64,000 nt of DNA, from IMG/VR virus record IMGVR_UViG_3300037067_003476, positions 32,001 through 96,000 of that record; one strand, 5' to 3'. Shown here in pieces: positions 1-64,000 of this stretch (position 1 is the first letter of the stretch; each line of letters opens with the position of its first letter). A model generated the notes under the pieces. That model was not told where the DNA came from. It ran no database searches and worked only from the letters and a program-made list of their open reading frames with translations. The position numbers and the translations under genes were made by a program. The stretch is from a virus (lineage: Duplodnaviria; Caudoviricetes).

Positions 1-379
1 TAAAAACAACGAGTATGTTACCAGTATTGTTGCCGAAAAGCTATATCCATTTTTGTTCTCGTCGTACAGTATCCTTGTAACGGATATTGATTATGTTGTC
101 CTGGATAGTTTTAGAGATATGGTAGACAAGTATTTAAGAAGCAACTCTGTACAAATCGTTTCTGGATCATTGAGTAGTGCTCATTGTGCATATTGTATCG
201 GCATCTCGTTGAGAACAGTTAGGGTGTTGTTAGATAATAACGTAGATAATGACCTGTTTGCTAATATCGTTCAGGCTCTAAAAAGTGTTGCACCATCGAC
301 ACTTAGCGACGTTACGATAAAATGTCTGGGATCAAGAAAAATATTAGAAAAAACAATCATAAATAGCGGTAATAGTTGA
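1..379 (+). CDS. hypothetical protein, 5'-truncated by window edge
   Basis: Frame is open from position 2 to TGA at 377-379; no recognisable motif. Confidence 0.6.
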   Translation, partial: KNNEYVTSIVAEKLYPFLFSSYSILVTDIDYVVLDSFRDMVDKYLRSNSVQIVSGSLSSAHCAYCIGISLRTVRVLLDNNVDNDLFANIVQALKSVAPSTLSDVTIKCLGSRKILEKTIINSGNS

Positions 380-395
380 TAGGAGGGTACGGCGC

Positions 396-1247
396 ATGGA
401 CTACATTAGCGCCTTCAAGTCATACCTAGTATCCGAATGTGGTTTATCCAAAGGAACAGTAGGTGGATATGTATATGATGTTCAAGAGTTTATGAAATTT
501 TTATTGGCAAATGGATTGGACTATTCTGGTCGCTCAGTTGACCTGTTTCTAAATTCACTCAAACTAAAATCGTCTACACTTAACAGAAAACGTATGTCTA
601 TTAGAGCACTCTACAGATATATGGTTTCTATCAACAAAATACAGGCAAACGAACTATTGATGATAGACCCAATCAAAACAGATTGGCAACAAATGCCAGC
701 GTTAACATATGATCAATACAAGAAAATTATACAGATAGCCAATGAGCGAGACGCGGCAATTATGGTTACGTTATGTGTGTCGGGCATGAGAGTCAGCGAA
801 TTATGCCAGATGAATGTTGGTGATGTGAGAGAATCTGTCGACACAATTCGTATCATGGGAAAGGGTAAGGTTGAGAGATTGGTTATTATTTCGACCGAAT
901 GTAGAAAAATTATCATTGATTACGTTAACGGATGGAGGTCGAGGTTCGCGGTGCCAGATAATAATGCAATGTTTATAAAACAAGACGGTAGTAGATTAAC
1001 CAGGCGTGCTGTAAGTGACATGATATGCCGACTTGCTAATAAGGCTGGTGTACAACATTCTACGTCGCACACAATGAGGCGAACATATGCGACAATGGCC
1101 ATGAATAATGGCGTTGATATAAAGGATGTTCAGATGCTGCTTGGACACAAATCTATTAGCGCAACACAAAGGTATCTTGGATTAAGCCGTGATAGGCTTA
1201 TGAGTGTCTATCGTAGGTTTCATCCATCTTGCTGTGAGGTGTCGTAA
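396..1247 (+). CDS. XerC/XerD-like tyrosine recombinase
   Basis: SAM-like N-terminus; GMRVSEL (catalytic R), GKGKVER, HTMRRTYAT, LLGH, TQRY; SD AGGAGG upstream. Confidence 0.92.
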   Translation: MDYISAFKSYLVSECGLSKGTVGGYVYDVQEFMKFLLANGLDYSGRSVDLFLNSLKLKSSTLNRKRMSIRALYRYMVSINKIQANELLMIDPIKTDWQQMPALTYDQYKKIIQIANERDAAIMVTLCVSGMRVSELCQMNVGDVRESVDTIRIMGKGKVERLVIISTECRKIIIDYVNGWRSRFAVPDNNAMFIKQDGSRLTRRAVSDMICRLANKAGVQHSTSHTMRRTYATMAMNNGVDIKDVQMLLGHKSISATQRYLGLSRDRLMSVYRRFHPSCCEVS

Positions 1248-1921
1248 TGGCAGAACAAGTAGAAGCTGCACAACAAAACATTATCGAAATTGAAGACGAT
1301 CAGTATGTGTCACCAGATCATCGACGTATCTATGTCTTTGGAAATATATCTGATGACATGGGTCTAAGAACAATACAAAAAATCCAACGACTTTCGACGC
1401 AACCAGACCCGATCTATATGTACATATCTTCTGACGGGGGGGATATAGATCCGTGCATGGCAATCATAGACCAGATGAGTGTGTGTCCATGTGATATTAT
1501 AACTATTGTTGTCGGCAGGGCGTGCTCTGCCGCAGCTATCATAGCAGAATTTGGTGTCAAAAGATATATAATGCCTAATGCGTTTATGATGTTTCATCCG
1601 ATATACTATTGCTCGGGCGAAGATTATGTAGATCAACAAACAAAGATAGCCAAATTTTCGTCAGAGCAATACGAAAATGTTTTGTTTATATTAAGTAAGA
1701 AATTGAGACGAAGCGTGCAGAAACTACGACAATTATTTGACAAGGGATTATGGCTTGGATCTAAGGAAGCAATTAAGCAAAAATTCATAGATGGATTATG
1801 GACAAGGGAACTTGAGACACAAGCAATAAATAGTGTATCCAGCGAGAAAAGCAATAGGGCGTTTATAGAATTACTGAGATTGTTTATCAATAAAATGTAT
1901 CCTTCTGACATAAGGGGATAA
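1247..1921 (+). CDS. ClpP-like (S14) protease subunit
   Basis: RRIYVFG, PIYMYISSDGG, GRACSAAAII (Ser), PNAFMMFHP (His), WLGSKEA..FID. Confidence 0.88.
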   Translation: MAEQVEAAQQNIIEIEDDQYVSPDHRRIYVFGNISDDMGLRTIQKIQRLSTQPDPIYMYISSDGGDIDPCMAIIDQMSVCPCDIITIVVGRACSAAAIIAEFGVKRYIMPNAFMMFHPIYYCSGEDYVDQQTKIAKFSSEQYENVLFILSKKLRRSVQKLRQLFDKGLWLGSKEAIKQKFIDGLWTRELETQAINSVSSEKSNRAFIELLRLFINKMYPSDIRG

Positions 1922-1926
1922 TCGTA

Positions 1927-2415
1927 GTGAACAGAAGAATAATATCTGGGTATCTTAACTACTATATCCAACACTTCGATTCACTTATACACAGCGCGAT
2001 ACGACTTCGAGGTGGCGCAAGAAAGGATTATGATGAACTTTATGCCATAGCTATAGAGGAACTATTATATTGTTTGTCTCACTTTGATCGTAGGGGGGAT
2101 AGCTTTCTGAAGTCATTCATATTTGGACGAATCGTTGGTATACTTTCACACCACGATGCATGGATTAATAGATTGCCATATAGTCCAATACACAACTACA
2201 GTGCGCAATACACGGAATCCCCAGAGAACAAAATTTTGGTTGAAGAGTTGTTGGATATGTTAGACGGTACGTCTAGACGAATCGTTGTTGACCACTATAT
2301 GAACGACATATCGTTTACAGATATATCGCGACAGACCGGTATTTCGTATGGGATTGTTTGGAGAAAGGGGCAAAAGGCTATAAGGGATTTGAAAAGGATG
2401 GTGCTATGTGGATAA
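1927..2415 (+). CDS. small sigma-70-family RNA polymerase sigma factor
   Basis: Region-2-like DELYAIAIEELL...FDRRGDSF; C-terminal region-4 HTH (SFTDISRQTGISYGIVWRKGQKAIRDLK). Confidence 0.75.
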   Translation: MNRRIISGYLNYYIQHFDSLIHSAIRLRGGARKDYDELYAIAIEELLYCLSHFDRRGDSFLKSFIFGRIVGILSHHDAWINRLPYSPIHNYSAQYTESPENKILVEELLDMLDGTSRRIVVDHYMNDISFTDISRQTGISYGIVWRKGQKAIRDLKRMVLCG

Positions 2416-3088
2416 GATACTAAGAACAGTGCCGCTACAAACCCCGGTAGACGAACTGTGTGTCTATTTATCTGGGCCGATTGATTTTGCCACAAATGCT
2501 ACTGGATGGAGAAACGTTATCACAAATAGGCTCGTTGCAATGGGTTTTAGTGAGGATAAAATATACAACCCATGTCGCAAGCCACTTCCATCAGACCACT
2601 TTCTTTGTCAAAACAGCGAAGGCGAATTGCTGAAACAATATCGCAGCCTTAGAAAGTGGGCTCAAAGAGACGATTTGGTGGACCTACTAGCACATATTGA
2701 TTTGCGAATGGTTGATAAATCTGATATAGTTTTTGTTAATTTTCCGAAGTTTGGCCAGTCTGCGTTCCAAAAAGAGATAGCTGATCTTAGTAAACTATCA
2801 ATGAGCGACGATGTTCTTGCGTTTTGTAACAGCCTCATCGCGAAGTTGTGTGACACGCGTGTTCAGACATACGGTACAATGCACGAAATTGTTGTTGCGA
2901 GACAACAGAAAAAGCCAGTTTTGGTTATTTGGGAGGGTGGAATAAGCGAGTCGTCTGGATGGGTATCTTGGCTAGTTGGCCATGAAAACATTTTCCCGAC
3001 ACTTGATGACGCAATTGATCGCTTATCGCTAGTATTAAACGGACAAAAGTTTGTGGATAATCGTCAGTGGACAATATTTGGAAAGTAG
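2408..3088 (+). CDS. nucleoside 2-deoxyribosyltransferase-like protein
   Basis: VYLSGPID...WR...NP, DLRMVDKSD, GTMHEI..A...KPV pattern. Confidence 0.75.
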   Translation: MDKILRTVPLQTPVDELCVYLSGPIDFATNATGWRNVITNRLVAMGFSEDKIYNPCRKPLPSDHFLCQNSEGELLKQYRSLRKWAQRDDLVDLLAHIDLRMVDKSDIVFVNFPKFGQSAFQKEIADLSKLSMSDDVLAFCNSLIAKLCDTRVQTYGTMHEIVVARQQKKPVLVIWEGGISESSGWVSWLVGHENIFPTLDDAIDRLSLVLNGQKFVDNRQWTIFGK

Positions 3089-3095
3089 GTAAATA

Positions 3096-3368
3096 ATGGA
3101 AAACAAGGTTGAGAGTTTTGTAAAGGCTATGTCTGCGGCTGTAGAGGCATTGGCCGAGATTAATCCAGATGCCATGAAGTCTCTTGTAGAAGGCACAAAT
3201 ATTCCTGTCGGACTAAGAGATACTGCTAAGTTTAATTTGCCTGTAGACTTTGTTACGAGAGAAGAAATATCGTCATTGCGAAGAAGGCTTGCTGCATCTG
3301 TTGCGGCAGAGAAATGGACCGAGGGATTTGTGTTCGCATTGTGGCTGGTACGAGCTTTGGCTGTTTGA
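3096..3368 (+). CDS. hypothetical protein with hydrophobic C-terminus
   Basis: ORF in operon; C-terminal WTEGFVFALWLVRALAV. Confidence 0.6.
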   Translation: MENKVESFVKAMSAAVEALAEINPDAMKSLVEGTNIPVGLRDTAKFNLPVDFVTREEISSLRRRLAASVAAEKWTEGFVFALWLVRALAV

Positions 3369-3379
3369 GGAGAACCAAC

Positions 3380-3928
3380 GTGAAGAAGATAATCTGTTGC
3401 GTGGCCGTGTGTTTGTTGTTAGTTATCGGGTGTGGTAGAAGTATCAATGTGGCAGAAGACTCGTTGAGTCGATATGTTAAGGTAAATGACGAGGTAAGGA
3501 CGGCGCTGTTTGTAAAGGCGTGGGGGCTAAATCGAGCGGCAATCACTGAAAGTCGCCAGAAATTAACAAAAACAGCAGAACTGGCACTAGTTGAATCTGC
3601 CCAGGATGGTAAGGTTGACACATCGGTAGCGAGGAATGTCGTGTCTAGCCTTGAAACAGAACTTGGAAAGGACGAGGTTGTTAGTAGCGAAAACTTTGCA
3701 TATCTATCGTTCTTAATGGTCGCAGGTGAACGTGCCGATTCACTCGGTGGCAACGTTGAATTTTACTTAGAGTCGCAGAAACCAATCTGGAAACAATTAT
3801 CATCAGAAGCAAAGCACGGAGTAGATTCTATCGTTGCCGAATTTGATGCGTGGAGCAAGATTATATCTTCGCTAAAGTCATTATTGCCTGATAGCTGGAC
3901 TGGCACCACGACACAAGCATCAAACTGA
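3380..3928 (+). CDS. putative lipoprotein
   Basis: GTG at 3380 after SD GAGGAG; KK, hydrophobic stretch, lipobox-like VIGC. Confidence 0.7.
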   Translation: MKKIICCVAVCLLLVIGCGRSINVAEDSLSRYVKVNDEVRTALFVKAWGLNRAAITESRQKLTKTAELALVESAQDGKVDTSVARNVVSSLETELGKDEVVSSENFAYLSFLMVAGERADSLGGNVEFYLESQKPIWKQLSSEAKHGVDSIVAEFDAWSKIISSLKSLLPDSWTGTTTQASN

Positions 3929-3951
3929 GATAAGCGTTTTCTGTTTTGTTC

Positions 3952-3985
3952 GTGGGCTAGATTAATCTGGCCCACACCTTTATTT
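3952..3985 (+). terminator. hairpin / putative intrinsic terminator
   Basis: GTGGGCTAGAT-TA-ATCTGGCCCAC stem followed by T-rich tract, in an intergenic gap. Confidence 0.55.
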
Positions 3986-3998
3986 GTGCGGAGACAAT

Positions 3999-4958
3999 AT
4001 GTCAAATCGGGTTTTGGTTGTTGGTGGCGCTGGCTATGTTGGCGGAAGCCTAGTTGATCAGTTGTTAAGTGCTGGCTACGATGTTGACGTGTATGATTCC
4101 TTGGTCTACGAAGATACGTATCTCAAGCCAGTTAATTTTATATACGGTGACGTAAGAGATTACGCAAAGTTATCAAGAATGATTAACAACTATTGTATTG
4201 TGGTGTGGTTGGCTGCGATTGTTGGAGATGCTGCGTGTGCCACAGATCCATTTCTTACTAGGTCAATTAATTACGAATCCGTCAAATGGTTGGTGGATCA
4301 TTATGATGGTAAGGTTTGTTACCCTTCGACCTGTTCAGTCTACGGTATAAATAATGAACTGATAACAGAAGAAGCTGTGCCTAATCCGTTATCTGTCTAT
4401 GCTGAAACCAAACTGATGGCAGAACAATACATACTCAATAAGGGTAATGACAATGCTCTTATTTTCAGACTTGGAACTTTGTATGGGTTGGGCGATAGAT
4501 TTAGTAGGATAAGATTTGATTTGGTCGCAAATGTTCTTGCTCGCAATGCTGCGTCCGGACGACCACTAGTAGTAAATGGTGGCGATCAATGGCGACCATT
4601 ACTACACGTTAGAGATGTTGCTGGTGCAATGATCTTTGGTATTCAAAATAATATTAGTGGATTGTTTAATCTGAGTCGAGAGAATTGTCGTATTCGCGAT
4701 ATAGCACAACACGTTAAGGGTGTTATTCCAGATGCCAACATAAAGTATGTCGACATGAACTTTGAAGACGCGCGTAATTATCGTGTATCTAGCGACCGAT
4801 ATCGCTCTTTTGGATGGAGACCAGATCTTGACCTAGATGTCGGTATCATAGAAATCATGCAACTCATAAAACAAAAGAGAATAAGAAATGTTGACGATCC
4901 ATTGTTTAGCAACGTCGACTATATTAGGAGATTGACGACAGGAGGGTGGGTTAGATGA
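3999..4958 (+). CDS. NAD-dependent sugar epimerase/dehydratase (extended SDR)
   Basis: GGAGYVG, STCSVYG, YAETK (YxxxK), FRLGTLYG; ATG 3999 after GGAGA. Confidence 0.92.
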   Translation: MSNRVLVVGGAGYVGGSLVDQLLSAGYDVDVYDSLVYEDTYLKPVNFIYGDVRDYAKLSRMINNYCIVVWLAAIVGDAACATDPFLTRSINYESVKWLVDHYDGKVCYPSTCSVYGINNELITEEAVPNPLSVYAETKLMAEQYILNKGNDNALIFRLGTLYGLGDRFSRIRFDLVANVLARNAASGRPLVVNGGDQWRPLLHVRDVAGAMIFGIQNNISGLFNLSRENCRIRDIAQHVKGVIPDANIKYVDMNFEDARNYRVSSDRYRSFGWRPDLDLDVGIIEIMQLIKQKRIRNVDDPLFSNVDYIRRLTTGGWVR

Positions 4959-5734
4959 TTATACTTGGTGCTACAGGAATGCTTGGAAGACAACTGGTCA
5001 AATTGTTTCCAGGATGGGAAAAGTACAGTTCCAAAGAATTTGACTTTTCAAAAGTAGATAATATATATAGGTTCGCAAATTCACTTGATCCAAACGATGT
5101 TGTAATTAATGCATGTGGGCTACTACGCCAACACCTGTCTGACGACCCCACTCCAGAAGAATATCAAAGGGCATTTAACCTAAACTGTTTTTTGCCACAG
5201 GTGCTATCGTGGCGATGTAGGCTGCTCCACATCAGCACGGATTGCGCAATGGAAGGTACAAAAGGGAACTATACAGAAAACGATTTGCCAGACGGGAAAG
5301 ACCTGTACGCGAGATCGAAATCGCTTGGCGAGGCACCATCGAGAGCTATGGTCATACGCACATCTATCATAGGAAAGGAAGACAAAAATTTCAAGGGATT
5401 GATGGCATGGTTCTTAAGCCAAACTAAGGCCAATGGGTTTACAAACCACATGTGGAATGGCATGACGACAAATGAGTTGGCGAGATGTATTAGGATGATT
5501 GTCGACAACGATTGGTGGGAACCAGGACTATTCCATCTATACAGCAACACTGTTAGTAAATACGATCTGCTTAGTATGATTAATTTGTATAGAAAGAATC
5601 CTGCAACAATTACTCCGATTAAGGCCGACAAGGTTGTCGACAGAACATTGAGAACAATACATCCGGAATTCATGAATAGGTTTTGCATTAGAACACTATC
5701 CGACCAAATCAAAGAGGCCATGATCAATGAGTAA
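4955..5734 (+). CDS. RmlD-like NDP-4-keto-6-deoxysugar reductase
   Basis: GATGMLG, HISTDC, YARSK, IRTSIIG. Confidence 0.88.
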   Translation: MIILGATGMLGRQLVKLFPGWEKYSSKEFDFSKVDNIYRFANSLDPNDVVINACGLLRQHLSDDPTPEEYQRAFNLNCFLPQVLSWRCRLLHISTDCAMEGTKGNYTENDLPDGKDLYARSKSLGEAPSRAMVIRTSIIGKEDKNFKGLMAWFLSQTKANGFTNHMWNGMTTNELARCIRMIVDNDWWEPGLFHLYSNTVSKYDLLSMINLYRKNPATITPIKADKVVDRTLRTIHPEFMNRFCIRTLSDQIKEAMINE

Positions 5735-6818
5735 ACCCGTAGTAATGACAATCTCTGGAATACGCCCAGATTTTATACGTATGTCTGCTGTATATAAAAG
5801 GCTGGATGAATGCACAGATCACTGTCTCGTACATTCAGGCCAACATTTTGATACAATTTTATCGGGAACATTTTTTGACGAATTCAATATTCGCGAACCA
5901 GATTACAACCTAGATATAGGTAAGGATAGTCCTAGTCATTGGATGCAATTGTCAAACCTCACTAGGCGATTGTTTGAACTCATAAAAAGAGAAAGTCTAA
6001 ATCCAGACTTAATTTTGTTTTTGGGCGACAGCAATTCTGTGTGTTGTTCACTCCCACTGAAAAAGGAAGGATTCAAGATAGGTCATATCGAAGCCGGAAT
6101 GAGATCTGGAGATAGGCGTATGCTAGAAGAAATCAATCGGGTGACGTGCGACCACTGTTCAGACATATTGTTTACGTATCATAACGACTATAGAGACAAT
6201 CTACTTCTAGAAAATGTCAAACAAGAAAGCATACATGTTGTTGGCAACACAATAGTCGAGGTTTGTAAGCCGATAGCCGACAAGCTAAAACAACGACCAA
6301 GCGCACGAAATCAAATCATTGTAGATATACATAGGCCAGAATCGATTAACGACCCTAACAGATTACATAATATTCTTCGTCTTGCAGAATATCTTGGGAA
6401 TGTTTATAGGGTGCCCGTTAGGTTTTTGAAATTTAGTCGCACGATGCGAGCTATTAAGAAGGCTGGATTAGATTTTGGTAGTATTACGCCAGTTGCGCTT
6501 ATGGGGTATGGTGATTTCCTTAGAGAACAATATGATTCGGTTTGTCTAGTATCTGATAGCGGAACTGCGCAAGAAGAAACCGCATTGCTTAACACCCCGG
6601 TCTTGGTTCCAAGAGACTACACAGAACGCCCACAGTCTGTTGTGTTTGGATGTTCTGCCATGGTTAACGCAAATAATGTCCGTCAAGTAGATGTGAATAG
6701 ATATGTTGAATGGGTTGATATGACGTTGAGCGAACCAGATCGCATGAAGACGGAGTGGCTTGGGGATGGAAACACAGCGCAGAAAATCGTAGAAATAATC
6801 GAAAGGATAATTCGGTGA
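5727..6818 (+). CDS. non-hydrolysing UDP-N-acetylhexosamine 2-epimerase (WecB/FnlC-like)
   Basis: GIRPDFIRM, HSGQH, LGDSNS, HIEAGMRS, EEINR, DSGTAQEE, TERP. Confidence 0.92.
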   Translation: MSKPVVMTISGIRPDFIRMSAVYKRLDECTDHCLVHSGQHFDTILSGTFFDEFNIREPDYNLDIGKDSPSHWMQLSNLTRRLFELIKRESLNPDLILFLGDSNSVCCSLPLKKEGFKIGHIEAGMRSGDRRMLEEINRVTCDHCSDILFTYHNDYRDNLLLENVKQESIHVVGNTIVEVCKPIADKLKQRPSARNQIIVDIHRPESINDPNRLHNILRLAEYLGNVYRVPVRFLKFSRTMRAIKKAGLDFGSITPVALMGYGDFLREQYDSVCLVSDSGTAQEETALLNTPVLVPRDYTERPQSVVFGCSAMVNANNVRQVDVNRYVEWVDMTLSEPDRMKTEWLGDGNTAQKIVEIIERIIR

Positions 6819-7717
6819 TATATCTAAATGCTCAAGTGGTAAATTCTTCGTTTAACGATGATACCTTTTGGAGATGGATTCATAGAGAACTTCCCAATGA
6901 TACAATTATTGCACCTCCTCCAGACGAATTAAACCCGGAAGACGTTGTTCTTCACTACTCAACAATGGGTACGCCGAAACATCCAGAGCACACGATAGCT
7001 CTGTTATGGGAATTGTATCCAGACATGAAGGATAAATTGGGATCAAATGTCTGGGACTATATATTGGACGAAATAGATAAATGTAAAACAGCAGCACGAA
7101 AAACTGTTACTACTGATTTAATGCGTCCATATTACGCTGAATTTGGATTAATACATAAATTACCAATCGGAATAGATACTGACTTATTTAAACCAGCGGT
7201 CGACAAGAATGCGTTGCGCGCAAAATATGGGATTCCATTAGGCGCTAGTGTTGGATTTTATTGCGGTACTAGTCATCCGATGAAAGGTGCTGATTTAGCT
7301 AAACAATATTTTGTCGAACACCCAGATGTATTCCCATTGCTGGTATGGAAAAGTCCGTATGAGAGATATCCAATAAGCGGTGGCAAACAGTTTTGCGCTA
7401 TTCAGCAATCGCAGTTGGCAGAACTAATGGGTTGTTCGGATTTCTTTTTGTGCTGTGGTAGGCTGTTGCCATTCTTTTTGGTAGAGTGGGAAGCCTTGGC
7501 GGCGAATTTACCGGCAGTTGTTATCGGTGGCGTTGGAAGAGATTTTGTTCCTGGACAAAACCCGCGAGACCAGATATTTGACAAAGGATGGGATCGTGAC
7601 AGTGCTCTTGTGACATGGATTGACTACATTAACGATCTTATAGACGACAATACGGATGGAGAAGGGCCGTTTATTGATGGAGGTAGTCAAAAGATAAAAA
7701 AGGTTAAAGATGCCTAA
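6815..7717 (+). CDS. GT-B (GT4-like) glycosyltransferase, divergent
   Basis: PIGIDTDLFKP..K..LR.KYGIP, LAELMGCSD, EALAANLP; GTG overlaps upstream TGA. Confidence 0.72.
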   Translation: MIYLNAQVVNSSFNDDTFWRWIHRELPNDTIIAPPPDELNPEDVVLHYSTMGTPKHPEHTIALLWELYPDMKDKLGSNVWDYILDEIDKCKTAARKTVTTDLMRPYYAEFGLIHKLPIGIDTDLFKPAVDKNALRAKYGIPLGASVGFYCGTSHPMKGADLAKQYFVEHPDVFPLLVWKSPYERYPISGGKQFCAIQQSQLAELMGCSDFFLCCGRLLPFFLVEWEALAANLPAVVIGGVGRDFVPGQNPRDQIFDKGWDRDSALVTWIDYINDLIDDNTDGEGPFIDGGSQKIKKVKDA

Positions 7718-8465
7718 TATAAGCATTATCTCTCTTATTTATAAATCCACTAGATTTGCAGATGCTGTCTATGATTCTATTGTTAAGTATACACCATTGA
7801 TCGAAGGTTGGCAAGCGGAGTTTTTCTTTGTAGCCAATGACGCCGATGATCGGGTAATTAAACACATACAAGGTCGTGGGATAAAGTGCGTTATTCAAAA
7901 CAATGATCGCAAGACAGATGAAGAGTTGTTTGGGATGGGGATAGGTTGGCCCGAGTACATTAGTCGGGTATACAAGGGGTGGAATAGGGCGATACTTGAA
8001 GCACAAGATATAGTGGTATTAGTAAATAGTGATTGTCTATTTTCTCCTGGATGGCTTGAGAACCTTTTGAAACACGCCAGACAGGATCGCGTCGTGTGCT
8101 CGCAATTATTTGAGCGAAAGCATCCAAAGTACGGTATTTTCCCAGGAGCATATCACGGTGAATTTGGAAACCATCCAGATAACTTTAATGAGGATGAATT
8201 TTTACAAGCAGCACGTAATGTATCTCGCCCAATACTTAGGCAGGGTGGCGCATATATGCCATGTTTGTTTTATAAAGACATTGCGCTGAATGCTGGAATG
8301 TATCCGGAGGGCAACATTGCCGGAAAAAACTTTAACCACATAGTAAGATACGGGGATGAAGATTTTTTTCTTCGTCTTGCTATGCTTGGCGTATCCCATG
8401 TAACAGCGATGGATTCAATTGTCTACCACTTTAAAGAGGGCGAAATGGAGGACATTGGTGTATAA
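7710..8465 (+). CDS. GT-A (GT2-like) glycosyltransferase
   Basis: ISIISLIY, GWNRAI, VNSD..FSPGWL, GDEDF, IVYHF. Confidence 0.82.
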   Translation: MPNISIISLIYKSTRFADAVYDSIVKYTPLIEGWQAEFFFVANDADDRVIKHIQGRGIKCVIQNNDRKTDEELFGMGIGWPEYISRVYKGWNRAILEAQDIVVLVNSDCLFSPGWLENLLKHARQDRVVCSQLFERKHPKYGIFPGAYHGEFGNHPDNFNEDEFLQAARNVSRPILRQGGAYMPCLFYKDIALNAGMYPEGNIAGKNFNHIVRYGDEDFFLRLAMLGVSHVTAMDSIVYHFKEGEMEDIGV

Positions 8466-8481
8466 GATTATAGAAAAAAAC

Positions 8482-8904
8482 ATGCGTAAAATTGTGTCAA
8501 CAGCAATCTTTGTTTTACTGATAGTGGTACTGAACGTATGGTATAACCATTTCAGAGATAGTATTGGCGAGAATGAGGTATCTATAATTACGTCTGTCGC
8601 GATTAATGTCCTTCTAACAGAAAATGATGTATCACAACAGGACGCCATAATTCTGCTTCGATATGTCGATGCTATATCCGATGTGCTGGTTTCTGAACCT
8701 GAAAGAGACTTTCGAAAGGCGAGAGAATTGGTTGTCTCTCAATTGCCAGAACACCTGAGATTCATTGGAAATCGGATAGTTGATCTTATCCAGGTATATA
8801 CTGATAGGTATATGCAGAATGGCGACAACACTGAAAAAATCGAATTTGCCAAAATCGTTACCCGCTTTATAAAAGATGGAATCGAGTCGTATGTCACAAA
8901 TTAA
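8482..8904 (+). CDS. membrane-anchored hypothetical protein
   Basis: MRK followed by N-terminal hydrophobic helix. Confidence 0.62.
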   Translation: MRKIVSTAIFVLLIVVLNVWYNHFRDSIGENEVSIITSVAINVLLTENDVSQQDAIILLRYVDAISDVLVSEPERDFRKARELVVSQLPEHLRFIGNRIVDLIQVYTDRYMQNGDNTEKIEFAKIVTRFIKDGIESYVTN

Positions 8905-9208
8905 TTGTGTATTCAATTCATTTGTTATCGATGACGATGTGTTGGTAGTAGAATTTGTTGTGCCGGGTAGGACACACGCAGATATTGCCGTTGAGATAGA
9001 TAGCGATAGGTCATTGATTGTTATCGCCAGGGCGACCAATTCGCTTGCCGGGTCTATTGGAAGCGTCCCAGTGCAATATCAAACATCGCCCATAAATAAC
9101 AGATGGGATATTGAACACATCAGGACTGTTTGTTCTAACGGAATGCTGACAATTACAATACCTGCTATTAGTTATGTAAACCCACGAAATTATGTGAGCC
9201 CAAATTGA
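8891..9208 (+). CDS. small heat-shock protein (Hsp20/alpha-crystallin)
   Basis: VEFVVPG...DIAVEI...LIV, NGMLTITIP. Confidence 0.8.
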   Translation: MSQINCVFNSFVIDDDVLVVEFVVPGRTHADIAVEIDSDRSLIVIARATNSLAGSIGSVPVQYQTSPINNRWDIEHIRTVCSNGMLTITIPAISYVNPRNYVSPN

Positions 9209-9804
9209 TACTAGATATTATCGATGACATCGTGTTAGATAAGTCAACAATAACGGCGTTATTGCCATACGTTCCACAACTACAAAAAAGCATGTATGTT
9301 CGGCAAAGAACTGGTACGGTTTTTCAGCACACGAAAAGAGTGGTAGATCTTCTACAAGTTCGTAATGTAATTACGGTATGCTGTGCTGTATTTCATGACC
9401 TCGGCAAATGCCGTAGCTTTAAGTCTCATCAGCTTATTTCGTCTGATATAGCCCGAACATTCTTCACACAGAATTGGTTTGATTACCAAATGGTTTCTTC
9501 GATTGACAGAATAATCAGATCGCACATGTACGATCTATGGCCAGTAGCGCTTTCTCCGGATAAGATGACTGACAAACTGATCGCTAGCGTCGGGTTATCC
9601 AATATAACCAATTGGTTTGCCCTAAGACGCGCTGATATTGCATCATACGGGAATCCGGCATCAATAAAACTTGTTGATGATGTACAACAACTAATAAAAA
9701 ATAAACTCGAACAACAGGGTAGTGATTTGAAATTATTGTCGCCACATAATATCGCAATGTCTGGTAAAGACGAATTATGGAATAGTGTCAAATGCTGGAT
9801 ATAA
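9205..9804 (+). CDS. HD-domain phosphohydrolase (resembles HD domain of CCA-adding enzymes)
   Basis: VFQHT, AVFHDLGK, H...S..IA, IIRSHM, ADI. Confidence 0.8.
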   Translation: MILDIIDDIVLDKSTITALLPYVPQLQKSMYVRQRTGTVFQHTKRVVDLLQVRNVITVCCAVFHDLGKCRSFKSHQLISSDIARTFFTQNWFDYQMVSSIDRIIRSHMYDLWPVALSPDKMTDKLIASVGLSNITNWFALRRADIASYGNPASIKLVDDVQQLIKNKLEQQGSDLKLLSPHNIAMSGKDELWNSVKCWI

Positions 9805-10319
9805 AAAGACCATCTTACGACGAATGGTATCTATTCATGGCATTTTGGATTTCTCGTCGAAGTCCAGATCCAAGCACCAAACACGGGTGTATATTTGTAG
9901 ACAAACATAATAGGCCAATATCATTTGGGTATAATGGATGCCCACCCAACACTAAGGACGATAAGGGTATTCTAAGCAACAGGCCACTAAAGTATTATAT
10001 AGTGATACATTCAGAAGAAAATGCCATAATAAATACGCCAAGATCAATTAGGGGATCAACGGCATATATCACTGGAGAACCATGTTCTAGATGCTTGTCA
10101 AAACTAATATCGGCTGGTGTATCGAGAATAGTGTTCGGCGCAACAAGGTCCAAGTGCATTTATGAGGATGCGCACGACAAAGAAGCCAAAAATATACTAC
10201 TAAGAAGTCATGACATTAAAATCGAGATGTTGCAAATGGATGTGAATACAATACGTGCAAATATCGATGCGATCTTCGGTATCGTAGAGGGTGACCAAAA
10301 TGCAGCTATCGAAGTATGA
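9792..10319 (+). CDS. dCMP deaminase
   Basis: RSPDPSTKHG, GYNG, HSEENAI, PCSRC. Confidence 0.93.
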   Translation: MLDIKRPSYDEWYLFMAFWISRRSPDPSTKHGCIFVDKHNRPISFGYNGCPPNTKDDKGILSNRPLKYYIVIHSEENAIINTPRSIRGSTAYITGEPCSRCLSKLISAGVSRIVFGATRSKCIYEDAHDKEAKNILLRSHDIKIEMLQMDVNTIRANIDAIFGIVEGDQNAAIEV

Positions 10320-12045
10320 ACCAACAGGTTTCGCTCTAACAATATTCAAAGATCGTTATGCGATACATGACAACGAAACATTTGATCAGGCGTGTCTGCG
10401 GGTAGCAGAATGCGTAGCCGCAGTTGAATGCGGAACCAAAAGAGACGAATTCAAAAGTAGATTCTATGATATAATGAGTACGAACAGATTTTCTCCAGGT
10501 GGTCGCATATGGTCTGGTGCTGGACGAGCACACGGCCATCTGTTAAACTGTTTTGTGCTAGATATTGAAGATTCTAGAGAGGGATGGGGGGAAGCGCTGC
10601 GTAGCGTAACCATCATTTCTGGAACTGGTGGTGGGGTTGGGTTATCTTTCGCTAAAATCAGGCCACGAGGAGCAAAGATCAAAAGCACTAATGGACGATC
10701 AACGGGATCTGTTAGTCTCATGCGATGTATTAATGCTGTTTGCAATGAATTGCGAAGCGGGGGCAATAGGCGAAGCGCTCTGTTGTTTGCTTTGCCGTAT
10801 TGGCATCCAGATATACCAGAATTCTTGAAGGCAAAGCTAGACGAGAACGAACTTACTAATGCCAACATATCTGTAACAATCGACGATGAGTTTCTAAAGC
10901 TGGTCAAGAACAATAGGGATGTTGTATTCGCCTGGGATGGAATACAATATGGAACAATGCCAGCAAAAAAGCTATGGGACAAAATAGTTCATAATGCATG
11001 GAATTGTGGAGATCCTGGAATAATCAATCTTGGATTAGCAAACGAGATGTCTAATATAGCCTATGACACTAAGTTAATAGCAACAAATCCATGTGGCGAA
11101 ATAGTTATGAACCATGGTGGGTCGTGCGATCTTGGGGCAATAGTATTACCAACACATGTTATTAATGGCAGGGTTAACTGGAAAATGCTTGCAGATACAG
11201 TAATGGTTAGTGTTAGATTTCTTGATAATGTAATAGATCGTAGCGACTATCCGCTATCTTTCATGAAGGAAGTCGCACAACAATATAGGAGAATCGGCCT
11301 TGGGGTTATGGGACTACACGATTTTATGTTGAAACTTGGAGTAAAGTATAGTAGCTCAGAGGCTCTTAGGTTGGTCGATAAGGTAATGGATTTCATTAAG
11401 AAAAAGGCTTATGAAACCAGTACATTTTTGGCTGTTGAAAAGGGATCTTTTCCAAAGCTAGATCGACGGCAATTCGTTGGTTCGCGATTTATCAAAAACC
11501 TGACTATCGGTATGAGAAATAAAATTCTTGAATACGGTATACGCAATTGTGCGATATTAACAATAGCTCCAACAGGAACGATTAGTATTGTTGCTGGTGT
11601 CTCTTCTGGAATAGAACCAATATTTTCTCCCGTCTACAAGATCAAATTCAATAAACACGAATCAGTAAATGGAAATGAAGTAGAGACCATCGTCCATCCA
11701 TTGCTACAAGAATTTCTTATGGCTGGCAAATCCATAGAGGTGTTTGAGGGCGCACACGACATATCTCCAGAACAGCATTGTCTAATCCAGGCGATGTGTC
11801 AGAAACATGTTTGCAATTCAATAAGCAAAACGATAAACCTGCCGAAAGATTATCCGATTCAGGAACTTAGTTCGATTGTTATGCGAAATGTTAGACATCT
11901 CAAGGGTATTACTATATACAGGGATGGAAGCAGGGGAGAAAGCCCGCTCACGCCAGTTCCAATTTGTTATGTCAAGGATCATATTAACGATTTTATAGCT
12001 GGTGCGTCAAATAACGACTGTCCTAGTGGCCAATGTAGTTTGTAA
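10300..12045 (+). CDS. nrdJ: class II (B12-dependent) ribonucleotide reductase
   Basis: FSPGGR, LNCFV, GGGVG, TNPCGE, CDLG, RIGLG, TIAPTGT, SKTIN, YRDGSR, C-terminal CPSGQC; no nrdB nearby. Confidence 0.9.
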   Translation: MQLSKYEPTGFALTIFKDRYAIHDNETFDQACLRVAECVAAVECGTKRDEFKSRFYDIMSTNRFSPGGRIWSGAGRAHGHLLNCFVLDIEDSREGWGEALRSVTIISGTGGGVGLSFAKIRPRGAKIKSTNGRSTGSVSLMRCINAVCNELRSGGNRRSALLFALPYWHPDIPEFLKAKLDENELTNANISVTIDDEFLKLVKNNRDVVFAWDGIQYGTMPAKKLWDKIVHNAWNCGDPGIINLGLANEMSNIAYDTKLIATNPCGEIVMNHGGSCDLGAIVLPTHVINGRVNWKMLADTVMVSVRFLDNVIDRSDYPLSFMKEVAQQYRRIGLGVMGLHDFMLKLGVKYSSSEALRLVDKVMDFIKKKAYETSTFLAVEKGSFPKLDRRQFVGSRFIKNLTIGMRNKILEYGIRNCAILTIAPTGTISIVAGVSSGIEPIFSPVYKIKFNKHESVNGNEVETIVHPLLQEFLMAGKSIEVFEGAHDISPEQHCLIQAMCQKHVCNSISKTINLPKDYPIQELSSIVMRNVRHLKGITIYRDGSRGESPLTPVPICYVKDHINDFIAGASNNDCPSGQCSL

Positions 12046-12055
12046 GAGGTGTTCT

Positions 12056-13231
12056 GTGGAAAAGCTAGAACAAGTGATCAAGATGGTGCAAGACGGTAAA
12101 AGCAGAGAGCAGATCCAGGATGCAACTGGTTTATCTATGTGGAAAACCAGACAACTTATTACACAAGCCCGCACAATCATATCGTCTGGCGCAAACACAA
12201 AAGATGTTTCTGTGGACGCGTTAGATCAGATCAAGGTGGACCAACAACTTGCCAAACTAAGATCTGCAAAGACGAAAACAGAGTCTAAGTACGCTAGGTT
12301 GGTCGAAGAGTTGAACAAAAAAGAGGAGTCCATAACAGAGATAATTGAGTTATCAAAAAACGTACACGACACAAAACCGATAAGGATCAAGGTTGATCGC
12401 GGAGATACGGACTCTCATTCAACCGCCTTTATTGTGGCGTCTGATTGGCACCTTGAGGAGGTAGTTAATCCCAAAACAGTCGAGGGTGTCAATGACTTCA
12501 ATCTAGCTATTGCAATTGATCGTGTTAATAGGATGTGGAGAAATGGTCTCAAATTGATAGAAATGACAAGATCAAAGTCTAGAATAGACACACTTGTTGT
12601 ACCATTGCTTGGAGACCTAATGGCCGGATACATCCACGAAGAGTTGCTGGAAAGCAATTCGTTGTCTCCGATACAGTCCGCGCTCAAGATCTTTGAGCTA
12701 GTATCTAGTGGCATTGATTTTCTACTGGAAAACGGTGGGTTCTCTAGGATTGTGGTACCGTGCTGCATAGGTAACCACGGCAGAACAACACAGAAACCCA
12801 AGGTGTCAACGGCAAACATCAATAGCTATGAATGGCTGATATACAACTTCCTTGCGTCCAGATACATGAACAATCCTAAGGTTATTTTCAGGGTTGCAGA
12901 CGGGTATTTCAGCTATCTCGAAGTGTACAACATGACAATCCGATTTCATCACGGCGATGGCATTCGATACAATGGCGGCGTTGGCGGAGTACATATTCCA
13001 CTGAACAAGGCTATTGCGCAATGGAACAAATTCAACCACGCAGACCTAGATGTGCTAGGACACTGGCATTGTCGTATGTCTGGTAGCGACTACGTTGTGA
13101 ATGGTTCTGTCGTCGGGTACAATGCGTACTCAATCAGAATCAAGGCTGACTTCCAGCCACCGTGCCAATCGTTCTTTTTGATTCACCCGAATAAGGGGAA
13201 GACGGTAGAAGCGCCAATTTATGTAACGTGA
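12056..13231 (+). CDS. HTH + coiled coil + calcineurin-like metallophosphoesterase
   Basis: SDWH, LGDL, GNHG, HHGD, GHWH motifs. Confidence 0.82.
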   Translation: MEKLEQVIKMVQDGKSREQIQDATGLSMWKTRQLITQARTIISSGANTKDVSVDALDQIKVDQQLAKLRSAKTKTESKYARLVEELNKKEESITEIIELSKNVHDTKPIRIKVDRGDTDSHSTAFIVASDWHLEEVVNPKTVEGVNDFNLAIAIDRVNRMWRNGLKLIEMTRSKSRIDTLVVPLLGDLMAGYIHEELLESNSLSPIQSALKIFELVSSGIDFLLENGGFSRIVVPCCIGNHGRTTQKPKVSTANINSYEWLIYNFLASRYMNNPKVIFRVADGYFSYLEVYNMTIRFHHGDGIRYNGGVGGVHIPLNKAIAQWNKFNHADLDVLGHWHCRMSGSDYVVNGSVVGYNAYSIRIKADFQPPCQSFFLIHPNKGKTVEAPIYVT

Positions 13232-14004
13232 TTTCTCTATATATGAAATACCACATAGTAACATATTGTTCGTCCGGCTATGCTGATTGTCTCAGATCTA
13301 CTATCAGTAGCTGGTTAGATAATGGAGAGATGGAACAGATATTGGTTTACTCAGATTCGGCAATAGACATTGGTATCAAAGACACAAGGGTGCTTATTAA
13401 CAATATATTTGTACGGCCAAAAATTGCCAGCACACATTACACAAATAAGGCAGTGGCAGTTTTGGATGCCATGCAGCGTATCGACAATATCTTAATGCTT
13501 GATACAGATTGTCTGATAGTCAGTACGCCAAAACAGTTTTTCAGTAGAAGCTTTGATGTCGCCCCGACGTTGTGGGGCATAGATACAAATCACATAGTAA
13601 CTAAAGACAGTTTTTGTGGCAAGCGCAATAAGATGTGGAATGATGTAAGTGCCGGCGCATTGTTTGTTCACAACACACCTAGCGCAAGAGTATTTATAGA
13701 AGAATGGGTGCGTGTTCAGAATGGATTAATCAAAGAGAAGATGTTCCGAGGGTATATTTCTAATAACGTGGATCAAAAGGCGTTAACACAAATTTGTCGT
13801 CATGCGATAGATACTGGTGATATCAACATTGTAGCTGCGAATGCAAGGATCTTTAACAATTATCCTGGAACACGATATCCAAGAGATATGCTGAAGTGGA
13901 TCAACGGGGTGTGTACTGATACCAAGATATTACATTTGGCTCATGGGATCTGGGATAGGAAAGAAGTTGTCGATAGTGTTGCGAGGATGATTTATGGCAA
14001 ATAA
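13228..14004 (+). CDS. nucleotide-diphospho-sugar transferase (GT-A, GT77/GT34-like)
   Basis: LDTDC (DxD), SAGALF, DQKAL, FNNYP, KILH. Confidence 0.72.
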   Translation: MISLYMKYHIVTYCSSGYADCLRSTISSWLDNGEMEQILVYSDSAIDIGIKDTRVLINNIFVRPKIASTHYTNKAVAVLDAMQRIDNILMLDTDCLIVSTPKQFFSRSFDVAPTLWGIDTNHIVTKDSFCGKRNKMWNDVSAGALFVHNTPSARVFIEEWVRVQNGLIKEKMFRGYISNNVDQKALTQICRHAIDTGDINIVAANARIFNNYPGTRYPRDMLKWINGVCTDTKILHLAHGIWDRKEVVDSVARMIYGK

Positions 14005-14932
14005 AGTTGCATGGTCTGAAAGTCGTATCAAAAAATTTAGAGAATGTCCGCGAGCATATTGGTTTTCGTATTACCTATCGAACAATGGATGGAGACCGGA
14101 CGCCTCTGAACGAAGCAAATTGGCGTACAGATTAAAAAAGATCACTAATCTTGCTATGTGGTGCGGAAGTGTTGTTCATAACGTAATAGAATTTGCTATT
14201 AAGTCAAAATTATCGACTGGAATACTAACTTCACCAAGCGATATGAAGTCAAAAGCGATTAAGATGTTTAGAGATGGTTGGAAAGAATCTATCACAAAGG
14301 AATGGATGAATAGACCAAGTAAGGCGGTTAATCTAGCAGAACATTATTTCAAAACTGGTGCGAGTAACGACCAAGCAAAAACTATAAAAGACAAGGCCAT
14401 GAAATGTATTGACAACCTACACCTTACTGCTCATTGGGATAACTTGATGTCTCTACAAAGGGATGACATATTTCCAGTTGAGCAGTTTGCTACATTTAAT
14501 CTTACTGGCGGCGAGCCGGTTATGGTTAAATTAGACGCAGCATATAAATATCATGATAGTGTAGTCCTTGTAGACTGGAAAACCGGCAAACCGAACGATT
14601 TTATTTCTGAGCAAATGATGACATACGCAATGTTCGCCCTCAAGTCCGGATGGACCAAACGAGTTGGCAATATCCTCTTATCACCAGTTTTTCTTGGTTC
14701 AGAAAAACAATGGGATGTTGAGACAACGATAAAAGTAGATATGGATCGACTTAAGGCACAAGCAGATGTCATCAAACGAGAACAGCATATTCTTGATGAG
14801 ATAGATTCATATAGCGACGATGAGTCACGATTCGCCGCTACAGGCAACACATACACATGTACTAGTTGTAATTTTAGAACAATATGTCCAAGACAAGGGA
14901 ATTACACCTGTGTCGAAACACCATTTGACTAA
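13994..14932 (+). CDS. PD-(D/E)XK exonuclease, AddB/Cas4-like with Fe-S cysteines
   Basis: ECPRAY, KLD, LVDWKTG, Q...YA, CTSCNFRTIC. Confidence 0.85.
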   Translation: MANKVAWSESRIKKFRECPRAYWFSYYLSNNGWRPDASERSKLAYRLKKITNLAMWCGSVVHNVIEFAIKSKLSTGILTSPSDMKSKAIKMFRDGWKESITKEWMNRPSKAVNLAEHYFKTGASNDQAKTIKDKAMKCIDNLHLTAHWDNLMSLQRDDIFPVEQFATFNLTGGEPVMVKLDAAYKYHDSVVLVDWKTGKPNDFISEQMMTYAMFALKSGWTKRVGNILLSPVFLGSEKQWDVETTIKVDMDRLKAQADVIKREQHILDEIDSYSDDESRFAATGNTYTCTSCNFRTICPRQGNYTCVETPFD

Positions 14933-15242
14933 AATAGACATCGCCCGTAAGCCAATAACATTTACTCGTTGCGACGAAAGACGTGAAGTGTTCGCACCAT
15001 CTTGGGATTTGCTTAATAGCTACAAGGGCAACTTCATATCGTGGGAAGAATATATTGTCAGGTATACCGAAGAGATGAGGAGTGCTTACAGAAACAACAA
15101 ACAGGCGTTTGTAGACATGGCAAAACGCCTAGACCGAGTTGAGTTTGTGTGTTGGTGTAGTAAGACACCAACTAAACAGTGTCATCGTTTTCTCTTGTGT
15201 AGTTTTCTGGAGAAAGTTAGGTTATGTCTAAAACGGCAGTAA
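14910..15242 (+). CDS. DUF488-like protein
   Basis: FAPSWDLL..YK...WEEY..RY..EM, CWC...CHRFLL; start uncertain. Confidence 0.62.
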   Translation: MSKHHLTKIDIARKPITFTRCDERREVFAPSWDLLNSYKGNFISWEEYIVRYTEEMRSAYRNNKQAFVDMAKRLDRVEFVCWCSKTPTKQCHRFLLCSFLEKVRLCLKRQ

Positions 15243-15625
15243 TGTATTTTGACGGTGGTGTGCGGGACGACAAAATAGCCATGGGGTTTGTTGTATATCA
15301 TGTCGATGACAGATCAATGGTCTGGTTTGAGGATTATGGAAAGTGTGGAACTGGAACCAGCAATGTAGCGGAATACAGGGGGTTGCTTTCTGGCTTAGCG
15401 GCTTGTATAAAAAACCGCATTGATGTTGTATATATTTTCAGCGACAGCCAACTGGTTACCAATCAGGTTAATCAGGTATGGAAAGTCAGAAATGACACAT
15501 TGCGAAAACACAGAAATAAGGCACTAGAATTATTGTCGCATTTCAAGGAGTGGAATATATCGTGGGTTCCTAGAGAGAAAAACGTGTATGCTGATAGGCT
15601 TGTAAAGCTAGCATTTGGAGGATAG
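15224..15625 (+). CDS. ribonuclease HI-like protein
   Basis: YFDGG, TSNVAEY, SDSQLV..Q, WVPREKN..AD. Confidence 0.9.
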   Translation: MSKTAVMYFDGGVRDDKIAMGFVVYHVDDRSMVWFEDYGKCGTGTSNVAEYRGLLSGLAACIKNRIDVVYIFSDSQLVTNQVNQVWKVRNDTLRKHRNKALELLSHFKEWNISWVPREKNVYADRLVKLAFGG

Positions 15626-15628
15626 AGC

Positions 15629-16162
15629 ATGTTTAAGATAGTGTTAACAACAATTGTTTTTATGACCTTGGTCTGTACGAATTTTTCTTGTGTGGATGCC
15701 GATGCGAAAGTTGGTGTTGTTGGCGAACAACTAACAAGAATTGTCGACCAAAACGCGTCGATTAGTAACAAGTTAAATGACATTGACGAATTAACACAAT
15801 CTTTCAAACAACAACTTGTTGATAAAATGGACGTTATGCATAAGGAAATAAGTGCTGAAACCATCAATTATGGAGGCGCTGGCTGGGTTGTATTGGGAGC
15901 CACCGCTGTTGTTATCGTTTTTTTGCTAGCTGGAATTGGTATTGTACTCATCTTTGTTCGCAACTCGTTTAAGCTAAAGGGATTATTGACCCTAGTGACC
16001 TCTGCTATACAAAATAGTCCAAGCTATGCTTGCAACAAAGTAAAGGCAGAAATCGAAAAACAAACCGAAAACGGTGGTCCATTTGGATTAAAGCACAAGA
16101 AAATGTTGCGCGAGTTCACTGAAAAGGTAGGAACCTTTGCTGTCAAGACAAAAATTGAGTAG
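15629..16162 (+). CDS. membrane protein (signal/lipoprotein N-terminus, coiled coil, internal TM helix)
   Basis: Hydrophobic N-terminus ending FSC; TM GWVVLGATAVVIVFLLAGIGIVLIFV. Confidence 0.65.
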   Translation: MFKIVLTTIVFMTLVCTNFSCVDADAKVGVVGEQLTRIVDQNASISNKLNDIDELTQSFKQQLVDKMDVMHKEISAETINYGGAGWVVLGATAVVIVFLLAGIGIVLIFVRNSFKLKGLLTLVTSAIQNSPSYACNKVKAEIEKQTENGGPFGLKHKKMLREFTEKVGTFAVKTKIE

Positions 16163-16189
16163 TCAGGCAGTATACTGTAGAGGGGCATA

Positions 16190-16501
16190 ATGCCAACATA
16201 CCAATACGTTTGCGATAACTGCGGTTATGAAGCAGAGATACGACAAAGCATAAAAGACGACGCTATCACGCGTTGCGATAAATGCAAGACAGAAAATCTC
16301 AGGAGGATTATTAGCGGTGGCGTTATTGCGATAGTTAAGAGCACGGGCAACCCAGTGATGTTAAACCAAAATGATGGTGTCGCTAATAAGCGAAGCAAGA
16401 AACGAAAGAAACTCGCTAGGCCATGGTGGCGCAATAGCGATAAGATTAATACGAAGATACTGCAAAATCCAAGGCGATACATCGAAACCGGAGAGGCGTG
16501 A
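16190..16501 (+). CDS. FmdB-family zinc-ribbon protein
   Basis: MPTYQYVCDNCG...CDKC....LRRIIS. Confidence 0.85.
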   Translation: MPTYQYVCDNCGYEAEIRQSIKDDAITRCDKCKTENLRRIISGGVIAIVKSTGNPVMLNQNDGVANKRSKKRKKLARPWWRNSDKINTKILQNPRRYIETGEA

Positions 16502-16794
16502 TGCGGATTAATATGAGCAATGGTGTTTTGGGAAATCAAGTCAACAAAGTTGCAAAAGTAGTTGTCAAGTGTCTTAGTTGTAATAGGCCGTTATTTGATA
16601 TAATCGTAACGAATGAAGATTCTTCGTCGTGCAAAATTGTCGGCAAATGCGGGTTTTGTGGTGGATCGTCTATCAAGCACGTTGTTAACGGTAGATTTTA
16701 TGTTGGGTCTTGTGATAGCAATATTGATTTAGATGTACTAGACGAGTTAGACAACGACACGCAAGTAGTTCTGGCCAAAAGGAGCGCGCAATGA
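16498..16794 (+). CDS. hypothetical zinc-ribbon protein
   Basis: CLSC...CGFC. Confidence 0.6.
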   Translation: MMRINMSNGVLGNQVNKVAKVVVKCLSCNRPLFDIIVTNEDSSSCKIVGKCGFCGGSSIKHVVNGRFYVGSCDSNIDLDVLDELDNDTQVVLAKRSAQ

Positions 16795-17081
16795 TTTTCG
16801 TTACGCAAGATGGTGTGCCTCGCAGATCTCCACCAAAATCGGAAACCATATTCGCAAAAGCCGGAACAGACGGAGTGTGTTATGTGTTATGCTCCGTTGA
16901 TGGGCGACTTTTCAATCCGTTTACAATGAACAATGTTAATAAGCAGGATAAAGAACGAGGAGAACCTGTATTTAAGCTTAGAAAGTGTAGCCAAAAATGC
17001 TACCAATATTATGTGACATTCCTAAGAACAAAAAATCATACACATTTCGTAATAGCAGAAAGAGAGGCAGTTAATGGATAG
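16791..17081 (+). CDS. hypothetical protein
   Basis: Coupled ATGA overlap; SD AGGAG. Confidence 0.6.
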   Translation: MIFVTQDGVPRRSPPKSETIFAKAGTDGVCYVLCSVDGRLFNPFTMNNVNKQDKERGEPVFKLRKCSQKCYQYYVTFLRTKNHTHFVIAEREAVNG

Positions 17082-17337
17082 TTCAAAAGATGTCGTCGCT
17101 CAGTTACGCAAGTTTCTTGAAGATTCTACGGTTAACCTGTCTAGGAAAACCTCTAAAAACAGGGCCGAATTTATCAATACCGTTATTGGGTATGTCAATA
17201 GGTTAGCACCAAACTCCAGCACGGATTCTAAGACAGACGACAAGATTGTTCGTTTTGTTGGCAAGGTGCCATCGGCTGCGACTGCGGTTAAGGGCGTAGT
17301 TGTTATGACAAGACAGATGTCTCAACACGGAGAATGA
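17074..17337 (+). CDS. hypothetical protein
   Basis: Overlapping operonic ORF with SD. Confidence 0.55.
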   Translation: MDSSKDVVAQLRKFLEDSTVNLSRKTSKNRAEFINTVIGYVNRLAPNSSTDSKTDDKIVRFVGKVPSAATAVKGVVVMTRQMSQHGE

Positions 17338-17340
17338 TCA

Positions 17341-17751
17341 ATGGTCGCGTTTGAGGTAAATGAGCACACTCCTAGACTAAGGTTTTTGGCATCATTATCT
17401 GACGGTCGTACAGTTATTCAGGATGATCTATCTGGACAACCACATGCATGGCATAGACTTGGACAGTTTCTTAAAGATAATCCCGGCGTTAAAATAACAA
17501 TGTTGCGGCTACAGCTTGTTGAAGGTGGTGGAGTAAGGGAATGGAGTACGCCGCCGCAGCAACCAGGATACATATATGGCTTCAAAGGGCAGGCCATTTT
17601 TGGAGCAGCACAATCCCATGCGGTTGGCATAGGATACTACGATGGTGTAACATGTCTCATTAACTGGATTAAACTACCAGATATGCGAGAAAGTTACTAC
17701 GAAGAACAGACTAGGGAAAAGTGTGGATTTAAGCTGATCTCCAATGAATAA
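17341..17751 (+). CDS. hypothetical protein
   Basis: Operonic ORF. Confidence 0.6.
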   Translation: MVAFEVNEHTPRLRFLASLSDGRTVIQDDLSGQPHAWHRLGQFLKDNPGVKITMLRLQLVEGGGVREWSTPPQQPGYIYGFKGQAIFGAAQSHAVGIGYYDGVTCLINWIKLPDMRESYYEEQTREKCGFKLISNE

Positions 17752-18244
17752 ACCGTTCACTTCACCAACTACCCCCGGACTCTCCGTTTCATTCGCAGAC
17801 TACGTTGTAGAATTAGTATGTCTGAATATGGAAAAAAATCTACCACAAAGATTTTGGAGAGATAATAAATACTGGGGTAAGAAATACGGCAGGGAGAGAA
17901 TGGGGTTTAGCAAGTTCGCTAAGCTATACGATAACCTGGACGACCCAACTATGCAAAGAGCTATTATTAATGCGGTTAAAATACTTGGCAACAAATCGTT
18001 ACTGGTAGAAAAAACACTACAGGCACTTGACAGAATTGCAAGAAAACAATACGATAAGCTGATAGCAGAAAAGACATCTTTGGCGATGTGTTGTACAGAA
18101 ACTAAGTGCGATACTGATTACATGCAAGCAAATATAGCCATTACGAACATAGATACAAATCACCGAAGCAGGCTAAATAGAATATTGGAGATCGAACAAA
18201 GTGGCCAAAAAGAAAATCGACCAGACAACCAACAAGACATTTGA
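17744..18244 (+). CDS. hypothetical protein
   Basis: Operonic ORF directly upstream of recA. Confidence 0.6.
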   Translation: MNKPFTSPTTPGLSVSFADYVVELVCLNMEKNLPQRFWRDNKYWGKKYGRERMGFSKFAKLYDNLDDPTMQRAIINAVKILGNKSLLVEKTLQALDRIARKQYDKLIAEKTSLAMCCTETKCDTDYMQANIAITNIDTNHRSRLNRILEIEQSGQKENRPDNQQDI

Positions 18245-19229
18245 TTCTATTATCGACGATATGTTCGGCAAGGGACTTGTTATCCAAGCCGATGTTCTTG
18301 TTGATCGACCGCGAAAAATATTGTCCACGGCATTGTCGCTGGATATCGCACTGAGCGGAGGTATCCCAGAAGGCAAGGTTGTTTTTCTGTCTGGCAAACC
18401 AAAGGCTGGAAAGACAACACTATGTCTACATATATTGTCGAACGCAATTAAAGCCAACAGAAGGGCCATTTATTTTGACATAGAAAGACGGTGTGATCCA
18501 GCCCTTATTAGAACAATACGCGACTTGGATGCGTCACGACTAACTATCGTGCGGTCAAATATGGAAAAGGTATTGAGTGCAGAGGAATGGTTGCAGTCTA
18601 TCGAGCGTGCGATCAAAGACGAACCCGGTTCTGTGATAGTAATAGATAGTCTAGCTATGCTATCGACACTATCTGAACAATCGGAATTGACTGGCGAAAA
18701 CCACGATATGGCTGGTGTTCCAAAGTTACTAGCGTCATTTTTTAGAAAGGTGAAGGATTATGTAGATATTAACAATAATATCGTTATCTTCTTGTCTCAG
18801 TACCAAACCAACAGGGATCGTGGAAGTCAAAAGAAATTTAACGAAAAGGGTGGAATGGGCATCCAGTACGCATGTTCTGTTTGGATAAATGTAGACTGGT
18901 TTAAGTTGTGGGATAGAGATAGCAGCGGCTCTGTGCATGGCCAGGATATATGTTGCACCATTAGGGCATCGGCCCTTGGTAGACCATTTATTCCATGTAG
19001 TATACCGTTACGATTTGGATTCGGCATTGATACGGAAATGGATACGATAACACACGCAGAAAATCTTGGCATAATAGAAAAGTCTGGATCTTGGTATACG
19101 ATTCCGTCGTTGACAGAGGATAAGTTTCAGGGACTAGAAAACCTTAGAAACTTCCTTATCTCCAATCGTGATATAGCCTACAAACTAGAGCAAAATATTC
19201 GTTCAACGGTTTTATGCGATGCAAGTTAA
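18201..19229 (+). CDS. recA: RecA/UvsX-like recombinase
   Basis: SLDIALSGGIPEG, Walker A GKPKAGKTT, VIVIDSLA, GG..IQY, EKSGSWY. Confidence 0.92.
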   Translation: MAKKKIDQTTNKTFDSIIDDMFGKGLVIQADVLVDRPRKILSTALSLDIALSGGIPEGKVVFLSGKPKAGKTTLCLHILSNAIKANRRAIYFDIERRCDPALIRTIRDLDASRLTIVRSNMEKVLSAEEWLQSIERAIKDEPGSVIVIDSLAMLSTLSEQSELTGENHDMAGVPKLLASFFRKVKDYVDINNNIVIFLSQYQTNRDRGSQKKFNEKGGMGIQYACSVWINVDWFKLWDRDSSGSVHGQDICCTIRASALGRPFIPCSIPLRFGFGIDTEMDTITHAENLGIIEKSGSWYTIPSLTEDKFQGLENLRNFLISNRDIAYKLEQNIRSTVLCDAS

Positions 19230-19608
19230 ATTACTAGATGGAACTACCCAGAAAATCGATCTGAAAAAATACCTAATGAAAGATACATCCAGATCAAATT
19301 TTCAATTAGGTGTCGGGAACATACTAAAAAGTCATTATCCAATGGACGTTATTTTGGAAGAGGTTTATATTCGTGGCGAGAAACTTGTTTTGGATTTTTT
19401 TATCCCATCAAGGAGGTTGGCTGTTGAGTGTAATGGCATTCAACATTCCAAATTTGTAAAGTTTTTTCACGGAACAATTAAAGGGTTCCATAACCAACAG
19501 GATAGAGATGTGCGTAAAAGAGAATGGTGTCGATTGAATAATATAAGGCTCATCGAAGTAAGCGCAACAATGTCGTTAAGCGAAATAGTTTGTTTGTTGG
19601 GAAGTTAA
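19219..19608 (+). CDS. DUF559/Vsr-like endonuclease
   Basis: LDFFIP, AVECNGIQH, RD..K.EWC..NNIRLIE. Confidence 0.75.
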   Translation: MQVKLLDGTTQKIDLKKYLMKDTSRSNFQLGVGNILKSHYPMDVILEEVYIRGEKLVLDFFIPSRRLAVECNGIQHSKFVKFFHGTIKGFHNQQDRDVRKREWCRLNNIRLIEVSATMSLSEIVCLLGS

Positions 19609-19609
19609 T

Positions 19610-20017
19610 ATGCTAAAAGAAAACGCAGCGTCGTTAGAAACTGTGTTGTCTACGTGGGAAAAAAACATTGGTCTTCCAACCGCAGAACCGAATTTAGATG
19701 CGGTTAACGACGTAATCAATATTAGCCGCGATAAATTAGCCGAGATGACCGGACGAGAAGCGGCAGAATCTGCATTTATAGTTTCCGTATTGGCAATGAG
19801 TATTCAATACAAGTATAATCAATGCAAAACACTAAGTAGGTGGTGTGACGCTAATAGGAACGGTTTTTTTGGAGACGATAAGTCAAGGCTATATAACATG
19901 AAGCAGAATGTTGAATTGAAAATGTCTCGTATAGAATTCATGGCAAAGAGGCTAGAGTTCATATCACAATGCCTAATGTCAGTTCAAAGAAGTAGGTTTG
20001 GGGAGAGTGCGAAATGA
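19610..20017 (+). CDS. hypothetical helical protein (possible recombination mediator)
   Basis: Helical/coiled-coil character; lies between recA and dnaB. Confidence 0.5.
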   Translation: MLKENAASLETVLSTWEKNIGLPTAEPNLDAVNDVINISRDKLAEMTGREAAESAFIVSVLAMSIQYKYNQCKTLSRWCDANRNGFFGDDKSRLYNMKQNVELKMSRIEFMAKRLEFISQCLMSVQRSRFGESAK

Positions 20018-20508
20018 CACCAATCGAAACAATTAGGGTCGGCATAGTTGATGGCAATTGGCAACGCGTTTGTGACGGATTCAGAATGTTAACAGGAGAG
20101 GATTTGAAACCATCCAATACCAGTAACGACAGAAATTTACTATTACAACTTAAACGCCAAATTGATGACATGTTAGGCTTCCAGGTTAACCATGGCCAAC
20201 AACATACAAACCATAATGATGTTGATATCGACGACATAGCACCTGTGTCTATACCCTGTGACAAGGACACGCTTTATGGGAAAGTAACACTAATGACAAG
20301 TCCAGATACAGATCCAGTCGAAGTAGAGTCGAATAGAAAGAAAAGCGTAGGAGCCGCAAAACGGAAACAACAAAATAGAAGAAATGGGAATGTTACATAT
20401 AAGGTTACTTGTAGTGTTTGTGATAAGGAGTTTGAGTCTAGTCAACAGTTATCATCTGGCATAGGCCAGCGATGCCCAGAATGCATTAGGAATACTCGCC
20501 CAGACTAA
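20014..20508 (+). CDS. hypothetical protein with C-terminal zinc ribbon
   Basis: CSVC...CPEC. Confidence 0.6.
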   Translation: MTPIETIRVGIVDGNWQRVCDGFRMLTGEDLKPSNTSNDRNLLLQLKRQIDDMLGFQVNHGQQHTNHNDVDIDDIAPVSIPCDKDTLYGKVTLMTSPDTDPVEVESNRKKSVGAAKRKQQNRRNGNVTYKVTCSVCDKEFESSQQLSSGIGQRCPECIRNTRPD

Positions 20509-20509
20509 T

Positions 20510-21946
20510 ATGAAAAAAAACGCATGCCTTAATGACATCGGAGCCGAGCGCGTTGTACTCGCTGGAATCTTATCCAACGGAGCCGACGCCCTTATCGATA
20601 TAGAAGAACTATTGTCGCCAGCAGATTTTTACGGTCCACATCACGCAAAACTTTTCACAGTTCTAAAAACACTGGTGCATGACAAGGATATCAAGGAATT
20701 CGATACGCCCACAATTGTTTCTATGTCTAGGAATATGGGGTTCGATAGCATAATTGGCAATAACAAAGACGAAGAATACATAGGAAGTCTTTTCGCTGAA
20801 AGTGTTGGCCTAGACAATGCAAGATCATTAGCATCAGTGGTTTTCAAACTAAGTGTTTGTCGTCAAGCCTATCTGTGTCTTCGGCATATTCAAAAGGATA
20901 TGGAAAAAATCACTGGCAACGAAGATATCTTATCTATTTTCTCCATGATAGAAGATCCAATCTTTGGCTTCACGGCCAAGCTGGCATCAAAGGATAATGC
21001 GTTGGTGCCCATCGGCATGGACATCAAGGATATGTTTGATGCATTATCTGATAATCCTAAAGATATAATAGGATTACCATCTGGTTTCCAACTATTTGAT
21101 CAGGCCATTGGTGGCGGATTACGTCCTGGGGGAGTAACGGTTGTTGGTGCTAGACCAAAAATTGGTAAGTCGTTTTTCTGCCTTAACGTAGCCAATAATG
21201 TTGCTAAGTATGGTATTCCGGTTTTGTACCTAGATACCGAATTGCCGCGCAAATGGCAAATGATGAGATTGGCATCACTACTAAGCAAGGTATCGTTAAA
21301 TCGTATAGAAACTGGAAAGTTCAGCGAACTGCCAGAAGAACGAGACGCTGTTTATGACACAGAAGAAGTAATAGACAATTTGCCATTAACCCACTGTTCG
21401 GTCGCTGGACAATCTATCAGAGGTATACTATCTATTGTTCGTAGGTGGTTGGCCAAAAATGTTGGTTTTACTTCGTCAGGAAAAGCAAAACCATGTGTTG
21501 TTATATACGACTATCTTAAGCTTATGGATCAGTCTGATGTAAAGAACAACCTAGCTGAATATCAGCTTCTTGGTTTCTTGCTAACGGAGATGCATAACTT
21601 TGCTCTCAAGTACGATCTTCCTATACTAGCAACAGTGCAATTAAACAGGGATGGTGGGGATAGAGAAGAAGGTAATGTCATATCCGGATCGGATAGAATA
21701 TTGTGGTTAGCTTCTAGTTTTACAATACTTAAAAAGAAGAGTCAAGAAGAACTCAATGAAGACCCGCCCTCAAACGGAGATAGAAAATTGGTCATAACAG
21801 ACACTAGATTTGGCAAGGGAATGCATCCTGGCGACTACATAAATGTTAAATCTGACTTTTCGATTGCACAAATGATTGAGGGACAGGCTTATTCCCAGAC
21901 ATTGAAAGAACAGATGCCAATGTCGTTGATGTCGGATGTAGATTGA
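20510..21946 (+). CDS. dnaB: replicative DNA helicase
   Basis: AERVVLAGIL N-domain; GARPKIGKS, DTE, IYDYLKL, VQLNR. Confidence 0.93.
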   Translation: MKKNACLNDIGAERVVLAGILSNGADALIDIEELLSPADFYGPHHAKLFTVLKTLVHDKDIKEFDTPTIVSMSRNMGFDSIIGNNKDEEYIGSLFAESVGLDNARSLASVVFKLSVCRQAYLCLRHIQKDMEKITGNEDILSIFSMIEDPIFGFTAKLASKDNALVPIGMDIKDMFDALSDNPKDIIGLPSGFQLFDQAIGGGLRPGGVTVVGARPKIGKSFFCLNVANNVAKYGIPVLYLDTELPRKWQMMRLASLLSKVSLNRIETGKFSELPEERDAVYDTEEVIDNLPLTHCSVAGQSIRGILSIVRRWLAKNVGFTSSGKAKPCVVIYDYLKLMDQSDVKNNLAEYQLLGFLLTEMHNFALKYDLPILATVQLNRDGGDREEGNVISGSDRILWLASSFTILKKKSQEELNEDPPSNGDRKLVITDTRFGKGMHPGDYINVKSDFSIAQMIEGQAYSQTLKEQMPMSLMSDVD

Positions 21947-23046
21947 TGGATATCGATTTTGTTCAAGACAGAGCGTGTGAACGAATAAGAGAAATACTTG
22001 ATGCTCTTGGTGTTGAGTATACGGAAACGAGGGATTATTTACAAGGTAAGTGCCCGATTCATAATGGAGATAACGATAGGGCGTGGTACTGGGCGTTTAC
22101 CTCTAGGCACTGGAAATGCATGACCAAACACTGCGAAGAACTTGAGCCTACTGGAAAGTCGACTAGTGTCTTTGGGCTTGTGCGCGGAATACTATATAGC
22201 AATACGAATAATAAGTACACTTTTGGTCAAGCTGTTGATTTCTGTGCCAAGGTGCTTGGATTGGATAACTCCAAAGTTGATCCAAAAACCGAGGAAGAGG
22301 TGGTCATTGACAGTGCAATACGTGCATATAGAAAAAGAGTGCAGAGCAATCCAGACAAACACAAGGTATCGTTGTCCGAAGTATTGCAGTACATGAGACC
22401 AGATACAATATACTATCCAAAGAGAGGCGTCACAAAGGATATTATCGCCAAATACCATATATCGTATTGTGACAAGCCAGATAAAAAATTCTACAATCGA
22501 GCTTATATTCCGGTTCTTGATGAGACTGGCAGATATGTAATGGGATGGACATCCCGTAGTATATGGGAAAAATGTGTGCGGTGCGGTAGATACCATGATC
22601 CAGCGATAACATGTCCAAAGGATAAAGGAAATTCCAGGTATGCGAAATGGTGTCATTCTGTCGATTTTAAGGCTGAGTCGTTAGTATACAATATATGGTA
22701 CGCAAAGCCATTCATCAAGAAAACCAGAACCGCCATTATATGCGAGGGGCCGGGAGATGTATGGGGATACGAAATGGCTGGTATTCACAATTCGATAGCC
22801 ATTTTTGGCCTTAATATGTCGCCAAAGCAAAGGCAGATATTACAGAATGCGGGTGCGCTTACATTGATATTGACACTAGACAATGACAGTAGTGCTATCG
22901 AAGCGCAGCAAAGATTGAGGTCCAATCTAGAACTATATTTCAGGGTATTCTGCATAACCCCCACAGCCAAGGATGTTGGAAGTATGGGTGTTAACGACAT
23001 ACTAAGTGAACTTAAACCACAAATAGATCAATACTTGCGAGGGTAA
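21943..23046 (+). CDS. dnaG: DnaG-like primase (Zn finger + Toprim)
   Basis: CPIH...C...C; CEGPGDV; LDND; extra CVRC..H...C insert. Confidence 0.88.
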   Translation: MMDIDFVQDRACERIREILDALGVEYTETRDYLQGKCPIHNGDNDRAWYWAFTSRHWKCMTKHCEELEPTGKSTSVFGLVRGILYSNTNNKYTFGQAVDFCAKVLGLDNSKVDPKTEEEVVIDSAIRAYRKRVQSNPDKHKVSLSEVLQYMRPDTIYYPKRGVTKDIIAKYHISYCDKPDKKFYNRAYIPVLDETGRYVMGWTSRSIWEKCVRCGRYHDPAITCPKDKGNSRYAKWCHSVDFKAESLVYNIWYAKPFIKKTRTAIICEGPGDVWGYEMAGIHNSIAIFGLNMSPKQRQILQNAGALTLILTLDNDSSAIEAQQRLRSNLELYFRVFCITPTAKDVGSMGVNDILSELKPQIDQYLRG

Positions 23047-23047
23047 T

Positions 23048-23785
23048 ATGATAGTCTGTTTCTCTGGTAAAAAACGTAGTGGTAAAAATACAGCAGCGAA
23101 TTATCTCATTGGCAAATATCTTGTTGCTACCAAGCAAATCTCTAGTTTTGTCATAAATGGTTGCGGACAACTGGTTTATCAAGTCGGAGACCAGTGCGGC
23201 ATTGTTCAAGAAGGCAAATTAGAAAATCATTGCTTCGATGGTGTGAAGCAATATAGTTTCGCAGACACGTTAAAGCGATTCTGTATCCAGTGCTTTGGTC
23301 TCACACATGAACAGTGCTATGGAACAGAGTCGCAAAAAAATAGCTTAACAAAGATTCAATGGAAAAACTTTCCAGGCTTTGACTGCAAATCATTGAGATA
23401 CGATAGCTATATGACCGCGAGAGAAGTGCTTCAGTATTTTGGAACAAACATTGTAAGGCGTATCAATCAGGATGCGTGGGTGCAGGCCACTGTAAAAACA
23501 ATCGACGATGATACACATAAAACTGGAGACGAGAGAGTGTGTTTGGCCATTATCACAGATGCTAGATTCCCAAATGAGCTAGAAGCTATAACAAATGTTG
23601 GGGGTAAAACAGTCCGTCTGTTGCGCAATGTTGCGGGACTAGATTGTCATCCATCAGAGGTGGCTCTTGATACATATCCTACGGAAAACTACTCTTTAGT
23701 TGTCGACAATTCCAATATGATTATACAGGAACAAAATGCGGCCATTGATGCGTTCTGCGACGAGGTTGTACATGAATGTATGTAA
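23048..23785 (+). CDS. deoxynucleoside monophosphate kinase
   Basis: SGKKRSGKNT, FADTLK, REVLQYFGT, ITDARFPNE, HPSE. Confidence 0.88.
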   Translation: MIVCFSGKKRSGKNTAANYLIGKYLVATKQISSFVINGCGQLVYQVGDQCGIVQEGKLENHCFDGVKQYSFADTLKRFCIQCFGLTHEQCYGTESQKNSLTKIQWKNFPGFDCKSLRYDSYMTAREVLQYFGTNIVRRINQDAWVQATVKTIDDDTHKTGDERVCLAIITDARFPNELEAITNVGGKTVRLLRNVAGLDCHPSEVALDTYPTENYSLVVDNSNMIIQEQNAAIDAFCDEVVHECM

Positions 23786-24698
23786 GCTAAGCGCCAGTGC
23801 GATAAAGTCGTACAAGTTTTGTCCGTTTCAATACTTGATGTCCTATCTACTGGAATTTGAACCCCAGTCCGGAAAAGCGGCTGTGTTAGGGAGTATAGTT
23901 CATCAAGTATTCGAATGGATTGGATTATTGGTTAAGAGGGGCAAGACGATAGATGTTGAGTGGTTGATTGATCGTGCATGGGATATGTACATAGAAAACA
24001 ACGCGCACCTTGGATTAAAGAGGGTGAATCGAAATGGTGAGTCCGCTGACTTTAGATTGTGTAGAACATCTGTCAATGCGGTTCTGTCTAGCCCCCTGTA
24101 TAATCCGTGGACATTAAACATTCTGGATGTTGAAAAAAGATTTGATATATCTATGCCGGGTATCGCATGGACGACACCATCTGGTCAATTTCGTATTACT
24201 GGCTATATAGATATGGTTCACGAAATCAATCCGGATACAGTAGAAATAGTAGATTGGAAAACAGGTAGGCGCACCGATTATGGATCTATGAAGCAAAAGG
24301 ATTTCTATGATATGATGAGTGACGCCCAGGCTCGCATTTATCACTTTGCGGCCAATCAACTATATCCAAAGTACAAAAATATTCTAGTTACATTCTATTA
24401 CATCAATGACGGAGGACCGATTACGCTACCATATTCTGTTGACGATATGATTATGACAGTTGGCGCTTTGTGGAGAATATTCAAGAAGATCCAGACCGAA
24501 GAACTCGTTACCAGAAGTGTCTCGTGGAAGTGTAGTAAATTTTGCCAGTTTGGTCGTATGAGAGTTTGTGATTCTATTTGGAAGGATTTCTCGGATCACA
24601 ACCTAGCATTTGTAGCAGATAAATACCGCAAGATGTCTCTGGAAAAACAACAAGAGTATAAGGAAGATAATAATGGGAATATACGTACCACTTCATAA
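23772..24698 (+). CDS. PD-(D/E)XK exonuclease, AddB/Cas4-like
   Basis: SAS...CP.QY, GYIDMV, IVDWKTG, Q..IY, C..FC....C. Confidence 0.85.
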   Translation: MNVCKLSASAIKSYKFCPFQYLMSYLLEFEPQSGKAAVLGSIVHQVFEWIGLLVKRGKTIDVEWLIDRAWDMYIENNAHLGLKRVNRNGESADFRLCRTSVNAVLSSPLYNPWTLNILDVEKRFDISMPGIAWTTPSGQFRITGYIDMVHEINPDTVEIVDWKTGRRTDYGSMKQKDFYDMMSDAQARIYHFAANQLYPKYKNILVTFYYINDGGPITLPYSVDDMIMTVGALWRIFKKIQTEELVTRSVSWKCSKFCQFGRMRVCDSIWKDFSDHNLAFVADKYRKMSLEKQQEYKEDNNGNIRTTS

Positions 24699-26982
24699 TC
24701 ACACACACTTTTCATTACTAGACGGATTGCCGTCTCCCAAGAGAATAATTGCCCGTGCCAAGGACTTGGGTTGTCCAGCCATAGCAATGACTGATCATGG
24801 CAACATATGTGGCATGGTGGACTTTCAAAGGGCTGGCAAGAAAAGCGGTGTAAAGTCCATAATTGGTATAGAGCTATATCTATGTAGACATGATCCATCG
24901 GTTCGCGACGAAACAAACCGACAGCATTTTCACCTTACTATTCTAGCGAAGAATCATGCTGGCGTAGAAACACTAATATCTCTTGTTAGCGAAATGAACA
25001 GACCAGACTGGTTCTATAGAAAGCCGAGGATTAATCTTGATTTTCTAAAACGATTTACGAGCGACGGAAACTTAATCTGTCTATCCGGGTGTCTAATAGG
25101 GGAGTTATCGCATTGTTTATTTAGCGACCACAAGGAAGCTTGTAAAATCAGTAATACTACAAACGACAAAAGCAAAGTAAGATTACTGTTAAAAGACAAC
25201 TGGAAGGATGTTGCCAACGAAGTCGTAGACAAATATATTGACGTGTTCGGTAAGGATAACTATTACATAGAATTGCAAGAAGAGGGTATGGCTGTACAAC
25301 AAATCGTCGTAGACTGTCTGCGAGATACTAGTAAAAACCTTGGAATACCATCGGTAGCCACATTAGACAGTCACTATGCATGCCGAGAAGATGCTGACGA
25401 CCAACGAATACTACTTTACGCACAGATGCATACAACCCAAGAAGAACAATCGCGTATCAGGGCCAGTGGCGGCGACACTATGGAATTTTTCTGCTCAGAT
25501 AAGTTTTACATATTTTCATACGACGAAATGACACAACACTACAGCCAACAAGAGATCGAAACGTCGCTAGAAATAGCGGACAAATGTGGTACCCCAAAAC
25601 TCGGCCGCGCTCCGTGTCTACCGAAATTCACGACAACCAAAGACAAAACATCTGACGAACTACTTCGGGACATGTGTATAAATGGTGCCAAACAAAAATT
25701 ATGTAACCTGGATTCCGACAAAAAACTGGAATATTGGAATAGGCTTAACACAGAACTAGATACCATCAAAGAAGCTAAGCTTGCGGACTACTTTCTAATT
25801 GTCGCAGACGTATGTAGATTTGTCGATCAGAACGATGGCCCAAGGGGAAAGGGGCGTGGCTCTGGTGCCGGGTCTATTGTGAACTACCTAATCGGTGTTA
25901 CCGATATAGACCCAATAACCTATGGCCTTTACTTTGAAAGATTCTATAACAACAGCCGTAACATACCACCACACTTTAATATTGGGGCCAAAGACTTTAT
26001 GACATGGCTATCCGACCTCGACCATATCATTACTGGCGACGAGATATCACAAGCACGAAAACAGATATCTTCTGTCGTGCATAAAAAACATCGTTCATAC
26101 GATATGGCCATGATTAAGAGCGAAGCCAAATGGATAGACGATAATAGTCCAAAGATGTGGTGTTATATAGCGAGCCGATTAGAAGATAGGGATTGTGTAA
26201 ATGACAACAATTCTCAGATCGCGTATGCGACTGGCATAACCAACGACATCAGAAGTCACCCGGTATCCACAGTAGATGCCCATATTAGTTTGCCAGATAT
26301 CGACACGGACATTGGCGTTGTATTTAGGTCTCGGGTTATCGACTATTTGAATGAAAAGTGGGGCAGTGATAAGGTGTCTCAAATTGTCACATTTGGTAGA
26401 TTACAGGGAAAGGCTGCTCTAAAAGAAGTATTTAGGGCACAGCCGAACACAGTCAAGCATCTAATGCAAGTGCGTGCAACAAAACTCGGCGAAGATCCAA
26501 GCAAGTGTATTATTAAACCGCATGATCTGTGCAACGAAATCACTAGTCATATCCCGGACGAAGCAGCCATTGCGGACGAACTTCAAGAAATGAGAGAGGA
26601 AACCGGAGATGATACATATGGAATTCTTCAGTGGGCAGTTGACAATATCGATCCCGTAAAAGAGGCATATAGGTGGTACAAACCGCTATTTGATCAGGCC
26701 ATGAGAATCGAAGGAACTAAGAAATCACAAAGCAAACATGCGGCGGGTATAGTTATCGCTGATCGACCAATCAGAGAACTTGTTCCTATGATGTATGATC
26801 CAAAAAGCAAGACGCAAATATGTGGTTTAGAAATGGGTGCAGCAGAAGCTATGGGGTGTGTGAAATTCGATTTTCTTGGAGTTACAGCGCTAGACAAAAT
26901 CTGGCATGCGATGAACCTCGTTAATGGTAAAGTGCAACAAATAGGTGGTTTCGGAGAATTTGTAGATGGTCAAATTGATTAG
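24673..26982 (+). CDS. dnaE: DNA polymerase III alpha, N-terminal chain (PHP + palm + thumb)
   Basis: LHNHTHFSLLDG, TDHGN, GRGSGAGS, FERF, PDIDTD, KHAAG, KFDFLG (all three catalytic Asp); ends shortly after KFDFLG. Confidence 0.93.
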   Translation: MGIYVPLHNHTHFSLLDGLPSPKRIIARAKDLGCPAIAMTDHGNICGMVDFQRAGKKSGVKSIIGIELYLCRHDPSVRDETNRQHFHLTILAKNHAGVETLISLVSEMNRPDWFYRKPRINLDFLKRFTSDGNLICLSGCLIGELSHCLFSDHKEACKISNTTNDKSKVRLLLKDNWKDVANEVVDKYIDVFGKDNYYIELQEEGMAVQQIVVDCLRDTSKNLGIPSVATLDSHYACREDADDQRILLYAQMHTTQEEQSRIRASGGDTMEFFCSDKFYIFSYDEMTQHYSQQEIETSLEIADKCGTPKLGRAPCLPKFTTTKDKTSDELLRDMCINGAKQKLCNLDSDKKLEYWNRLNTELDTIKEAKLADYFLIVADVCRFVDQNDGPRGKGRGSGAGSIVNYLIGVTDIDPITYGLYFERFYNNSRNIPPHFNIGAKDFMTWLSDLDHIITGDEISQARKQISSVVHKKHRSYDMAMIKSEAKWIDDNSPKMWCYIASRLEDRDCVNDNNSQIAYATGITNDIRSHPVSTVDAHISLPDIDTDIGVVFRSRVIDYLNEKWGSDKVSQIVTFGRLQGKAALKEVFRAQPNTVKHLMQVRATKLGEDPSKCIIKPHDLCNEITSHIPDEAAIADELQEMREETGDDTYGILQWAVDNIDPVKEAYRWYKPLFDQAMRIEGTKKSQSKHAAGIVIADRPIRELVPMMYDPKSKTQICGLEMGAAEAMGCVKFDFLGVTALDKIWHAMNLVNGKVQQIGGFGEFVDGQID

Positions 26983-27409
26983 AGTTAACGATATATTTGA
27001 CATTGATGCAGACGCTTATGTTAACACAGTGAATTGTGTTGGTGTAATGGGAAAGGGCGTGGCCCTTGCCTTCAAAGCTAGGTATCCAGCGTTAATGACC
27101 CAATACAAAAGATACTGTCGCAATAATATGATCATGCCAGGAGAACTAATGATTTGGAGATCTCCGGATAAAAAGTGGGTTTTTAACGTTGCAACAAAAG
27201 ACCATTGGCGTAACCCATCAAGATATACATGGGTCAGACAGGGACTAAACGAGCTATATAAGTTTTTGGTAAACATGGATATTAAGACAATTGTTATTCC
27301 ACCGCTTGGTTGTGGTTGTGGTGGCCTTGACTGGAATGAAGTGTGGCCAATGATACACAGTTCTCTTAATGACCTGGATATGGAGGTACTTGTCATTGAG
27401 CCCAACTAA
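26966..27409 (+). CDS. macrodomain ADP-ribosylhydrolase (DarG/Poa1-like)
   Basis: NTVNCVGVMGKGVALAFK, NVATKDHW, PPLGCGCGGLDW. Confidence 0.9.
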   Translation: MVKLIRVNDIFDIDADAYVNTVNCVGVMGKGVALAFKARYPALMTQYKRYCRNNMIMPGELMIWRSPDKKWVFNVATKDHWRNPSRYTWVRQGLNELYKFLVNMDIKTIVIPPLGCGCGGLDWNEVWPMIHSSLNDLDMEVLVIEPN

Positions 27410-27977
27410 AACGCAGTTACTGCTAAGCCTTTGTGAACAGATTGCTGGATGTAGGAAATGCGAATTATATCACAAAAGAACTAATTCTGTTTGTGGATAC
27501 GGAAACACAGAAGCGTCTATCATGTTTATTGGTGAGGCCCCAGGAGAACAAGAGGATAGTTGTGGTATACCATTTACTGGCAGGTGCGGAAAATACTTTA
27601 GGAAGTGTTTGCTAGATATTGGATTCGATACCACTCAGCATTTTATAACTAATGCAGTAAGATGTAGACCACCTAAAAATAGAACACCGAAGCCAAACGA
27701 AATAGAAAAGTGTCAACAATGGATACATGCCCAATTAGATATCATCCAGCCCAAAGTAATTGTTTGTGTTGGTAAGGTTGCTGCACAATCGATACTACGT
27801 ATTCCGTCTAGCCAATCATTGCAGTCTATAATGAACAGATGGCATAATCATTGGAAAACTGGGATTAAAACCAGGGCCATTTACCATCCTAGCTACATCA
27901 TGCAACACGGCCGTAAACACGAACGGGTTTTCAGGAATGATTTAATGGAGATATTGAACTATGTCCGAACCCATTAA
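27396..27977 (+). CDS. family 4 uracil-DNA glycosylase (4Fe-4S)
   Basis: CRKC.L, GEAPG..ED, NAVRCRPPKNR.P...E...C, YHPSY; TTG start after GGAGGT. Confidence 0.92.
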   Translation: MSPTKTQLLLSLCEQIAGCRKCELYHKRTNSVCGYGNTEASIMFIGEAPGEQEDSCGIPFTGRCGKYFRKCLLDIGFDTTQHFITNAVRCRPPKNRTPKPNEIEKCQQWIHAQLDIIQPKVIVCVGKVAAQSILRIPSSQSLQSIMNRWHNHWKTGIKTRAIYHPSYIMQHGRKHERVFRNDLMEILNYVRTH

Positions 27978-29700
27978 ATTCGATAGATGTAATTGTTCTA
28001 TTGAACATGGCAAGTTTGATATACGTGAAATCCCATTGGATTGTCCAGTTGTGTGGGACTTGATCAGTAGTGGATATACTACTGGTATCTTTCAACTTGA
28101 AACAAAACTTGGACAAGACTGGGCTAGGAAAGTTAGACCGAGAAGTATTGAAGAGCTGTCGGATTTAATTAGCCTGATGCGGCCAGGGCCGTTAGAGTCA
28201 AATATGGCCCAAGATTATGTTGATATCAAATTCGGAAGAAAGCCATTGGAATATCTACATCCTGTACTAAAACCAATTCTTGAATCTACATATTCAGCTT
28301 TACTATATCAGGAACAAAGTCTTAAGATCGCTGTTGAGATTGCTGGATTTTCGCTGATACAAGCTGATTCACTTAGGAAAAGCCTCGGGAAGAAAGACTC
28401 TGTTTTAATGGCGAAAGCAAAAAAGGAATTTGTGGAGGGAGCAGTTAAAAAGGGACTTGTTACAAAATCTGTAGCAGAAGAAATTTTTGGATGGATTGAA
28501 AAGGGACAACGATATATCTTCAACAAATCACACAGTATCAGCTATGCATCATTAGGATATCAGACAGCATGGCTCAAGGCGCATTTCCCACATGAGTTCT
28601 ATGCATCCTACTTGACGTATGCCAAGTTTAAGGGGGATGAAAAAGAAGAGATATACAAGCTAATACAGGATGCCAGACTGTTTGGGATAGAAACTATTTC
28701 ACCAGACATTAGGCTTGGAAACCCTGAGTTTAGATTAGTTGATGGAAAAATTGCGTATGGTCTAGCAAATATTCGCGGTGTTGGTGATGGCGCAATCAAC
28801 AGGATACTTGGGGCTGGCCAGATAGATACATGGCAAAAGTTTCTAGATGCGGTCCCTGGTCTTCATAGAAACGTCGGTGAAGCCCTAATCAAATCCGGGG
28901 CATGCGATTGCTATGGATTGTCAAGATCTCGCATGATAGCTGAATTACAAGCAGTACTTGGTACAAATGTGCGAGACGAACAAGGGGAGAGGGTGGATAT
29001 CAAGGGATTGACGGATCGGGAAAAGGATTGGTTCTTCACCAATTTTCACAAATTTGGTAGCACGGCGAGTACATTACAGGGAATGATGAATATACAGAAT
29101 ATTGTGCCGGTTGCTAGGTTGACCAAAAAACAGGTTATTGAAACTATACTAGAATTGAATGGCGATATTAAGAGAGATGATATATGTAAGATGAAACGCG
29201 CAGAACTCAATGATATGTTAAGGGAACTTGGGTATGATCCTGGTGAACAAATACGTATTTCCCCTTCTAGAAGATCGGCGATACTTGATAAGATCAAACA
29301 GCTTGATGCGGTTTTTGAAGATACCCCAAGGGTTAAGGCTGAGGCTGAAAAGTATTTTCTTGGAATATCGTTATCGTGCTCACCCGTTGATGGTATTGGG
29401 GATGATCGGGCGACCCATACATGCGTGGATGTTGCCAGGGCATTGAGTGGAGAAGAATGTAGGGTTTGCGCAATTACAGATATGGTTAAGCATACAAAAA
29501 CAAAAAAGGGAAAGAATCCTGGTTCTCCGATGTGCTTCGTGACATTATCGGACTCCACTTACTCATTAGACCATGCTGTTGTATTTCCTGATGCATATCA
29601 GAAAAACAAGGATTTGTGTACTGAAAATTTAATCGTGTTGGTAACAGGGACAAAAAGAGACGGTTCTTTTATTGTCTCTGATATGAAAAAGTTGATATAG
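27961..29700 (+). CDS. dnaE: DNA polymerase III alpha, C-terminal chain (fingers + HhH + OB)
   Basis: IPLD, GIFQLE, RPGPL, YQEQ, FNKSHS.SY, YQTAWLKAH.P, I.GVG, C-terminal OB fold. Confidence 0.93.
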   Translation: MSEPIKFDRCNCSIEHGKFDIREIPLDCPVVWDLISSGYTTGIFQLETKLGQDWARKVRPRSIEELSDLISLMRPGPLESNMAQDYVDIKFGRKPLEYLHPVLKPILESTYSALLYQEQSLKIAVEIAGFSLIQADSLRKSLGKKDSVLMAKAKKEFVEGAVKKGLVTKSVAEEIFGWIEKGQRYIFNKSHSISYASLGYQTAWLKAHFPHEFYASYLTYAKFKGDEKEEIYKLIQDARLFGIETISPDIRLGNPEFRLVDGKIAYGLANIRGVGDGAINRILGAGQIDTWQKFLDAVPGLHRNVGEALIKSGACDCYGLSRSRMIAELQAVLGTNVRDEQGERVDIKGLTDREKDWFFTNFHKFGSTASTLQGMMNIQNIVPVARLTKKQVIETILELNGDIKRDDICKMKRAELNDMLRELGYDPGEQIRISPSRRSAILDKIKQLDAVFEDTPRVKAEAEKYFLGISLSCSPVDGIGDDRATHTCVDVARALSGEECRVCAITDMVKHTKTKKGKNPGSPMCFVTLSDSTYSLDHAVVFPDAYQKNKDLCTENLIVLVTGTKRDGSFIVSDMKKLI

Positions 29701-29728
29701 GCAGCCGTAAACTATAGTATAGGAGGAT

Positions 29729-30178
29729 ATGACTATGAATCTAAATGGCTTACAGTGTGTTGGTCGTGGTAATCTTGTATCAAAACCCGAATCTAGAATT
29801 ATTGGAACTAGTGGTAGGGTCGTAACAAATGCAAGAATCGCATTTAATCGCTATTATAAGCAGGGTGAAGATCGCAAGAAAGAAACGGTGTTTCTTGATG
29901 TTTGTGCATTCAATTCGCTAGCTAAACGATTGTCCACCTTTGATAAGGGCGATTATTTAATGATCACTGGAACGATTACGGATGATTCTTATCAGTCTAA
30001 GGAACATGGCATGATTGTCAAAATGAAGGTCATGCTAGATAGTGTTGACAAATTGTATACCGTAGACACTAGCAATAAAGATAGCAAATCTAGCGAGTCA
30101 ACGCCAAGTACGCCAGAACCACCAACCACACCTGAAAATGTGGATTCGGTAGAATACACAGACGAAATCCCGTTTTAA
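29729..30178 (+). CDS. ssb: single-stranded DNA-binding protein
   Basis: GNL...PE, ETVFLDV.AF, KGD...ITG, acidic tail DEIPF; SD AGGAGG. Confidence 0.92.
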   Translation: MTMNLNGLQCVGRGNLVSKPESRIIGTSGRVVTNARIAFNRYYKQGEDRKKETVFLDVCAFNSLAKRLSTFDKGDYLMITGTITDDSYQSKEHGMIVKMKVMLDSVDKLYTVDTSNKDSKSSESTPSTPEPPTTPENVDSVEYTDEIPF

Positions 30179-30199
30179 CCAAGAAAGATAGTCTGGGAC

Positions 30200-31696
30200 A
30201 TGGGTAAAAAACGACTACTGTTTGTAGGCGAAGCAAGTTATCTAGCTACTGGTTTTTCTACATATTGGAATGAAGTCATTAAGCGAATAAACGCAACCGG
30301 TAGGTTTGAGGTAGCGGAATTTGGTTCATATGCTGGTGACTCGGATCCAAGAAATCAGCATGTTCCATGGAAATTCTACTCTAACGCCCCAGACCCAAAT
30401 GACCAAGCAGCCAACCAAGCATATCATTCTAGGCACACCAATCAGTTTGGTGAGTGGCGACTTAATGATGTATTGCTAGATTGGAAGCCCGACACACTTC
30501 TCTTATTGCGTGATTTTTGGATGGATGAGTTCGTATTAAGATCTCCTCTTAGGAGTAACTTCAAGGTTATTTGGATGCCGACCATAGACGGCGCACCCCA
30601 ACGCAAACTCTGGGTCGACGCATACAAGCAGTGCGATGCGATAATGACATATTCCCAATGGGGTAAAAATCTACTTGAAAAAGAATATGACCTAAAGGTA
30701 ACTGCGGTAGCATCTCCTGGAGCGGAATTAGATTTGTTCAAGCCAGTTCCAGACAAGGGGGCGCATAAAGCTAAACACGGGATAAACCCTTCGTCATTCA
30801 TTATTGGTACGGTAATGCGAAATCAAAAACGCAAGTTGTATGTAGACCTAATAGAAGCATTCGCCGAATGGCTACGCTCATCAAAGAAAAGTTCTCATCT
30901 AGATATTGCGAAGAAAACGTATTTGTACCTACACACCAGTTATCCAGATGTCGGATATGACATTGGTGACGCAATACAAAAATTCAAGGTTGGCAACAAG
31001 GTACTAATGACATATTTATGTTCTGCTTGTGGAACTGCGTATCCATCATTCTTCTCCGGAGAATGGACGCATTGTCGAAGATGTGGTAAGTTAGCGGCAC
31101 ATCCACCGAACGCCAACCACTCCGTTGGGAGGGATGTTCTTGCTAGTATATACAATCTCTTTGATGTGTATGTACAGTATTCAATTTGTTTGCACCCAGA
31201 TACCCCAATATTGTTAAGTGACTACACACATAAACGGATAGCAGACATTAAATCTGGTGATAAAATTATAAACGGAAATGGGGATACCGTTGATGTTGAT
31301 TGGTGTAAACAAACCAGCAATACGTCATCTACGGTCGAAATAACGACACACGAAAATCCCAAACCAGTCATAGTTACCAAGGACCATCGTGTTCTAACTA
31401 TGAACGAAAATGGTGAATTTGTATTTATAGAAGCCAAGGATCTTCTGAATAAATGGGTCGTTTGCCCAGCCAATAACGCCAAGATTTTTGACGCTATCAA
31501 GATACATAACCCAAGGAAGAATAGTAAATACAGGAAAAAATACAAAGACTATCTTTTGATAAAGGTTAAGTCGGTCGAACCAAGCGACTATACCGGCCCT
31601 GTCTACGATCTTGCGGTTGTTCCGCCGAAAGGGGGTGATGCCAACTCTCGCAGTTTCGTTGCGAACCATTTCGTAACACATAACTGTGAGGGTTAA
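30200..31696 (+). CDS. GT4 glycosyltransferase N-terminal part + mini-intein, ending CEG-stop
   Basis: TGFSTY, VMRNQKRK, YLHTSYPD.G, Zn insert CSAC..CRRC, IYNLFDVYVQYSI, then intein. Confidence 0.88.
   Translation: MGKKRLLFVGEASYLATGFSTYWNEVIKRINATGRFEVAEFGSYAGDSDPRNQHVPWKFYSNAPDPNDQAANQAYHSRHTNQFGEWRLNDVLLDWKPDTLLLLRDFWMDEFVLRSPLRSNFKVIWMPTIDGAPQRKLWVDAYKQCDAIMTYSQWGKNLLEKEYDLKVTAVASPGAELDLFKPVPDKGAHKAKHGINPSSFIIGTVMRNQKRKLYVDLIEAFAEWLRSSKKSSHLDIAKKTYLYLHTSYPDVGYDIGDAIQKFKVGNKVLMTYLCSACGTAYPSFFSGEWTHCRRCGKLAAHPPNANHSVGRDVLASIYNLFDVYVQYSICLHPDTPILLSDYTHKRIADIKSGDKIINGNGDTVDVDWCKQTSNTSSTVEITTHENPKPVIVTKDHRVLTMNENGEFVFIEAKDLLNKWVVCPANNAKIFDAIKIHNPRKNSKYRKKYKDYLLIKVKSVEPSDYTGPVYDLAVVPPKGGDANSRSFVANHFVTHNCEG
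31187..31684 (+). mobile_element. 166-aa mini-intein (no homing endonuclease)
   Basis: Block A CLHPDT, block B TKDH, block F VYDL, block G VTHN followed by Cys+1. Confidence 0.93.
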
Positions 31697-32401
31697 CTAG
31701 GCTGGGGGATGCCTATAATCGAGAGTATGAGTTGCGCTGTCCCTGCAATGGTGGTAAACTATTCAGCGATGGAAGATCATGCAAAAATGCCGGGTGGTAT
31801 CCCAATTAATGTTGGAAGATACTTTTATGAAGCTGTAATCGAAACGGAACAAAGACGGGCATTGCCAGACAATAAACATTTTGGAGAACAACTAAACCGT
31901 ATTGTCAAGATGAAACCTGGACAAAGAGAAGAATTAGCTAGACGAACACATAATTATATCGTTGAGCCAGCAGAAGTATTCGGCCAAACAGAAAAATTAC
32001 CACGATTCGGGTACGATAGGACAGCGGCCATATGGATGAATGTTATTGATTCCATAGGGGCGTTGGATAGGTCTAAGACATGGGACAGGAAGGAACCTAA
32101 TTACCGGATTCCAGACCTAAAAGCACCAAATAGAGTGATGAGCAACACCGAGTTTGTTAGGTGGGCTATTACGAGTATAATGCGTAGACCTGATCTTGCT
32201 ACATCGTTCATGGCAAATGAGTGGATCAGATGGTTAAACTGTGGATTTAAGATAGAAGGAAACCAAAGGGTTCCGTGTGATCGAAATACCATAGCGAATA
32301 TGGCCATACAGATTGTCAATGAATATAACAGTGCAGAAAAAATGAGGGCAGATAGCTTGGTTGCTCGAAATAATGACGAAATTGGATTTACGGTGTTATA
32401 A
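31697..32401 (+). CDS. GT4 glycosyltransferase C-terminal part, in frame with the upstream part
   Basis: After TAA the same frame reads L-G-W-G-M-P-I-I-E-S-M-S-C-A-V-P, the rest of the EX7E motif (ATG at 31709). Confidence 0.85.
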   Translation, partial: LGWGMPIIESMSCAVPAMVVNYSAMEDHAKMPGGIPINVGRYFYEAVIETEQRRALPDNKHFGEQLNRIVKMKPGQREELARRTHNYIVEPAEVFGQTEKLPRFGYDRTAAIWMNVIDSIGALDRSKTWDRKEPNYRIPDLKAPNRVMSNTEFVRWAITSIMRRPDLATSFMANEWIRWLNCGFKIEGNQRVPCDRNTIANMAIQIVNEYNSAEKMRADSLVARNNDEIGFTVL

Positions 32402-33594
32402 TGCGTGTACTGTATATATCTGTCTATAAGGATGGTACCGGTTATAGTCATGCTGCGATAGAAACTATTTTGGCGTGTGAAAAAGCTGGAATTGATATCG
32501 TATGCAGACCAATATCTATGTCCCCGATGAACGGTATCGATGATGCCAAACGAATTCAACACCTAGAATGCAAACCGCTAAACAATATAGATGTCGTCAT
32601 ACAACATTCGCTGCCGCACACCTTCGAGTATAAAAGCGGCGTTAAAAACATAGGTGTGTTTAGCTGGGAAACAACGCACTTTAGAAATTCAACATGGACA
32701 GAGCATTGTAATTTGATGGATGAGATATGGACATCATCTATTGTTGCCAAACAGGCTATTATTAATAGCGGTGTAACAAAGCCTGTGCGAGTTATTCCTA
32801 TCCCATGCAATGCTGATAAGTACAGTGGCACAATAAATCCAATAGCACTTCCTGGCAAACCGAATCAAACCGTATTCTATACAATAGGCGAATATACCAG
32901 ACGAAAAAACATCGTCGGAATAATCCGATCATACTTTCATGCTTTTACGCCAGACGACAATGTGGTGCTGGTAATAAAAACATCCTTTCCAGGAATGAAG
33001 GATAATGTAGCACAACAGCAGATCTCGCAAATAGTTGACGATATCAAAAGATCAACACATATTTATCAAAACCCAAGGGATTATCCGCCAATCATAGTGA
33101 TTACACGACGAATGTCTGATGAACACATAAGGCAATTGCACAAATCCGGAACATTCTTTGTATCTCCATCCCATGGAGAGACATGGTGCATTCCAGCTAT
33201 GGACGCACTCGGCTATAGTAACCCAGTTATCGCCTCTAATTGGGGTAGTTTTCCAGAATTGCTAATGGACCCTGATCTCGCTAAGCAATTTTTCGATCCA
33301 GGTACTATGTCATTTGCGTATCCTGGAGATGTTTCTGGCGGCTACCTGATCAAAGGGCAACTAGCCCCGTGCTTTGCCCCAGACGGCGGATTTAACGACC
33401 TATACACTGGTAAAGAAGAATGGTTTGAACCAAATCTGTGCCACTTATCTAGTCTTCTTCGTCGTGCATACAATATCCATCAATATCAACCGGATGTATT
33501 TACGAAACAAAGGATCAGTGCATCTATGCGAGCAATGGCATTTAATCACGCTAGTGTTGGCGATAGAATCAAATCGGCACTAACACAGGAGTAG
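32401..33594 (+). CDS. GT4 glycosyltransferase
   Basis: GTGYS, WET, FYTIGE...RKN, PSHGETWCIPAMDAL. Confidence 0.88.
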   Translation: MRVLYISVYKDGTGYSHAAIETILACEKAGIDIVCRPISMSPMNGIDDAKRIQHLECKPLNNIDVVIQHSLPHTFEYKSGVKNIGVFSWETTHFRNSTWTEHCNLMDEIWTSSIVAKQAIINSGVTKPVRVIPIPCNADKYSGTINPIALPGKPNQTVFYTIGEYTRRKNIVGIIRSYFHAFTPDDNVVLVIKTSFPGMKDNVAQQQISQIVDDIKRSTHIYQNPRDYPPIIVITRRMSDEHIRQLHKSGTFFVSPSHGETWCIPAMDALGYSNPVIASNWGSFPELLMDPDLAKQFFDPGTMSFAYPGDVSGGYLIKGQLAPCFAPDGGFNDLYTGKEEWFEPNLCHLSSLLRRAYNIHQYQPDVFTKQRISASMRAMAFNHASVGDRIKSALTQE

Positions 33595-33601
33595 AGCAGA
33601 A

Positions 33602-34573
33602 ATGCCAACGCAGATATCTAGGATACTAAGATGCGTTAATCGGGATCTCGATAGACCTCTTAACATTCTGTGCTCTCCGACTCATGAAGCATATGAAACA
33701 ATGCTATGCAAAACAGGTCACAGATTCTATTCTCTTCAACATCCAAATCTAAAACGATGGAACTGTAGGTCTAGGCCATATCCGATCAATTACCAGCCAA
33801 TAAATCATAATGCCCTACCCAACGATGTTGTTTTCGATATGGTGTTGTCGCAAAGTAAATGGGGGCAGTTTCAGATTCTTGGGCAAATCGCTCACGCACT
33901 TGGGTGTCCGCTTATTCAACTAGAGCATACCATTCCCATACGAGGAGTAAACGAACAACAGATCAAGCAAATGAAGAATATGAATGGCACCGTAAACGTG
34001 TATATATGTAAGTGGTCTGCCGATCAGTGGTGGGATAGTACTGGTGTTGCTATAGAGCATGGAATTGACACAAATATATTTTGCGGATGGAACGGCGCTA
34101 TGGGTGGCGTTTTATCTGTGGTCAATCAGTTTAGAGAACGAGATAGCTTATTGGGATTTTCTCTGTGGAAGAATGTCACGAATGGACTACAGACGAATCT
34201 TGTTGGCGATAATCCTGGTTTGTCTCAGGAGGCAACAAGTACGGATGATTTGGTAAATAGATACAGAGTGGCAGGGGTATTTTTGAATACGTCGTTGCAG
34301 TCAACATATCCGATGGCTATGATCGAGGCCATGGCTGTTGGGTGTCCAGTAGTATCAACACCAACATGCGCTATCCCCACCATTATCCAAGATGGCGTTA
34401 ATGGCATGCTTGGTTATACCCCAGAAGACTTACGATCCAAGCTTGAGTTGTTACTAAGGGATAAAGAGTTAGCTCGAACCATAGGAGAGGCTGGACGACA
34501 AACTGTATTGCATCGTTTCGGCGAATCAAGATTTATCGACGATTGGAACAATCTGTTTCGGGCATTAGCATGA
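33602..34573 (+). CDS. GT4 glycosyltransferase
   Basis: HGIDT, FLNTS..STYPMAMIEAMAVGCPVVST, DGVNG. Confidence 0.9.
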   Translation: MPTQISRILRCVNRDLDRPLNILCSPTHEAYETMLCKTGHRFYSLQHPNLKRWNCRSRPYPINYQPINHNALPNDVVFDMVLSQSKWGQFQILGQIAHALGCPLIQLEHTIPIRGVNEQQIKQMKNMNGTVNVYICKWSADQWWDSTGVAIEHGIDTNIFCGWNGAMGGVLSVVNQFRERDSLLGFSLWKNVTNGLQTNLVGDNPGLSQEATSTDDLVNRYRVAGVFLNTSLQSTYPMAMIEAMAVGCPVVSTPTCAIPTIIQDGVNGMLGYTPEDLRSKLELLLRDKELARTIGEAGRQTVLHRFGESRFIDDWNNLFRALA

Positions 34574-35415
34574 AATTCAGTATAGTGATGTCGTATTTTC
34601 GACGACCCCAATTGCTCTGTAGAACACTGGAATCTATTTATAGACAAGCCAATAAACCATGTTACGAAATTATCATCGTTAACGATGATGTTTGTAATAG
34701 TCCAAGAGATGATGAGCTAGAGAGAATATGTCGCCTTTACAAAGAAAAAATGCAATGCGATATAAGGTTATTCATCACAGAGCGCACAACCCCATGTCGT
34801 GGACCTGCATTACCATGGAATATTGGGGCTAAGTTTGCAAGTGGCGATATTCTAGTAATTCAGAATCCAGAATGTATGCACGTAGGATGCGTGCTGGATA
34901 ATCTTAAGGCGATATTCGAATTACGCGCAAACCAGTATGTGTCTGTTAGATGTATATCGCTTAAATCTAATGATGACGTGGTGATAGATGCGTGTAACGC
35001 TGGATTGTTAGACTACAACAAAATACGTGAATTAGACCATCCAGCAAGACAGGAATATATCGGGCCTACGAATCCCCGATTGTTGTATTTCTGCGGAGCG
35101 TTGCCACGACAATTGTTCTATGACGTAGGCGGAATAGAGGAATCATTTGTCAGGCTGGCATACGAAGACGACTTCTTTGTTTACACAGTGCAAAAGAATA
35201 ATATACCAGCAAATATCGTTGGTAATAAAGAGTGGTATGTTATGCACCAATGGCATCCGACCTATTTGACAAGCGAATATTGGTCGGCGTTACATGAAAG
35301 CCAGGGACATTACAATTTGTTGTTGCGACAGATAGACCGGGACCAAAGATCTCCAATCGCAAATCTGGGAAGGCAGTGGGGTGAGTTGGGTTCTGGGCGA
35401 GAAATAGTACTATGA
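34570..35415 (+). CDS. GT2 glycosyltransferase
   Basis: FSIVMSYF, EIIIVND, WNIGAK.ASGD, GGIEESF...AYEDDF, HQWH. Confidence 0.88.
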   Translation: MKFSIVMSYFRRPQLLCRTLESIYRQANKPCYEIIIVNDDVCNSPRDDELERICRLYKEKMQCDIRLFITERTTPCRGPALPWNIGAKFASGDILVIQNPECMHVGCVLDNLKAIFELRANQYVSVRCISLKSNDDVVIDACNAGLLDYNKIRELDHPARQEYIGPTNPRLLYFCGALPRQLFYDVGGIEESFVRLAYEDDFFVYTVQKNNIPANIVGNKEWYVMHQWHPTYLTSEYWSALHESQGHYNLLLRQIDRDQRSPIANLGRQWGELGSGREIVL

Positions 35416-36233
35416 TAACAGAAAATGACTTTGACTGGTCTGTTACAGAAAGGGATATTGTCATCGTGCTGCCTAGTGTTGGCAGAAAAGTCCAGCTTAT
35501 TCCTGGGTTAAAGAGATTAATTACAACAACAGCTTTGCCAAAAGAAAACTGGCGTATTGTTGTCATGAACAATTGTTGTCACGAAGACTTGTCAGATCTG
35601 CAATGCCTTAATTGTTCGTATTTTACACTATCAAAATCACTACAAACCAACTATCTGAATGGTGGATACGCACGAAATTATGTCCTCAAGAGGCTGAGAT
35701 CAAAGCGTGTAATATTCCGTGATGCTGAAATTTTTCACGACGGGGACTACCTATCGTATGCTAATCAGTTGCCAGTAGATGCTGTCGGCGAATTATTCGC
35801 AGCCAATCAGGTATACTACAATGGGATAGTTGGTGGTGTATCAGTAACCGCTAGCCCAGAAGTTACAAGGGCAATCATTGATAACCCAATGGTTGATCTG
35901 CGAACGATAGCTAGAATATTCAGAATGAGATCGTACGAGGGAATGAATGGGTATGGTTGGATTGCCCCGACTAAGATGCTACAAGACATGCGCGGATTCG
36001 ACGAGGACTTTGACGAATGGGGTATGGAAGATTCAGACATATTCGACAGAATCAAGGCAAGTGGCAGGCCGGTTATACGAATGCCCCAAGGATATCCTGT
36101 ATATGCAACCCATTTGTTTCATCCACCAGCACCTTTCCCGTCTGGCAAAGCGTGCAGGATATATAAAGAGAAAGATCCGAACCAGTTGATTAGAAACCCT
36201 AATGGATGGGGGGAGTGGAAAACATGCGACTAA
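35412..36233 (+). CDS. GT2/GT7-C-like glycosyltransferase
   Basis: ARN, DAE, RGFDEDFDEWGMEDSD, HLFH. Confidence 0.82.
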   Translation: MITENDFDWSVTERDIVIVLPSVGRKVQLIPGLKRLITTTALPKENWRIVVMNNCCHEDLSDLQCLNCSYFTLSKSLQTNYLNGGYARNYVLKRLRSKRVIFRDAEIFHDGDYLSYANQLPVDAVGELFAANQVYYNGIVGGVSVTASPEVTRAIIDNPMVDLRTIARIFRMRSYEGMNGYGWIAPTKMLQDMRGFDEDFDEWGMEDSDIFDRIKASGRPVIRMPQGYPVYATHLFHPPAPFPSGKACRIYKEKDPNQLIRNPNGWGEWKTCD

Positions 36234-36697
36234 ACCTTGGATGTGGAAACGATATTCGTACTGGTTTTGTAAACGTAGACGTGACACAACAACAATTACC
36301 ACCGGATCTCTATCGACAGGGAGATATTTCTAATCTTGATTGGCTGTGTAGTAATAGCTCCGTCGAGGAAATGTTGGCACTAAATGTGCTACAATACATA
36401 CCATATAAGGTCATGGATCAGGTATTATCAAACTGGACAAATAAGCTTTGCAGCAATGGACGCATAAAAATCTTGTCTCCAGATATAAACATACTATGTA
36501 AGCTGTTGTGTAATCGCAACATGGATCTAGTAACGTTTTTGGCCAATGTATTTGGCTCGCAAGATCAGATTGTTAACTTTGGAAAATCAGCAACCGGCAT
36601 GAAAGATATGTGTCGACAACTGGAATCATTAGGGCTAATGGTTGTAGCTGCCAGATATGAGAACACAATGTTTTATGTAGAGGCTATTAAACAATGA
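36224..36697 (+). CDS. SAM-dependent methyltransferase (sugar-methyltransferase-like)
   Basis: RLNLGCG...GFVNVD, V.E......L, G.I.I..PD. Confidence 0.8.
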   Translation: MRLNLGCGNDIRTGFVNVDVTQQQLPPDLYRQGDISNLDWLCSNSSVEEMLALNVLQYIPYKVMDQVLSNWTNKLCSNGRIKILSPDINILCKLLCNRNMDLVTFLANVFGSQDQIVNFGKSATGMKDMCRQLESLGLMVVAARYENTMFYVEAIKQ

Positions 36698-37437
36698 AGC
36701 TTTGTACACCATGTCAGTCATGTAGCTTTTTATCGAAGGGCGACGGCGCGTGTCTATTGAGTCTATATTGTTGTAAATCGGATGACAATGTAACATACGC
36801 TCCAGGTTGTTGTAGGTTTTTTACGAGAACTAAGTTCCCGGATATAGCTACCGCAGTTCGCCACATGAAACAGGCAATGAGTTTTGACTACTCTTTGGTT
36901 GTATGTTTTGATAGCAATGTGCATTGTCTGAATGACCTGAACAGGGTGTTTCGCAAAAGCGTTAAATACACCAACGTTGTAGTTGTTGATATGTCGGCGA
37001 TGTCCGATCATAAAAAGTTGATAGAATTGTCAAAATATTGTGTTGCTAACTCTTGTAAATACAATGTCGTTATCCCCACAGAACCAGTAGTCGCCGACGA
37101 CCAATTAATTAGACTGGCAATGCCCAGCATAACCCAAAGTTACTTTGTGGTGATAGACGCAAATGAATATATCGACATTGAAACACACAAGAGCGTTGTT
37201 GCAGAAACTAATCAGAACTCAAGATTCGTTCGTTGGGATTTTGGAAAGATACATGGCAATACCCTGATATTTTCACAGACATCGATACGTGGTGTGTACA
37301 TAACTTCGTTTTATAAAGAGATAATGTGTGGAGAGGAAAAATCGTTCAATTCTGTTGTCCGCGAGCTTGAAGCAGATAGTGGTATCAGCTTTATCAGACA
37401 ACTGGTCGGCCCGGTTAACACAGTAGATAGGACATGA
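36694..37437 (+). CDS. Cys-rich N-terminus plus possibly degenerate GT-A fold
   Basis: CTPCQSC..C..CC..CC; VVVVD...YFVVID; lies in GT cluster. Confidence 0.45.
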   Translation: MKLCTPCQSCSFLSKGDGACLLSLYCCKSDDNVTYAPGCCRFFTRTKFPDIATAVRHMKQAMSFDYSLVVCFDSNVHCLNDLNRVFRKSVKYTNVVVVDMSAMSDHKKLIELSKYCVANSCKYNVVIPTEPVVADDQLIRLAMPSITQSYFVVIDANEYIDIETHKSVVAETNQNSRFVRWDFGKIHGNTLIFSQTSIRGVYITSFYKEIMCGEEKSFNSVVRELEADSGISFIRQLVGPVNTVDRT

Positions 37438-37438
37438 T

Positions 37439-38143
37439 ATGCCTAAGATCGGGGCTGTAATCGCAATCACAAAACATAGTCGTCTGTTGCTAGACGGAAT
37501 AATGTCTATTGCGAAACAGGTTGATAGGGTGGCTGTATTATATAGCGGAGGGAACGACTGTGACTGGGATAAAATAGTAGGCACGGTACTGAACAAGCCT
37601 AATTTTGTCGGAGCCATAGTGACCGGAACCATATGCGATAAGCCGTGTATTTGCGTTAAAAGGGATTCGGCTAATAGGTCGTCGTTATTCAATGGTGGGC
37701 TTCAGTTATTTGGAGAAGACTACGACTATATAGTAATTACTGATGGCGGTGTAGTATTTAGGCACGATAAGGTCTCTTTGTCGATAGACGCTCTGAGTAA
37801 ACACGAAATGGCTAGTTGTGTCGTATCTGATTTCTCTGTATTATACGACAACGACGTGTTAATTAGACATTACGAACATCCATTCGATATAATTATGATG
37901 AAAGATGGGGTCCACCCAAACATCAATTGTGTTATTAGGCGGCGATGTATGGTGCCATTCAACGAAGAACTTAGTACGCATGACGACTACGAGTGGATTG
38001 GTAGGGTTGGTATGACAGGACTAGTTTATCATATTCCAGAATCGCTACACACAATAGCGGCTATGGATAGAATTATAGATCAAGTCACTGTTGACAAGAT
38101 AAAGGACATAATATTCTCACAATATGGACTTTCTAATGGGTAA
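37439..38143 (+). CDS. degenerate GT2-like protein
   Basis: LFNGGL...DYIVITDG, FNEEL..HDDYEW, YHIPE.L. Confidence 0.68.
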   Translation: MPKIGAVIAITKHSRLLLDGIMSIAKQVDRVAVLYSGGNDCDWDKIVGTVLNKPNFVGAIVTGTICDKPCICVKRDSANRSSLFNGGLQLFGEDYDYIVITDGGVVFRHDKVSLSIDALSKHEMASCVVSDFSVLYDNDVLIRHYEHPFDIIMMKDGVHPNINCVIRRRCMVPFNEELSTHDDYEWIGRVGMTGLVYHIPESLHTIAAMDRIIDQVTVDKIKDIIFSQYGLSNG

Positions 38144-38681
38144 AAAGAAGAATAACAGATCAGGTGCAAAGAGAGAATTACAAGAAGCGATGTTCGAACA
38201 GTTCGCTGTTAATACTGACGATCCACTAAGGTCTATTGGTATAATTGCCGATCATATATCGGTTTCGCAAAACACTGTCCCAATGATTACTAGTATCAAC
38301 AGGGTGTGCCAGGAATCTTTTGGGGTAGACATATCTTTGTTCGTCATGCATTTGTATAAACCGTTTGTTACTCCGTTATGCCCAGTATTTGATGTCCGCA
38401 AGTTGGCTGGATGGGATGGTCCACTAATAACAACCAGCGCACAATCGACACTTGAAGCACTATCAACTAAATCAGATAGGATAATACATTATGTATGGAA
38501 ACCAGATTTCATTAACATTGGAAGAGATATAAGGAAGGCTTTCACAGATCCAAGAATTATAATAGTAACACGACATGACGACTATACAGATTTAATCAAT
38601 ACAGAATTCGGTTTAAGTATAAACAATATTTCGATGCCAGATTTTGATGCTACAAAACTAATAAGGCTTGCACTAACATGA
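38136..38681 (+). CDS. hypothetical protein, possibly a GT-B N-terminal-like domain
   Basis: WDGPLITTS, HYVW; ends the GT cluster. Confidence 0.45.
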   Translation: MGKKKNNRSGAKRELQEAMFEQFAVNTDDPLRSIGIIADHISVSQNTVPMITSINRVCQESFGVDISLFVMHLYKPFVTPLCPVFDVRKLAGWDGPLITTSAQSTLEALSTKSDRIIHYVWKPDFINIGRDIRKAFTDPRIIIVTRHDDYTDLINTEFGLSINNISMPDFDATKLIRLALT

Positions 38682-39133
38682 TATTTGTTAAAGCCCGTAT
38701 GTGTCCATTGGTAGAACATTCATGGTTGTTATTGATAGACGATTCTTCTCTTGGATATGCAAAAAGAAAGATCGATTCGATAAATAGGGCTGCATGCGAA
38801 TCATTATATTGTCACGGTAGTAATGTTTTTGTTATAGAAAAACGTATACAGGCAACAGAACACCTATTGTCTGTTATAGATTCAAGAATCGGCTGGTTCA
38901 TGAATTCTTTTGGTGGAATGTGTCCGAATATCTATGACGAATTATGCAAGGTAGAGGCAGATGATTTTCCGCTACAGTTTAAACCATCTGATATAAAAAT
39001 AACAAAGTTTGATGATGGAAAACATTGGTATACTATATTTCCTAATGGAGAACGTTTGAAATATAATGGTATGTTTAAATGGTCTACGCCTGAATTAGCG
39101 AGGTCGGCTGTTAAAAGGTTTTGTGGAGAATAA
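38678..39133 (+). CDS. hypothetical protein
   Basis: Coupled operonic ORF. Confidence 0.55.
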   Translation: MIFVKARMCPLVEHSWLLLIDDSSLGYAKRKIDSINRAACESLYCHGSNVFVIEKRIQATEHLLSVIDSRIGWFMNSFGGMCPNIYDELCKVEADDFPLQFKPSDIKITKFDDGKHWYTIFPNGERLKYNGMFKWSTPELARSAVKRFCGE

Positions 39134-39134
39134 A

Positions 39135-39977
39135 ATGGGTAAATACATTTCCCAGATGACTGTGGGGGAATTGCGAGAAGAGTTGTCGCAGCACGGATTG
39201 TCGCGAGATGATTTGCGCGGAATACGAAAACCGGATCTAAAATTAATGCTTAAGTCCAGTCGTAAGGGTGAGCCCAACACGAATTGTAAAATTGTCGATG
39301 ATGGAGTTATTGTGTCAAACGAAGACACGAGCAAGAAAGAAGATGTTATCAAAAGCCATCCGGATCAAAACTCTGTTGAGTGGACGCAATATGTTTTGGG
39401 GTTATTTAACAACGACGAATTAGAAAACCAGAATCCAAAAGTTGATGGACTAAGGAGAATTGCGTCTATGTTGATTGGTCCAATTGTCGAAGAAGGGAGC
39501 GAGCTAGTTTCTCCACCATCTTTGGATAATGGACAAAGAGCGTGTGTAAAAGCGTGGGTGATATTTTATCACAAGAAACTGGGTCGTACCATACGATTTG
39601 AGGGATTGGCAGACGTATGCAGCGACAATTGCGACGAAACATTCGCTAGGTTTCCAACAAGCACAGCAGAAACGCGCGCTAGGGGGCGGTGTTTTAGAAT
39701 GGCTTTGCAACTAAGGAAAGTTATAGCTGCCGAAGAGGCCAACTTTGAGTTACCTGAAAATGGCAATGATAAAGATGTGGTGATTCAGGTTGGGCAGATA
39801 TCCGTTATTCAGTTAATGGCAGATAGACTTAATGTAAGTATTCCAAAACTATTAAACCATTTGGATCTAAATAAGTCCGATCTACAATCCCTAACTAAGG
39901 TTGAGGGACTAATAGTTGTTAAGCATCTTAATTCCATACAGCAAACCGGACATATCCCAGAGTCAATCGCAAGATAG
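39135..39977 (+). CDS. SAP/HeH domain + Rad52/Sak-like ssDNA-annealing protein
   Basis: N-terminal MTVGELREELSQHGL...G.RKPDL; PKVDGLRR...AETRARGRCFRMAL. Confidence 0.6.
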   Translation: MGKYISQMTVGELREELSQHGLSRDDLRGIRKPDLKLMLKSSRKGEPNTNCKIVDDGVIVSNEDTSKKEDVIKSHPDQNSVEWTQYVLGLFNNDELENQNPKVDGLRRIASMLIGPIVEEGSELVSPPSLDNGQRACVKAWVIFYHKKLGRTIRFEGLADVCSDNCDETFARFPTSTAETRARGRCFRMALQLRKVIAAEEANFELPENGNDKDVVIQVGQISVIQLMADRLNVSIPKLLNHLDLNKSDLQSLTKVEGLIVVKHLNSIQQTGHIPESIAR

Positions 39978-39991
39978 GAGCAAAGATAGAC

Positions 39992-40495
39992 ATGGCATTT
40001 GTAAGAACAACATACCAATTTAAGTTGTATAAGCCACGAAATGGTGGTGGTGGCTGTGCGTCGTCGTGGGATTTTAGCACAAAGAATCAGTGTGTGTTTG
40101 TGGAAATGGCTAAGCAGAATGTCGCCAATGATGACAATGGAAATACTACATTTGATTGGAAGTCTCCACTGCGCGTTAAACTTGGAGTATCAGATATCGG
40201 AGAAATCATGAGTGTCTTGGAAAAACGCCAAAATGGAGTTGGCGCATTGCCGGATACACACGGCAAACACAAGGGGCTATTCCATCGTAACGACAAAGGA
40301 AATGTAGTGTTGTCATTTGATACTGGGCAAACTACCGGCTTCAGTATAAGAATAAGCTCTAAGAAAAAAAACGACAAAGATCCGGTTGCGCTTTCGCATA
40401 GTATTACGAACGGGGAGGCTTGTGTGCTACTATCGCTTTTAAGAGCGGCAATAGTTAGTATCTATAAATGGAATGCTACGATCCAGGAACAGTAA
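39992..40495 (+). CDS. Whirly-like ssDNA-binding protein
   Basis: FKLYK, VFVEMA, FDWK...VKLGVSDIGEI, LFH, IT.GE..VL..L. Confidence 0.58.
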   Translation: MAFVRTTYQFKLYKPRNGGGGCASSWDFSTKNQCVFVEMAKQNVANDDNGNTTFDWKSPLRVKLGVSDIGEIMSVLEKRQNGVGALPDTHGKHKGLFHRNDKGNVVLSFDTGQTTGFSIRISSKKKNDKDPVALSHSITNGEACVLLSLLRAAIVSIYKWNATIQEQ

Positions 40496-40742
40496 TTTTA
40501 TCTAATGTTTTTTCTATGCGTACCAGGATCGCCTTAATAACGGCTATATCCTGAGAAACCACGTTCCATTGATTGCTCATCGAATCCAGTTGTTCATTAT
40601 GGGCAGAGATTGTTTTCTCAACACAATCCATTCTATCCTTAACTTGCTGATAGTTACCAGCAACGCCGTTTATAATACACAGTAGGGATGTAATGGCCAA
40701 TACTATTGCAATTATCGATCCAATCCTTTTGATCCTCGGCAT
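40476..40742 (-). CDS. small membrane protein with coiled coil (holin/hemolysin-like)
   Basis: Basic N-terminus, one TM helix, heptads ending DIAVIKAIL.RIE; last gene of the late module. Confidence 0.55.
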   Translation of the reverse strand: MPRIKRIGSIIAIVLAITSLLCIINGVAGNYQQVKDRMDCVEKTISAHNEQLDSMSNQWNVVSQDIAVIKAILVRIEKTLDKITVPGS

Positions 40743-40755
40743 TGTTTAACTCCCC

Positions 40756-40799
40756 AAAAAAAGATGGGGCTATGGTGGTCGGTGGCACCAACGCCCCAT
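40756..40799 (-). terminator. intrinsic terminator
   Basis: ATGGGGC..TGGTG..CACCA..GCCCCAT-C-T7 on - strand. Confidence 0.82.
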
Positions 40800-40808
40800 T
40801 AGTTTTTG

Positions 40809-41423
40809 TTACAGATACTCTAACTCAACATACAGACCGAATTGAGTCTTAGAACCAATTGAGTTCGGGCTTGCCGATATCGCCACGTACCAGTCATGCT
40901 GCGTAGCCTGTGTATCAGCGCCAGATGGTCTAGCGCCATCAACGCCTGGACTACTTACGAGATCCAGATACGAACCTGATCCATAGGCATTAACCCATGT
41001 CTCGTCTCCAGAACCAGCACAATCCCAGCCTTCCCATGGGTGAATTAGTTCACCAACATAACATGTCACGCCAGATGGATTGTTGTTTTTGCTTACACGA
41101 TCAAACACGCGCAGTTGCGCGTTTTGTGTTTTGACCGGGGTGTCGAATGTAAATCGTACATTCAAGGCACCAGATGCATTCTGTATACTGGTAAGTTCTG
41201 TGTCAAAAGTATCGTTCCATCTAACGCCAGAAGTTGTTGCCAACTTCTTAGTGTTGTTCGCTACTGGACCCTGAACTGAACCATCTGAGCTAGTGATATA
41301 CGTTGAATCTTGATACTGTCCGACCTGTACCGACGTACCAAAACTAGCCCCATAGAATCCCAATCCAGACCCAGCTAGCGACACCGCAGTTTGACCTGCA
41401 AAGAAATTAATCGCTGCTGCCAT
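40809..41423 (-). CDS. putative virion structural protein (paralog A)
   Basis: G/S/T-rich beta protein; strong SD AAGGAGGT; own promoter motif and terminator. Confidence 0.65.
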   Translation of the reverse strand: MAAAINFFAGQTAVSLAGSGLGFYGASFGTSVQVGQYQDSTYITSSDGSVQGPVANNTKKLATTSGVRWNDTFDTELTSIQNASGALNVRFTFDTPVKTQNAQLRVFDRVSKNNNPSGVTCYVGELIHPWEGWDCAGSGDETWVNAYGSGSYLDLVSSPGVDGARPSGADTQATQHDWYVAISASPNSIGSKTQFGLYVELEYL

Positions 41424-41443
41424 ATAAAGTTACCTCCTTTGTC

Positions 41444-41454
41444 TTTTTATACAC
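41444..41454 (-). promoter_or_regulatory. late-promoter-like motif GTGTATAAAAA
   Basis: Recurs upstream of four structural genes. Confidence 0.68.
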
Positions 41455-41459
41455 TAATA

Positions 41460-42101
41460 TCAAATATACTCTACTTCAACTGCTAATCCAAACAACTTAC
41501 TATTTGGTGTGTTTGGAGTACACGATATCGCAACATACCAGTCGTGTCTTGTATCAATAGTTAGGTCGCCGTTAGGGCGCAAACCAGATGTGCCGGGTGT
41601 GTCTATCAAACCAAGCGACTCAGATCCATGAACCCACGACCAAATTTCGTCACCAGTACCCGTATTATCTTGCGACGTAGACGTGTGTATAATCTCGCTA
41701 CAATAACACAGCAATCCAGATGGGTCATGAGACAGTACATTCCCGTCATAAATGTACATCGCCGCATTTTGTGTTCTTACCGCTTCAACATGTTCAAACC
41801 TGATATTGAGTGATGCCATATAATTAGGCAAATTTCTTAATGGAATTCCATCACCCACCTGTCCAAATATAACCCCTGATGTCCCGTTTATTCCGCTAAG
41901 CGAGCCCCCGACACCAATTGTCAACTTATTATTATTGCACTCTATCCCGTTGGTTAAGCCAGACGGATCAGTGATGAATGTTCTGCCCTGGAAAGATCCT
42001 ATGCCTACAGGAGATCCGAATCCAGAATCACCATAAAATCCTATGCCAGAACCAACAGCTAAGCTGGTTTGATTGTTTATCCATATACTTATATCAGCCA
42101 T
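41460..42101 (-). CDS. putative virion structural protein (paralog B)
   Basis: Clearly similar to 40809-41423 (GSG.GFYG, LN.RF...V.TQNA, HDWYVAIS..PN). Confidence 0.65.
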   Translation of the reverse strand: MADISIWINNQTSLAVGSGIGFYGDSGFGSPVGIGSFQGRTFITDPSGLTNGIECNNNKLTIGVGGSLSGINGTSGVIFGQVGDGIPLRNLPNYMASLNIRFEHVEAVRTQNAAMYIYDGNVLSHDPSGLLCYCSEIIHTSTSQDNTGTGDEIWSWVHGSESLGLIDTPGTSGLRPNGDLTIDTRHDWYVAISCTPNTPNSKLFGLAVEVEYI

Positions 42102-42112
42102 AATACCCTCTC

Positions 42113-42124
42113 TTTTTTATACAC
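42113..42124 (-). promoter_or_regulatory. late-promoter-like motif GTGTATAAAAAA
   Basis: Same motif, overlapping the upstream stop codon. Confidence 0.68.
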
Positions 42125-43476
42125 TATGGTGCCGGAGGAAGTTTGTTTACACTACTATACGTCAGATTCTCTGGAACACTAACATCAAATGTTTTGTGAT
42201 AAGAGTAAGATTGTGATCCAATTGCGTCAACATTCATATGTATCGTAAACCCACCACCCATTGGTCCACGATTAGCGTAAAACATATCGTATAATTGCAG
42301 TGCGTGTACGTAACTCGTTGTTGTAATTTCTTCTGTCGAGCCATAACTGTGTCCACCCTGGCATGTAATACTAAAGTTAGCTAATGACCATGCCGGTAAT
42401 ATAAGTGGGATATCGACCTGACTACCATACTGCCCATAAATAAAGTAATTTTGGGTTGTATATGATCCATCGACAAGGAAGATTGTAGCGACTATGTGGA
42501 GTGTAACATTGTCTCCAACATTAGAATCTGTCTGTGGGTCTACTGGTTCGGCTATACCATCACCAGCACTATATGAATCAGACCATATATTGAATTTGAT
42601 AGTGTATGTTTCTTGTGATCCAGTTGGGTTACCAACATTAAAACCAAAACTCATAAACCACACATCATTTCTGGAATGCGATATATGTGTCTCAAGATCT
42701 GGAGGAACCCAAAAGTCGATATGTGCGGAAATTGATGAATTCCCGTATGTATATGACGTAAATACCAGTTGATCATGAGAGGTCGATGACTGCCTTGTTC
42801 CGAGTGATTTTGTCGCCTCTAGAATGCCACTCACAGAATAAAACGTATATGACGACGAACCATCGCCATACCATTTTCCACCTGGAATCAACCCTTCCTT
42901 TGATAACAACGACGGGTATTGATACACCCCGTATAGTCTATACGGCCTATAATCAACTTCGTCTGAAATTTCAAAATGACGGTAGCAATACCTGTCCCTT
43001 TGATCAAACTCGCATAAACCATAGTATTCATTATGGAATATATCTGGTGACGGTGGGTATATCTGGATATCCCTCGTGATACCGCCAGAGTTATAGATAT
43101 TCATATGGGTATCATACAGGATATCGAACCATTTCCTACAATTTTGTATTCCTTCGTCGTAAATACCTATTCCGGCGCGACTCCATGCTATTTTTTCGAG
43201 ATCAGTGTTATTTCCATAGGCGTCAAAATCTGATCCATCTATTAGTCTAAGAGATAGTGGTAATAGGCTGACGCTATTGTAATCGACATACCTAATACCA
43301 AGTATATCCTGATAAGTATCGAATGGAACATTGTCATAAAATGCCCGCAACTTATTGTATCTTTGTAACAGCGCCATAAGAAAATATGGATTGCATATTA
43401 TGTTTTGTGTGTTCGAAGCCATTCCACTGTAAAATGTTGTGTAGTCTGGTCCAGTTAATTTCTCTGTCGTAATCAT
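42124..43476 (-). CDS. hypothetical tail/baseplate-associated protein
   Basis: Tyr/Ser-rich beta C-terminus; position in tail module. Confidence 0.55.
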   Translation of the reverse strand: MITTEKLTGPDYTTFYSGMASNTQNIICNPYFLMALLQRYNKLRAFYDNVPFDTYQDILGIRYVDYNSVSLLPLSLRLIDGSDFDAYGNNTDLEKIAWSRAGIGIYDEGIQNCRKWFDILYDTHMNIYNSGGITRDIQIYPPSPDIFHNEYYGLCEFDQRDRYCYRHFEISDEVDYRPYRLYGVYQYPSLLSKEGLIPGGKWYGDGSSSYTFYSVSGILEATKSLGTRQSSTSHDQLVFTSYTYGNSSISAHIDFWVPPDLETHISHSRNDVWFMSFGFNVGNPTGSQETYTIKFNIWSDSYSAGDGIAEPVDPQTDSNVGDNVTLHIVATIFLVDGSYTTQNYFIYGQYGSQVDIPLILPAWSLANFSITCQGGHSYGSTEEITTTSYVHALQLYDMFYANRGPMGGGFTIHMNVDAIGSQSYSYHKTFDVSVPENLTYSSVNKLPPAP

Positions 43477-46019
43477 GTTGGACTCTCGGTTGGATATACG
43501 AATATGTTCATTGCCTGATCAATATATGGTTTGAATGTATGATCTTCCTGTTCAACCCATTTTACTGAAACTGCTGTGCCAACAGGGATGTATCCAGGAC
43601 CAGAGTACGGTTCGCCAAGGTTTAGAACCGTATCAAGTAGATTCAATTCACTATCAGTAAACATTGACGTGTCACCCTCTATCACTGTCACTTCATAGTT
43701 GGGTGGTCCAGTCTTAGACGATGGTGGGTTTAATGATTTGGCAACAGTACATTTCAGTTCTGATGGTGATGGAATAGCCTCTTCGACAACCCACGCAGTA
43801 ACGGCAACGATATTGTTCGATGTATACCTATCAGGATACAATCCCCATTTAGCTGGTTTTATTCTCAAAAATATTCCAATAGGTAGATGCGCTGGTGCGT
43901 CTGGGTATTCGGATAAGTTAGTAACGGCAACATTGAATATCGCAGCAGGAACAAGCTGGACATACCCATTAACGAGGGTCTGTTTATGGATCTGACACAT
44001 ATACCATGGATGACTATCATCTCTACTAATTATCTTGGCCACAACAGAGCCGTCACCTCCAGCACTACGATTAACTCTATGTTCTGGAGGATCTTTAAAT
44101 ATGTCTTCTGGATACTCTGGATACTGTTGTCTGGCCTGATCTCTCTTTAGCTTATCGATTAATTCCTGATAGTATCTCTGATATCTACCAAGTTCGTTGG
44201 TATAAAGATTGCACTTATAAACAGTGGTTACGCCACGAATATCATACGATACGCTAATATTTGTGATATTGGTACCACGGCCAATCGCCATTCCAAGATT
44301 AACTGTTGGTAATCCAGGAACCTCTAGTTCACCAGTATCAAATTCAGTAATGCGATGTGTGTATGTGCGAATTCTAGCGTAAGCAATTTTATTCATAATG
44401 TCGATGGCGTCATCCATAGACATACCGCGATACGAATATGCCCATGGTGTCAAAGACGAGTCAAAAACGACCCTTGTTTTTCCCGGTAGCCTTAGTTGGG
44501 GTGGAATCAAAGCATCACTTGTCCATGGGCCATATGAATCACGACGGTAGATGATCGGTATATAAACCGAGCCAACCTGTGTCATCCTTGACACCTCGCC
44601 ATTTGTTTCCAGTGCCCCATAGCTTGTTCTGGTTCCAATCAAAACTTCTAGTGGAACCGGAAACGTGATGAGCAAAATGCTGCCACGTTTATTCAGCGGG
44701 GCACCCGGAACTTTGTATAGATCCACACGGTCAACCGATATCTTCATGTAGTATCTATTTTGGCCAGTCCCTAGTAAATCAGACGAATCGACAACTTGGT
44801 CCGCCCATTCACCTCCAACAGTACTTGGATTATTTAGTACAGCAAAAGCAACCCATCTTCCATCACTAACACCGAATTTTAATTGACCGTCTGTTGGTAA
44901 ACCTTCTGGTGAAGTATTGTTCTCCCACCACCCTTCATTAACAGTATCTATCCACGGAACATTGTCGCTATCAATCAATGACGCTGGTATGTCAATGTAG
45001 AAAGTTCTTCCCCAGTGATTTTCAGCATAAGATGTTAACGCCTTCAATTCTTCCTCTGGCAAATTAGTAATTCGACCATTAAGGGCATCCTTCATCTCAT
45101 TGATAGACGTAAACCTTGTTCTAACGATCCCTTCCCTAGACACTATCTTAAATCTAGGAGAAGTCAATACACCCCCCTCGTCGTCAAAGCCCCAAAATGG
45201 TTTGAGTAGACTGCCATTATACTTTGTAAGTGTTTGTTTATTAGCCCCAAGAACTATCGTTCTTGTAACCTCATCCCTATTTTCTACGCCAGTCACCAAT
45301 CGAATAACAGAATTTGGGTATTGACTAGCCAGTCCGTTCATGTCAAGAGAAGCTATTTTTCGCTGTAGTGTACGAACATAGACATCGTAAACAGACCCGT
45401 TTTTTATAGTATCCACATACCATTCGAATCCATGATCGTCTGCTACTTGATTAATAAACTCTATCAACGACATTGCTGAACCGCGAACCCTGTAGGGAAT
45501 ACGCTCGTTCAATCCGGTTGTGCTTTGTATCGTTCGCGATGTCGTTGTAATGTCGCTAAGATTAACGCGAAACGATATCTCTCCATATTTATAAATGACG
45601 CTTTCTATCCTATTTTTGATTGTAGAATATTTAACCCCACCTATCAAATCCTCGTTTGTCTCTGGCTGAACCAATACCACATTTTCCCCAAGACTAACTC
45701 CCGTAGGCGACTGGACAACTACCTGAACACAATCCATTGCAGGTCTCATATCTGTCATGCGAACGGAATACACACCACTTCCAGCCACATTGATGATCTG
45801 ATTGTCCCACATCTGTACCAAGCCGTAAAAATCCAAAGACCCTATCTGTATATGCTCGATATGTCTCATACCCTGTCGTGGCAATCCAGCAAGCGTAAAT
45901 GTATGTGATTCGTCCTCTACGACAGACATGTTGTATGTTGTAGGGTTTTGATTCCAGCCAAACTGGGCACCAAAACTTCTCAGATAACAACCAAATATAA
46001 CTTTCTGTTCAATTTCCAT
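43473..46019 (-). CDS. tail tip/hub protein with two C-terminal OB-like repeats
   Basis: Hub-like N-terminus (FGW..NPT...DHGFEWYV); position downstream of TMP; duplicated NL.E...P..(L/I)P.G motif. Confidence 0.55.
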   Translation of the reverse strand: MEIEQKVIFGCYLRSFGAQFGWNQNPTTYNMSVVEDESHTFTLAGLPRQGMRHIEHIQIGSLDFYGLVQMWDNQIINVAGSGVYSVRMTDMRPAMDCVQVVVQSPTGVSLGENVVLVQPETNEDLIGGVKYSTIKNRIESVIYKYGEISFRVNLSDITTTSRTIQSTTGLNERIPYRVRGSAMSLIEFINQVADDHGFEWYVDTIKNGSVYDVYVRTLQRKIASLDMNGLASQYPNSVIRLVTGVENRDEVTRTIVLGANKQTLTKYNGSLLKPFWGFDDEGGVLTSPRFKIVSREGIVRTRFTSINEMKDALNGRITNLPEEELKALTSYAENHWGRTFYIDIPASLIDSDNVPWIDTVNEGWWENNTSPEGLPTDGQLKFGVSDGRWVAFAVLNNPSTVGGEWADQVVDSSDLLGTGQNRYYMKISVDRVDLYKVPGAPLNKRGSILLITFPVPLEVLIGTRTSYGALETNGEVSRMTQVGSVYIPIIYRRDSYGPWTSDALIPPQLRLPGKTRVVFDSSLTPWAYSYRGMSMDDAIDIMNKIAYARIRTYTHRITEFDTGELEVPGLPTVNLGMAIGRGTNITNISVSYDIRGVTTVYKCNLYTNELGRYQRYYQELIDKLKRDQARQQYPEYPEDIFKDPPEHRVNRSAGGDGSVVAKIISRDDSHPWYMCQIHKQTLVNGYVQLVPAAIFNVAVTNLSEYPDAPAHLPIGIFLRIKPAKWGLYPDRYTSNNIVAVTAWVVEEAIPSPSELKCTVAKSLNPPSSKTGPPNYEVTVIEGDTSMFTDSELNLLDTVLNLGEPYSGPGYIPVGTAVSVKWVEQEDHTFKPYIDQAMNIFVYPTESPT

Positions 46020-47719
46020 TAGTAACCTTCCTTGATAAGGTATCTAATTGTCCTATCATATGTAAATGCAGTTGGGCTCCAATTTTCGCTATCCCCTATC
46101 ATGATGAAACCGCTTGACGGAATATTTAGGTACTCATCACACATTGTTCGCATGGTCGAGCTTGATGGTCTAGATGCATATCCCTTTCCTTTTATAGTAA
46201 CTGTTGTTATTTTTTCATTAACAGTATTCATATCCTGAATCACTGGGCCTAAAAGCCTTCCTGGTATCGGCAGGATAGCTGTTATCTGGGCACGATTTTG
46301 ATCTTGTATGCTTACCTCTAGCTGATTATCTGAAGACGTATCCCACGTCCACGACATCTTAATAGTTCCAGACTTTTCATTTACGGACGATACTTTGGTT
46401 CGTATTGTATTACTTACTACCGATGTGTCTGGTATCAGCGAATCCAATATCTCTATAGCTCTTGTTCTGGCAGCAACATCACTTGGTACAGCATCTCTAG
46501 CATTACTCAGTTTTTCCTCTGATGTATCACCAAGTCCACGGATATCTGCTGATAGAGTAATAACATACTGACTATTTTCTGAGGTATAGTTAACGCTAGC
46601 TTCGTAATAAATCAATACATCGGGATTCTCAGTACTATTCCATTCGTATGAAAACGATGCGGTGCCTTGCGACTGATTAAGACCCACAGACTTCACATAT
46701 GGAGATTCGCCTATCGTTGTTCCACCAAGTAATGTGCCAACAGCAGCAAGGGCCTCTGTTCTTGCGGTGGATTGTGATGGAACATAATCCCTGGCGATAT
46801 CCATAGCGGAGACATCTCCAGCCGCTTTGTTACTAGATACCCCATAAACGATCCCGTCATACCTGACACGATATTCATCGTTTTCCTGTGAATAGTCTAT
46901 ACTGAAGTTCTTCTCTATGTAATGATTACCAGAACCAAGCGTCCACGACTCTTTTGTGGAGTACGTTCCATCAAATGACCCTATACTAGATGTTTTAGTG
47001 TATGCGCCACCCGTCCATGTGTCTACGCCAAGAATACTGGTTAGAACGCCAGACGGAATAGATCCTATTGCTTTTGTGTCACACCACGCTTTTGCATGTT
47101 GCCATGCTTCTTCGCCGTCGTATTTGCTGCCCGTTTCGTCGTATCCTAGTATTCCACGCGCATTGACATCGTGTGTAATTCTAAACATCTGGCCTTCGCG
47201 ACCTTCCATATCCTCGAAAGACCACGCCTCGCCAGCAGATTCTATGAGATCAAAATTGAACGTGTCTTCGTGGCTTAGAGTTCCGTTGATATACATCCAA
47301 TCAGTTTGAAGCCTAATCGTGTAATCACATCTCTGTGTCCATATACCCTCTGTAAAGCTAATATCCAGTACTCGTGGATTGCACTTAACGACAGGCTGAC
47401 CAGATTGTGGCTGCCACTCTAGTGATTGTCCGTCATGAGAAAACAACCATCTGATAGCCTCTTGTTTACGTAGTATTGAATTAAAATCTTCGTTGTTTTC
47501 TGTATATAGTTCGTCGGGTGGATAATTAGACAATTCCCAAAACGCATTAGCTAGGTTTGCGTAATGGCCACTCGGAGACCCCTTGAATGGCAACAATGTC
47601 CCAGTGAGGGTAATGTCGTAATTAGCACCAATCTTACCACCGTCCTCGGTAGTTTGATAGGATTTGGTCATCGCCACCAATGGCGCTGGTATGATTGCCT
47701 TTCCGTTATATCGCAACAT
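46019..47719 (-). CDS. tail tip/distal tail protein with internal ~100-aa repeats
   Basis: Repeat Y..EN..Y......G.....ARD.VPS...ART.A...N...GT....(Y/W).W; tail module position. Confidence 0.55.
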   Translation of the reverse strand: MLRYNGKAIIPAPLVAMTKSYQTTEDGGKIGANYDITLTGTLLPFKGSPSGHYANLANAFWELSNYPPDELYTENNEDFNSILRKQEAIRWLFSHDGQSLEWQPQSGQPVVKCNPRVLDISFTEGIWTQRCDYTIRLQTDWMYINGTLSHEDTFNFDLIESAGEAWSFEDMEGREGQMFRITHDVNARGILGYDETGSKYDGEEAWQHAKAWCDTKAIGSIPSGVLTSILGVDTWTGGAYTKTSSIGSFDGTYSTKESWTLGSGNHYIEKNFSIDYSQENDEYRVRYDGIVYGVSSNKAAGDVSAMDIARDYVPSQSTARTEALAAVGTLLGGTTIGESPYVKSVGLNQSQGTASFSYEWNSTENPDVLIYYEASVNYTSENSQYVITLSADIRGLGDTSEEKLSNARDAVPSDVAARTRAIEILDSLIPDTSVVSNTIRTKVSSVNEKSGTIKMSWTWDTSSDNQLEVSIQDQNRAQITAILPIPGRLLGPVIQDMNTVNEKITTVTIKGKGYASRPSSSTMRTMCDEYLNIPSSGFIMIGDSENWSPTAFTYDRTIRYLIKEGY

Positions 47720-47731
47720 AACTATTCTCCG

Positions 47732-50700
47732 TTAGTATCCATGTTCATAGAAAACTATATGTCCAGATGACGGGGTTCCATATACTGTAAAGCCATACAC
47801 AAATAGGTCGATGTCGTTTGCCGATACAGTATCGGTTCCTTTGGTGAATAGATTAATCCTGTTATTCTTAGTTGTGTGCCCGTGAACCACAAAATCTAAG
47901 TTATCATATGATGTGCCAGAAACTCCAAAGACATACAGGTTTGTTATTCCAGAAGGCCATTCAAAGCCAGTTATGTGCATATCGACACACGATATTTCTC
48001 CGGCGTGTACATCAAGATATAGTGGCCAGCAGCCACTAATATCATACGACAATTCACCATCACCTATGGTGTAGAGATCGCACTCACCAGATGAGTTGAC
48101 ATCAGGACCACTAATGGATAAGTCTATACATCCACTTGGCCAAGACAACGTTTGCATAAACAGTGGACACGTCATTCCACCGCTATACGTAATGCTTCCA
48201 GATTCTACATTTAAGAACAGATGCCAGGACTGATCCATCGTGGATGGCGTGGAGTCGTTATATATCGATAGGGACAATGATTTCAGTGTAAACCCAAGCG
48301 TCTGTCCAGACGGAGATCCATATATCATTAGATCTAGCGAAGAGTTTTCGTCGCCATCGTATGTTTTTAGAAATAGTGGCTGGGTATATCCAAATATTCC
48401 GCTGATATATAAGTCAACAGAATCGGTTATTAGCTGAGCCTTTAGGAACAAATCAAAGAAATTTTCTGTTTGTCGCTGACTTATAAACAATGGCATTGAC
48501 CCAGAATAACTATCCGGACCTTTCGCAAACAGGTGTATAGATTCGAAATATGGCAGGTGACCATTTTCGGTTATATCAATATTGCCAGACGATACGTCTG
48601 CCGACAACACAAACAGATCAACGTTGTCGCTTACAGATTCAACTCCGCCAATAACCGCGTCAAGAAGTCCGCTTGATTTTTCATGTCCACCCAAGCATAG
48701 GTCAATCGTGTTGGCTGGATAAAAATCCATCGGAATAAGAGAAAGACCACATTGATATATTTTTTGCAATTCATCATCAGTAAATCTTGGAATATTTTTC
48801 CATAAAACAACTTCGTCTGTTTTATATCCTGGTGAACTAACAAAGTTGGAATATTTGAAAAAGGCATGAGAAGCTATTCCGCTTGGATATCTTGTTTCTG
48901 GCAAAGAACCCATGCTTTGCCATCCACTACCGTTCATGCTAATATCGCCGGATGCAGTTGTTCCATCGAATACTAGACGAGATATAATTAAATGCCATCC
49001 ACCGACAAAATTCGGTGTTAGAAACTCCGGTAATGAATAAGGGTTTGAACCAAGATAATAACTCATTACGACATTGGAGTATACCCATGACGGATAAATA
49101 CCTTCATCAATAACACCGCTATTGCTCCATCCAAATACACAGCCGTTTACTACACCCTGTGTCCAGTACATTGACGTTATCGATATGGTACCAGACGAAG
49201 AGTCATAGAGTGGATTGACTTCGTGATAAAACGATGCGCCAACATCTGGATAGAATCCATCGCCAGTAATTCCGCTTCCTATTAATCCACTGACGTATAT
49301 CGCACCAAGTGTATCCCACTCAACAAGTTTCGTTTGTTCAATATTCCCTGATGTGAACGGATGATAATACACCACGTTGTCTGGATATAGTAAGTGTGGA
49401 CCTATGAATCTAACATCGGGTATGTATCCAGAAATATAAGAGGGTATTGTTCCAGACGATTGCTCCGGAACATCGACAAATAAGTCTATGCTTCCGCTAG
49501 AAGTAAGACATCCTTCTATGTACAAATCCTTTGTATTCGATGGATACTGGTCCATAGAAAATTGCGATAGACCCATTTGGTAAAACGTCTTAAGTTGGTC
49601 TGCCGATAATTTTGGTATGTTGTGCCATAGGATTAATTCGTCGCAGGGGTATTTATCGGTAGTTGTAAAATTATTTGGTTCAAATCGTACATGAGAACTT
49701 ATCCCGGATGGTGTCCTAATTTCGGGCTTTGTTGGAAGAGAGACCCAATTACTACCATTAACGCTAACATCTCCTGACGCGACGACCCCATTGAAATAAA
49801 CTCGTCCTACAATTAAGTTCCATTGAGTTTGACTTACGAAGTCGCCGCTAGGAGTAAATATAATTGAGTTTTTGCCGTCAACCTTATATCCAACCGTACT
49901 CCTATACGATCCCGCATTAACCGCCAAAATAATCGAATTATATGTATCAACTAAAGCATCCCCCCAACCCACATCGTATTGTTTAGCAAAGATATTCGAT
50001 CCACTAGACCATATGGCTGCTGTGTACGAAGTATCTCCATAGCAATCTGGATATAGCGGCCCCCTTTCTCTTACCACATACGGGATCAGCGACGTTGGTT
50101 TAATTCCACTTCCTATGAAACCGTTAGACACCATTTCTACGTTATAACTAGACCACCACACGTTTCTTGTGTATTCTAACGCTCCAGATGTAAACGGATG
50201 ATAGAACACAACATCATCTGGATACAACAAGTGCGATCCCATAAATCCCATGCCGTGTATGAATAAATCACATAACCCACTAGAGCAATCTTTGCCATTC
50301 ACGAATAGTGGAATTTCTTCTGTGTCATACGCTGGTGTTCCACCGATAAAAAGATTTAGTTCGTTTGATGGGTATTGAGATAGTTGTTGTCTGGAACGTC
50401 CTAGTTCGTACAGCGCCGATAGTTGATCATTAGTCAGTTTTGGAATATTTCTCCACAAAGCAACTTCATCTGCCGGATATTGTTGTGTCGAGTATTTGTG
50501 ATAATGGTACATCCTCAAATGCGAGTCTGTCCCAGTAGGATACGTTGTCTCGCTTAGATATCCAACGCTTGTCCACCCGCTTCCATTAATACTTAGGTCG
50601 CCAAAAACATCTGTTCCATCGAAGGATATTCTTCCAATTAGCAAAGTCCAGTCGCTGGTATCCGCATATGGTCCAGAAGTAGTAAAAAGAGTTGGTCCAG

Positions 50701-51892
50701 ATCCGTTAACCCAGTATTGTAATCTAAGATTGTTTGATGCGTCTACATAGCATCTTAATCCGTTGTAGAAGTTGTTGTAGTTACCCCATCCGGCACCATA
50801 TAACGTGTAGTTGTTAAAGCTACCGCTCGTCCAAACCATCATCGTAATAGATGTTGTACCTGATACGCCAGGATACAAAGATCCGCGCTCAAATAATAGT
50901 GTGCCATCGTTCCATAGTGGGGCTGCAACAACTCCGCTCCCAACAAGACCCTCTTCTGTGTATGCTATGCTATCGAGATACCCAGACCACGATACAGACT
51001 TCGCGTATTCAATTCCGCCAGACGTAAATGGATGGTAGAATACCATGTCGTCTGGATAAATTGGATGCGCATTTAGCAATACCGAGCTTTTTACAAATAA
51101 ATCGCAAGACCCAGAAGACACACTTGGTATTGGACCAGAGATGAATAGGTCGAGTGATTCGGACAATGGATATTGTGATTCATAATCGCTCATCGGACTA
51201 TTGTATACGACAGCTAGGTCGTACAAATTCTGTAACTCTTCATTTGTAAACTGTGGTGCATTTTTCCATAGAACAAATTCGTCAATGGGAACCTGCCACA
51301 CACCATTTTTTCTATTATTTTGGTAATATCTAAGATATGTGGTGTTAAGTGTTGGATAATTAGCTTCGCTTATTGTTCCCAGGCTTTGCCATCCGCTACC
51401 ATTGATACTAATATCTCCAGATGCGACAGATCCATCAAATAGGACTCTGGCCACTATCAAGTGCCATGGAGTATTTGTTCCAACCGGCCCAACGATTGAG
51501 AATGAATCTAGAGACGTTGTTTTTGCATAGTATCCCAATTTAATATGAGATGTCGAATCTGTGTATATTTTGAGCCCATCTGTAAGATAACTAGCGACAC
51601 TACCATATCCACCAGCTATATTCGTTTCGGCATTTGCATGGACACCACTGGTCCAAGCTGCTATTGTTAATGATGTTGTGCCACTAGACGTTGGATAGTC
51701 CGATAGCGTTTGCGTTTCTATATAGTTCTCGGAGTATCCCTGTCGTACACAAAATCCGCTACCTATGAGTCCAGATGCTGTGGGATTAGCCCTGCCACTA
51801 ACATCTGTCCATAATTTACCAACCATATACTCATGTAAACCAGACGTAAACGGCAGGTAAAATATTACGTTGTCATCATACAAAAGACCCAT
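47732..51892 (-). CDS. large virion protein with four LamG/ConA-like repeats and SG..DL(F/Y)I.G linker repeats
   Basis: Four repeats V(F/Y)Y(H/L)PFTSG...W.L...R..F.G...SGD.S.NGS.W...DE..LW.N.P; many short DL(F/Y)(I/V).G repeats. Confidence 0.75.
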   Translation of the reverse strand: MGLLYDDNVIFYLPFTSGLHEYMVGKLWTDVSGRANPTASGLIGSGFCVRQGYSENYIETQTLSDYPTSSGTTSLTIAAWTSGVHANAETNIAGGYGSVASYLTDGLKIYTDSTSHIKLGYYAKTTSLDSFSIVGPVGTNTPWHLIVARVLFDGSVASGDISINGSGWQSLGTISEANYPTLNTTYLRYYQNNRKNGVWQVPIDEFVLWKNAPQFTNEELQNLYDLAVVYNSPMSDYESQYPLSESLDLFISGPIPSVSSGSCDLFVKSSVLLNAHPIYPDDMVFYHPFTSGGIEYAKSVSWSGYLDSIAYTEEGLVGSGVVAAPLWNDGTLLFERGSLYPGVSGTTSITMMVWTSGSFNNYTLYGAGWGNYNNFYNGLRCYVDASNNLRLQYWVNGSGPTLFTTSGPYADTSDWTLLIGRISFDGTDVFGDLSINGSGWTSVGYLSETTYPTGTDSHLRMYHYHKYSTQQYPADEVALWRNIPKLTNDQLSALYELGRSRQQLSQYPSNELNLFIGGTPAYDTEEIPLFVNGKDCSSGLCDLFIHGMGFMGSHLLYPDDVVFYHPFTSGALEYTRNVWWSSYNVEMVSNGFIGSGIKPTSLIPYVVRERGPLYPDCYGDTSYTAAIWSSGSNIFAKQYDVGWGDALVDTYNSIILAVNAGSYRSTVGYKVDGKNSIIFTPSGDFVSQTQWNLIVGRVYFNGVVASGDVSVNGSNWVSLPTKPEIRTPSGISSHVRFEPNNFTTTDKYPCDELILWHNIPKLSADQLKTFYQMGLSQFSMDQYPSNTKDLYIEGCLTSSGSIDLFVDVPEQSSGTIPSYISGYIPDVRFIGPHLLYPDNVVYYHPFTSGNIEQTKLVEWDTLGAIYVSGLIGSGITGDGFYPDVGASFYHEVNPLYDSSSGTISITSMYWTQGVVNGCVFGWSNSGVIDEGIYPSWVYSNVVMSYYLGSNPYSLPEFLTPNFVGGWHLIISRLVFDGTTASGDISMNGSGWQSMGSLPETRYPSGIASHAFFKYSNFVSSPGYKTDEVVLWKNIPRFTDDELQKIYQCGLSLIPMDFYPANTIDLCLGGHEKSSGLLDAVIGGVESVSDNVDLFVLSADVSSGNIDITENGHLPYFESIHLFAKGPDSYSGSMPLFISQRQTENFFDLFLKAQLITDSVDLYISGIFGYTQPLFLKTYDGDENSSLDLMIYGSPSGQTLGFTLKSLSLSIYNDSTPSTMDQSWHLFLNVESGSITYSGGMTCPLFMQTLSWPSGCIDLSISGPDVNSSGECDLYTIGDGELSYDISGCWPLYLDVHAGEISCVDMHITGFEWPSGITNLYVFGVSGTSYDNLDFVVHGHTTKNNRINLFTKGTDTVSANDIDLFVYGFTVYGTPSSGHIVFYEHGY

Positions 51893-51904
51893 ATCATCCT
51901 CGTG

Positions 51905-54900
51905 TTACGCAAGTTGTTGCGCCGCTACGCCAAATATACGAGCGCCTTCCATATCAGAGGCGTTGGCCAAATCTCTAAGAGTTCTGTATATGATTTGTTT
52001 TGCCGCATTTTTAGCAGCATCCTCAATAGCTGGCCGTAACTCATTCTGAATAGCCTCTGTCAGACCATTAACATTAACGTTAACCTGCTGTAGTGATTCA
52101 ACCTTCAGTCCGATACCTTCTTGTATCGTCTTTGATGTATCCGCTAGTGTTTCAGTTAGCGCTTGCTGCTGTCCAGATATCTCTTGTAATGTGGCCGTAT
52201 TATCGCGAGACGCAGAAGTGTTATCTCCGATACCAGGAATTTCAATAGCCACCAATTTATCTATCGCCTCTTTGATAATCTGTGCATTTTCAGTATTTGC
52301 GGTCCCGATTGACGCTATCACTGCATCTATTCTAGAAACCAAATCTGATAGCTGACTTACCTGCTGTGTCTGTTGTTGCCCATTTATTTCTGTCCTGCTA
52401 AAACCAGCGGCTGGATCGTTTACCGGAGACAAGTTAAATAGTCCACCAAGACTTTCTTTTAGTCGACTAAACGTATCAGAAATTGTATTTGTGGACTGAA
52501 CAATATTTTGTACGGCTATGTCGCCAGACTCTCCAATTGTTACTGTTCTTCCACCGTATCCAGGGGCTGGCATTATAATACCACCACCAGTTTTTCCCGA
52601 TTGCAACTCTTCAACAAACTTATTTGGATTAAAAAGTTCTTGCGCAACAATTTGTTGTCTAGTTGTATCTATCAGTGCTGTTGGCTTATATGTCGCTGGT
52701 CCGACAGATGGTGCTGTAACAGGAACAAAACCGGTAGATGGCTGTGTTGTCGCAATATCAACTGGTCTGGATGCTGTGGCTAAGTCTGCTATGGCCGTTG
52801 TCGCCATGGTAGCAGAACGACCTAACTCGTTTATTGAATTGGTTGTTTCGGCATTGACTGTTCTTCCCTTTTCGAGAACATCAAATAACTCTGTAACGGC
52901 TGGGGTCACCTGGAATTCGTCTAGCTTCGCACCCTCACCAGCCGCTAGAATTGATAGTATCCTACTCTTGATTTCTTCTTCGGTCCCAGGAGAAATAGCA
53001 GCCCTTTCTTTTGCTAAAACATCTGCAATTGCGGCAATGCCTTCTGTTCGTGTTTTTTGTGATTGTGATTCTCGAATCTCTTGTAGCGTTGATAGATTCT
53101 TCCCAGGACCAGTAATGGCACCGCCGTAATAACCAATTCCATAAACAGCCTTACCTGGTTCTTCAACACGAATCTTTTGTTGGGACAACAACTGGTTTGC
53201 TCTGCTTTCGAGTTCTTGTACAGACAATCCGCCAAACAATGCTCGCTCAAAGCTAGTTAACTGTCCGGGTGTCATTGTTTCAAGATTGGCTTTTGTTCCA
53301 GTAAATAATGGAGTTTGTCCTATCGGGGTCTCTTTGAGACCCATTTGAATAACAGCAGACTCAAATTTGTCAACGGCTTTGCTGAATTTGTTAGCACCAA
53401 ACGGATCGTTCAGACCAGTCTCTTCGGCAATGATCCTTTCTTGTTCTATGCCTATTTGGCCAAGTTGTCTTTCCAGTAATTGGATTTGTTCTTTTGTTAG
53501 CTCTGATCGCTGCTTTGATTCTAGTCTAAAAATCTCGGTAATCGTTTCGTTAAATCCCGTTATAGCACTTTGCATCGATTCGCTAATGCCAGCAAATTGT
53601 GTTTTATCTATGGCAGTTGGTTCAACATTGATTTGTCTCTGATAGATTTCTTGTAATCTTTTTTGTGACTCTATCAGAGAGTCGGTTAATCGGCGAGATG
53701 CTTCCTTATTAACCTCAAGTGGACCGCCAGCTATCTCTTTCGCAATGCTATATGGCTGTTCGATTTGACCACGGGTTTCCCTCATTAGTCGTAGTTGCTC
53801 ATCGAGAACGGCTCTTTCTTCTTGCGTGCCAGCGGCAGATCTCCTGCCGACAAGAACCATTTCGGTCTTGCGCATTCCCTCTATTTGAGCGCCAAGCTTT
53901 GTTTGCAGATTAACCGCCTCTTCCTGCTTCGTAATTCTTTCTTGTTCAAATTGGTCGTATGACGATAACGATCTCTTTAGTGATTCTATAGCCGCCTGTA
54001 ATGCCAGAAAACGGCTTCTCGTATTTTCAAGGTCTTGAACCATTGCGATAAATGACTTTTCCATACCAGTGTCGTCTATCGTTACGCCCGTTTCAGCGGC
54101 CCTATAAATGGCATTTAGCTGACTAGCCATCTCTCTTGTAATATTTGTCATGGCCTCTTGCAACGACGGAACCAGATTGGTTGATCTCAATAGATCTGTC
54201 GGTGTTCCGGTTTCTCTCGCTGGAGTTCTAATACCTGCTCGTCTTAGCATCTCCATTGTAATTTCGAATTGTGTTTCCGGAGTATTGCCAATACCCACTT
54301 CTCGTTGTAGTTGTCGAGCTTCAAATTCCCCTCGTCTTTGCGATACCAATAACCTTGCGTTTAATTCCTGTTGTGTAATATTGACAATATCGTCTTGTGT
54401 TGGCATAATAATGCCGATATGTTTTTTAATCAGTTCGTTCATTTTATCGGTATTGATTCCGGCACCAGACAGTTCAATACCTTCGAGCATAGCAATGCCG
54501 ATATCTCTGAGCAACATACTAACACGACCCTTGAGTTTATCCGGAATCTCTTGTGATTCAATAAACCGCTGGATGGTCTCGTCTATCTGATCTTCTTCCA
54601 GTGGTGGTAAAAATTTTCCTGGCTCTAGTTTTCCAGCGGTTGTCGCCTGGGCCTGTAGGCTGGAAATACTTTCTACGAACTTCTTTGTTATTTCTACGAT
54701 ATCATTGGTTGTTTTAACGTAATTTGCCAAATCTGGCTTTGCTGTTTCTAACCCAGCCAATCTTCCAGCACCAAGCAACTCTATCGTCGCTTGTTTTTCT
54801 AGTTGCTGCGGTAGTTTTGGTGCGCTGATACCCTCTATCGACCCAGTTACAGCATCAAATGCATTGACACTGGCTGTTATGGATTTAGCTACTTCGTCGA

Positions 54901-57796
54901 CAGCCTTTCCAAGAGTAATTAATTGTCCAGGAAGAGTTGGTGGTACCAAGACCATAGATAGATTGCGCGCTGCTGTTCTAGCAGCCTCGTCAAGTCGCGA
55001 TTGACGTATGGCAGCAGCCTGTTTATCAATAGCCTCTTTGATTGCAGACCATCCACCAGCCCTTTGCAAAATCGTGTTGGTAATTTCGGTAGATAAATCC
55101 GCCGAAAATCTCATACCTCGTTGCTGTAGAAATTCTTGTACAGTACTTTGTAGGTTGCCATAGAAATCAGACCCGCTTTTTTGAACGGCAGACTCCATTA
55201 TGGTATGTAGCAAATTAAGATTCTGTCCGAAAATATCAGAAACCATTTTAGAAGCATCAATGCTTACCGCACTCGGATCAAATGCTTCTCCAATTTTTCT
55301 AATGTCAAAAGACAATATACCAGAAACCAGCGTATTTAATCTTCTACCTACTTCGGCAACGCCGCCAGCAAAACCTGAATAATATTCGACTGATTGCTTA
55401 ATGGTATTCAGGGTTGAGTCTACCAATGTTTTAAGTGCGGCATCGGTATCGGCTATGTTAGATGGATCTGGAACCTGAATCGCCTTGATTTTCGCAGCAA
55501 CCTCATCCATCTTTTCTGTTATAGCAGTCTCTACTTGGTTCGCTCTTGTAGTAGCAGCCAGACCAATTAATGCTACCGCAGCACCGGCTGGACCAGCGAA
55601 TCTGCCGATACCAGTCCCTCTCGCGCCAGGCGCAAATCCCCGAAGAGTTTGTCCAACGCTTTGACCACGCAAGATAGATAATAGACCAACAAGCATTGTG
55701 GTTGACTTAATCATTCTTCCTGTGAATTCGGCGGTAGACTTTGCCGCACCATCCAATTGATTTGAATAATTGTCAACCGCATCACCAAGAACAGACACAA
55801 CACCAAGCCCAACCAACTGTGCCGCTGGACTTTGATAAAGTGGTACGGCAGTTGGTAGCTGTCCCTCTGGTAATCCCATGCGCCTACTAGCAGCGGTTAA
55901 TCCTTGTGTTCTGCCAGACGCAAATTGTTGTCCCACTAAACCCAATAGGCCAACGCCCTGGACTCCACTTATCCCGCCAGCAGTACTTACTCGTCCAGCT
56001 AAACTCGCTAGTAGACCAACCCCCTTAACAGCAGCAGTTGCTGCACCAATAGCCAATAGTGTTTTTAGCAACGGGGATAGTACTCCCGTCAACTTAGTTG
56101 CTGCATTACCAGCACTAATCATAAATTGGATAAATGGGGTAAAGATCTCCGGAGCCAATGTTTGAACAAGTTCGTTCATCTTGGCTTTCATAACGTCTAT
56201 CTGCTTAGATAAAGCACTCATCCCCTTGGCAACGTCGTTCTGTACCGATCCAGCAGAAGACAGCGAAACGCCAAGTGCTTCATTAACAAGATTGAAGTTA
56301 TCTAATATGGCTATGACTCTGCCTATTTGTCTCAAGCCGCCGAGACTTTCTGCTATATCTCGTCGTCTCAGTTCATCTGCGCCTGCGAAGACTTTAGATG
56401 TTTGCTCTAATATTCTATACAATGACAGAACCTTACCGCTAGCATCTTCTGTTTGAACCCCAATGCTACGTAGAAATTCTAGCGTAGCTGGACGGGTAAT
56501 TCTTGCAGATATTGTTCTAAGTCCGGTACCAATTGTTTCTGCGCTTTCTTGTGTTGTTTGTTTTGCTGCGGTTATGATAGCCAAGAATTCGTCGATATTA
56601 CCACCAAGAGCAGACCATGCACCTCCACCACGCTTAATAGCCTCTATAAGATCTCCTGACGTTACCGCATATCTTTTAGCTACTTCGTTAACCTTATCGA
56701 ACACTGTTGGTATGTCTTCCGCCTCTAACTTAAACTGACCCATAATGGCGATAAGACCTTCTGTGGCCTGATCGATCCCTTCAAGAGACGGAAGCAATGG
56801 TACTTTGGAAATCATTTCTAGCGCGGCGCGCAATCTATCGCCCTCAAATCCAGCTTGCGCAAGAGTTACAGCAGCCTTGCCTAGCTCATTGGCACTGGTA
56901 CCAGTTGCGACACTTAGATCTAATATCTCGTTTCGAAGACTGACCAATTCCATTCGTGTTGGCTGAAGGGTTTGGTCTAACTTAACCATCGTTAGATCAA
57001 AATCAATTACATTTTTAGTGGCCTCTCGTATTCCGGCCAATGCCACAAATGGTATGGTGGTAGCAGCTAAAAATGCCCCGTATCTTTTTCCGGCTAGAAA
57101 TATAGAATCACCAAAATCCTTAGCAGCCATAGTGGACTTGGCCATATTGCCAGTTACAGCCGTAGCTGTTGTGGAACTAGATGCGCCAATTTTGTCGATT
57201 GTTAGCGCAGCCTGTTCCGTAGCTGCTTTTAGTTTTTCAATATTCGGTATTGTATCTGGCGAAACCACGGATGGTATGTATGGCTTAGTAGTCATGGACG
57301 GTATCTTGGGCATAGTGGTTTGCTGTGCCGCTTGTACTATTAGTGGGCCAGCCTGAGCAATAGCATCCTTTGTTGATTTCGCAGCGCTGGATATTTGTTG
57401 AATTTGGGCATTAATGTTCGCCTGAGTTGCACCAGCACCAACCACTGGAGAGACCACACCCTTGGTTGCTGCTATTGTTGGGGATATGCCTATGCCTTGT
57501 GCCTGTTTTAACTTGCCTATTAGCACATCAACAGAATTCGCAGCCTTTAGTACAGATCCCTCAACCGATACCCCAACCGATTGTGCTGCCGTTGCAAGTC
57601 CTTGCATTTGTTTGATGGCGACAGCTATTCCGGCATTAAACTTAGTGATTGACTGTAGAGCGACGGGGTTTAATCCCTTGAAACCAGACAATTTACCAAG
57701 ATCTACTCCCTTAGTAATACCAGCAAGTTGTTGCTTAATGTCAGCACCAACTATAATTGACGATATTCGTAAGCTGGAATCAAGTACGAATCCCAT
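51905..57796 (-). CDS. tape measure protein
   Basis: 1963 aa, Ala/Gly-rich and helical; TP901-type core (LAQAG, V.EVAK.YAVTS.DL.EA..R.G, ESAETIGTGLRTISARI). Confidence 0.92.
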   Translation of the reverse strand: MGFVLDSSLRISSIIVGADIKQQLAGITKGVDLGKLSGFKGLNPVALQSITKFNAGIAVAIKQMQGLATAAQSVGVSVEGSVLKAANSVDVLIGKLKQAQGIGISPTIAATKGVVSPVVGAGATQANINAQIQQISSAAKSTKDAIAQAGPLIVQAAQQTTMPKIPSMTTKPYIPSVVSPDTIPNIEKLKAATEQAALTIDKIGASSSTTATAVTGNMAKSTMAAKDFGDSIFLAGKRYGAFLAATTIPFVALAGIREATKNVIDFDLTMVKLDQTLQPTRMELVSLRNEILDLSVATGTSANELGKAAVTLAQAGFEGDRLRAALEMISKVPLLPSLEGIDQATEGLIAIMGQFKLEAEDIPTVFDKVNEVAKRYAVTSGDLIEAIKRGGGAWSALGGNIDEFLAIITAAKQTTQESAETIGTGLRTISARITRPATLEFLRSIGVQTEDASGKVLSLYRILEQTSKVFAGADELRRRDIAESLGGLRQIGRVIAILDNFNLVNEALGVSLSSAGSVQNDVAKGMSALSKQIDVMKAKMNELVQTLAPEIFTPFIQFMISAGNAATKLTGVLSPLLKTLLAIGAATAAVKGVGLLASLAGRVSTAGGISGVQGVGLLGLVGQQFASGRTQGLTAASRRMGLPEGQLPTAVPLYQSPAAQLVGLGVVSVLGDAVDNYSNQLDGAAKSTAEFTGRMIKSTTMLVGLLSILRGQSVGQTLRGFAPGARGTGIGRFAGPAGAAVALIGLAATTRANQVETAITEKMDEVAAKIKAIQVPDPSNIADTDAALKTLVDSTLNTIKQSVEYYSGFAGGVAEVGRRLNTLVSGILSFDIRKIGEAFDPSAVSIDASKMVSDIFGQNLNLLHTIMESAVQKSGSDFYGNLQSTVQEFLQQRGMRFSADLSTEITNTILQRAGGWSAIKEAIDKQAAAIRQSRLDEAARTAARNLSMVLVPPTLPGQLITLGKAVDEVAKSITASVNAFDAVTGSIEGISAPKLPQQLEKQATIELLGAGRLAGLETAKPDLANYVKTTNDIVEITKKFVESISSLQAQATTAGKLEPGKFLPPLEEDQIDETIQRFIESQEIPDKLKGRVSMLLRDIGIAMLEGIELSGAGINTDKMNELIKKHIGIIMPTQDDIVNITQQELNARLLVSQRRGEFEARQLQREVGIGNTPETQFEITMEMLRRAGIRTPARETGTPTDLLRSTNLVPSLQEAMTNITREMASQLNAIYRAAETGVTIDDTGMEKSFIAMVQDLENTRSRFLALQAAIESLKRSLSSYDQFEQERITKQEEAVNLQTKLGAQIEGMRKTEMVLVGRRSAAGTQEERAVLDEQLRLMRETRGQIEQPYSIAKEIAGGPLEVNKEASRRLTDSLIESQKRLQEIYQRQINVEPTAIDKTQFAGISESMQSAITGFNETITEIFRLESKQRSELTKEQIQLLERQLGQIGIEQERIIAEETGLNDPFGANKFSKAVDKFESAVIQMGLKETPIGQTPLFTGTKANLETMTPGQLTSFERALFGGLSVQELESRANQLLSQQKIRVEEPGKAVYGIGYYGGAITGPGKNLSTLQEIRESQSQKTRTEGIAAIADVLAKERAAISPGTEEEIKSRILSILAAGEGAKLDEFQVTPAVTELFDVLEKGRTVNAETTNSINELGRSATMATTAIADLATASRPVDIATTQPSTGFVPVTAPSVGPATYKPTALIDTTRQQIVAQELFNPNKFVEELQSGKTGGGIIMPAPGYGGRTVTIGESGDIAVQNIVQSTNTISDTFSRLKESLGGLFNLSPVNDPAAGFSRTEINGQQQTQQVSQLSDLVSRIDAVIASIGTANTENAQIIKEAIDKLVAIEIPGIGDNTSASRDNTATLQEISGQQQALTETLADTSKTIQEGIGLKVESLQQVNVNVNGLTEAIQNELRPAIEDAAKNAAKQIIYRTLRDLANASDMEGARIFGVAAQQLA

Positions 57797-57802
57797 TTGA
57801 TA

Positions 57803-58669
57803 TTACCCCTTATTCCGACCCCTCTTCTTGGGTTTCGTTATGCTATCGCCGATTAGCTCTCCGGTTTCGTCGTCTATAAATGGTTTGACATCAATAACCA
57901 ATTCACCATTTACATCAACCTTGTTACCATCAACATCAACAAAATTGCCATCCTTATCGATATATCTACCATTCTCGTCAACGCGACGACCAGATCGATC
58001 TACAAAACTGCCACTTCTATCCGTTAGTCTTCCGCTTTGATCCATGAATCCATACTTCTTCATCCATTGAATTTCTGGAAGTGTGTCGGCGAACCCGTCA
58101 TCGTATCCATACATAATTTTCGCCAAAGTTGTTGCTACAAGTATAGCAACAGGTTCATCGCTCCTACTCAAATAATCGTCAACATCCATAAAATATGGAT
58201 TACCATTATCTGCCCTAATAGCACATTTGGTAATAAGCCAATTGAATCGATAGTTCTCGGCAACAGATTCCATCGTCGCACTATCAAACTGCGATCTCTT
58301 GGCATGAAGTTGCATCAATTCGTTTCGAAGATCTCCAATATGTAATGCGAAACTGCGAGCCTCTGAAAGTTTAATGCCACCCTGTTTTAACGCACACTCG
58401 CATGCTCGTATCTCGATTTGTAGCTCATTGAATCGAACCGCGTCATCTCTTGTCCACACACCCATGTTTTCAAGATGTTTGTCCAGTTCACTTCTTAACA
58501 GAAGCCTTTCATTTTTGTTTACGCCACTCCTCATAAGCTGGGCCAGTCGAAGACTGTACTGAAGTTGTGCTTCTTGCATCAACTTATGCCCAGGTTTGAC
58601 AACAACCAAGTCAACATCTTTCTCCAAGAGATCCTTGCCTGTAACATCAATTTGCTTATCCATCCTCAT
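57803..58669 (-). CDS. tail assembly chaperone-like protein (paralog 2) with D-x-x-G repeats
   Basis: Directly upstream of TMP; similar to 58979-60055. Confidence 0.62.
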   Translation of the reverse strand: MRMDKQIDVTGKDLLEKDVDLVVVKPGHKLMQEAQLQYSLRLAQLMRSGVNKNERLLLRSELDKHLENMGVWTRDDAVRFNELQIEIRACECALKQGGIKLSEARSFALHIGDLRNELMQLHAKRSQFDSATMESVAENYRFNWLITKCAIRADNGNPYFMDVDDYLSRSDEPVAILVATTLAKIMYGYDDGFADTLPEIQWMKKYGFMDQSGRLTDRSGSFVDRSGRRVDENGRYIDKDGNFVDVDGNKVDVNGELVIDVKPFIDDETGELIGDSITKPKKRGRNKG

Positions 58670-58982
58670 TCTCTCCTATTGGTTTCAGTGACATCCTATA
58701 TCCTACGAACTCAACGGTGTGTAGGTCTATTTCCGCATTCAATGCCCTTACCTGTTTATTGCCATTATTCAAAACGCTTAACCGAAGTTGTTCCCATCTT
58801 TCTCTGTTGATTTTCTGTCGTGCTGTAATTTCATCTTCTGGCAAACCCATTCCCCACAATTCCAATCCGAATACCTGTTCAAACTCAGCTATTGGAAAAA
58901 TAAAGCTAGTGGTTATTTTCTTTGACGCTATCTGTTTTAGTCTGCCTCTTGATCGGCTATTGATCTGGTCTTTTCGATTCAT
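58656..58982 (-). CDS. hypothetical protein (tail module)
   Basis: Coupled ORF; FE..FG.ELWG, LNNGN.Q.R. Confidence 0.6.
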   Translation of the reverse strand: MNRKDQINSRSRGRLKQIASKKITTSFIFPIAEFEQVFGLELWGMGLPEDEITARQKINRERWEQLRLSVLNNGNKQVRALNAEIDLHTVEFVGYRMSLKPIGENEDG

Positions 58983-60055
58983 CTCCGAATCCTTTCTCGG
59001 GACTTCGCCATAGCCAACTCCCTCATTTCTGCCTGACTATTTGGGAGATGCGCGTCGCTAATTTCATGCGACCCACTAATTATTTCCTGGTTTCTCTTAA
59101 TTGTCCTCCTGGCCACAGGAGTATTCATGTCATAAACCCTACTGGCACTATTGCGATCTGTAACCACAAATACTTCCTGTCTCCCACTCTGTGTATTGCT
59201 TATGTTTAATATTCCCTCAGATTCTTTTTGTTTTGTACTGGAATCAGATTTTTCATTTTGTCGAATAATCCACGAGTCTAGCAGGTCGTCGTCGTTGACA
59301 ACCAGACTGCTGGGTCTATCGTATGAATCAAATACCATGTCGTATAGATGAGACCATCGAACCAACTCGGCTTGGTTATAACCCCATTCGATTGGATTGC
59401 CGTTAAAGATACGGCTAACTATTTTACCAGCATTCCACATAAATCTCCATGGATCTGTTCTTGCAATTTCTCTCAACACACGTTCAGAATATCGTGATGT
59501 AAGAAAGAAAATCGTAACAAGTTGCTTGATAATCGCATGTTCATTTGAAGTATCAATATCATCAAAAAACTTACTACCATCAACCATATGGGCTACACAC
59601 CCTATTAGATATCTTTGTTGCGCCATTGCCGAATACGACTCTATTGTGTCGTTAAGCAACGATGACCGTTGTTCGATCTTGTCAACCAACGCCTTTTCTG
59701 CCCGCCTAATTGCGCTCCTGGTTTTTTCAAGACGATCTGTGTTAAACAGGAAGTCTAACAACCCACGCTTCATTGTATAGATGTCTTTTTTCAACCCGGC
59801 TATCTGTGCGTCAAATTCGCTAGACCACGCACCAGTATTTGTATACAATGCCATTGCCTCTTCCTCTGACATAAGACCATTTGTTCGGGCGAATACATAT
59901 GCTTCGTTATATACAATTGTGGCCATAGCCAGATCTTCCGATGTTGCAGGACGCAAAATAATGGTGACGCGCGACCCGTCATTAAGGGTAGAGTTCACAG
60001 ATATTTTGCCCCATGATATCAATGCGATTAATCTTTCCCGCTCTGCGCGATCCAT
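58979..60055 (-). CDS. tail assembly chaperone-like protein (paralog 1)
   Basis: Between tube gene and TMP; helical; LREIARTDPWR..W, DDDLLDSW. Confidence 0.62.
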   Translation of the reverse strand: MDRAERERLIALISWGKISVNSTLNDGSRVTIILRPATSEDLAMATIVYNEAYVFARTNGLMSEEEAMALYTNTGAWSSEFDAQIAGLKKDIYTMKRGLLDFLFNTDRLEKTRSAIRRAEKALVDKIEQRSSLLNDTIESYSAMAQQRYLIGCVAHMVDGSKFFDDIDTSNEHAIIKQLVTIFFLTSRYSERVLREIARTDPWRFMWNAGKIVSRIFNGNPIEWGYNQAELVRWSHLYDMVFDSYDRPSSLVVNDDDLLDSWIIRQNEKSDSSTKQKESEGILNISNTQSGRQEVFVVTDRNSASRVYDMNTPVARRTIKRNQEIISGSHEISDAHLPNSQAEMRELAMAKSRERIRR

Positions 60056-60110
60056 CGTTCCTATCCCTTAAACCAACTAGACAAGTGCTGTCCAAGGTTA
60101 CTTTCCTAAC

Positions 60111-60122
60111 TATTTATACACC
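60111..60122 (-). promoter_or_regulatory. late-promoter-like motif GGTGTATAAATA
   Basis: Same motif; contains TATAAATA. Confidence 0.68.
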
Positions 60123-60154
60123 AAAAAAAGACCGGCCACTCATTGACCGGTCTT
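60123..60154 (-). terminator. intrinsic terminator after tail tube gene
   Basis: AGACCGGTCA-ATGAG-TGGCCGGTCT followed by T-run. Confidence 0.85.
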
Positions 60155-60181
60155 CGTTGGTTCGCTGTCGTTTATTGTATA

Positions 60182-61231
60182 TTATTGATTTGCAGGATCT
60201 TCTGGGTGCGTTACATCTAGTTTGTTGAATGTTGAGAAATTGTATGTAGTAACCACGTTACCACCGCCAGCATCGCCACCGCTATATGTGGTGGACGCAA
60301 GCTTGTTCTTACCACCAAGATCGATAACAGTACCCTCTCTCATACGAACCAAAATGGTCTCGTTAGAAAGATTGGTTCCACCGACTGGATCTGCCAGCGC
60401 ATCTACGTTATCCCCTTCACTAGCGGTTACGTCGATTGCGCATGTCACTTCTACCGGGAATGTTACATATCGGTAGTACGGACCACGCTTTCCAAGCTCG
60501 AACAACTGATCTCTGCCAAGATTCGCGGTGATGGTGACTGTTTGGATATGTGCCGCATACCCGTCGCCAGAAATGGGATTTGTACCAGACGAAGTAATGC
60601 CTGGAATATTTGTTGGCCATATGGATGAATCATCTGCCTCGCCCATCAAAACGTCTTCGCGTCTTTGAACACCACCAGATGATACGATAGAGAATGGCTG
60701 GTCTGTACCGTCGAAATTGGGGTCAAAGGTAATATAACCAGATACGCCCTTCCATACTTTGTCGTTGCCGACAAGAGTAACGTCTTCTGTACAATTACCA
60801 TCGACATTGAGGGTATAGGTTAGCGCGGACAAGTACATCCCAGACATGCCAACCGAATTGATAGGAGTTCCCGATGCATTGTCGTTAGTGTCTGGATAGA
60901 TATTAAGCGCAACGAAGCATCTGTTGTTCGATCTCCCAACCAATGTGGGGGATGTAGCCTGTTGCGTGGCAAGGTGATATAGCAGTGGATACCCGTCAAG
61001 AACCTTTTGCATCGTTACCTGAATATCAGGAATACCCTCGATATTCTCGTAAAGCTCTAGTTGTCCAAGTTCAAAAACCTGTTCCAGGTTGAAAGTTGTG
61101 GTTATGTTGATATTCTGGACACCGTGTGCTGCTATAAAACCGGAAGGTGATCCTGCGTCATCTGGATCTGCAACGCCATGCGGCGCAAACCCTGGTGCAT
61201 GACAGGCGTAAAAGATACGATTATTTGTCAT
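60182..61231 (-). CDS. major tail tube protein
   Basis: Duplicated EQ(V/L)FELG motif; position between terminator gene and chaperones/TMP; strong SD, own promoter and terminator. Confidence 0.72.
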   Translation of the reverse strand: MTNNRIFYACHAPGFAPHGVADPDDAGSPSGFIAAHGVQNINITTTFNLEQVFELGQLELYENIEGIPDIQVTMQKVLDGYPLLYHLATQQATSPTLVGRSNNRCFVALNIYPDTNDNASGTPINSVGMSGMYLSALTYTLNVDGNCTEDVTLVGNDKVWKGVSGYITFDPNFDGTDQPFSIVSSGGVQRREDVLMGEADDSSIWPTNIPGITSSGTNPISGDGYAAHIQTVTITANLGRDQLFELGKRGPYYRYVTFPVEVTCAIDVTASEGDNVDALADPVGGTNLSNETILVRMREGTVIDLGGKNKLASTTYSGGDAGGGNVVTTYNFSTFNKLDVTHPEDPANQ

Positions 61232-61267
61232 TTCTAGTCTCTCCTATATTTGCGTACTATCTCTCTA

Positions 61268-61278
61268 TTTTTATACAC
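61268..61278 (-). promoter_or_regulatory. late-promoter-like motif GTGTATAAAAA
   Basis: Same motif upstream of tube gene. Confidence 0.68.
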
Positions 61279-62202
61279 TTATATACCTGGGCAATCTACT
61301 TCAATTTCCCACGTTACGCGACCACGGAATATATTAGGATTCAGCGAATCAATACGCTGGACCTTTCCGTTCATTATGCGCATCTTTTTCCAGGGCTTGC
61401 TATTCGCCATGTCAACCCAATTTGTGGCCCCAGAAACCGGGCTACCCCACTCGTCTAAGGGGTACGACATTGAGTTTAGATCAGCCATGATAAATGCCGA
61501 TCTGCTTTGGTAATCCAACCAATCCATAAGAAGATTTCTGTCAGCTTTATTATCGGCGAATACTTGTAATACTACAGTTCTACTTTTAATCTGACCACCA
61601 CCAAGAGCCAGTCCTTTTTGTGTGCCCCGGTTAACATCTATAAATATCGCTGGTAACCACACTTGCCTATCCCTATCTGGGATACCAGATGGTTCTATGC
61701 GAGACGCAAAATCAACGACGCTGTTTTGTAATAACTGGCTGTAATCGGGATGATCGGTGGATGACACAAATACCGATCTATGACAATATTCGGCTCGTAT
61801 ATCAGCGTCTGGGTCCATAGGGGTATCAAAGACAATTCTACCATGGCTATAATCTACATGATACGAGTACGGTAATTGTGAATCCGTATCGTAAAAGTTG
61901 TTGTTGATATATATACCAGAAACCCGAAACGGAGAGCCACTAATCGAGACTCCCTCTTCCCATACCCATTCGTTTCCAAATCCATTCCAAACGCGACCTT
62001 CTTCGTATCTTTGATCTAAAACAGGAAGTAGTCGAGATTCTGTGTCATTAAATGTTGAGTAAGAATCGTAGTTAATTTGAGAAAATGCGCCGTGGTGTAG
62101 TAGACCCCAATCTAGCCATAGCTTGATATTTGTGGTTAGTTGATCGGTTAATTCGTATCCCCCGAATCCGCCACTATTGATTCCCTTGAATGTTAGAGAC
62201 AT
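61279..62202 (-). CDS. tail terminator/completion-like protein
   Basis: LPAIFID...G..LGGG....R.V.LQVFA....DRN.L.D; position before tube gene. Confidence 0.6.
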   Translation of the reverse strand: MSLTFKGINSGGFGGYELTDQLTTNIKLWLDWGLLHHGAFSQINYDSYSTFNDTESRLLPVLDQRYEEGRVWNGFGNEWVWEEGVSISGSPFRVSGIYINNNFYDTDSQLPYSYHVDYSHGRIVFDTPMDPDADIRAEYCHRSVFVSSTDHPDYSQLLQNSVVDFASRIEPSGIPDRDRQVWLPAIFIDVNRGTQKGLALGGGQIKSRTVVLQVFADNKADRNLLMDWLDYQSRSAFIMADLNSMSYPLDEWGSPVSGATNWVDMANSKPWKKMRIMNGKVQRIDSLNPNIFRGRVTWEIEVDCPGI

Positions 62203-62203
62203 T

Positions 62204-62932
62204 TCACACCGTTCCTATTTGGGCCAACACGATTTTAACAACATCAATTGCCACACTACTCTGGCCGATAGTATATTCAATGAAATTCGCACCAGAAATT
62301 GGTCGAGCTACATCTGGAACAACATAGCCACCTTCTCGGAATGGTGCTCCGGCTACCTGAAGAAATTCTGTACTAGCCATAATCGCTCGTCCGCTGCGAG
62401 ACCAAGACAGTAGGCTATCAAATCCGTGTCCCTTAGTGAATATGTCATATACCAGTGTTCTGCCCATCTCCATGTCATAGGCCACCTGCCCTATATCTAT
62501 ATCCGGATCAATTAGCATCCATCTTAATACGGGTATTATTTGATTCGATGGCTGGGATATATAAGACGCATTTGGTAATCCAAGATAGTCCTCCCAATAG
62601 TTGCTAGTACCATGTATCGATATCACAACATTAGACTTGCCAGGAATAATGGTAACAGATTTTTTTATCATGTCTAGCAAACCACCAACCAGCGTCGATG
62701 CCGCACCATCGCTTAGCCCAAATTCGGCCTGTAGATCAGTAGACCCAATTCCGAGCAATGATTTGATTACATCAGTTTCTCTGAGTATTTTGGATAAATG
62801 ATCACCGATAGCTCGTTGTATTATCGTCTTGCGACCATTGACTTTATTTCGAATTGCGACCATGACATCTGGCATAGCTTTTTCAAGCTGTGTCTTCAGG
62901 GGTGGTTTGATAATCAATTCAATACTAGCCAT
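62204..62932 (-). CDS. neck/tail-completion-like protein
   Basis: Position; SRSGRAIM, NFIEY motifs. Confidence 0.5.
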   Translation of the reverse strand: MASIELIIKPPLKTQLEKAMPDVMVAIRNKVNGRKTIIQRAIGDHLSKILRETDVIKSLLGIGSTDLQAEFGLSDGAASTLVGGLLDMIKKSVTIIPGKSNVVISIHGTSNYWEDYLGLPNASYISQPSNQIIPVLRWMLIDPDIDIGQVAYDMEMGRTLVYDIFTKGHGFDSLLSWSRSGRAIMASTEFLQVAGAPFREGGYVVPDVARPISGANFIEYTIGQSSVAIDVVKIVLAQIGTV

Positions 62933-64000
62933 TATCTACCAACTCCCAGAATGTTATACAATACCTATCTTCTCTTAAACCGACCGGAATTGGCCCTCTC
63001 AACCTCCTAACTCTTAGCGTCAGCATGTCACTAATAGCAACGTTCATAAGCGCTGTTTTTGCCTTAACGATCAGAGGTGCTTCTGTCAAAAAACTTTTTG
63101 TTCTAACTATCGCGGACGGATCGTGTACTGCGACACCATATTTACGATAATCTTTGGGATTCCATTTCACCAGTGCCTTAATACATCTGGTTACGGAATC
63201 TGTAATCAAACCAGCACCTTTACAGTGAGGGCACTTGTGCCCTCTGGCAAATGGCGTTGGTCCGCCAGTCTTGTATATCCCCGTCGATCTATTATTAAGA
63301 GAGTCGTATGTGCAATTTGGACACGCACTCCTTGTTGGCTCAAATTCCAAGTACATGTTTTTGCCAAGTTGATTGATAAGTGCGTCGATTCTTCCCTGAT
63401 ATATAGAGATCAATTCGTCGCTAATTTGAATTGCAGCATATGGATCTAAAATTGGACACTCACTACTTGGTAATTCCTCAAAACCAAATATAACTAGGCC
63501 AATATCACCGGAAACCCCTGCTGATCCAGACAAGTAAAGGTCTATGCCAGACGAACAAGGATCTCCACCGTTCAAATCAAAGTATCCGTATCGCGTTCTT
63601 GACGAAGCAGACAATGAGCCATCACCAGCAACAAATTCGAAGTATAGTAATTCTTCTGGTTTTTCTATTTCGAACTGCCTGAAAAGGATAAATTCCGATC
63701 CGTTGTGTAGGTATGCGTTAATGGTATCGCCGATACGATCAAATTTGACCCTGAATCCATAATTATCACCTGCCTGATTATTTTGCCAGTTGAAAATTTC
63801 GTTTAGATCAAATATATAGTGTGTGTATCCATTGAAATATGAGAACCTTGAAGCAGGAATACCAAGCCATAATTTGTGGCTCTTTCCATATTGACCAGGA
63901 TCGTCAATCCACTGATTAGCAGAACCGGCATGGTAGCATCCAAGCCACGCCCTCGCCAATTCGCCATTATACGTCGACGGAGTATACCACGATCTATCCC
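62925..64000 (-). CDS. head-closure/neck-like protein with N-terminal accessory domain (5'-truncated)
   Basis: Frame stays open past 63959 to the window edge; C-terminal CPNC..CPHC and PIPVGL....Y...FW. Confidence 0.55.
   Translation of the reverse strand, partial: DRSWYTPSTYNGELARAWLGCYHAGSANQWIDDPGQYGKSHKLWLGIPASRFSYFNGYTHYIFDLNEIFNWQNNQAGDNYGFRVKFDRIGDTINAYLHNGSEFILFRQFEIEKPEELLYFEFVAGDGSLSASSRTRYGYFDLNGGDPCSSGIDLYLSGSAGVSGDIGLVIFGFEELPSSECPILDPYAAIQISDELISIYQGRIDALINQLGKNMYLEFEPTRSACPNCTYDSLNNRSTGIYKTGGPTPFARGHKCPHCKGAGLITDSVTRCIKALVKWNPKDYRKYGVAVHDPSAIVRTKSFLTEAPLIVKAKTALMNVAISDMLTLRVRRLRGPIPVGLREDRYCITFWELVDNG

What the first reader, a model, noticed from the sequence alone, without database searches (positions are those of the whole stretch)
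31685..31735. 9-nt stop-containing insert in a glycosyltransferase active-site motif that a Gly-to-Gly ribosomal hop would repair exactly
Seen: after the intein the DNA reads TGT GAG GGT TAA CTA GGC TGG GGG ATG CCT ATA ATC GAG, and the downstream ORF is in the same frame. Known: GT4 enzymes need an E-x7-E motif (EGFGxPxxEA). Removing exactly 9 nt gives C-E-G-W-G-M-P-I-I-E-S-M-S-C, a perfect EX7E. Simple readthrough gives E-x10-E, and restarting at ATG 31709 loses W-G and splits the motif between two chains. The layout is take-off Gly codon GGU, stop, one codon, landing Gly codon GGC, both read by tRNA-Gly(GCC). That is the matched-codon layout of stop-hopping and T4 gene 60 bypassing. Both halves are otherwise intact open frames. 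Inference: programmed translational bypass stacked on protein splicing would put two post-transcriptional gates on one glycosyltransferase. Alternatives are a recent inactivating insertion or element footprint, or an assembly error.
Basis: partly seen in the sequence, partly recalled or inferred. Interest (0 to 1): 0.9.

Follow-up and report, generated by a model that had tools for sequence, protein, structure and literature searches.

The report
Intein-linked ribosome hop in phage glycosyltransferase
A phage sugar-transferase gene is interrupted first by an intein and then, three codons later, by a stop codon plus six bases; ten diverged relatives keep this kind of break in a form that makes most sense if ribosomes hop over it, pushed by an RNA hairpin encoded in the end of the intein.

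Summary
At 31691-31702 the frame reads Gly codon, TAA, CTA, Gly codon inside the EX7E motif of a GT4 glycosyltransferase, three codons after a 166-aa mini-intein. It is not an artefact or a dead gene. Ten diverged alleles from independent assemblies carry a 5-9 nt stop-containing gap at this spot. All have one intein lineage. Six alleles with a second intein lineage at the same site, and about 75 intein-free alleles, are uninterrupted. Both halves are under strong purifying selection (dN/dS 0.03 and 0.06 at dS near 1). Gap lengths of 5, 6, 8 and 9 nt exclude readthrough. Removing the gap restores E-G-x-G-M-P exactly every time. The codon before the stop is repeated just before translation would resume in 8 of 10 alleles; the other two have AGC. 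The W/F-G codons between stop and ATG vary only synonymously. A strong hairpin (z -4 to -6) abuts the take-off codon only in stop-bearing alleles. Best reading: a programmed short translational bypass stacked on protein splicing (about 0.65). Main rival: termination and restart giving a two-piece enzyme (about 0.22). No protein or RNA data exist. This scan has noted similar intein- or endonuclease-linked hops on other DNA; I found no published case.

The parts
30200..31186 (+). N-extein of the GT4 glycosyltransferase (329 aa, ends Y-S-I)
   Evidence: ORF. It is 55-69% identical to intact 565-570 aa homologues that carry PF00534. dN/dS is 0.033 against L003.
31187..31684 (+). 166-aa mini-intein (Cys1 to His-Asn) with no endonuclease domain, of the stop-associated 'lineage A'
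   Evidence: PF14890 hit. Alignment A1 shows invariant C1, T64, H67, H165, N166 and the +1 Cys. Relatives carry a LAGLIDADG domain where the window has a deletion.
31647..31690 (+). RNA hairpin abutting the take-off codon. Outer stem 31647-31655 with 31682-31690; inner stem 31658-31665 with 31670-31677; loop 31666-31669.
   Evidence: -19.4 kcal/mol, z -5.9, and 0 of 200 dinucleotide shuffles fold as well. Present in stop-bearing alleles and absent from four stop-free lineage-B alleles. Only 1 third-position change in its 16 codons against L003, compared with 0.40 per codon overall, P=0.003.
31685..31693 (+). First three C-extein codons, Cys(+1)-Glu-Gly. GGT 31691-31693 is the proposed take-off codon.
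   Evidence: The take-off Gly codon is GGY in 9 of 9 Gly-type alleles, against 52-59% GGY at these positions in intact alleles.
31694..31699 (+). The gap proper: stop TAA (31694-31696) plus spacer CTA (31697-31699). With one of the two Gly codons it makes up the 9 extra nucleotides.
   Evidence: L003 has TGA in place of TAA with the same spacer.
31700..31702 (+). Proposed landing codon GGC
   Evidence: Synonymous with the take-off codon. The same layout is seen in 8 of 10 alleles.
31703..32401 (+). Rest of the C-extein. The Trp-Gly bridging codons are at 31703-31708, then M-P-I-I-E onward to the stop at 32399-32401.
   Evidence: dN/dS is 0.060 against L003. Bridging codons vary only at third positions or W/F across alleles. 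No in-frame start codon lies between the stop and the bridging codons.

Best explanation
This is a programmed short-range translational bypass (a stop-hop) placed three codons after an intein. The proposed sequence of events is as follows. The ribosome translates the N-extein, the intein and Cys-Glu-Gly. With peptidyl-tRNA-Gly on GGU in the P site and UAA in the A site, termination is slow. The tRNA lets go of the mRNA and the mRNA slides 9 nt. The slide is probably pulled by re-zipping of the hairpin whose 3' arm is the Asn-Cys-Glu codons just behind the P site. The tRNA re-pairs with GGC and decoding resumes at UGG. The full precursor then splices out the intein, giving an intact enzyme with the motif E-G-W-G-M-P-I-I-E. 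The hairpin, which is encoded inside the intein, travels with the gap and the intein as one inherited unit. What is shown: the gap is real, old, conserved and tied to one intein lineage; both halves are under selection; the codons are matched; the bridging codons are conserved; the hairpin exists. What is inferred: the hop itself, its efficiency, and the role of the hairpin.
For: (1) Ten alleles carry gaps of 5, 6, 8 or 9 nt, and removing the gap restores E-G-[W/F/D]-G-M-P exactly each time. (2) The take-off codon is always directly followed by a stop, and all three stop codons occur. (3) The triplet just before the resume codon is synonymous with the take-off codon in 8 of 10 alleles. These include a TGG..TGG pair where the stop follows Trp (L008) and an exact GGC..GGC pair in a distant subfamily (L103). 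The other two alleles both have AGC, which keeps two G:C pairs with a GCC anticodon. (4) The bridging codons between landing codon and ATG are G-[W/F]-G in all 7 alleles that have them. All four bases occur at third positions, although synonymous sites are saturated between these alleles. No usable start codon precedes them. (5) L005 and L006, and likewise L022 and L009, differ by a 1-nt indel in the spacer, so frame does not matter. (6) dN/dS is 0.033 and 0.060 for the two halves at dS 0.92-0.97. (7) A hairpin directly 5' of the take-off codon has z -3.9 to -6.4 in 7 alleles and -3.1 in one more. It is absent from 4 stop-free alleles that carry another intein at the same site. It is also under synonymous-site constraint. 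(8) Pairing of mRNA leaving the ribosome is the proposed forward driver in T4 gene 60 (bioRxiv 10.1101/2024.12.09.627546). Hops over a slow codon with matched flanking codons are established in E. coli constructs, and the gene 60 gap travels with a homing endonuclease (bioRxiv 10.1101/2022.08.31.505936).
Against: There is no protein, ribosome-profiling or RNA evidence. Known unprogrammed hops are inefficient. Two alleles (L009, L011) lack a cognate landing codon. In the three alleles with DNA where the stop follows the second Gly (L009, L022, L103), the two ORFs together already encode every motif residue and the ATG lies 2-5 nt after the stop, which looks like ordinary stop-start coupling. 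The hairpin is weak in L009 and L022 (z -0.6 and -1.3). Covariation support is modest because there are only 10 related sequences. A hairpin behind a terminating ribosome could also favour downstream restart. The matched codons could in part be a footprint of how the insertion arose.
Confidence: 0.65

Rival explanations
1. Termination and reinitiation produce a two-piece enzyme. Translation ends at the stop, the intein splices N-extein to Cys-Glu-Gly, ribosomes restart at ATG 31709, and the two chains assemble non-covalently into an active glycosyltransferase.
For: An ATG follows the stop within 2-12 nt in all 10 alleles. Restart is frame-independent, as the data require. In L009, L022 and L103 nothing of the motif would be lost. 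Split phage genes that reassemble are known, including those split by homing endonucleases (cited). A hairpin behind the ribosome could block backward scanning.
Against: In the window and 6 other alleles, one or two motif residues (W/F-G, or G alone in L008) would be encoded by neither chain, yet their codons are conserved with purely synonymous or W/F variation at saturated divergence. Restart does not predict the repeated Gly or Trp codon. There is no convincing Shine-Dalgarno at a workable distance. No promoter is present. The break lies between a strand and a helix in the core of the C-terminal Rossmann domain, in the donor-binding motif. The Met position is M or L across the wider family, so the ATG is simply the native codon.
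Confidence: 0.22
2. The gene is a pseudogene, carries a recent inactivating insertion, or the insert is an assembly error.
For: There is an in-frame stop in an active-site motif. Raw reads could not be inspected.
Against: The same feature appears in 10 alleles from independent assemblies. dN/dS is 0.03-0.06 in both halves at dS near 1. The downstream ORF is intact in all complete alleles.
Confidence: 0.02
3. The stop codon is read through, by a suppressor tRNA, an alternative genetic code or selenocysteine, so that the extra codons are translated.
For: The 9-nt and 6-nt gaps are in frame.
Against: Gaps of 8 and 5 nt put the downstream ORF in another frame. TAA, TGA and TAG all occur at the site, and all three serve as ordinary stops in this genome. 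The phage's 5 tRNAs include no suppressor. Readthrough would give E-x10-E instead of E-x7-E.
Confidence: 0.01

Closest known systems
Phage T4 gene 60 translational bypass carried by the MobA homing-endonuclease element (Huang 1988; Bonocora 2011; Manning and Atkins, bioRxiv 10.1101/2022.08.31.505936)
   Same: Both have a Gly take-off codon directly followed by a stop, a matching Gly landing codon, and a gap left out of the product. Both have an mRNA hairpin 5' of the take-off site that can form as mRNA leaves the ribosome. Both are inherited together with a homing-endonuclease element in a phage gene.
   Different: The gap here is 5-9 nt, not 50. No conserved stem-loop holds the stop codon. 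The endonuclease is a LAGLIDADG domain inside an intein rather than a free-standing HNH gene. The host gene is not split into two genes with added tails. A role for the nascent peptide was not tested. Homology to the gene 60 cassette was not formally tested.
Stop-hopping in E. coli constructs, where 9 nt specify one amino acid (Weiss et al. 1987; O'Connor et al. 1989; cited)
   Same: The layout is codon, stop, synonymous codon. Allele L022 (Gly, TGA, Gly) has exactly this form, and hops of +5 and +6 were described.
   Different: Those hops are synthetic and about 1% efficient. Here the layout is natural, conserved over saturated synonymous divergence, reaches +9, and has a dedicated 5' hairpin.
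Candidate UUA-triggered bypass of 7-10 nt inserts in Streptomyces phage phiHau3 terminase (PMC10732093)
   Same: Short non-coding inserts sit in a conserved motif of an essential phage gene. Frame-independent restoration is needed. A 5' stem-loop and an internal Shine-Dalgarno were proposed as stimulators.
   Different: That case is triggered by a rare sense codon and is tied to the host tRNA supply. It has no intein or endonuclease link and involves only a few genomes.
Ordinary inteins in phage genes, including a second intein lineage at this very site (P0031, P0132, L033, L034, L037, L045)
   Same: Same insertion point (Y-S-I | C-E-G) and the same splicing residues.
   Different: Those alleles have no stop, no gap and no hairpin.

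Membership tests
Programmed translational bypassing (gene 60 type) | Non-coding gap that begins with a stop or slow codon directly 3' of the take-off codon | tested here: met
   Seen in 10 of 10 alleles.
Programmed translational bypassing (gene 60 type) | Landing codon cognate to the peptidyl-tRNA that left the take-off codon | tested here: met
   8 of 10 alleles have a synonymous landing codon, including one Trp/Trp pair. The other 2 have near-cognate AGC.
Programmed translational bypassing (gene 60 type) | One polypeptide made from the two ORFs, without the gap | not testable with these tools
   This needs mass spectrometry or reporters. Only conservation of the bridging codons speaks for it.
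Programmed translational bypassing (gene 60 type) | mRNA structure 5' of take-off that can form on exiting mRNA | tested here: met
   Hairpin with z -3.1 to -6.4 in 8 of 10 alleles. Controls without a stop have z near 0.
Programmed translational bypassing (gene 60 type) | Stem-loop that contains the take-off or stop codons (A-site stem-loop) | tested here: not met
   Folds of -36..+45 give z -1.6 to +0.5 and no shared structure.
Programmed translational bypassing (gene 60 type) | Stimulatory nascent peptide | not tested
   A lineage-specific K-G-G...H-S-F/Y-V segment lies 13-24 residues before the take-off codon. Its codons form the 5' arm of the hairpin, so RNA and peptide roles cannot be separated here.
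GT4 retaining glycosyltransferase (GT-B fold, PF00534) | E-x7-E donor-binding motif | tested here: met
   Present only after removing the 9 nt. It aligns with the motif of the MshA, BshA and PimB' structures through the profile of intact homologues.
GT4 retaining glycosyltransferase (GT-B fold, PF00534) | Pfam PF00534 hit and GT-B fold | tested here: met
   Intact homologue P0011 hits PF00534 over residues 310-357. Its AF2 model has pLDDT 92.8 and matches 3oy2, MshA and BshA by Foldseek. The window's two fragments alone give no PF00534 hit.
Class 1 intein | Cys1, block B T-x-x-H, terminal His-Asn, +1 Cys, Hint domain | tested here: met
   PF14890 hit and the invariant columns of A1.
Class 1 intein | Homing endonuclease domain | tested here: not met
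   The window and L003 have a mini-intein. Relatives L005-L011 carry LAGLIDADG.
Split gene with translational coupling | The two ORFs together encode all conserved residues, and the second has its own start signal | tested here: not met
   In the window, W-G would be encoded by neither chain and there is no Shine-Dalgarno at a usable distance. The feature is met only in L009, L022 and L103.

The most novel reading that the evidence does not exclude
One intein lineage carries its own recoding cassette. The last 16 intein codons double as an RNA hairpin that drives ribosomes over a stop-containing gap placed just inside the C-extein. Intein, hairpin and gap would then spread and persist as one mobile unit. 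Precise loss of the intein would remove the hairpin and leave an unbypassable stop, so the host gene would become dependent on keeping the intein. With the intein- and endonuclease-linked hops this scan noted in an RNA polymerase, a terminase and other glycosyltransferases, short hairpin-driven hops would be a general and so far unpublished strategy of homing elements in phages.
Probability: 0.3. Interest if true: 0.92.

Novelty: new variant of a known kind. Interest (0 to 1): 0.82.

Why it matters
Efficient natural translational bypassing is known essentially from T4 gene 60 and one yeast mitochondrion. Short stop-hops are known mainly from constructs. This locus offers a small natural series: ten variants, four gap lengths and three take-off positions, plus built-in negative controls (the same gene and site with another intein and no gap). 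That series would make the rules of short-range bypassing directly testable: codon matching, gap length, and a 5' hairpin as the driver. It would also be a case where one protein needs two recoding or processing events in a row, a ribosome hop and then protein splicing. It would link inteins to bypass elements in the way MobA is linked to the gene 60 gap. On the practical side, gene callers split these genes and leave both fragments without a glycosyltransferase domain hit.

Tried and rejected
- Phage GenBank search with the whole gene found no match.
- A metagenome pattern scan for the intein end found only an unrelated, uninterrupted intein (L020).
- An intein-based scan of viral contigs found inteins in helicase and terminase-like genes, all uninterrupted.
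- Suppressor tRNA or alternative code was rejected.
- Readthrough was rejected because of the 5- and 8-nt gaps.
- A single +1 or -1 frameshift was rejected because it runs into stops or destroys the Glu of the motif (reading).
- A tiny intron or RNA-level removal has no known mechanism for 5-9 nt and could not be tested without RNA reads.
- No structure spans the gap.
- There is no Rfam family and no promoter or terminator at the site.
- Enrichment of the SD-like GAG codon before the take-off codon (8 of 10 against 50% in intact alleles) is not significant.
- DNA for P0004, P0127 and P0130 could not be fetched. L021 turned out to be an intact allele at a contig edge.
- Complex prediction was not used, because the halves of one fold would pass by likeness and would not separate the two models.

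Full report
**What is at the site.** The window lies in a 143-kb IMG/VR virus record. At 31685-31711 it reads Cys-Glu-Gly, TAA, CTA, GGC, TGG, GGG, ATG. The upstream ORF (30200-31696, 498 aa) has three parts: a 329-aa N-extein, a 166-aa mini-intein and Cys-Glu-Gly. The intein hits PF14890, has Cys1, T..H and a terminal HN followed by Cys, and has no endonuclease domain. The downstream ORF is in the same frame and runs to 32401. The nearest intein-free relative (L004, 61% identical) reads Y-S-I-C-E-G-W-G-M-P continuously. The window therefore carries the intein plus exactly 9 extra nucleotides.

**The host gene.** More than 1,900 proteins match the N-half. The rule is an uninterrupted protein of about 565-570 aa with PF00534, and IMG/VR holds at least 550 loci. 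For the intact homologue P0011:
- The Pfam hit covers residues 310-357, which is exactly the region the gap breaks.
- A profile of 34 homologues aligns this stretch to the E-x7-E motif of the GT4 structures MshA, BshA and PimB'.
- An AF2 model (pLDDT 92.8) puts I-C-E-G-W-G in the loop between strand 323-326 and helix 335-342 of the C-terminal Rossmann domain.
- Foldseek gives GT-B enzymes, with 3oy2 and MshA at the top.

The window's own two fragments give no glycosyltransferase hit.

**The break is conserved and tied to one intein lineage.** I obtained junction DNA for ten alleles from independent JGI, ENA, Logan and NCBI assemblies (table computed). Each is written as take-off / stop / spacer / landing.

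| Allele | Junction | Hop |
|---|---|---|
| window | GGT/TAA/CTA/GGC | +9 |
| L003 | GGT/TGA/CTA/GGC | +9 |
| L005 | GGC/TGA/ATT/GGT | +9 |
| L006 | GGC/TGA/AT/GGA | +8 |
| L007 | GGC/TGA/CC/GGT | +8 |
| L011 | GGT/TAG/TT/AGC | +8 |
| L008 | TGG/TAA/TT/TGG | +8 |
| L022 | GGT/TGA/-/GGA | +6 |
| L009 (same as L010) | GGT then TGAGC, with AGC as the triplet before ATG | +5 |
| L103 | GGC/TGA/AT/GGC | +8 |

- The stop follows the first Gly of the motif in six alleles, the Trp in L008, and the second Gly in L009, L022 and L103.
- In every allele, deleting the gap gives E-G-[W/F/D]-G-M-P and an exact E-x7-E.
- Three further N-fragments known only as proteins end at the same places (P0004, P0136, P0141).
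- All these alleles carry one intein lineage, recognisable by a K-G-G...H/R-S-F/Y-V segment before the terminal HN. Among the 150 best intein matches in 1.84 billion representatives, the K-G-G segment turned up only in the three proteins that end just after the intein. All three are fragments of this glycosyltransferase family.
- Six alleles with a different intein at the identical insertion point are uninterrupted (P0031, P0132, L033, L034, L037, L045). So are about 75 intein-free alleles.
- No full-length allele with the stop-associated intein was found.

**Not a dead gene, not readthrough.**
- Window against L003 gives dN/dS 0.033 for the N-extein and 0.060 for the C-half, at dS 0.92-0.97. 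Synonymous sites are saturated between the other pairs.
- The gap has therefore persisted through long divergence while both halves stayed under selection.
- Gaps of 8 and 5 nt put the second ORF in another frame, which excludes readthrough.
- All three stop codons occur at the site and all three are ordinary stops in this genome. Its five tRNAs include no suppressor.

**Hop or restart?** Both are frame-independent. Three observations favour a hop.
- **Repeated codon.** The codon before the stop is repeated as the triplet just before the point where the motif resumes in 8 of 10 alleles. The repeat tracks the take-off position: Gly pairs, one Trp pair, and an exact GGC pair in the distant L103 subfamily. 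The two exceptions share AGC, which keeps two G:C pairs with a GCC anticodon. Take-off Gly codons are GGY in 9 of 9, against 52-59% in intact alleles.
- **Bridging codons.** In the seven alleles where one or two motif codons lie between landing codon and ATG, they are always [W/F]-G or G. All four bases occur at third positions and there is no other change. Under restart these codons would be untranslated spacer and should have decayed. Most alleles have no in-frame start codon upstream of them.
- **Hairpin.** A hairpin abuts the take-off codon. In the window it spans 31647-31690, with 17 bp, -19.4 kcal/mol, z -5.9 and 0 of 200 dinucleotide shuffles folding as well. z is -3.9 to -6.4 in seven alleles, -3.1 in L103, and weak in L009 and L022. 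It is about 0 in four stop-free alleles with the other intein.
  - Its 3' arm is the Asn-Cys-Glu codons, and its 5' arm is the lineage-specific Ser-His/Arg-Ser-Phe codons.
  - On the ten-sequence alignment, 76.5% of cells pair, against 31-47% when the partner is slid. Six pairs show double changes. That support is modest.
  - Between the window and L003, third positions differ in 1 of the hairpin's 16 codons, against 0.40 overall (P=0.003). This indicates an RNA-level constraint.
  - Pairing of mRNA as it leaves the ribosome is the proposed forward driver in gene 60. The window's loop starts 25 nt before the take-off codon; the corresponding distance quoted for gene 60 is 26 nt.

**What keeps restart alive.**
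- An ATG follows every gap, but it is the native Met codon of the motif. That position is M or L across the wider family.
- In L009, L022 and L103 the two ORFs lose no residue and the ATG is 2-5 nt from the stop.
- The hairpin could also bias a post-termination ribosome forwards.
- No structure spans the gap. There is no Rfam match and no promoter.

**Mechanism proposed.** The hop occurs at GGU-UAA, assisted by re-zipping of the 5' hairpin. The tRNA lands on GGC and translation continues. The intein then splices out and yields an intact GT4 enzyme. Ribosomes that terminate instead release N-extein-intein-CEG. The link to one intein lineage is explained most simply by tight linkage: the gap lies 9 nt from the intein and the hairpin lies inside it. 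Whether the arrangement benefits the element, for example by making intein loss lethal to the gene, is speculation.

**Relation to the known.** The logic matches T4 gene 60 with MobA: a Gly take-off, a stop, a matched landing codon, a 5' structure and a homing-element link. It also matches classic stop-hops. The differences are that the gap is 5-9 nt, the A-site stem-loop is missing, and the endonuclease sits in an intein. The phiHau3 terminase candidate is the nearest short-gap case. Literature searches found no report of an intein followed by a bypass gap. Earlier unchecked notes of this scan describe similar intein- or endonuclease-linked short hops with a 5' hairpin on other DNA. Within the scan, this is therefore a further instance rather than the first.

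**Verdict.** Programmed hop about 0.65, two-piece enzyme by restart about 0.22, and the remaining weight on a mix of the two, unknown mechanisms, pseudogene or readthrough.

Noticed in passing
L003:1313-3997 (IMGVR_UViG_3300021603_000005; L002 matches it at the junction): The closest relative's upstream ORF is 895 aa rather than 498. It therefore carries a second insertion of about 397 aa, presumably another intein, within the N-extein. P0030 also has an intein after D-H-W-M in the N-extein. This glycosyltransferase is an intein hot spot.
   Followed up: partly
window 31187 (insertion point Y-S-I | C-E-G): Two unrelated intein lineages occupy exactly the same insertion point in different phages. 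Only one of them is accompanied by the stop gap and hairpin.
   Followed up: yes
window 31697-31699 and the spacers of the other alleles: The spacers between stop and landing codon (CTA, ATT, AT, CC, TT, TT, AT) contain no G at all. This may avoid false landing sites. It is a post-hoc observation on few independent sequences.
   Followed up: no
window 32243-32290 and 32027-32075: Third-position divergence from L003 also dips here inside the C-half (1-2 differences per 16 codons), with no explanation so far.
   Followed up: no
window 32401-33594 and 33602-34573: The next two ORFs are also GT4-like (PF00534 hits) and are tightly coupled to the hop-bearing gene. The gene sits directly after ssb (29729-30178) and a DnaE C-terminal fragment (27961-29700).
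   Followed up: no
G000 outside the window (tRNAs at 6395, 139163, 139240, 140675, 141767 of the record): The phage encodes five tRNAs (Lys, two Met, Leu-UAA, Glu) but no tRNA-Gly, so the proposed hop would rely on the host's tRNA-Gly.
   Followed up: partly
P0120 (346 aa, JGI): A truncated member of this glycosyltransferase family is named 'ribosomal protein L40E' by its source. This is probably a mis-annotation.
   Followed up: no

Follow-up and report, generated by a model that had tools for sequence, protein, structure and literature searches.

A Ser-Gly (SG) excess in certain tail and neck proteins of this phage is genuine, specific to Ser and directional (SG, not GS). On balance, we read the dipeptide as a structural idiom of a narrow family of modular fibre proteins, and the glycosyltransferase (GT) and sugar genes encoded nearby as a separate, clade-wide feature. 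The enrichment is limited to certain proteins and does not mark exposed virion proteins as a class.

The DNA analysed here, called the window throughout, is a stretch of 64,000 nucleotides from the ~143-kb genome of an uncultured phage. The clade to which it belongs is large, abundant, aquatic and uncultured, and consists of siphophages of 140–180 kb.

Ser-Gly enrichment in a subset of tail and neck proteins

The 1386-residue protein encoded directly downstream of the tape measure gene (47732–51892, minus strand) contains 50 SG dipeptides against 17.0 expected from shuffling inside each protein (z = 8.9), and 23 GS. The 349-residue major tail tube protein has 8 SG versus about 2.4–2.5 expected (observed/expected, O/E, 3.3) and a single GS. 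At the distal end of the tail module, a 204-residue SG- and GS-rich protein (40809–41423, minus strand), which has no family match in Pfam or PHROG, contains 7 SG versus 2.6 expected and 6 GS; its 213-residue paralog (41460–42101, minus strand; 42% identity) contains 7 versus 3.1 and 5 GS. Just past the window edge, a 2556-residue neck-side protein has 78 SG versus 32 expected. In all five proteins, no other dipeptide is as strongly over-represented as SG. The 1963-residue tape measure protein (51905–57796, minus strand; PF10145 at E = 1.8e-28) shows no enrichment (12 versus 12.2), and the counts for RNR and DnaB are 5 versus 3.5 and 3 versus 2.7. The sequence-only reading had counted by hand about 50 SG in the 1386-residue protein, 8 in the tube, 7 in each paralog, 11 in the tape measure, 5 in RNR and 3 in DnaB, numbers that our counts reproduce as 50, 8, 7, 7, 12, 5 and 3. 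The SG-to-GS comparison that it proposed places SG far above chance and GS near 1 (~1.2), with an SG O/E of ~1.15 in the remaining proteome, genome-wide.

The other dipeptides sharpen this picture. NG and DG have an O/E of ~1 in the SG-enriched proteins, and none of the classic turn dipeptides (NG, DG, KG, EG, PG) is enriched. TG is depleted, at 0.29–0.82 in the two giant proteins; in the tube and paralogs, where counts are small, it is 0–0.45. Both SS and GG have an O/E under 1 in the giants and in the paralogs. Neither a general use of X-Gly turns nor loops rich in Ser and Gly can thus explain the profile.

The initial proposal that SG enrichment is a trait of exposed virion proteins is not supported for such proteins as a class. 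The two capsid candidates (1 versus 1.5 and 0 versus 2.0 expected), portal and TerL are at or below expectation, as are three large distal tail proteins of 450, 848 and 566 residues (42124–47719, minus strand; 3 versus 3.8, 2 versus 4.6 and 6 versus 4.8), which have no family match in Pfam or PHROG. Between the tube and tape measure genes, in the usual place of tail-assembly chaperones, genes assigned by position encode proteins of 288, 108 and 358 residues (57803–60055, minus strand) with 4 SG versus 1.2 expected, none, and 2 versus 1.4. Putative neck or head–tail connector proteins, also assigned by position, have 307, 242 and 419 residues (61279–64000, minus strand; the last extends beyond the window end) and carry 5 versus 2.3, 2 versus 2.0 and 7 versus 3.5.

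The excess extends through the protein family. Across 150 representatives (135,142 residues, no pair above 50% identity), SG O/E is 2.47 (median 2.5), about twice the 1.23 of the pooled virion proteins of lambda, T4 and T5. Among the latter, lambda J, lambda H and T4 gp34 reach 1.7–1.95 with TG depleted; none of these three is known to be glycosylated. Outside the ConA-like module described below, the excess is equally strong (O/E 2.44 over 112,465 residues), so no single fold explains it. In the large tail proteins of 10 relatives, SG O/E is mostly 0.4–1.4. Ten of the 12 SG-rich tail proteins found in relatives are mosaic kin in which the ConA-like module or the C-terminal part of the 1386-residue protein recurs, and one of the two exceptions has SG-containing repeats of tail-fibre type.

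A modular fibre protein with predicted lectin-like repeats

Repeat alignment and HMM analysis divide the 1386-residue protein into four ~275-residue ConA/LamG-like modules (residues 3–276, 277–554, 555–833 and 834–1107), joined by DLF-type linker repeats, and a 276-residue C-terminal repeat region. An AF2 model of one repeat unit (core pLDDT 70–90) predicts a ConA-like jelly roll with 321 Foldseek matches (E ≤ 0.001), among them pentraxins, CBM66, GH43 CBMs and the CBM2 of the phage J-1 evolved Dit; the Atlas neighbours of the unit bear PF13385. The protein has no Pfam match at E ≤ 0.01, Laminin_G_3 (PF13385) included, and no PHROG match; as modelled, the repeat unit belongs to the ConA/LamG (Laminin_G_3) superfamily at the level of the fold only. 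Its family is very narrow, with 243 matches among 1.84 billion representatives. The modules are probably carbohydrate-binding adhesion modules.

SG recurs at the same positions from repeat to repeat (PFTSG, GSG, W[TS]SG, ASGD, NGSGW, SSG..DLF), and the alignment bears out those noticed by eye (PFTSG, ASGD, NGSGW, SSG..DL). The linker repeat has the consensus SG-[SND]-[IL]-[DPN]-L-[FY]-[IV]-x-G. The four-fold repetition might suggest that the excess is an artefact of internal duplication, composition or local Ser/Gly-rich loops: the Ser codon family is constant at each repeat position and hence inherited, so the copies cannot count as independent. We consider this explanation extremely improbable. 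The protein stands out against its own shuffles, with SS and GG depleted and GS near chance; moreover, each repeat taken alone holds 9–10 SG versus ~3.3 expected (P ≤ 0.002), the excess in the non-repeated C-terminus is individually significant, and it persists in the 150 dissimilar representatives. SG serines use both AGY and TCN codons, indicating that selection acts on the amino acids. Shuffles, dipeptide profile, single-repeat tests and the representative sample together refute an artefact.

The tail tube protein

The tube gene (60182–61231, minus strand) lies upstream of the tape measure, in the order tube, three small genes, tape measure. Its product is of the T5/P74-26 type with a duplicated tube domain, as judged from an AF2 model (pLDDT 71.5) that matches the T5 pb6, DT57C and P74-26 tubes in Foldseek (E = 2.5e-7 to 3e-5). 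It resembles the double-domain tubes of T5 and P74-26 in fold and gene position, but lacks a C-terminal Ig-like domain and has a higher SG O/E (3.3 versus 1.17 in T5 pb6); across the clade, tube SG O/E is 1.9–2.3. The protein has more than 4600 homologs. Site 130 is an invariant SG (81/81), site 120 is SG in 58 of 81, and site 215 is SG or NG. At sites 215, 317, 120 and 164, Gly is retained and Ser is exchanged for N, G, T, D or A. Variable surface loops of the homologs lengthen via SG-bearing segments.

Context and conservation of SG sites

SG sites follow the motif [A/V/P/T]-S-G at β-strand junctions and avoid Lys and Arg (~0.1–0.3). Positions −5 and −3 and both residues following Gly are aliphatic, −1 is small or Pro, and acidic residues are depleted (O/E 0.37 at −1; 0.80 and 0.59 at the two positions past Gly). 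The Ser-Gly xylosylation site of animal proteoglycans, to which the dipeptide had been likened, requires flanking acidic residues. The analogy fails because such residues are depleted, not enriched, around SG here; only the dipeptide is in common, and the flanks are hydrophobic. In the AF2 models of the tube and repeat unit, SG lies where strands end or within hairpin loops; the invariant tube site 130 falls inside an 18-residue strand.

In an ortholog pair of 34% identity, Gly-in-SG is kept at 63% and Ser-in-SG at 37%, with T, D, G, A or Q substituting for Ser, and module columns 43, 68 and 38 retain Gly with a variable partner. Judged from these alignments, the residue conserved over long distances is Gly, not Ser. 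At five module columns, however, Ser and Gly vary as a unit (SG accounts for 128 of 140 x-Gly), and Ser-in-SG is conserved more than other Ser (98% versus 85%, P = 0.014; 37% versus 23%, P = 0.018).

From these patterns we infer that the SG motif has a structural role and does not serve as an acceptor. Fibre-type tail and neck proteins are assembled from ConA/LamG-like lectin modules and short linker repeats, with [A/V/P/T]-S-G placed where one hydrophobic β-strand ends and the next starts, forming a tight turn or bulge. Gly would be the conformational anchor, preceded by a small hydroxyl residue; module duplication and shuffling would have spread the pattern, and a further three or four conserved SG turns would belong to the tube. 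The protein-specific enrichment, its restriction to mosaic kin, the jelly-roll fold, strand-end sites, hydrophobic sequence context, Gly anchor, the raised SG of lambda J, lambda H and T4 gp34 and the mismatch between SG and GT load speak for a structural idiom. Against it stand the level of twice the model-phage baseline, the excess outside the module, the lack of enrichment of NG, DG, KG, EG and PG, the Ser-Gly co-variation, the conservation of Ser-in-SG and the SG-bearing loop insertions.

The behaviour of Ser-Gly as a unit, Ser-in-SG conservation and SG loop growth would also fit a recognised motif. In such a scheme, which we regard as unlikely, [A/V/P/T]-S-G would be an acceptor tag at which soluble phage GTs O-glycosylate fibre, neck and tube proteins in the cytoplasm, specifically on Ser. 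The Ser-specific, directional and motif-like character of the excess, at about twice the model-phage baseline, agrees with a tag. The capsid and several exposed tail proteins are unenriched, though, the invariant tube site is embedded in a long strand, and D, G, A and N freely replace Ser at long range.

Glycosyltransferases, sugar genes and their possible acceptors

The main GT cluster (30200–36233, plus strand) sits on the replication-gene strand between SSB-type genes and is convergent with the tail module. It holds an intein-interrupted putative GT gene (30200–32401) and, by Pfam, two GT1-family genes (32401–33594 and 33602–34573), a GT2 gene (34543–35415) and a GT2/GT7C-like gene (35412–36233). 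A nucleotide-sugar module (3984–8465, plus strand) encodes an SDR dehydratase/epimerase, an RmlD-like reductase, a UDP-GlcNAc 2-epimerase, a 320-residue ORF and then a GT2; the domain trio suggests an FnlA/B/C-like order and pathway. Where the sequence-only reading listed about 10 GT-like proteins in the window, Pfam supports 6, including the putative intein-split gene, and ~7 in the genome; the nucleotide-sugar enzymes are real, but the methyltransferase named with them has only a marginal match (E = 0.19). The ~7 GTs and two nucleotide-sugar pathways are core to the clade, with GT1 present in 27 of 28 relatives and in 16 of 16 complete genomes. The GTs have no strong hydrophobic segment and are thus probably soluble. 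A GT and gmd adjoin, co-directionally, TerL and virion genes.

Clade-core, soluble-looking GTs, one of them beside virion genes, agree with an acceptor tag. Contrary to the expected co-occurrence of SG enrichment with GT genes, however, SG load does not follow GT load: it is highest in this phage, lower in near relatives and lower still in distant ones, with GT1 and GT2 counts unchanged.

The GT and sugar genes may instead act elsewhere, in remodelling of host surface polysaccharide or LPS or in glycosylation of phage DNA, with SG unrelated; we consider this possible but less likely than not. FnlABC-like and gmd pathways typically serve to make O-antigen and capsule, and the pathways encoded here fit that type. 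The main cluster lies among replication-strand genes, and a T4-type dNMP kinase is encoded. DNA glucosylation and serotype conversion are the best-known roles of phage GTs (PMC12619734). On the other side, ThyA-family hydroxymethylase (PF00303) and C5-methylase (PF00145) were absent, with working controls, from this phage, its complete twin and two further complete relatives; TET/JBP (PF12851) was not found in the same four genomes, in a search whose positive control also matched nowhere, and other routes to a hydroxymethylated base may exist. The priming transferases Bac_transf (PF02397) and Glycos_transf_4 (PF00953) were absent, with working controls, from five genomes, although host enzymes could supply missing steps. 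Presence in all 16 complete genomes is also unusual for accessory host-modifying genes. With neither a DNA-hydroxymethylation route nor a lipid-carrier priming enzyme found, virion glycosylation stays plausible: elimination points to a soluble acceptor, weakened for DNA by the uncontrolled TET/JBP search, and protein is a plausible one.

Comparison with known systems

TibC acts on Ser and not on Thr; one of its targets is Ser-313 in ...QN-S-GGAVI... of the TibA β-helix (PMC4358343). This mapped site, S-G followed by a hydrophobic strand, resembles the SG context here, and TibC/AAH acting on TibA/AIDA-I represents cytoplasmic, Ser-not-Thr O-glycosylation of repetitive β-structure adhesins (PMC4358343). 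The SG pattern is compatible, as a sequence pattern, with the strand-loop-strand Ser acceptor of BAHT (TG depleted, hydrophobic flanks). However, GT9/BAHT (PF01075) was absent, with positive controls matched, from this phage and four relatives, Maf/MptE-like transferase (PF01973) was absent from five genomes, no ADP-heptose pathway was seen, no known protein O-GT family is represented, and the substrates would be lectin-module fibres, not β-helix passengers. That a glycan coat is built here from phage-made GDP-/UDP-6-deoxy sugars by TibC/AAH-like action is unlikely.

According to PMC12619734 and PMC13445384, which cite Freeman 2023, phage-encoded GTs O-glycosylate the virion of mycobacteriophage Che8, where capsid and tube subunits carry the glycans on their C-terminal tails. 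Both phages are siphoviruses with their own GTs, the tube being the proposed target, and with TibC the Che8 case gives an acceptor tag its precedents. That acceptor type is absent here: the tube and both capsid candidates have ordinary C-termini with no Ser/Thr-rich extension, the capsid is not SG-enriched, and the present system is known from its genes. The original suggestion that phage GTs glycosylate SG sites keeps its components, since the GTs, sugar enzymes and SG excess are real, but none of our tests ties any GT to any SG, and no enzyme–substrate link of any kind emerged.

A structural parallel is the evolved Dit of Lactobacillus phage J-1 (PDB 5ly8), a tail protein also encoded right after the tape measure and carrying ConA-like jelly-roll modules. 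The Foldseek likeness is to the CBM module; here four modules stand in tandem within 1386 residues, with more in the 2556-residue protein, joined by DLF-type linkers, in a narrow family with no Pfam or PHROG match and a 2.5-fold SG excess.

Biological meaning

It would be a rather improbable outcome for this widespread clade of 140–180-kb siphophages to possess sequon-directed virion O-glycosylation unrelated to the BAHT, Maf and mycobacteriophage systems. If true, it would provide a simple sequence rule predicting sugar-coated phage surface proteins and a second kind of virion glycosylation beside the mycobacteriophage case; how the phage recognises its host, escapes host defences or grazers, and keeps its particles stable would all be affected by such a coat. 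The structural idiom is the more likely reading, and its value is more modest. It describes a very narrow family of modular lectin-bead fibres, not annotated before, whose linker repeat is distinctive and whose compositional signature is strong. The core GTs of the clade, with no obvious DNA or lipid-carrier acceptor route, make the GT target a clear experimental question.

Ser-Gly dipeptides are in excess in a subset of tail proteins

The sequence-only reading proposed that Ser-Gly (SG) dipeptides, abundant in exposed virion proteins, form a sequon for O-glycosylation. Its hand counts are borne out by exact counting: 50 in the 1386-aa fibre-type protein that follows the tape measure (47732-51892, minus strand), 8 in the 349-aa tube protein (60182-61231, minus), 7 in each of the 204- and 213-aa paralogs (40809-42101, minus), 12 in the 1963-aa tape measure, 5 in the RNR, and 3 in DnaB. 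Against within-protein shuffles, the SG count of the 1386-aa protein has a z of 8.9 and that of the tube a z of 4.0. A full dipeptide table ranks SG first in these two proteins, the paralog pair, and a 2556-aa protein encoded beyond the window end, between head and neck genes (genome 97129-104799, window-equivalent 65129-72799, L002:1129-8799; minus), where 78 SGs against 31.6 expected are evenly distributed over its length. The remaining proteome has an observed/expected (O/E) ratio of ~1.15. The observation is confirmed, in a stronger form than first described.

The same table rules out general X-Gly turn usage as the source of the excess. In the SG-rich proteins, GS has an O/E of 0.4-1.9 (1.07 and 1.34 in the 1386- and 2556-aa giants) and NG and DG lie at about 1. 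TG falls to 0.29-0.82 in the two giants and lower still in the tube and paralogs, where counts are small, and the giants and paralogs have fewer SS and GG pairs than expected. NxS/T sequons show no enrichment.

The 1386-aa protein contains four ~275-aa repeats sharing five or six SG columns, each column retaining one Ser codon family of its own; the copies therefore do not count as independent. Taken singly, every repeat is nevertheless significant (9-10 SGs versus ~3.3), as is the non-repeated C-terminus (12 versus 3.6). An artefact of composition or duplication is ruled out by these counts, the shuffles, the dipeptide table, and the 150-member family described below. AGY and TCN Ser codons are both used, which rules out a DNA-motif origin and indicates selection at the amino-acid level. 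Within this gene TCG encodes 0 of 50 Ser residues in SG versus 27 of 118 other Ser residues, a strong codon-pair bias ahead of GGN.

Structural identity of the SG-rich proteins

The predicted structure identifies the 349-aa protein as a tail tube of T5/P74-26 type, its tube domain being duplicated; its family exceeds 4600 proteins, many from 140-180-kb contigs. The repeat unit of the 1386-aa protein is modeled as a ConA/LamG-like jelly roll, with Foldseek matches to pentraxins, CBM66, GH43 CBMs, and the CBM2 of the phage J-1 evolved Dit. The initial LamG label thus holds at the level of fold but not as a Pfam or PHROG sequence match. At least two ConA-like modules of the 2556-aa protein are homologous to those of the 1386-aa protein.

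The family of the 1386-aa protein is narrow, with 243 relatives among 1.84 billion representatives in an exhaustive profile search; searching for homologs of one repeat unit by a word-based method, and scanning IMG/VR for the pattern of the repeat alignment, returned only a near-identical twin. Many of the 243 match the linker alone, SG-[SND]-[IL]-[DPN]-L-[FY]-[IV]-x-G, of which a single protein can carry as many as 19 copies; the proteins with this repeat reach 3835 aa in length (e.g., relatives P0125, P0127, and P0215). AF2 gives this linker repeat no confident monomer structure, which fits an inter-subunit element of a fibre shaft.

The excess follows a protein family

Across 150 family representatives (135,142 aa), SG O/E is 2.47 (median 2.5, 5th percentile 1.57), compared with 1.18 for GS, 0.78 for TG, and 0.92 for NG. 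The linker motif contributes 13% of the family SGs, and O/E inside the ConA-like module (2.59) is taken as equal to that outside it (2.44). Control proteins from phages without known virion glycosylation range widely: 1.86 for lambda J, 1.95 for lambda H, 1.70 for T4 gp34, 0.74 for T4 gp37, 0.98 for T5 pb1, and 1.17 for the T5 pb6 tube. Pooled, the lambda, T4, and T5 virion proteins contain 133 SGs versus 108 expected (1.23 versus 2.47 for the family), so enrichment equal to that of the family, which would count against a sequon, was not seen in phages without glycosyltransferases (GTs), although half the effect can be reached without glycosylation. As a sharper marker, the tripeptide [AV]SG does not separate the groups decisively: its O/E is 1.6 for the controls, and near and distant relatives have values of 2.5 and 1.8.

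The suggestion that exposed proteins are SG-rich in general does not survive: the capsid candidates, the portal, and three distal tail proteins (848, 566, and 450 aa) match or fall short of the expected count, as do TerL and the tape measure. Large tail proteins of ten relatives lie mostly at 0.4-1.4, and 10 of the 12 that are SG-rich are mosaic relatives of one another; one of the two exceptions carries SG-containing repeats of tail-fibre type.

Sequence context and evolution of SG sites

The motif reads [A/V/P/T]-S-G, with ASG 6.4-fold and VSG 5.1-fold above expected. Lys and Arg are depleted on either side (O/E 0.16-0.30), and aliphatic residues occupy positions -5, -3, and both positions following the Gly; other x-Gly sites of the same proteins have none of this pattern. 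In both AF2 models, SG is predicted at the ends of strands or within hairpin loops, a placement read from secondary-structure strings only, and the invariant tube site 130 would lie within an 18-residue strand.

At four tube sites, Gly is retained while Ser is exchanged for N, G, T, D, or A. In an ortholog pair at 34% identity, conservation is 63% for Gly in SG, 37% for Ser in SG, and 23% for other Ser (P 0.018 for the Ser comparison); at 85% identity, Ser in SG is 98% conserved versus 85% for other Ser (P 0.014). A nearly unchanging serine is not upheld over long distances. SG switches as a unit with KN, KD, RD, or AD in five module columns, and some relatives have gained SG-bearing insertions in variable tube loops. 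This mixed evidence fits a Gly-anchored structural turn idiom, and several of the facts would also fit a recognised tag.

Known systems offer partial parallels. The targets of mycobacteriophage virion glycosylation, as cited in PMC12619734, are C-terminal tails of capsid and tube, but such acceptor tails are absent from the tube and capsid candidates here. TibC/AAH enzymes modify Ser, not Thr, in β-helix adhesins, one site being S-G (PMC4358343); they are the best mechanistic analogue, but this enzyme family is absent from the phage. The analogy to proteoglycan Ser-Gly sites fails at the acidic flanks.

Genome context and glycosylation genes

The window covers bases 32001-96000 of an IMG/VR phage record (143,155 bp, 86% complete); in it, plus-strand replication and sugar genes (1-40.5 kb) converge with a minus-strand tail module (40.8-64 kb). 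Pfam confirms the tape measure of 1963 aa as well as RNR, DnaB, split PolIII alpha, RecA, and UDG; ten tail proteins were scanned and gave no Pfam or PHROG match outside the tape measure. By megablast and tblastn, the tube and tail module have no relative among cultured phages, the portal has remote matches only, and the GT matches metagenomic fragments only, so there is no cultured model. A bacterial host is favoured by the phage's PolIII alpha, DnaB, RecA, sigma-70, and ClpP genes, which are of bacterial type. By domain content, PolIII alpha is split into a PHP and NTPase piece (24673-26982, plus) and a finger, HhH, and OB piece (27961-29700, plus), with a small ORF and the uracil-DNA glycosylase gene between them. 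A tyrosine integrase, a ClpP-family protease, and a sigma-70 region-4 protein adjoin one another at 396-2415 (plus) in this otherwise lytic-looking, large phage, whose twin has terminal repeats. CP070695.1 (37968-59083), a 4.94-Mb record labelled as a Candidatus Heimdallarchaeota MAG, holds a tube homolog at 67% identity with virion-like genes upstream of it; cellular genes start ~1 kb past the homolog and a tape measure is absent, and the locus is an assembly chimera or a fragment of a degenerate provirus.

Pfam supports two GT1-family genes (32401-33594 and 33602-34573) and three GT2-type genes (34543-35415, 35412-36233, and 7710-8465), all on the plus strand; the GTs of the cluster at 30200-36233 lack strong hydrophobic segments. 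A Glyco_trans_1_2 gene (Pfam) whose product has one hydrophobic segment adjoins gmd in a unit on the virion-gene (minus) strand (L113, genome 113400-118700; L002:15024-17549) that encodes a sigma-70-like protein, a 305-aa unknown, the GT, a LAGLIDADG endonuclease, gmd, an ERCC4-like protein, and TerL. This TerL bears an intein (Intein_splicing and PT-HINT matches). An SDR dehydratase/epimerase, an RmlD-like reductase, and a UDP-GlcNAc 2-epimerase (Pfam; 3984-6818, plus) stand in FnlA/B/C order, which suggests that their product is a UDP-2-acetamido-2,6-dideoxy-L-hexose, for example one of L-FucNAc type.

GT1 genes occur in 27 of 28 relatives, including all 16 complete ones, down to 44% tube identity; because they are core, presence/absence comparison within the clade is uninformative, and the diverged family members that were located lie on 1-11-kb contigs, too short for scoring GT content. 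Distant relatives have a lower SG load than this phage but the same GT counts. In this phage and four relatives, we found no ThyA-type hydroxymethylase, C5-methylase, lipid-carrier priming transferase, GT9/BAHT, or Maf-type enzyme, and no TET/JBP in a search that had no working positive control. With hydroxymethylation, TET/JBP, and priming enzymes not found, a protein acceptor for the phage GTs is plausible by elimination.

That SG serves as an O-glycosylation sequon is unproven and, in our judgment, improbable. Ranked approximately, it stands below the reading toward which we lean on balance, that the SG excess is structural in nature and a signature of one family of modular lectin-bead fibres.
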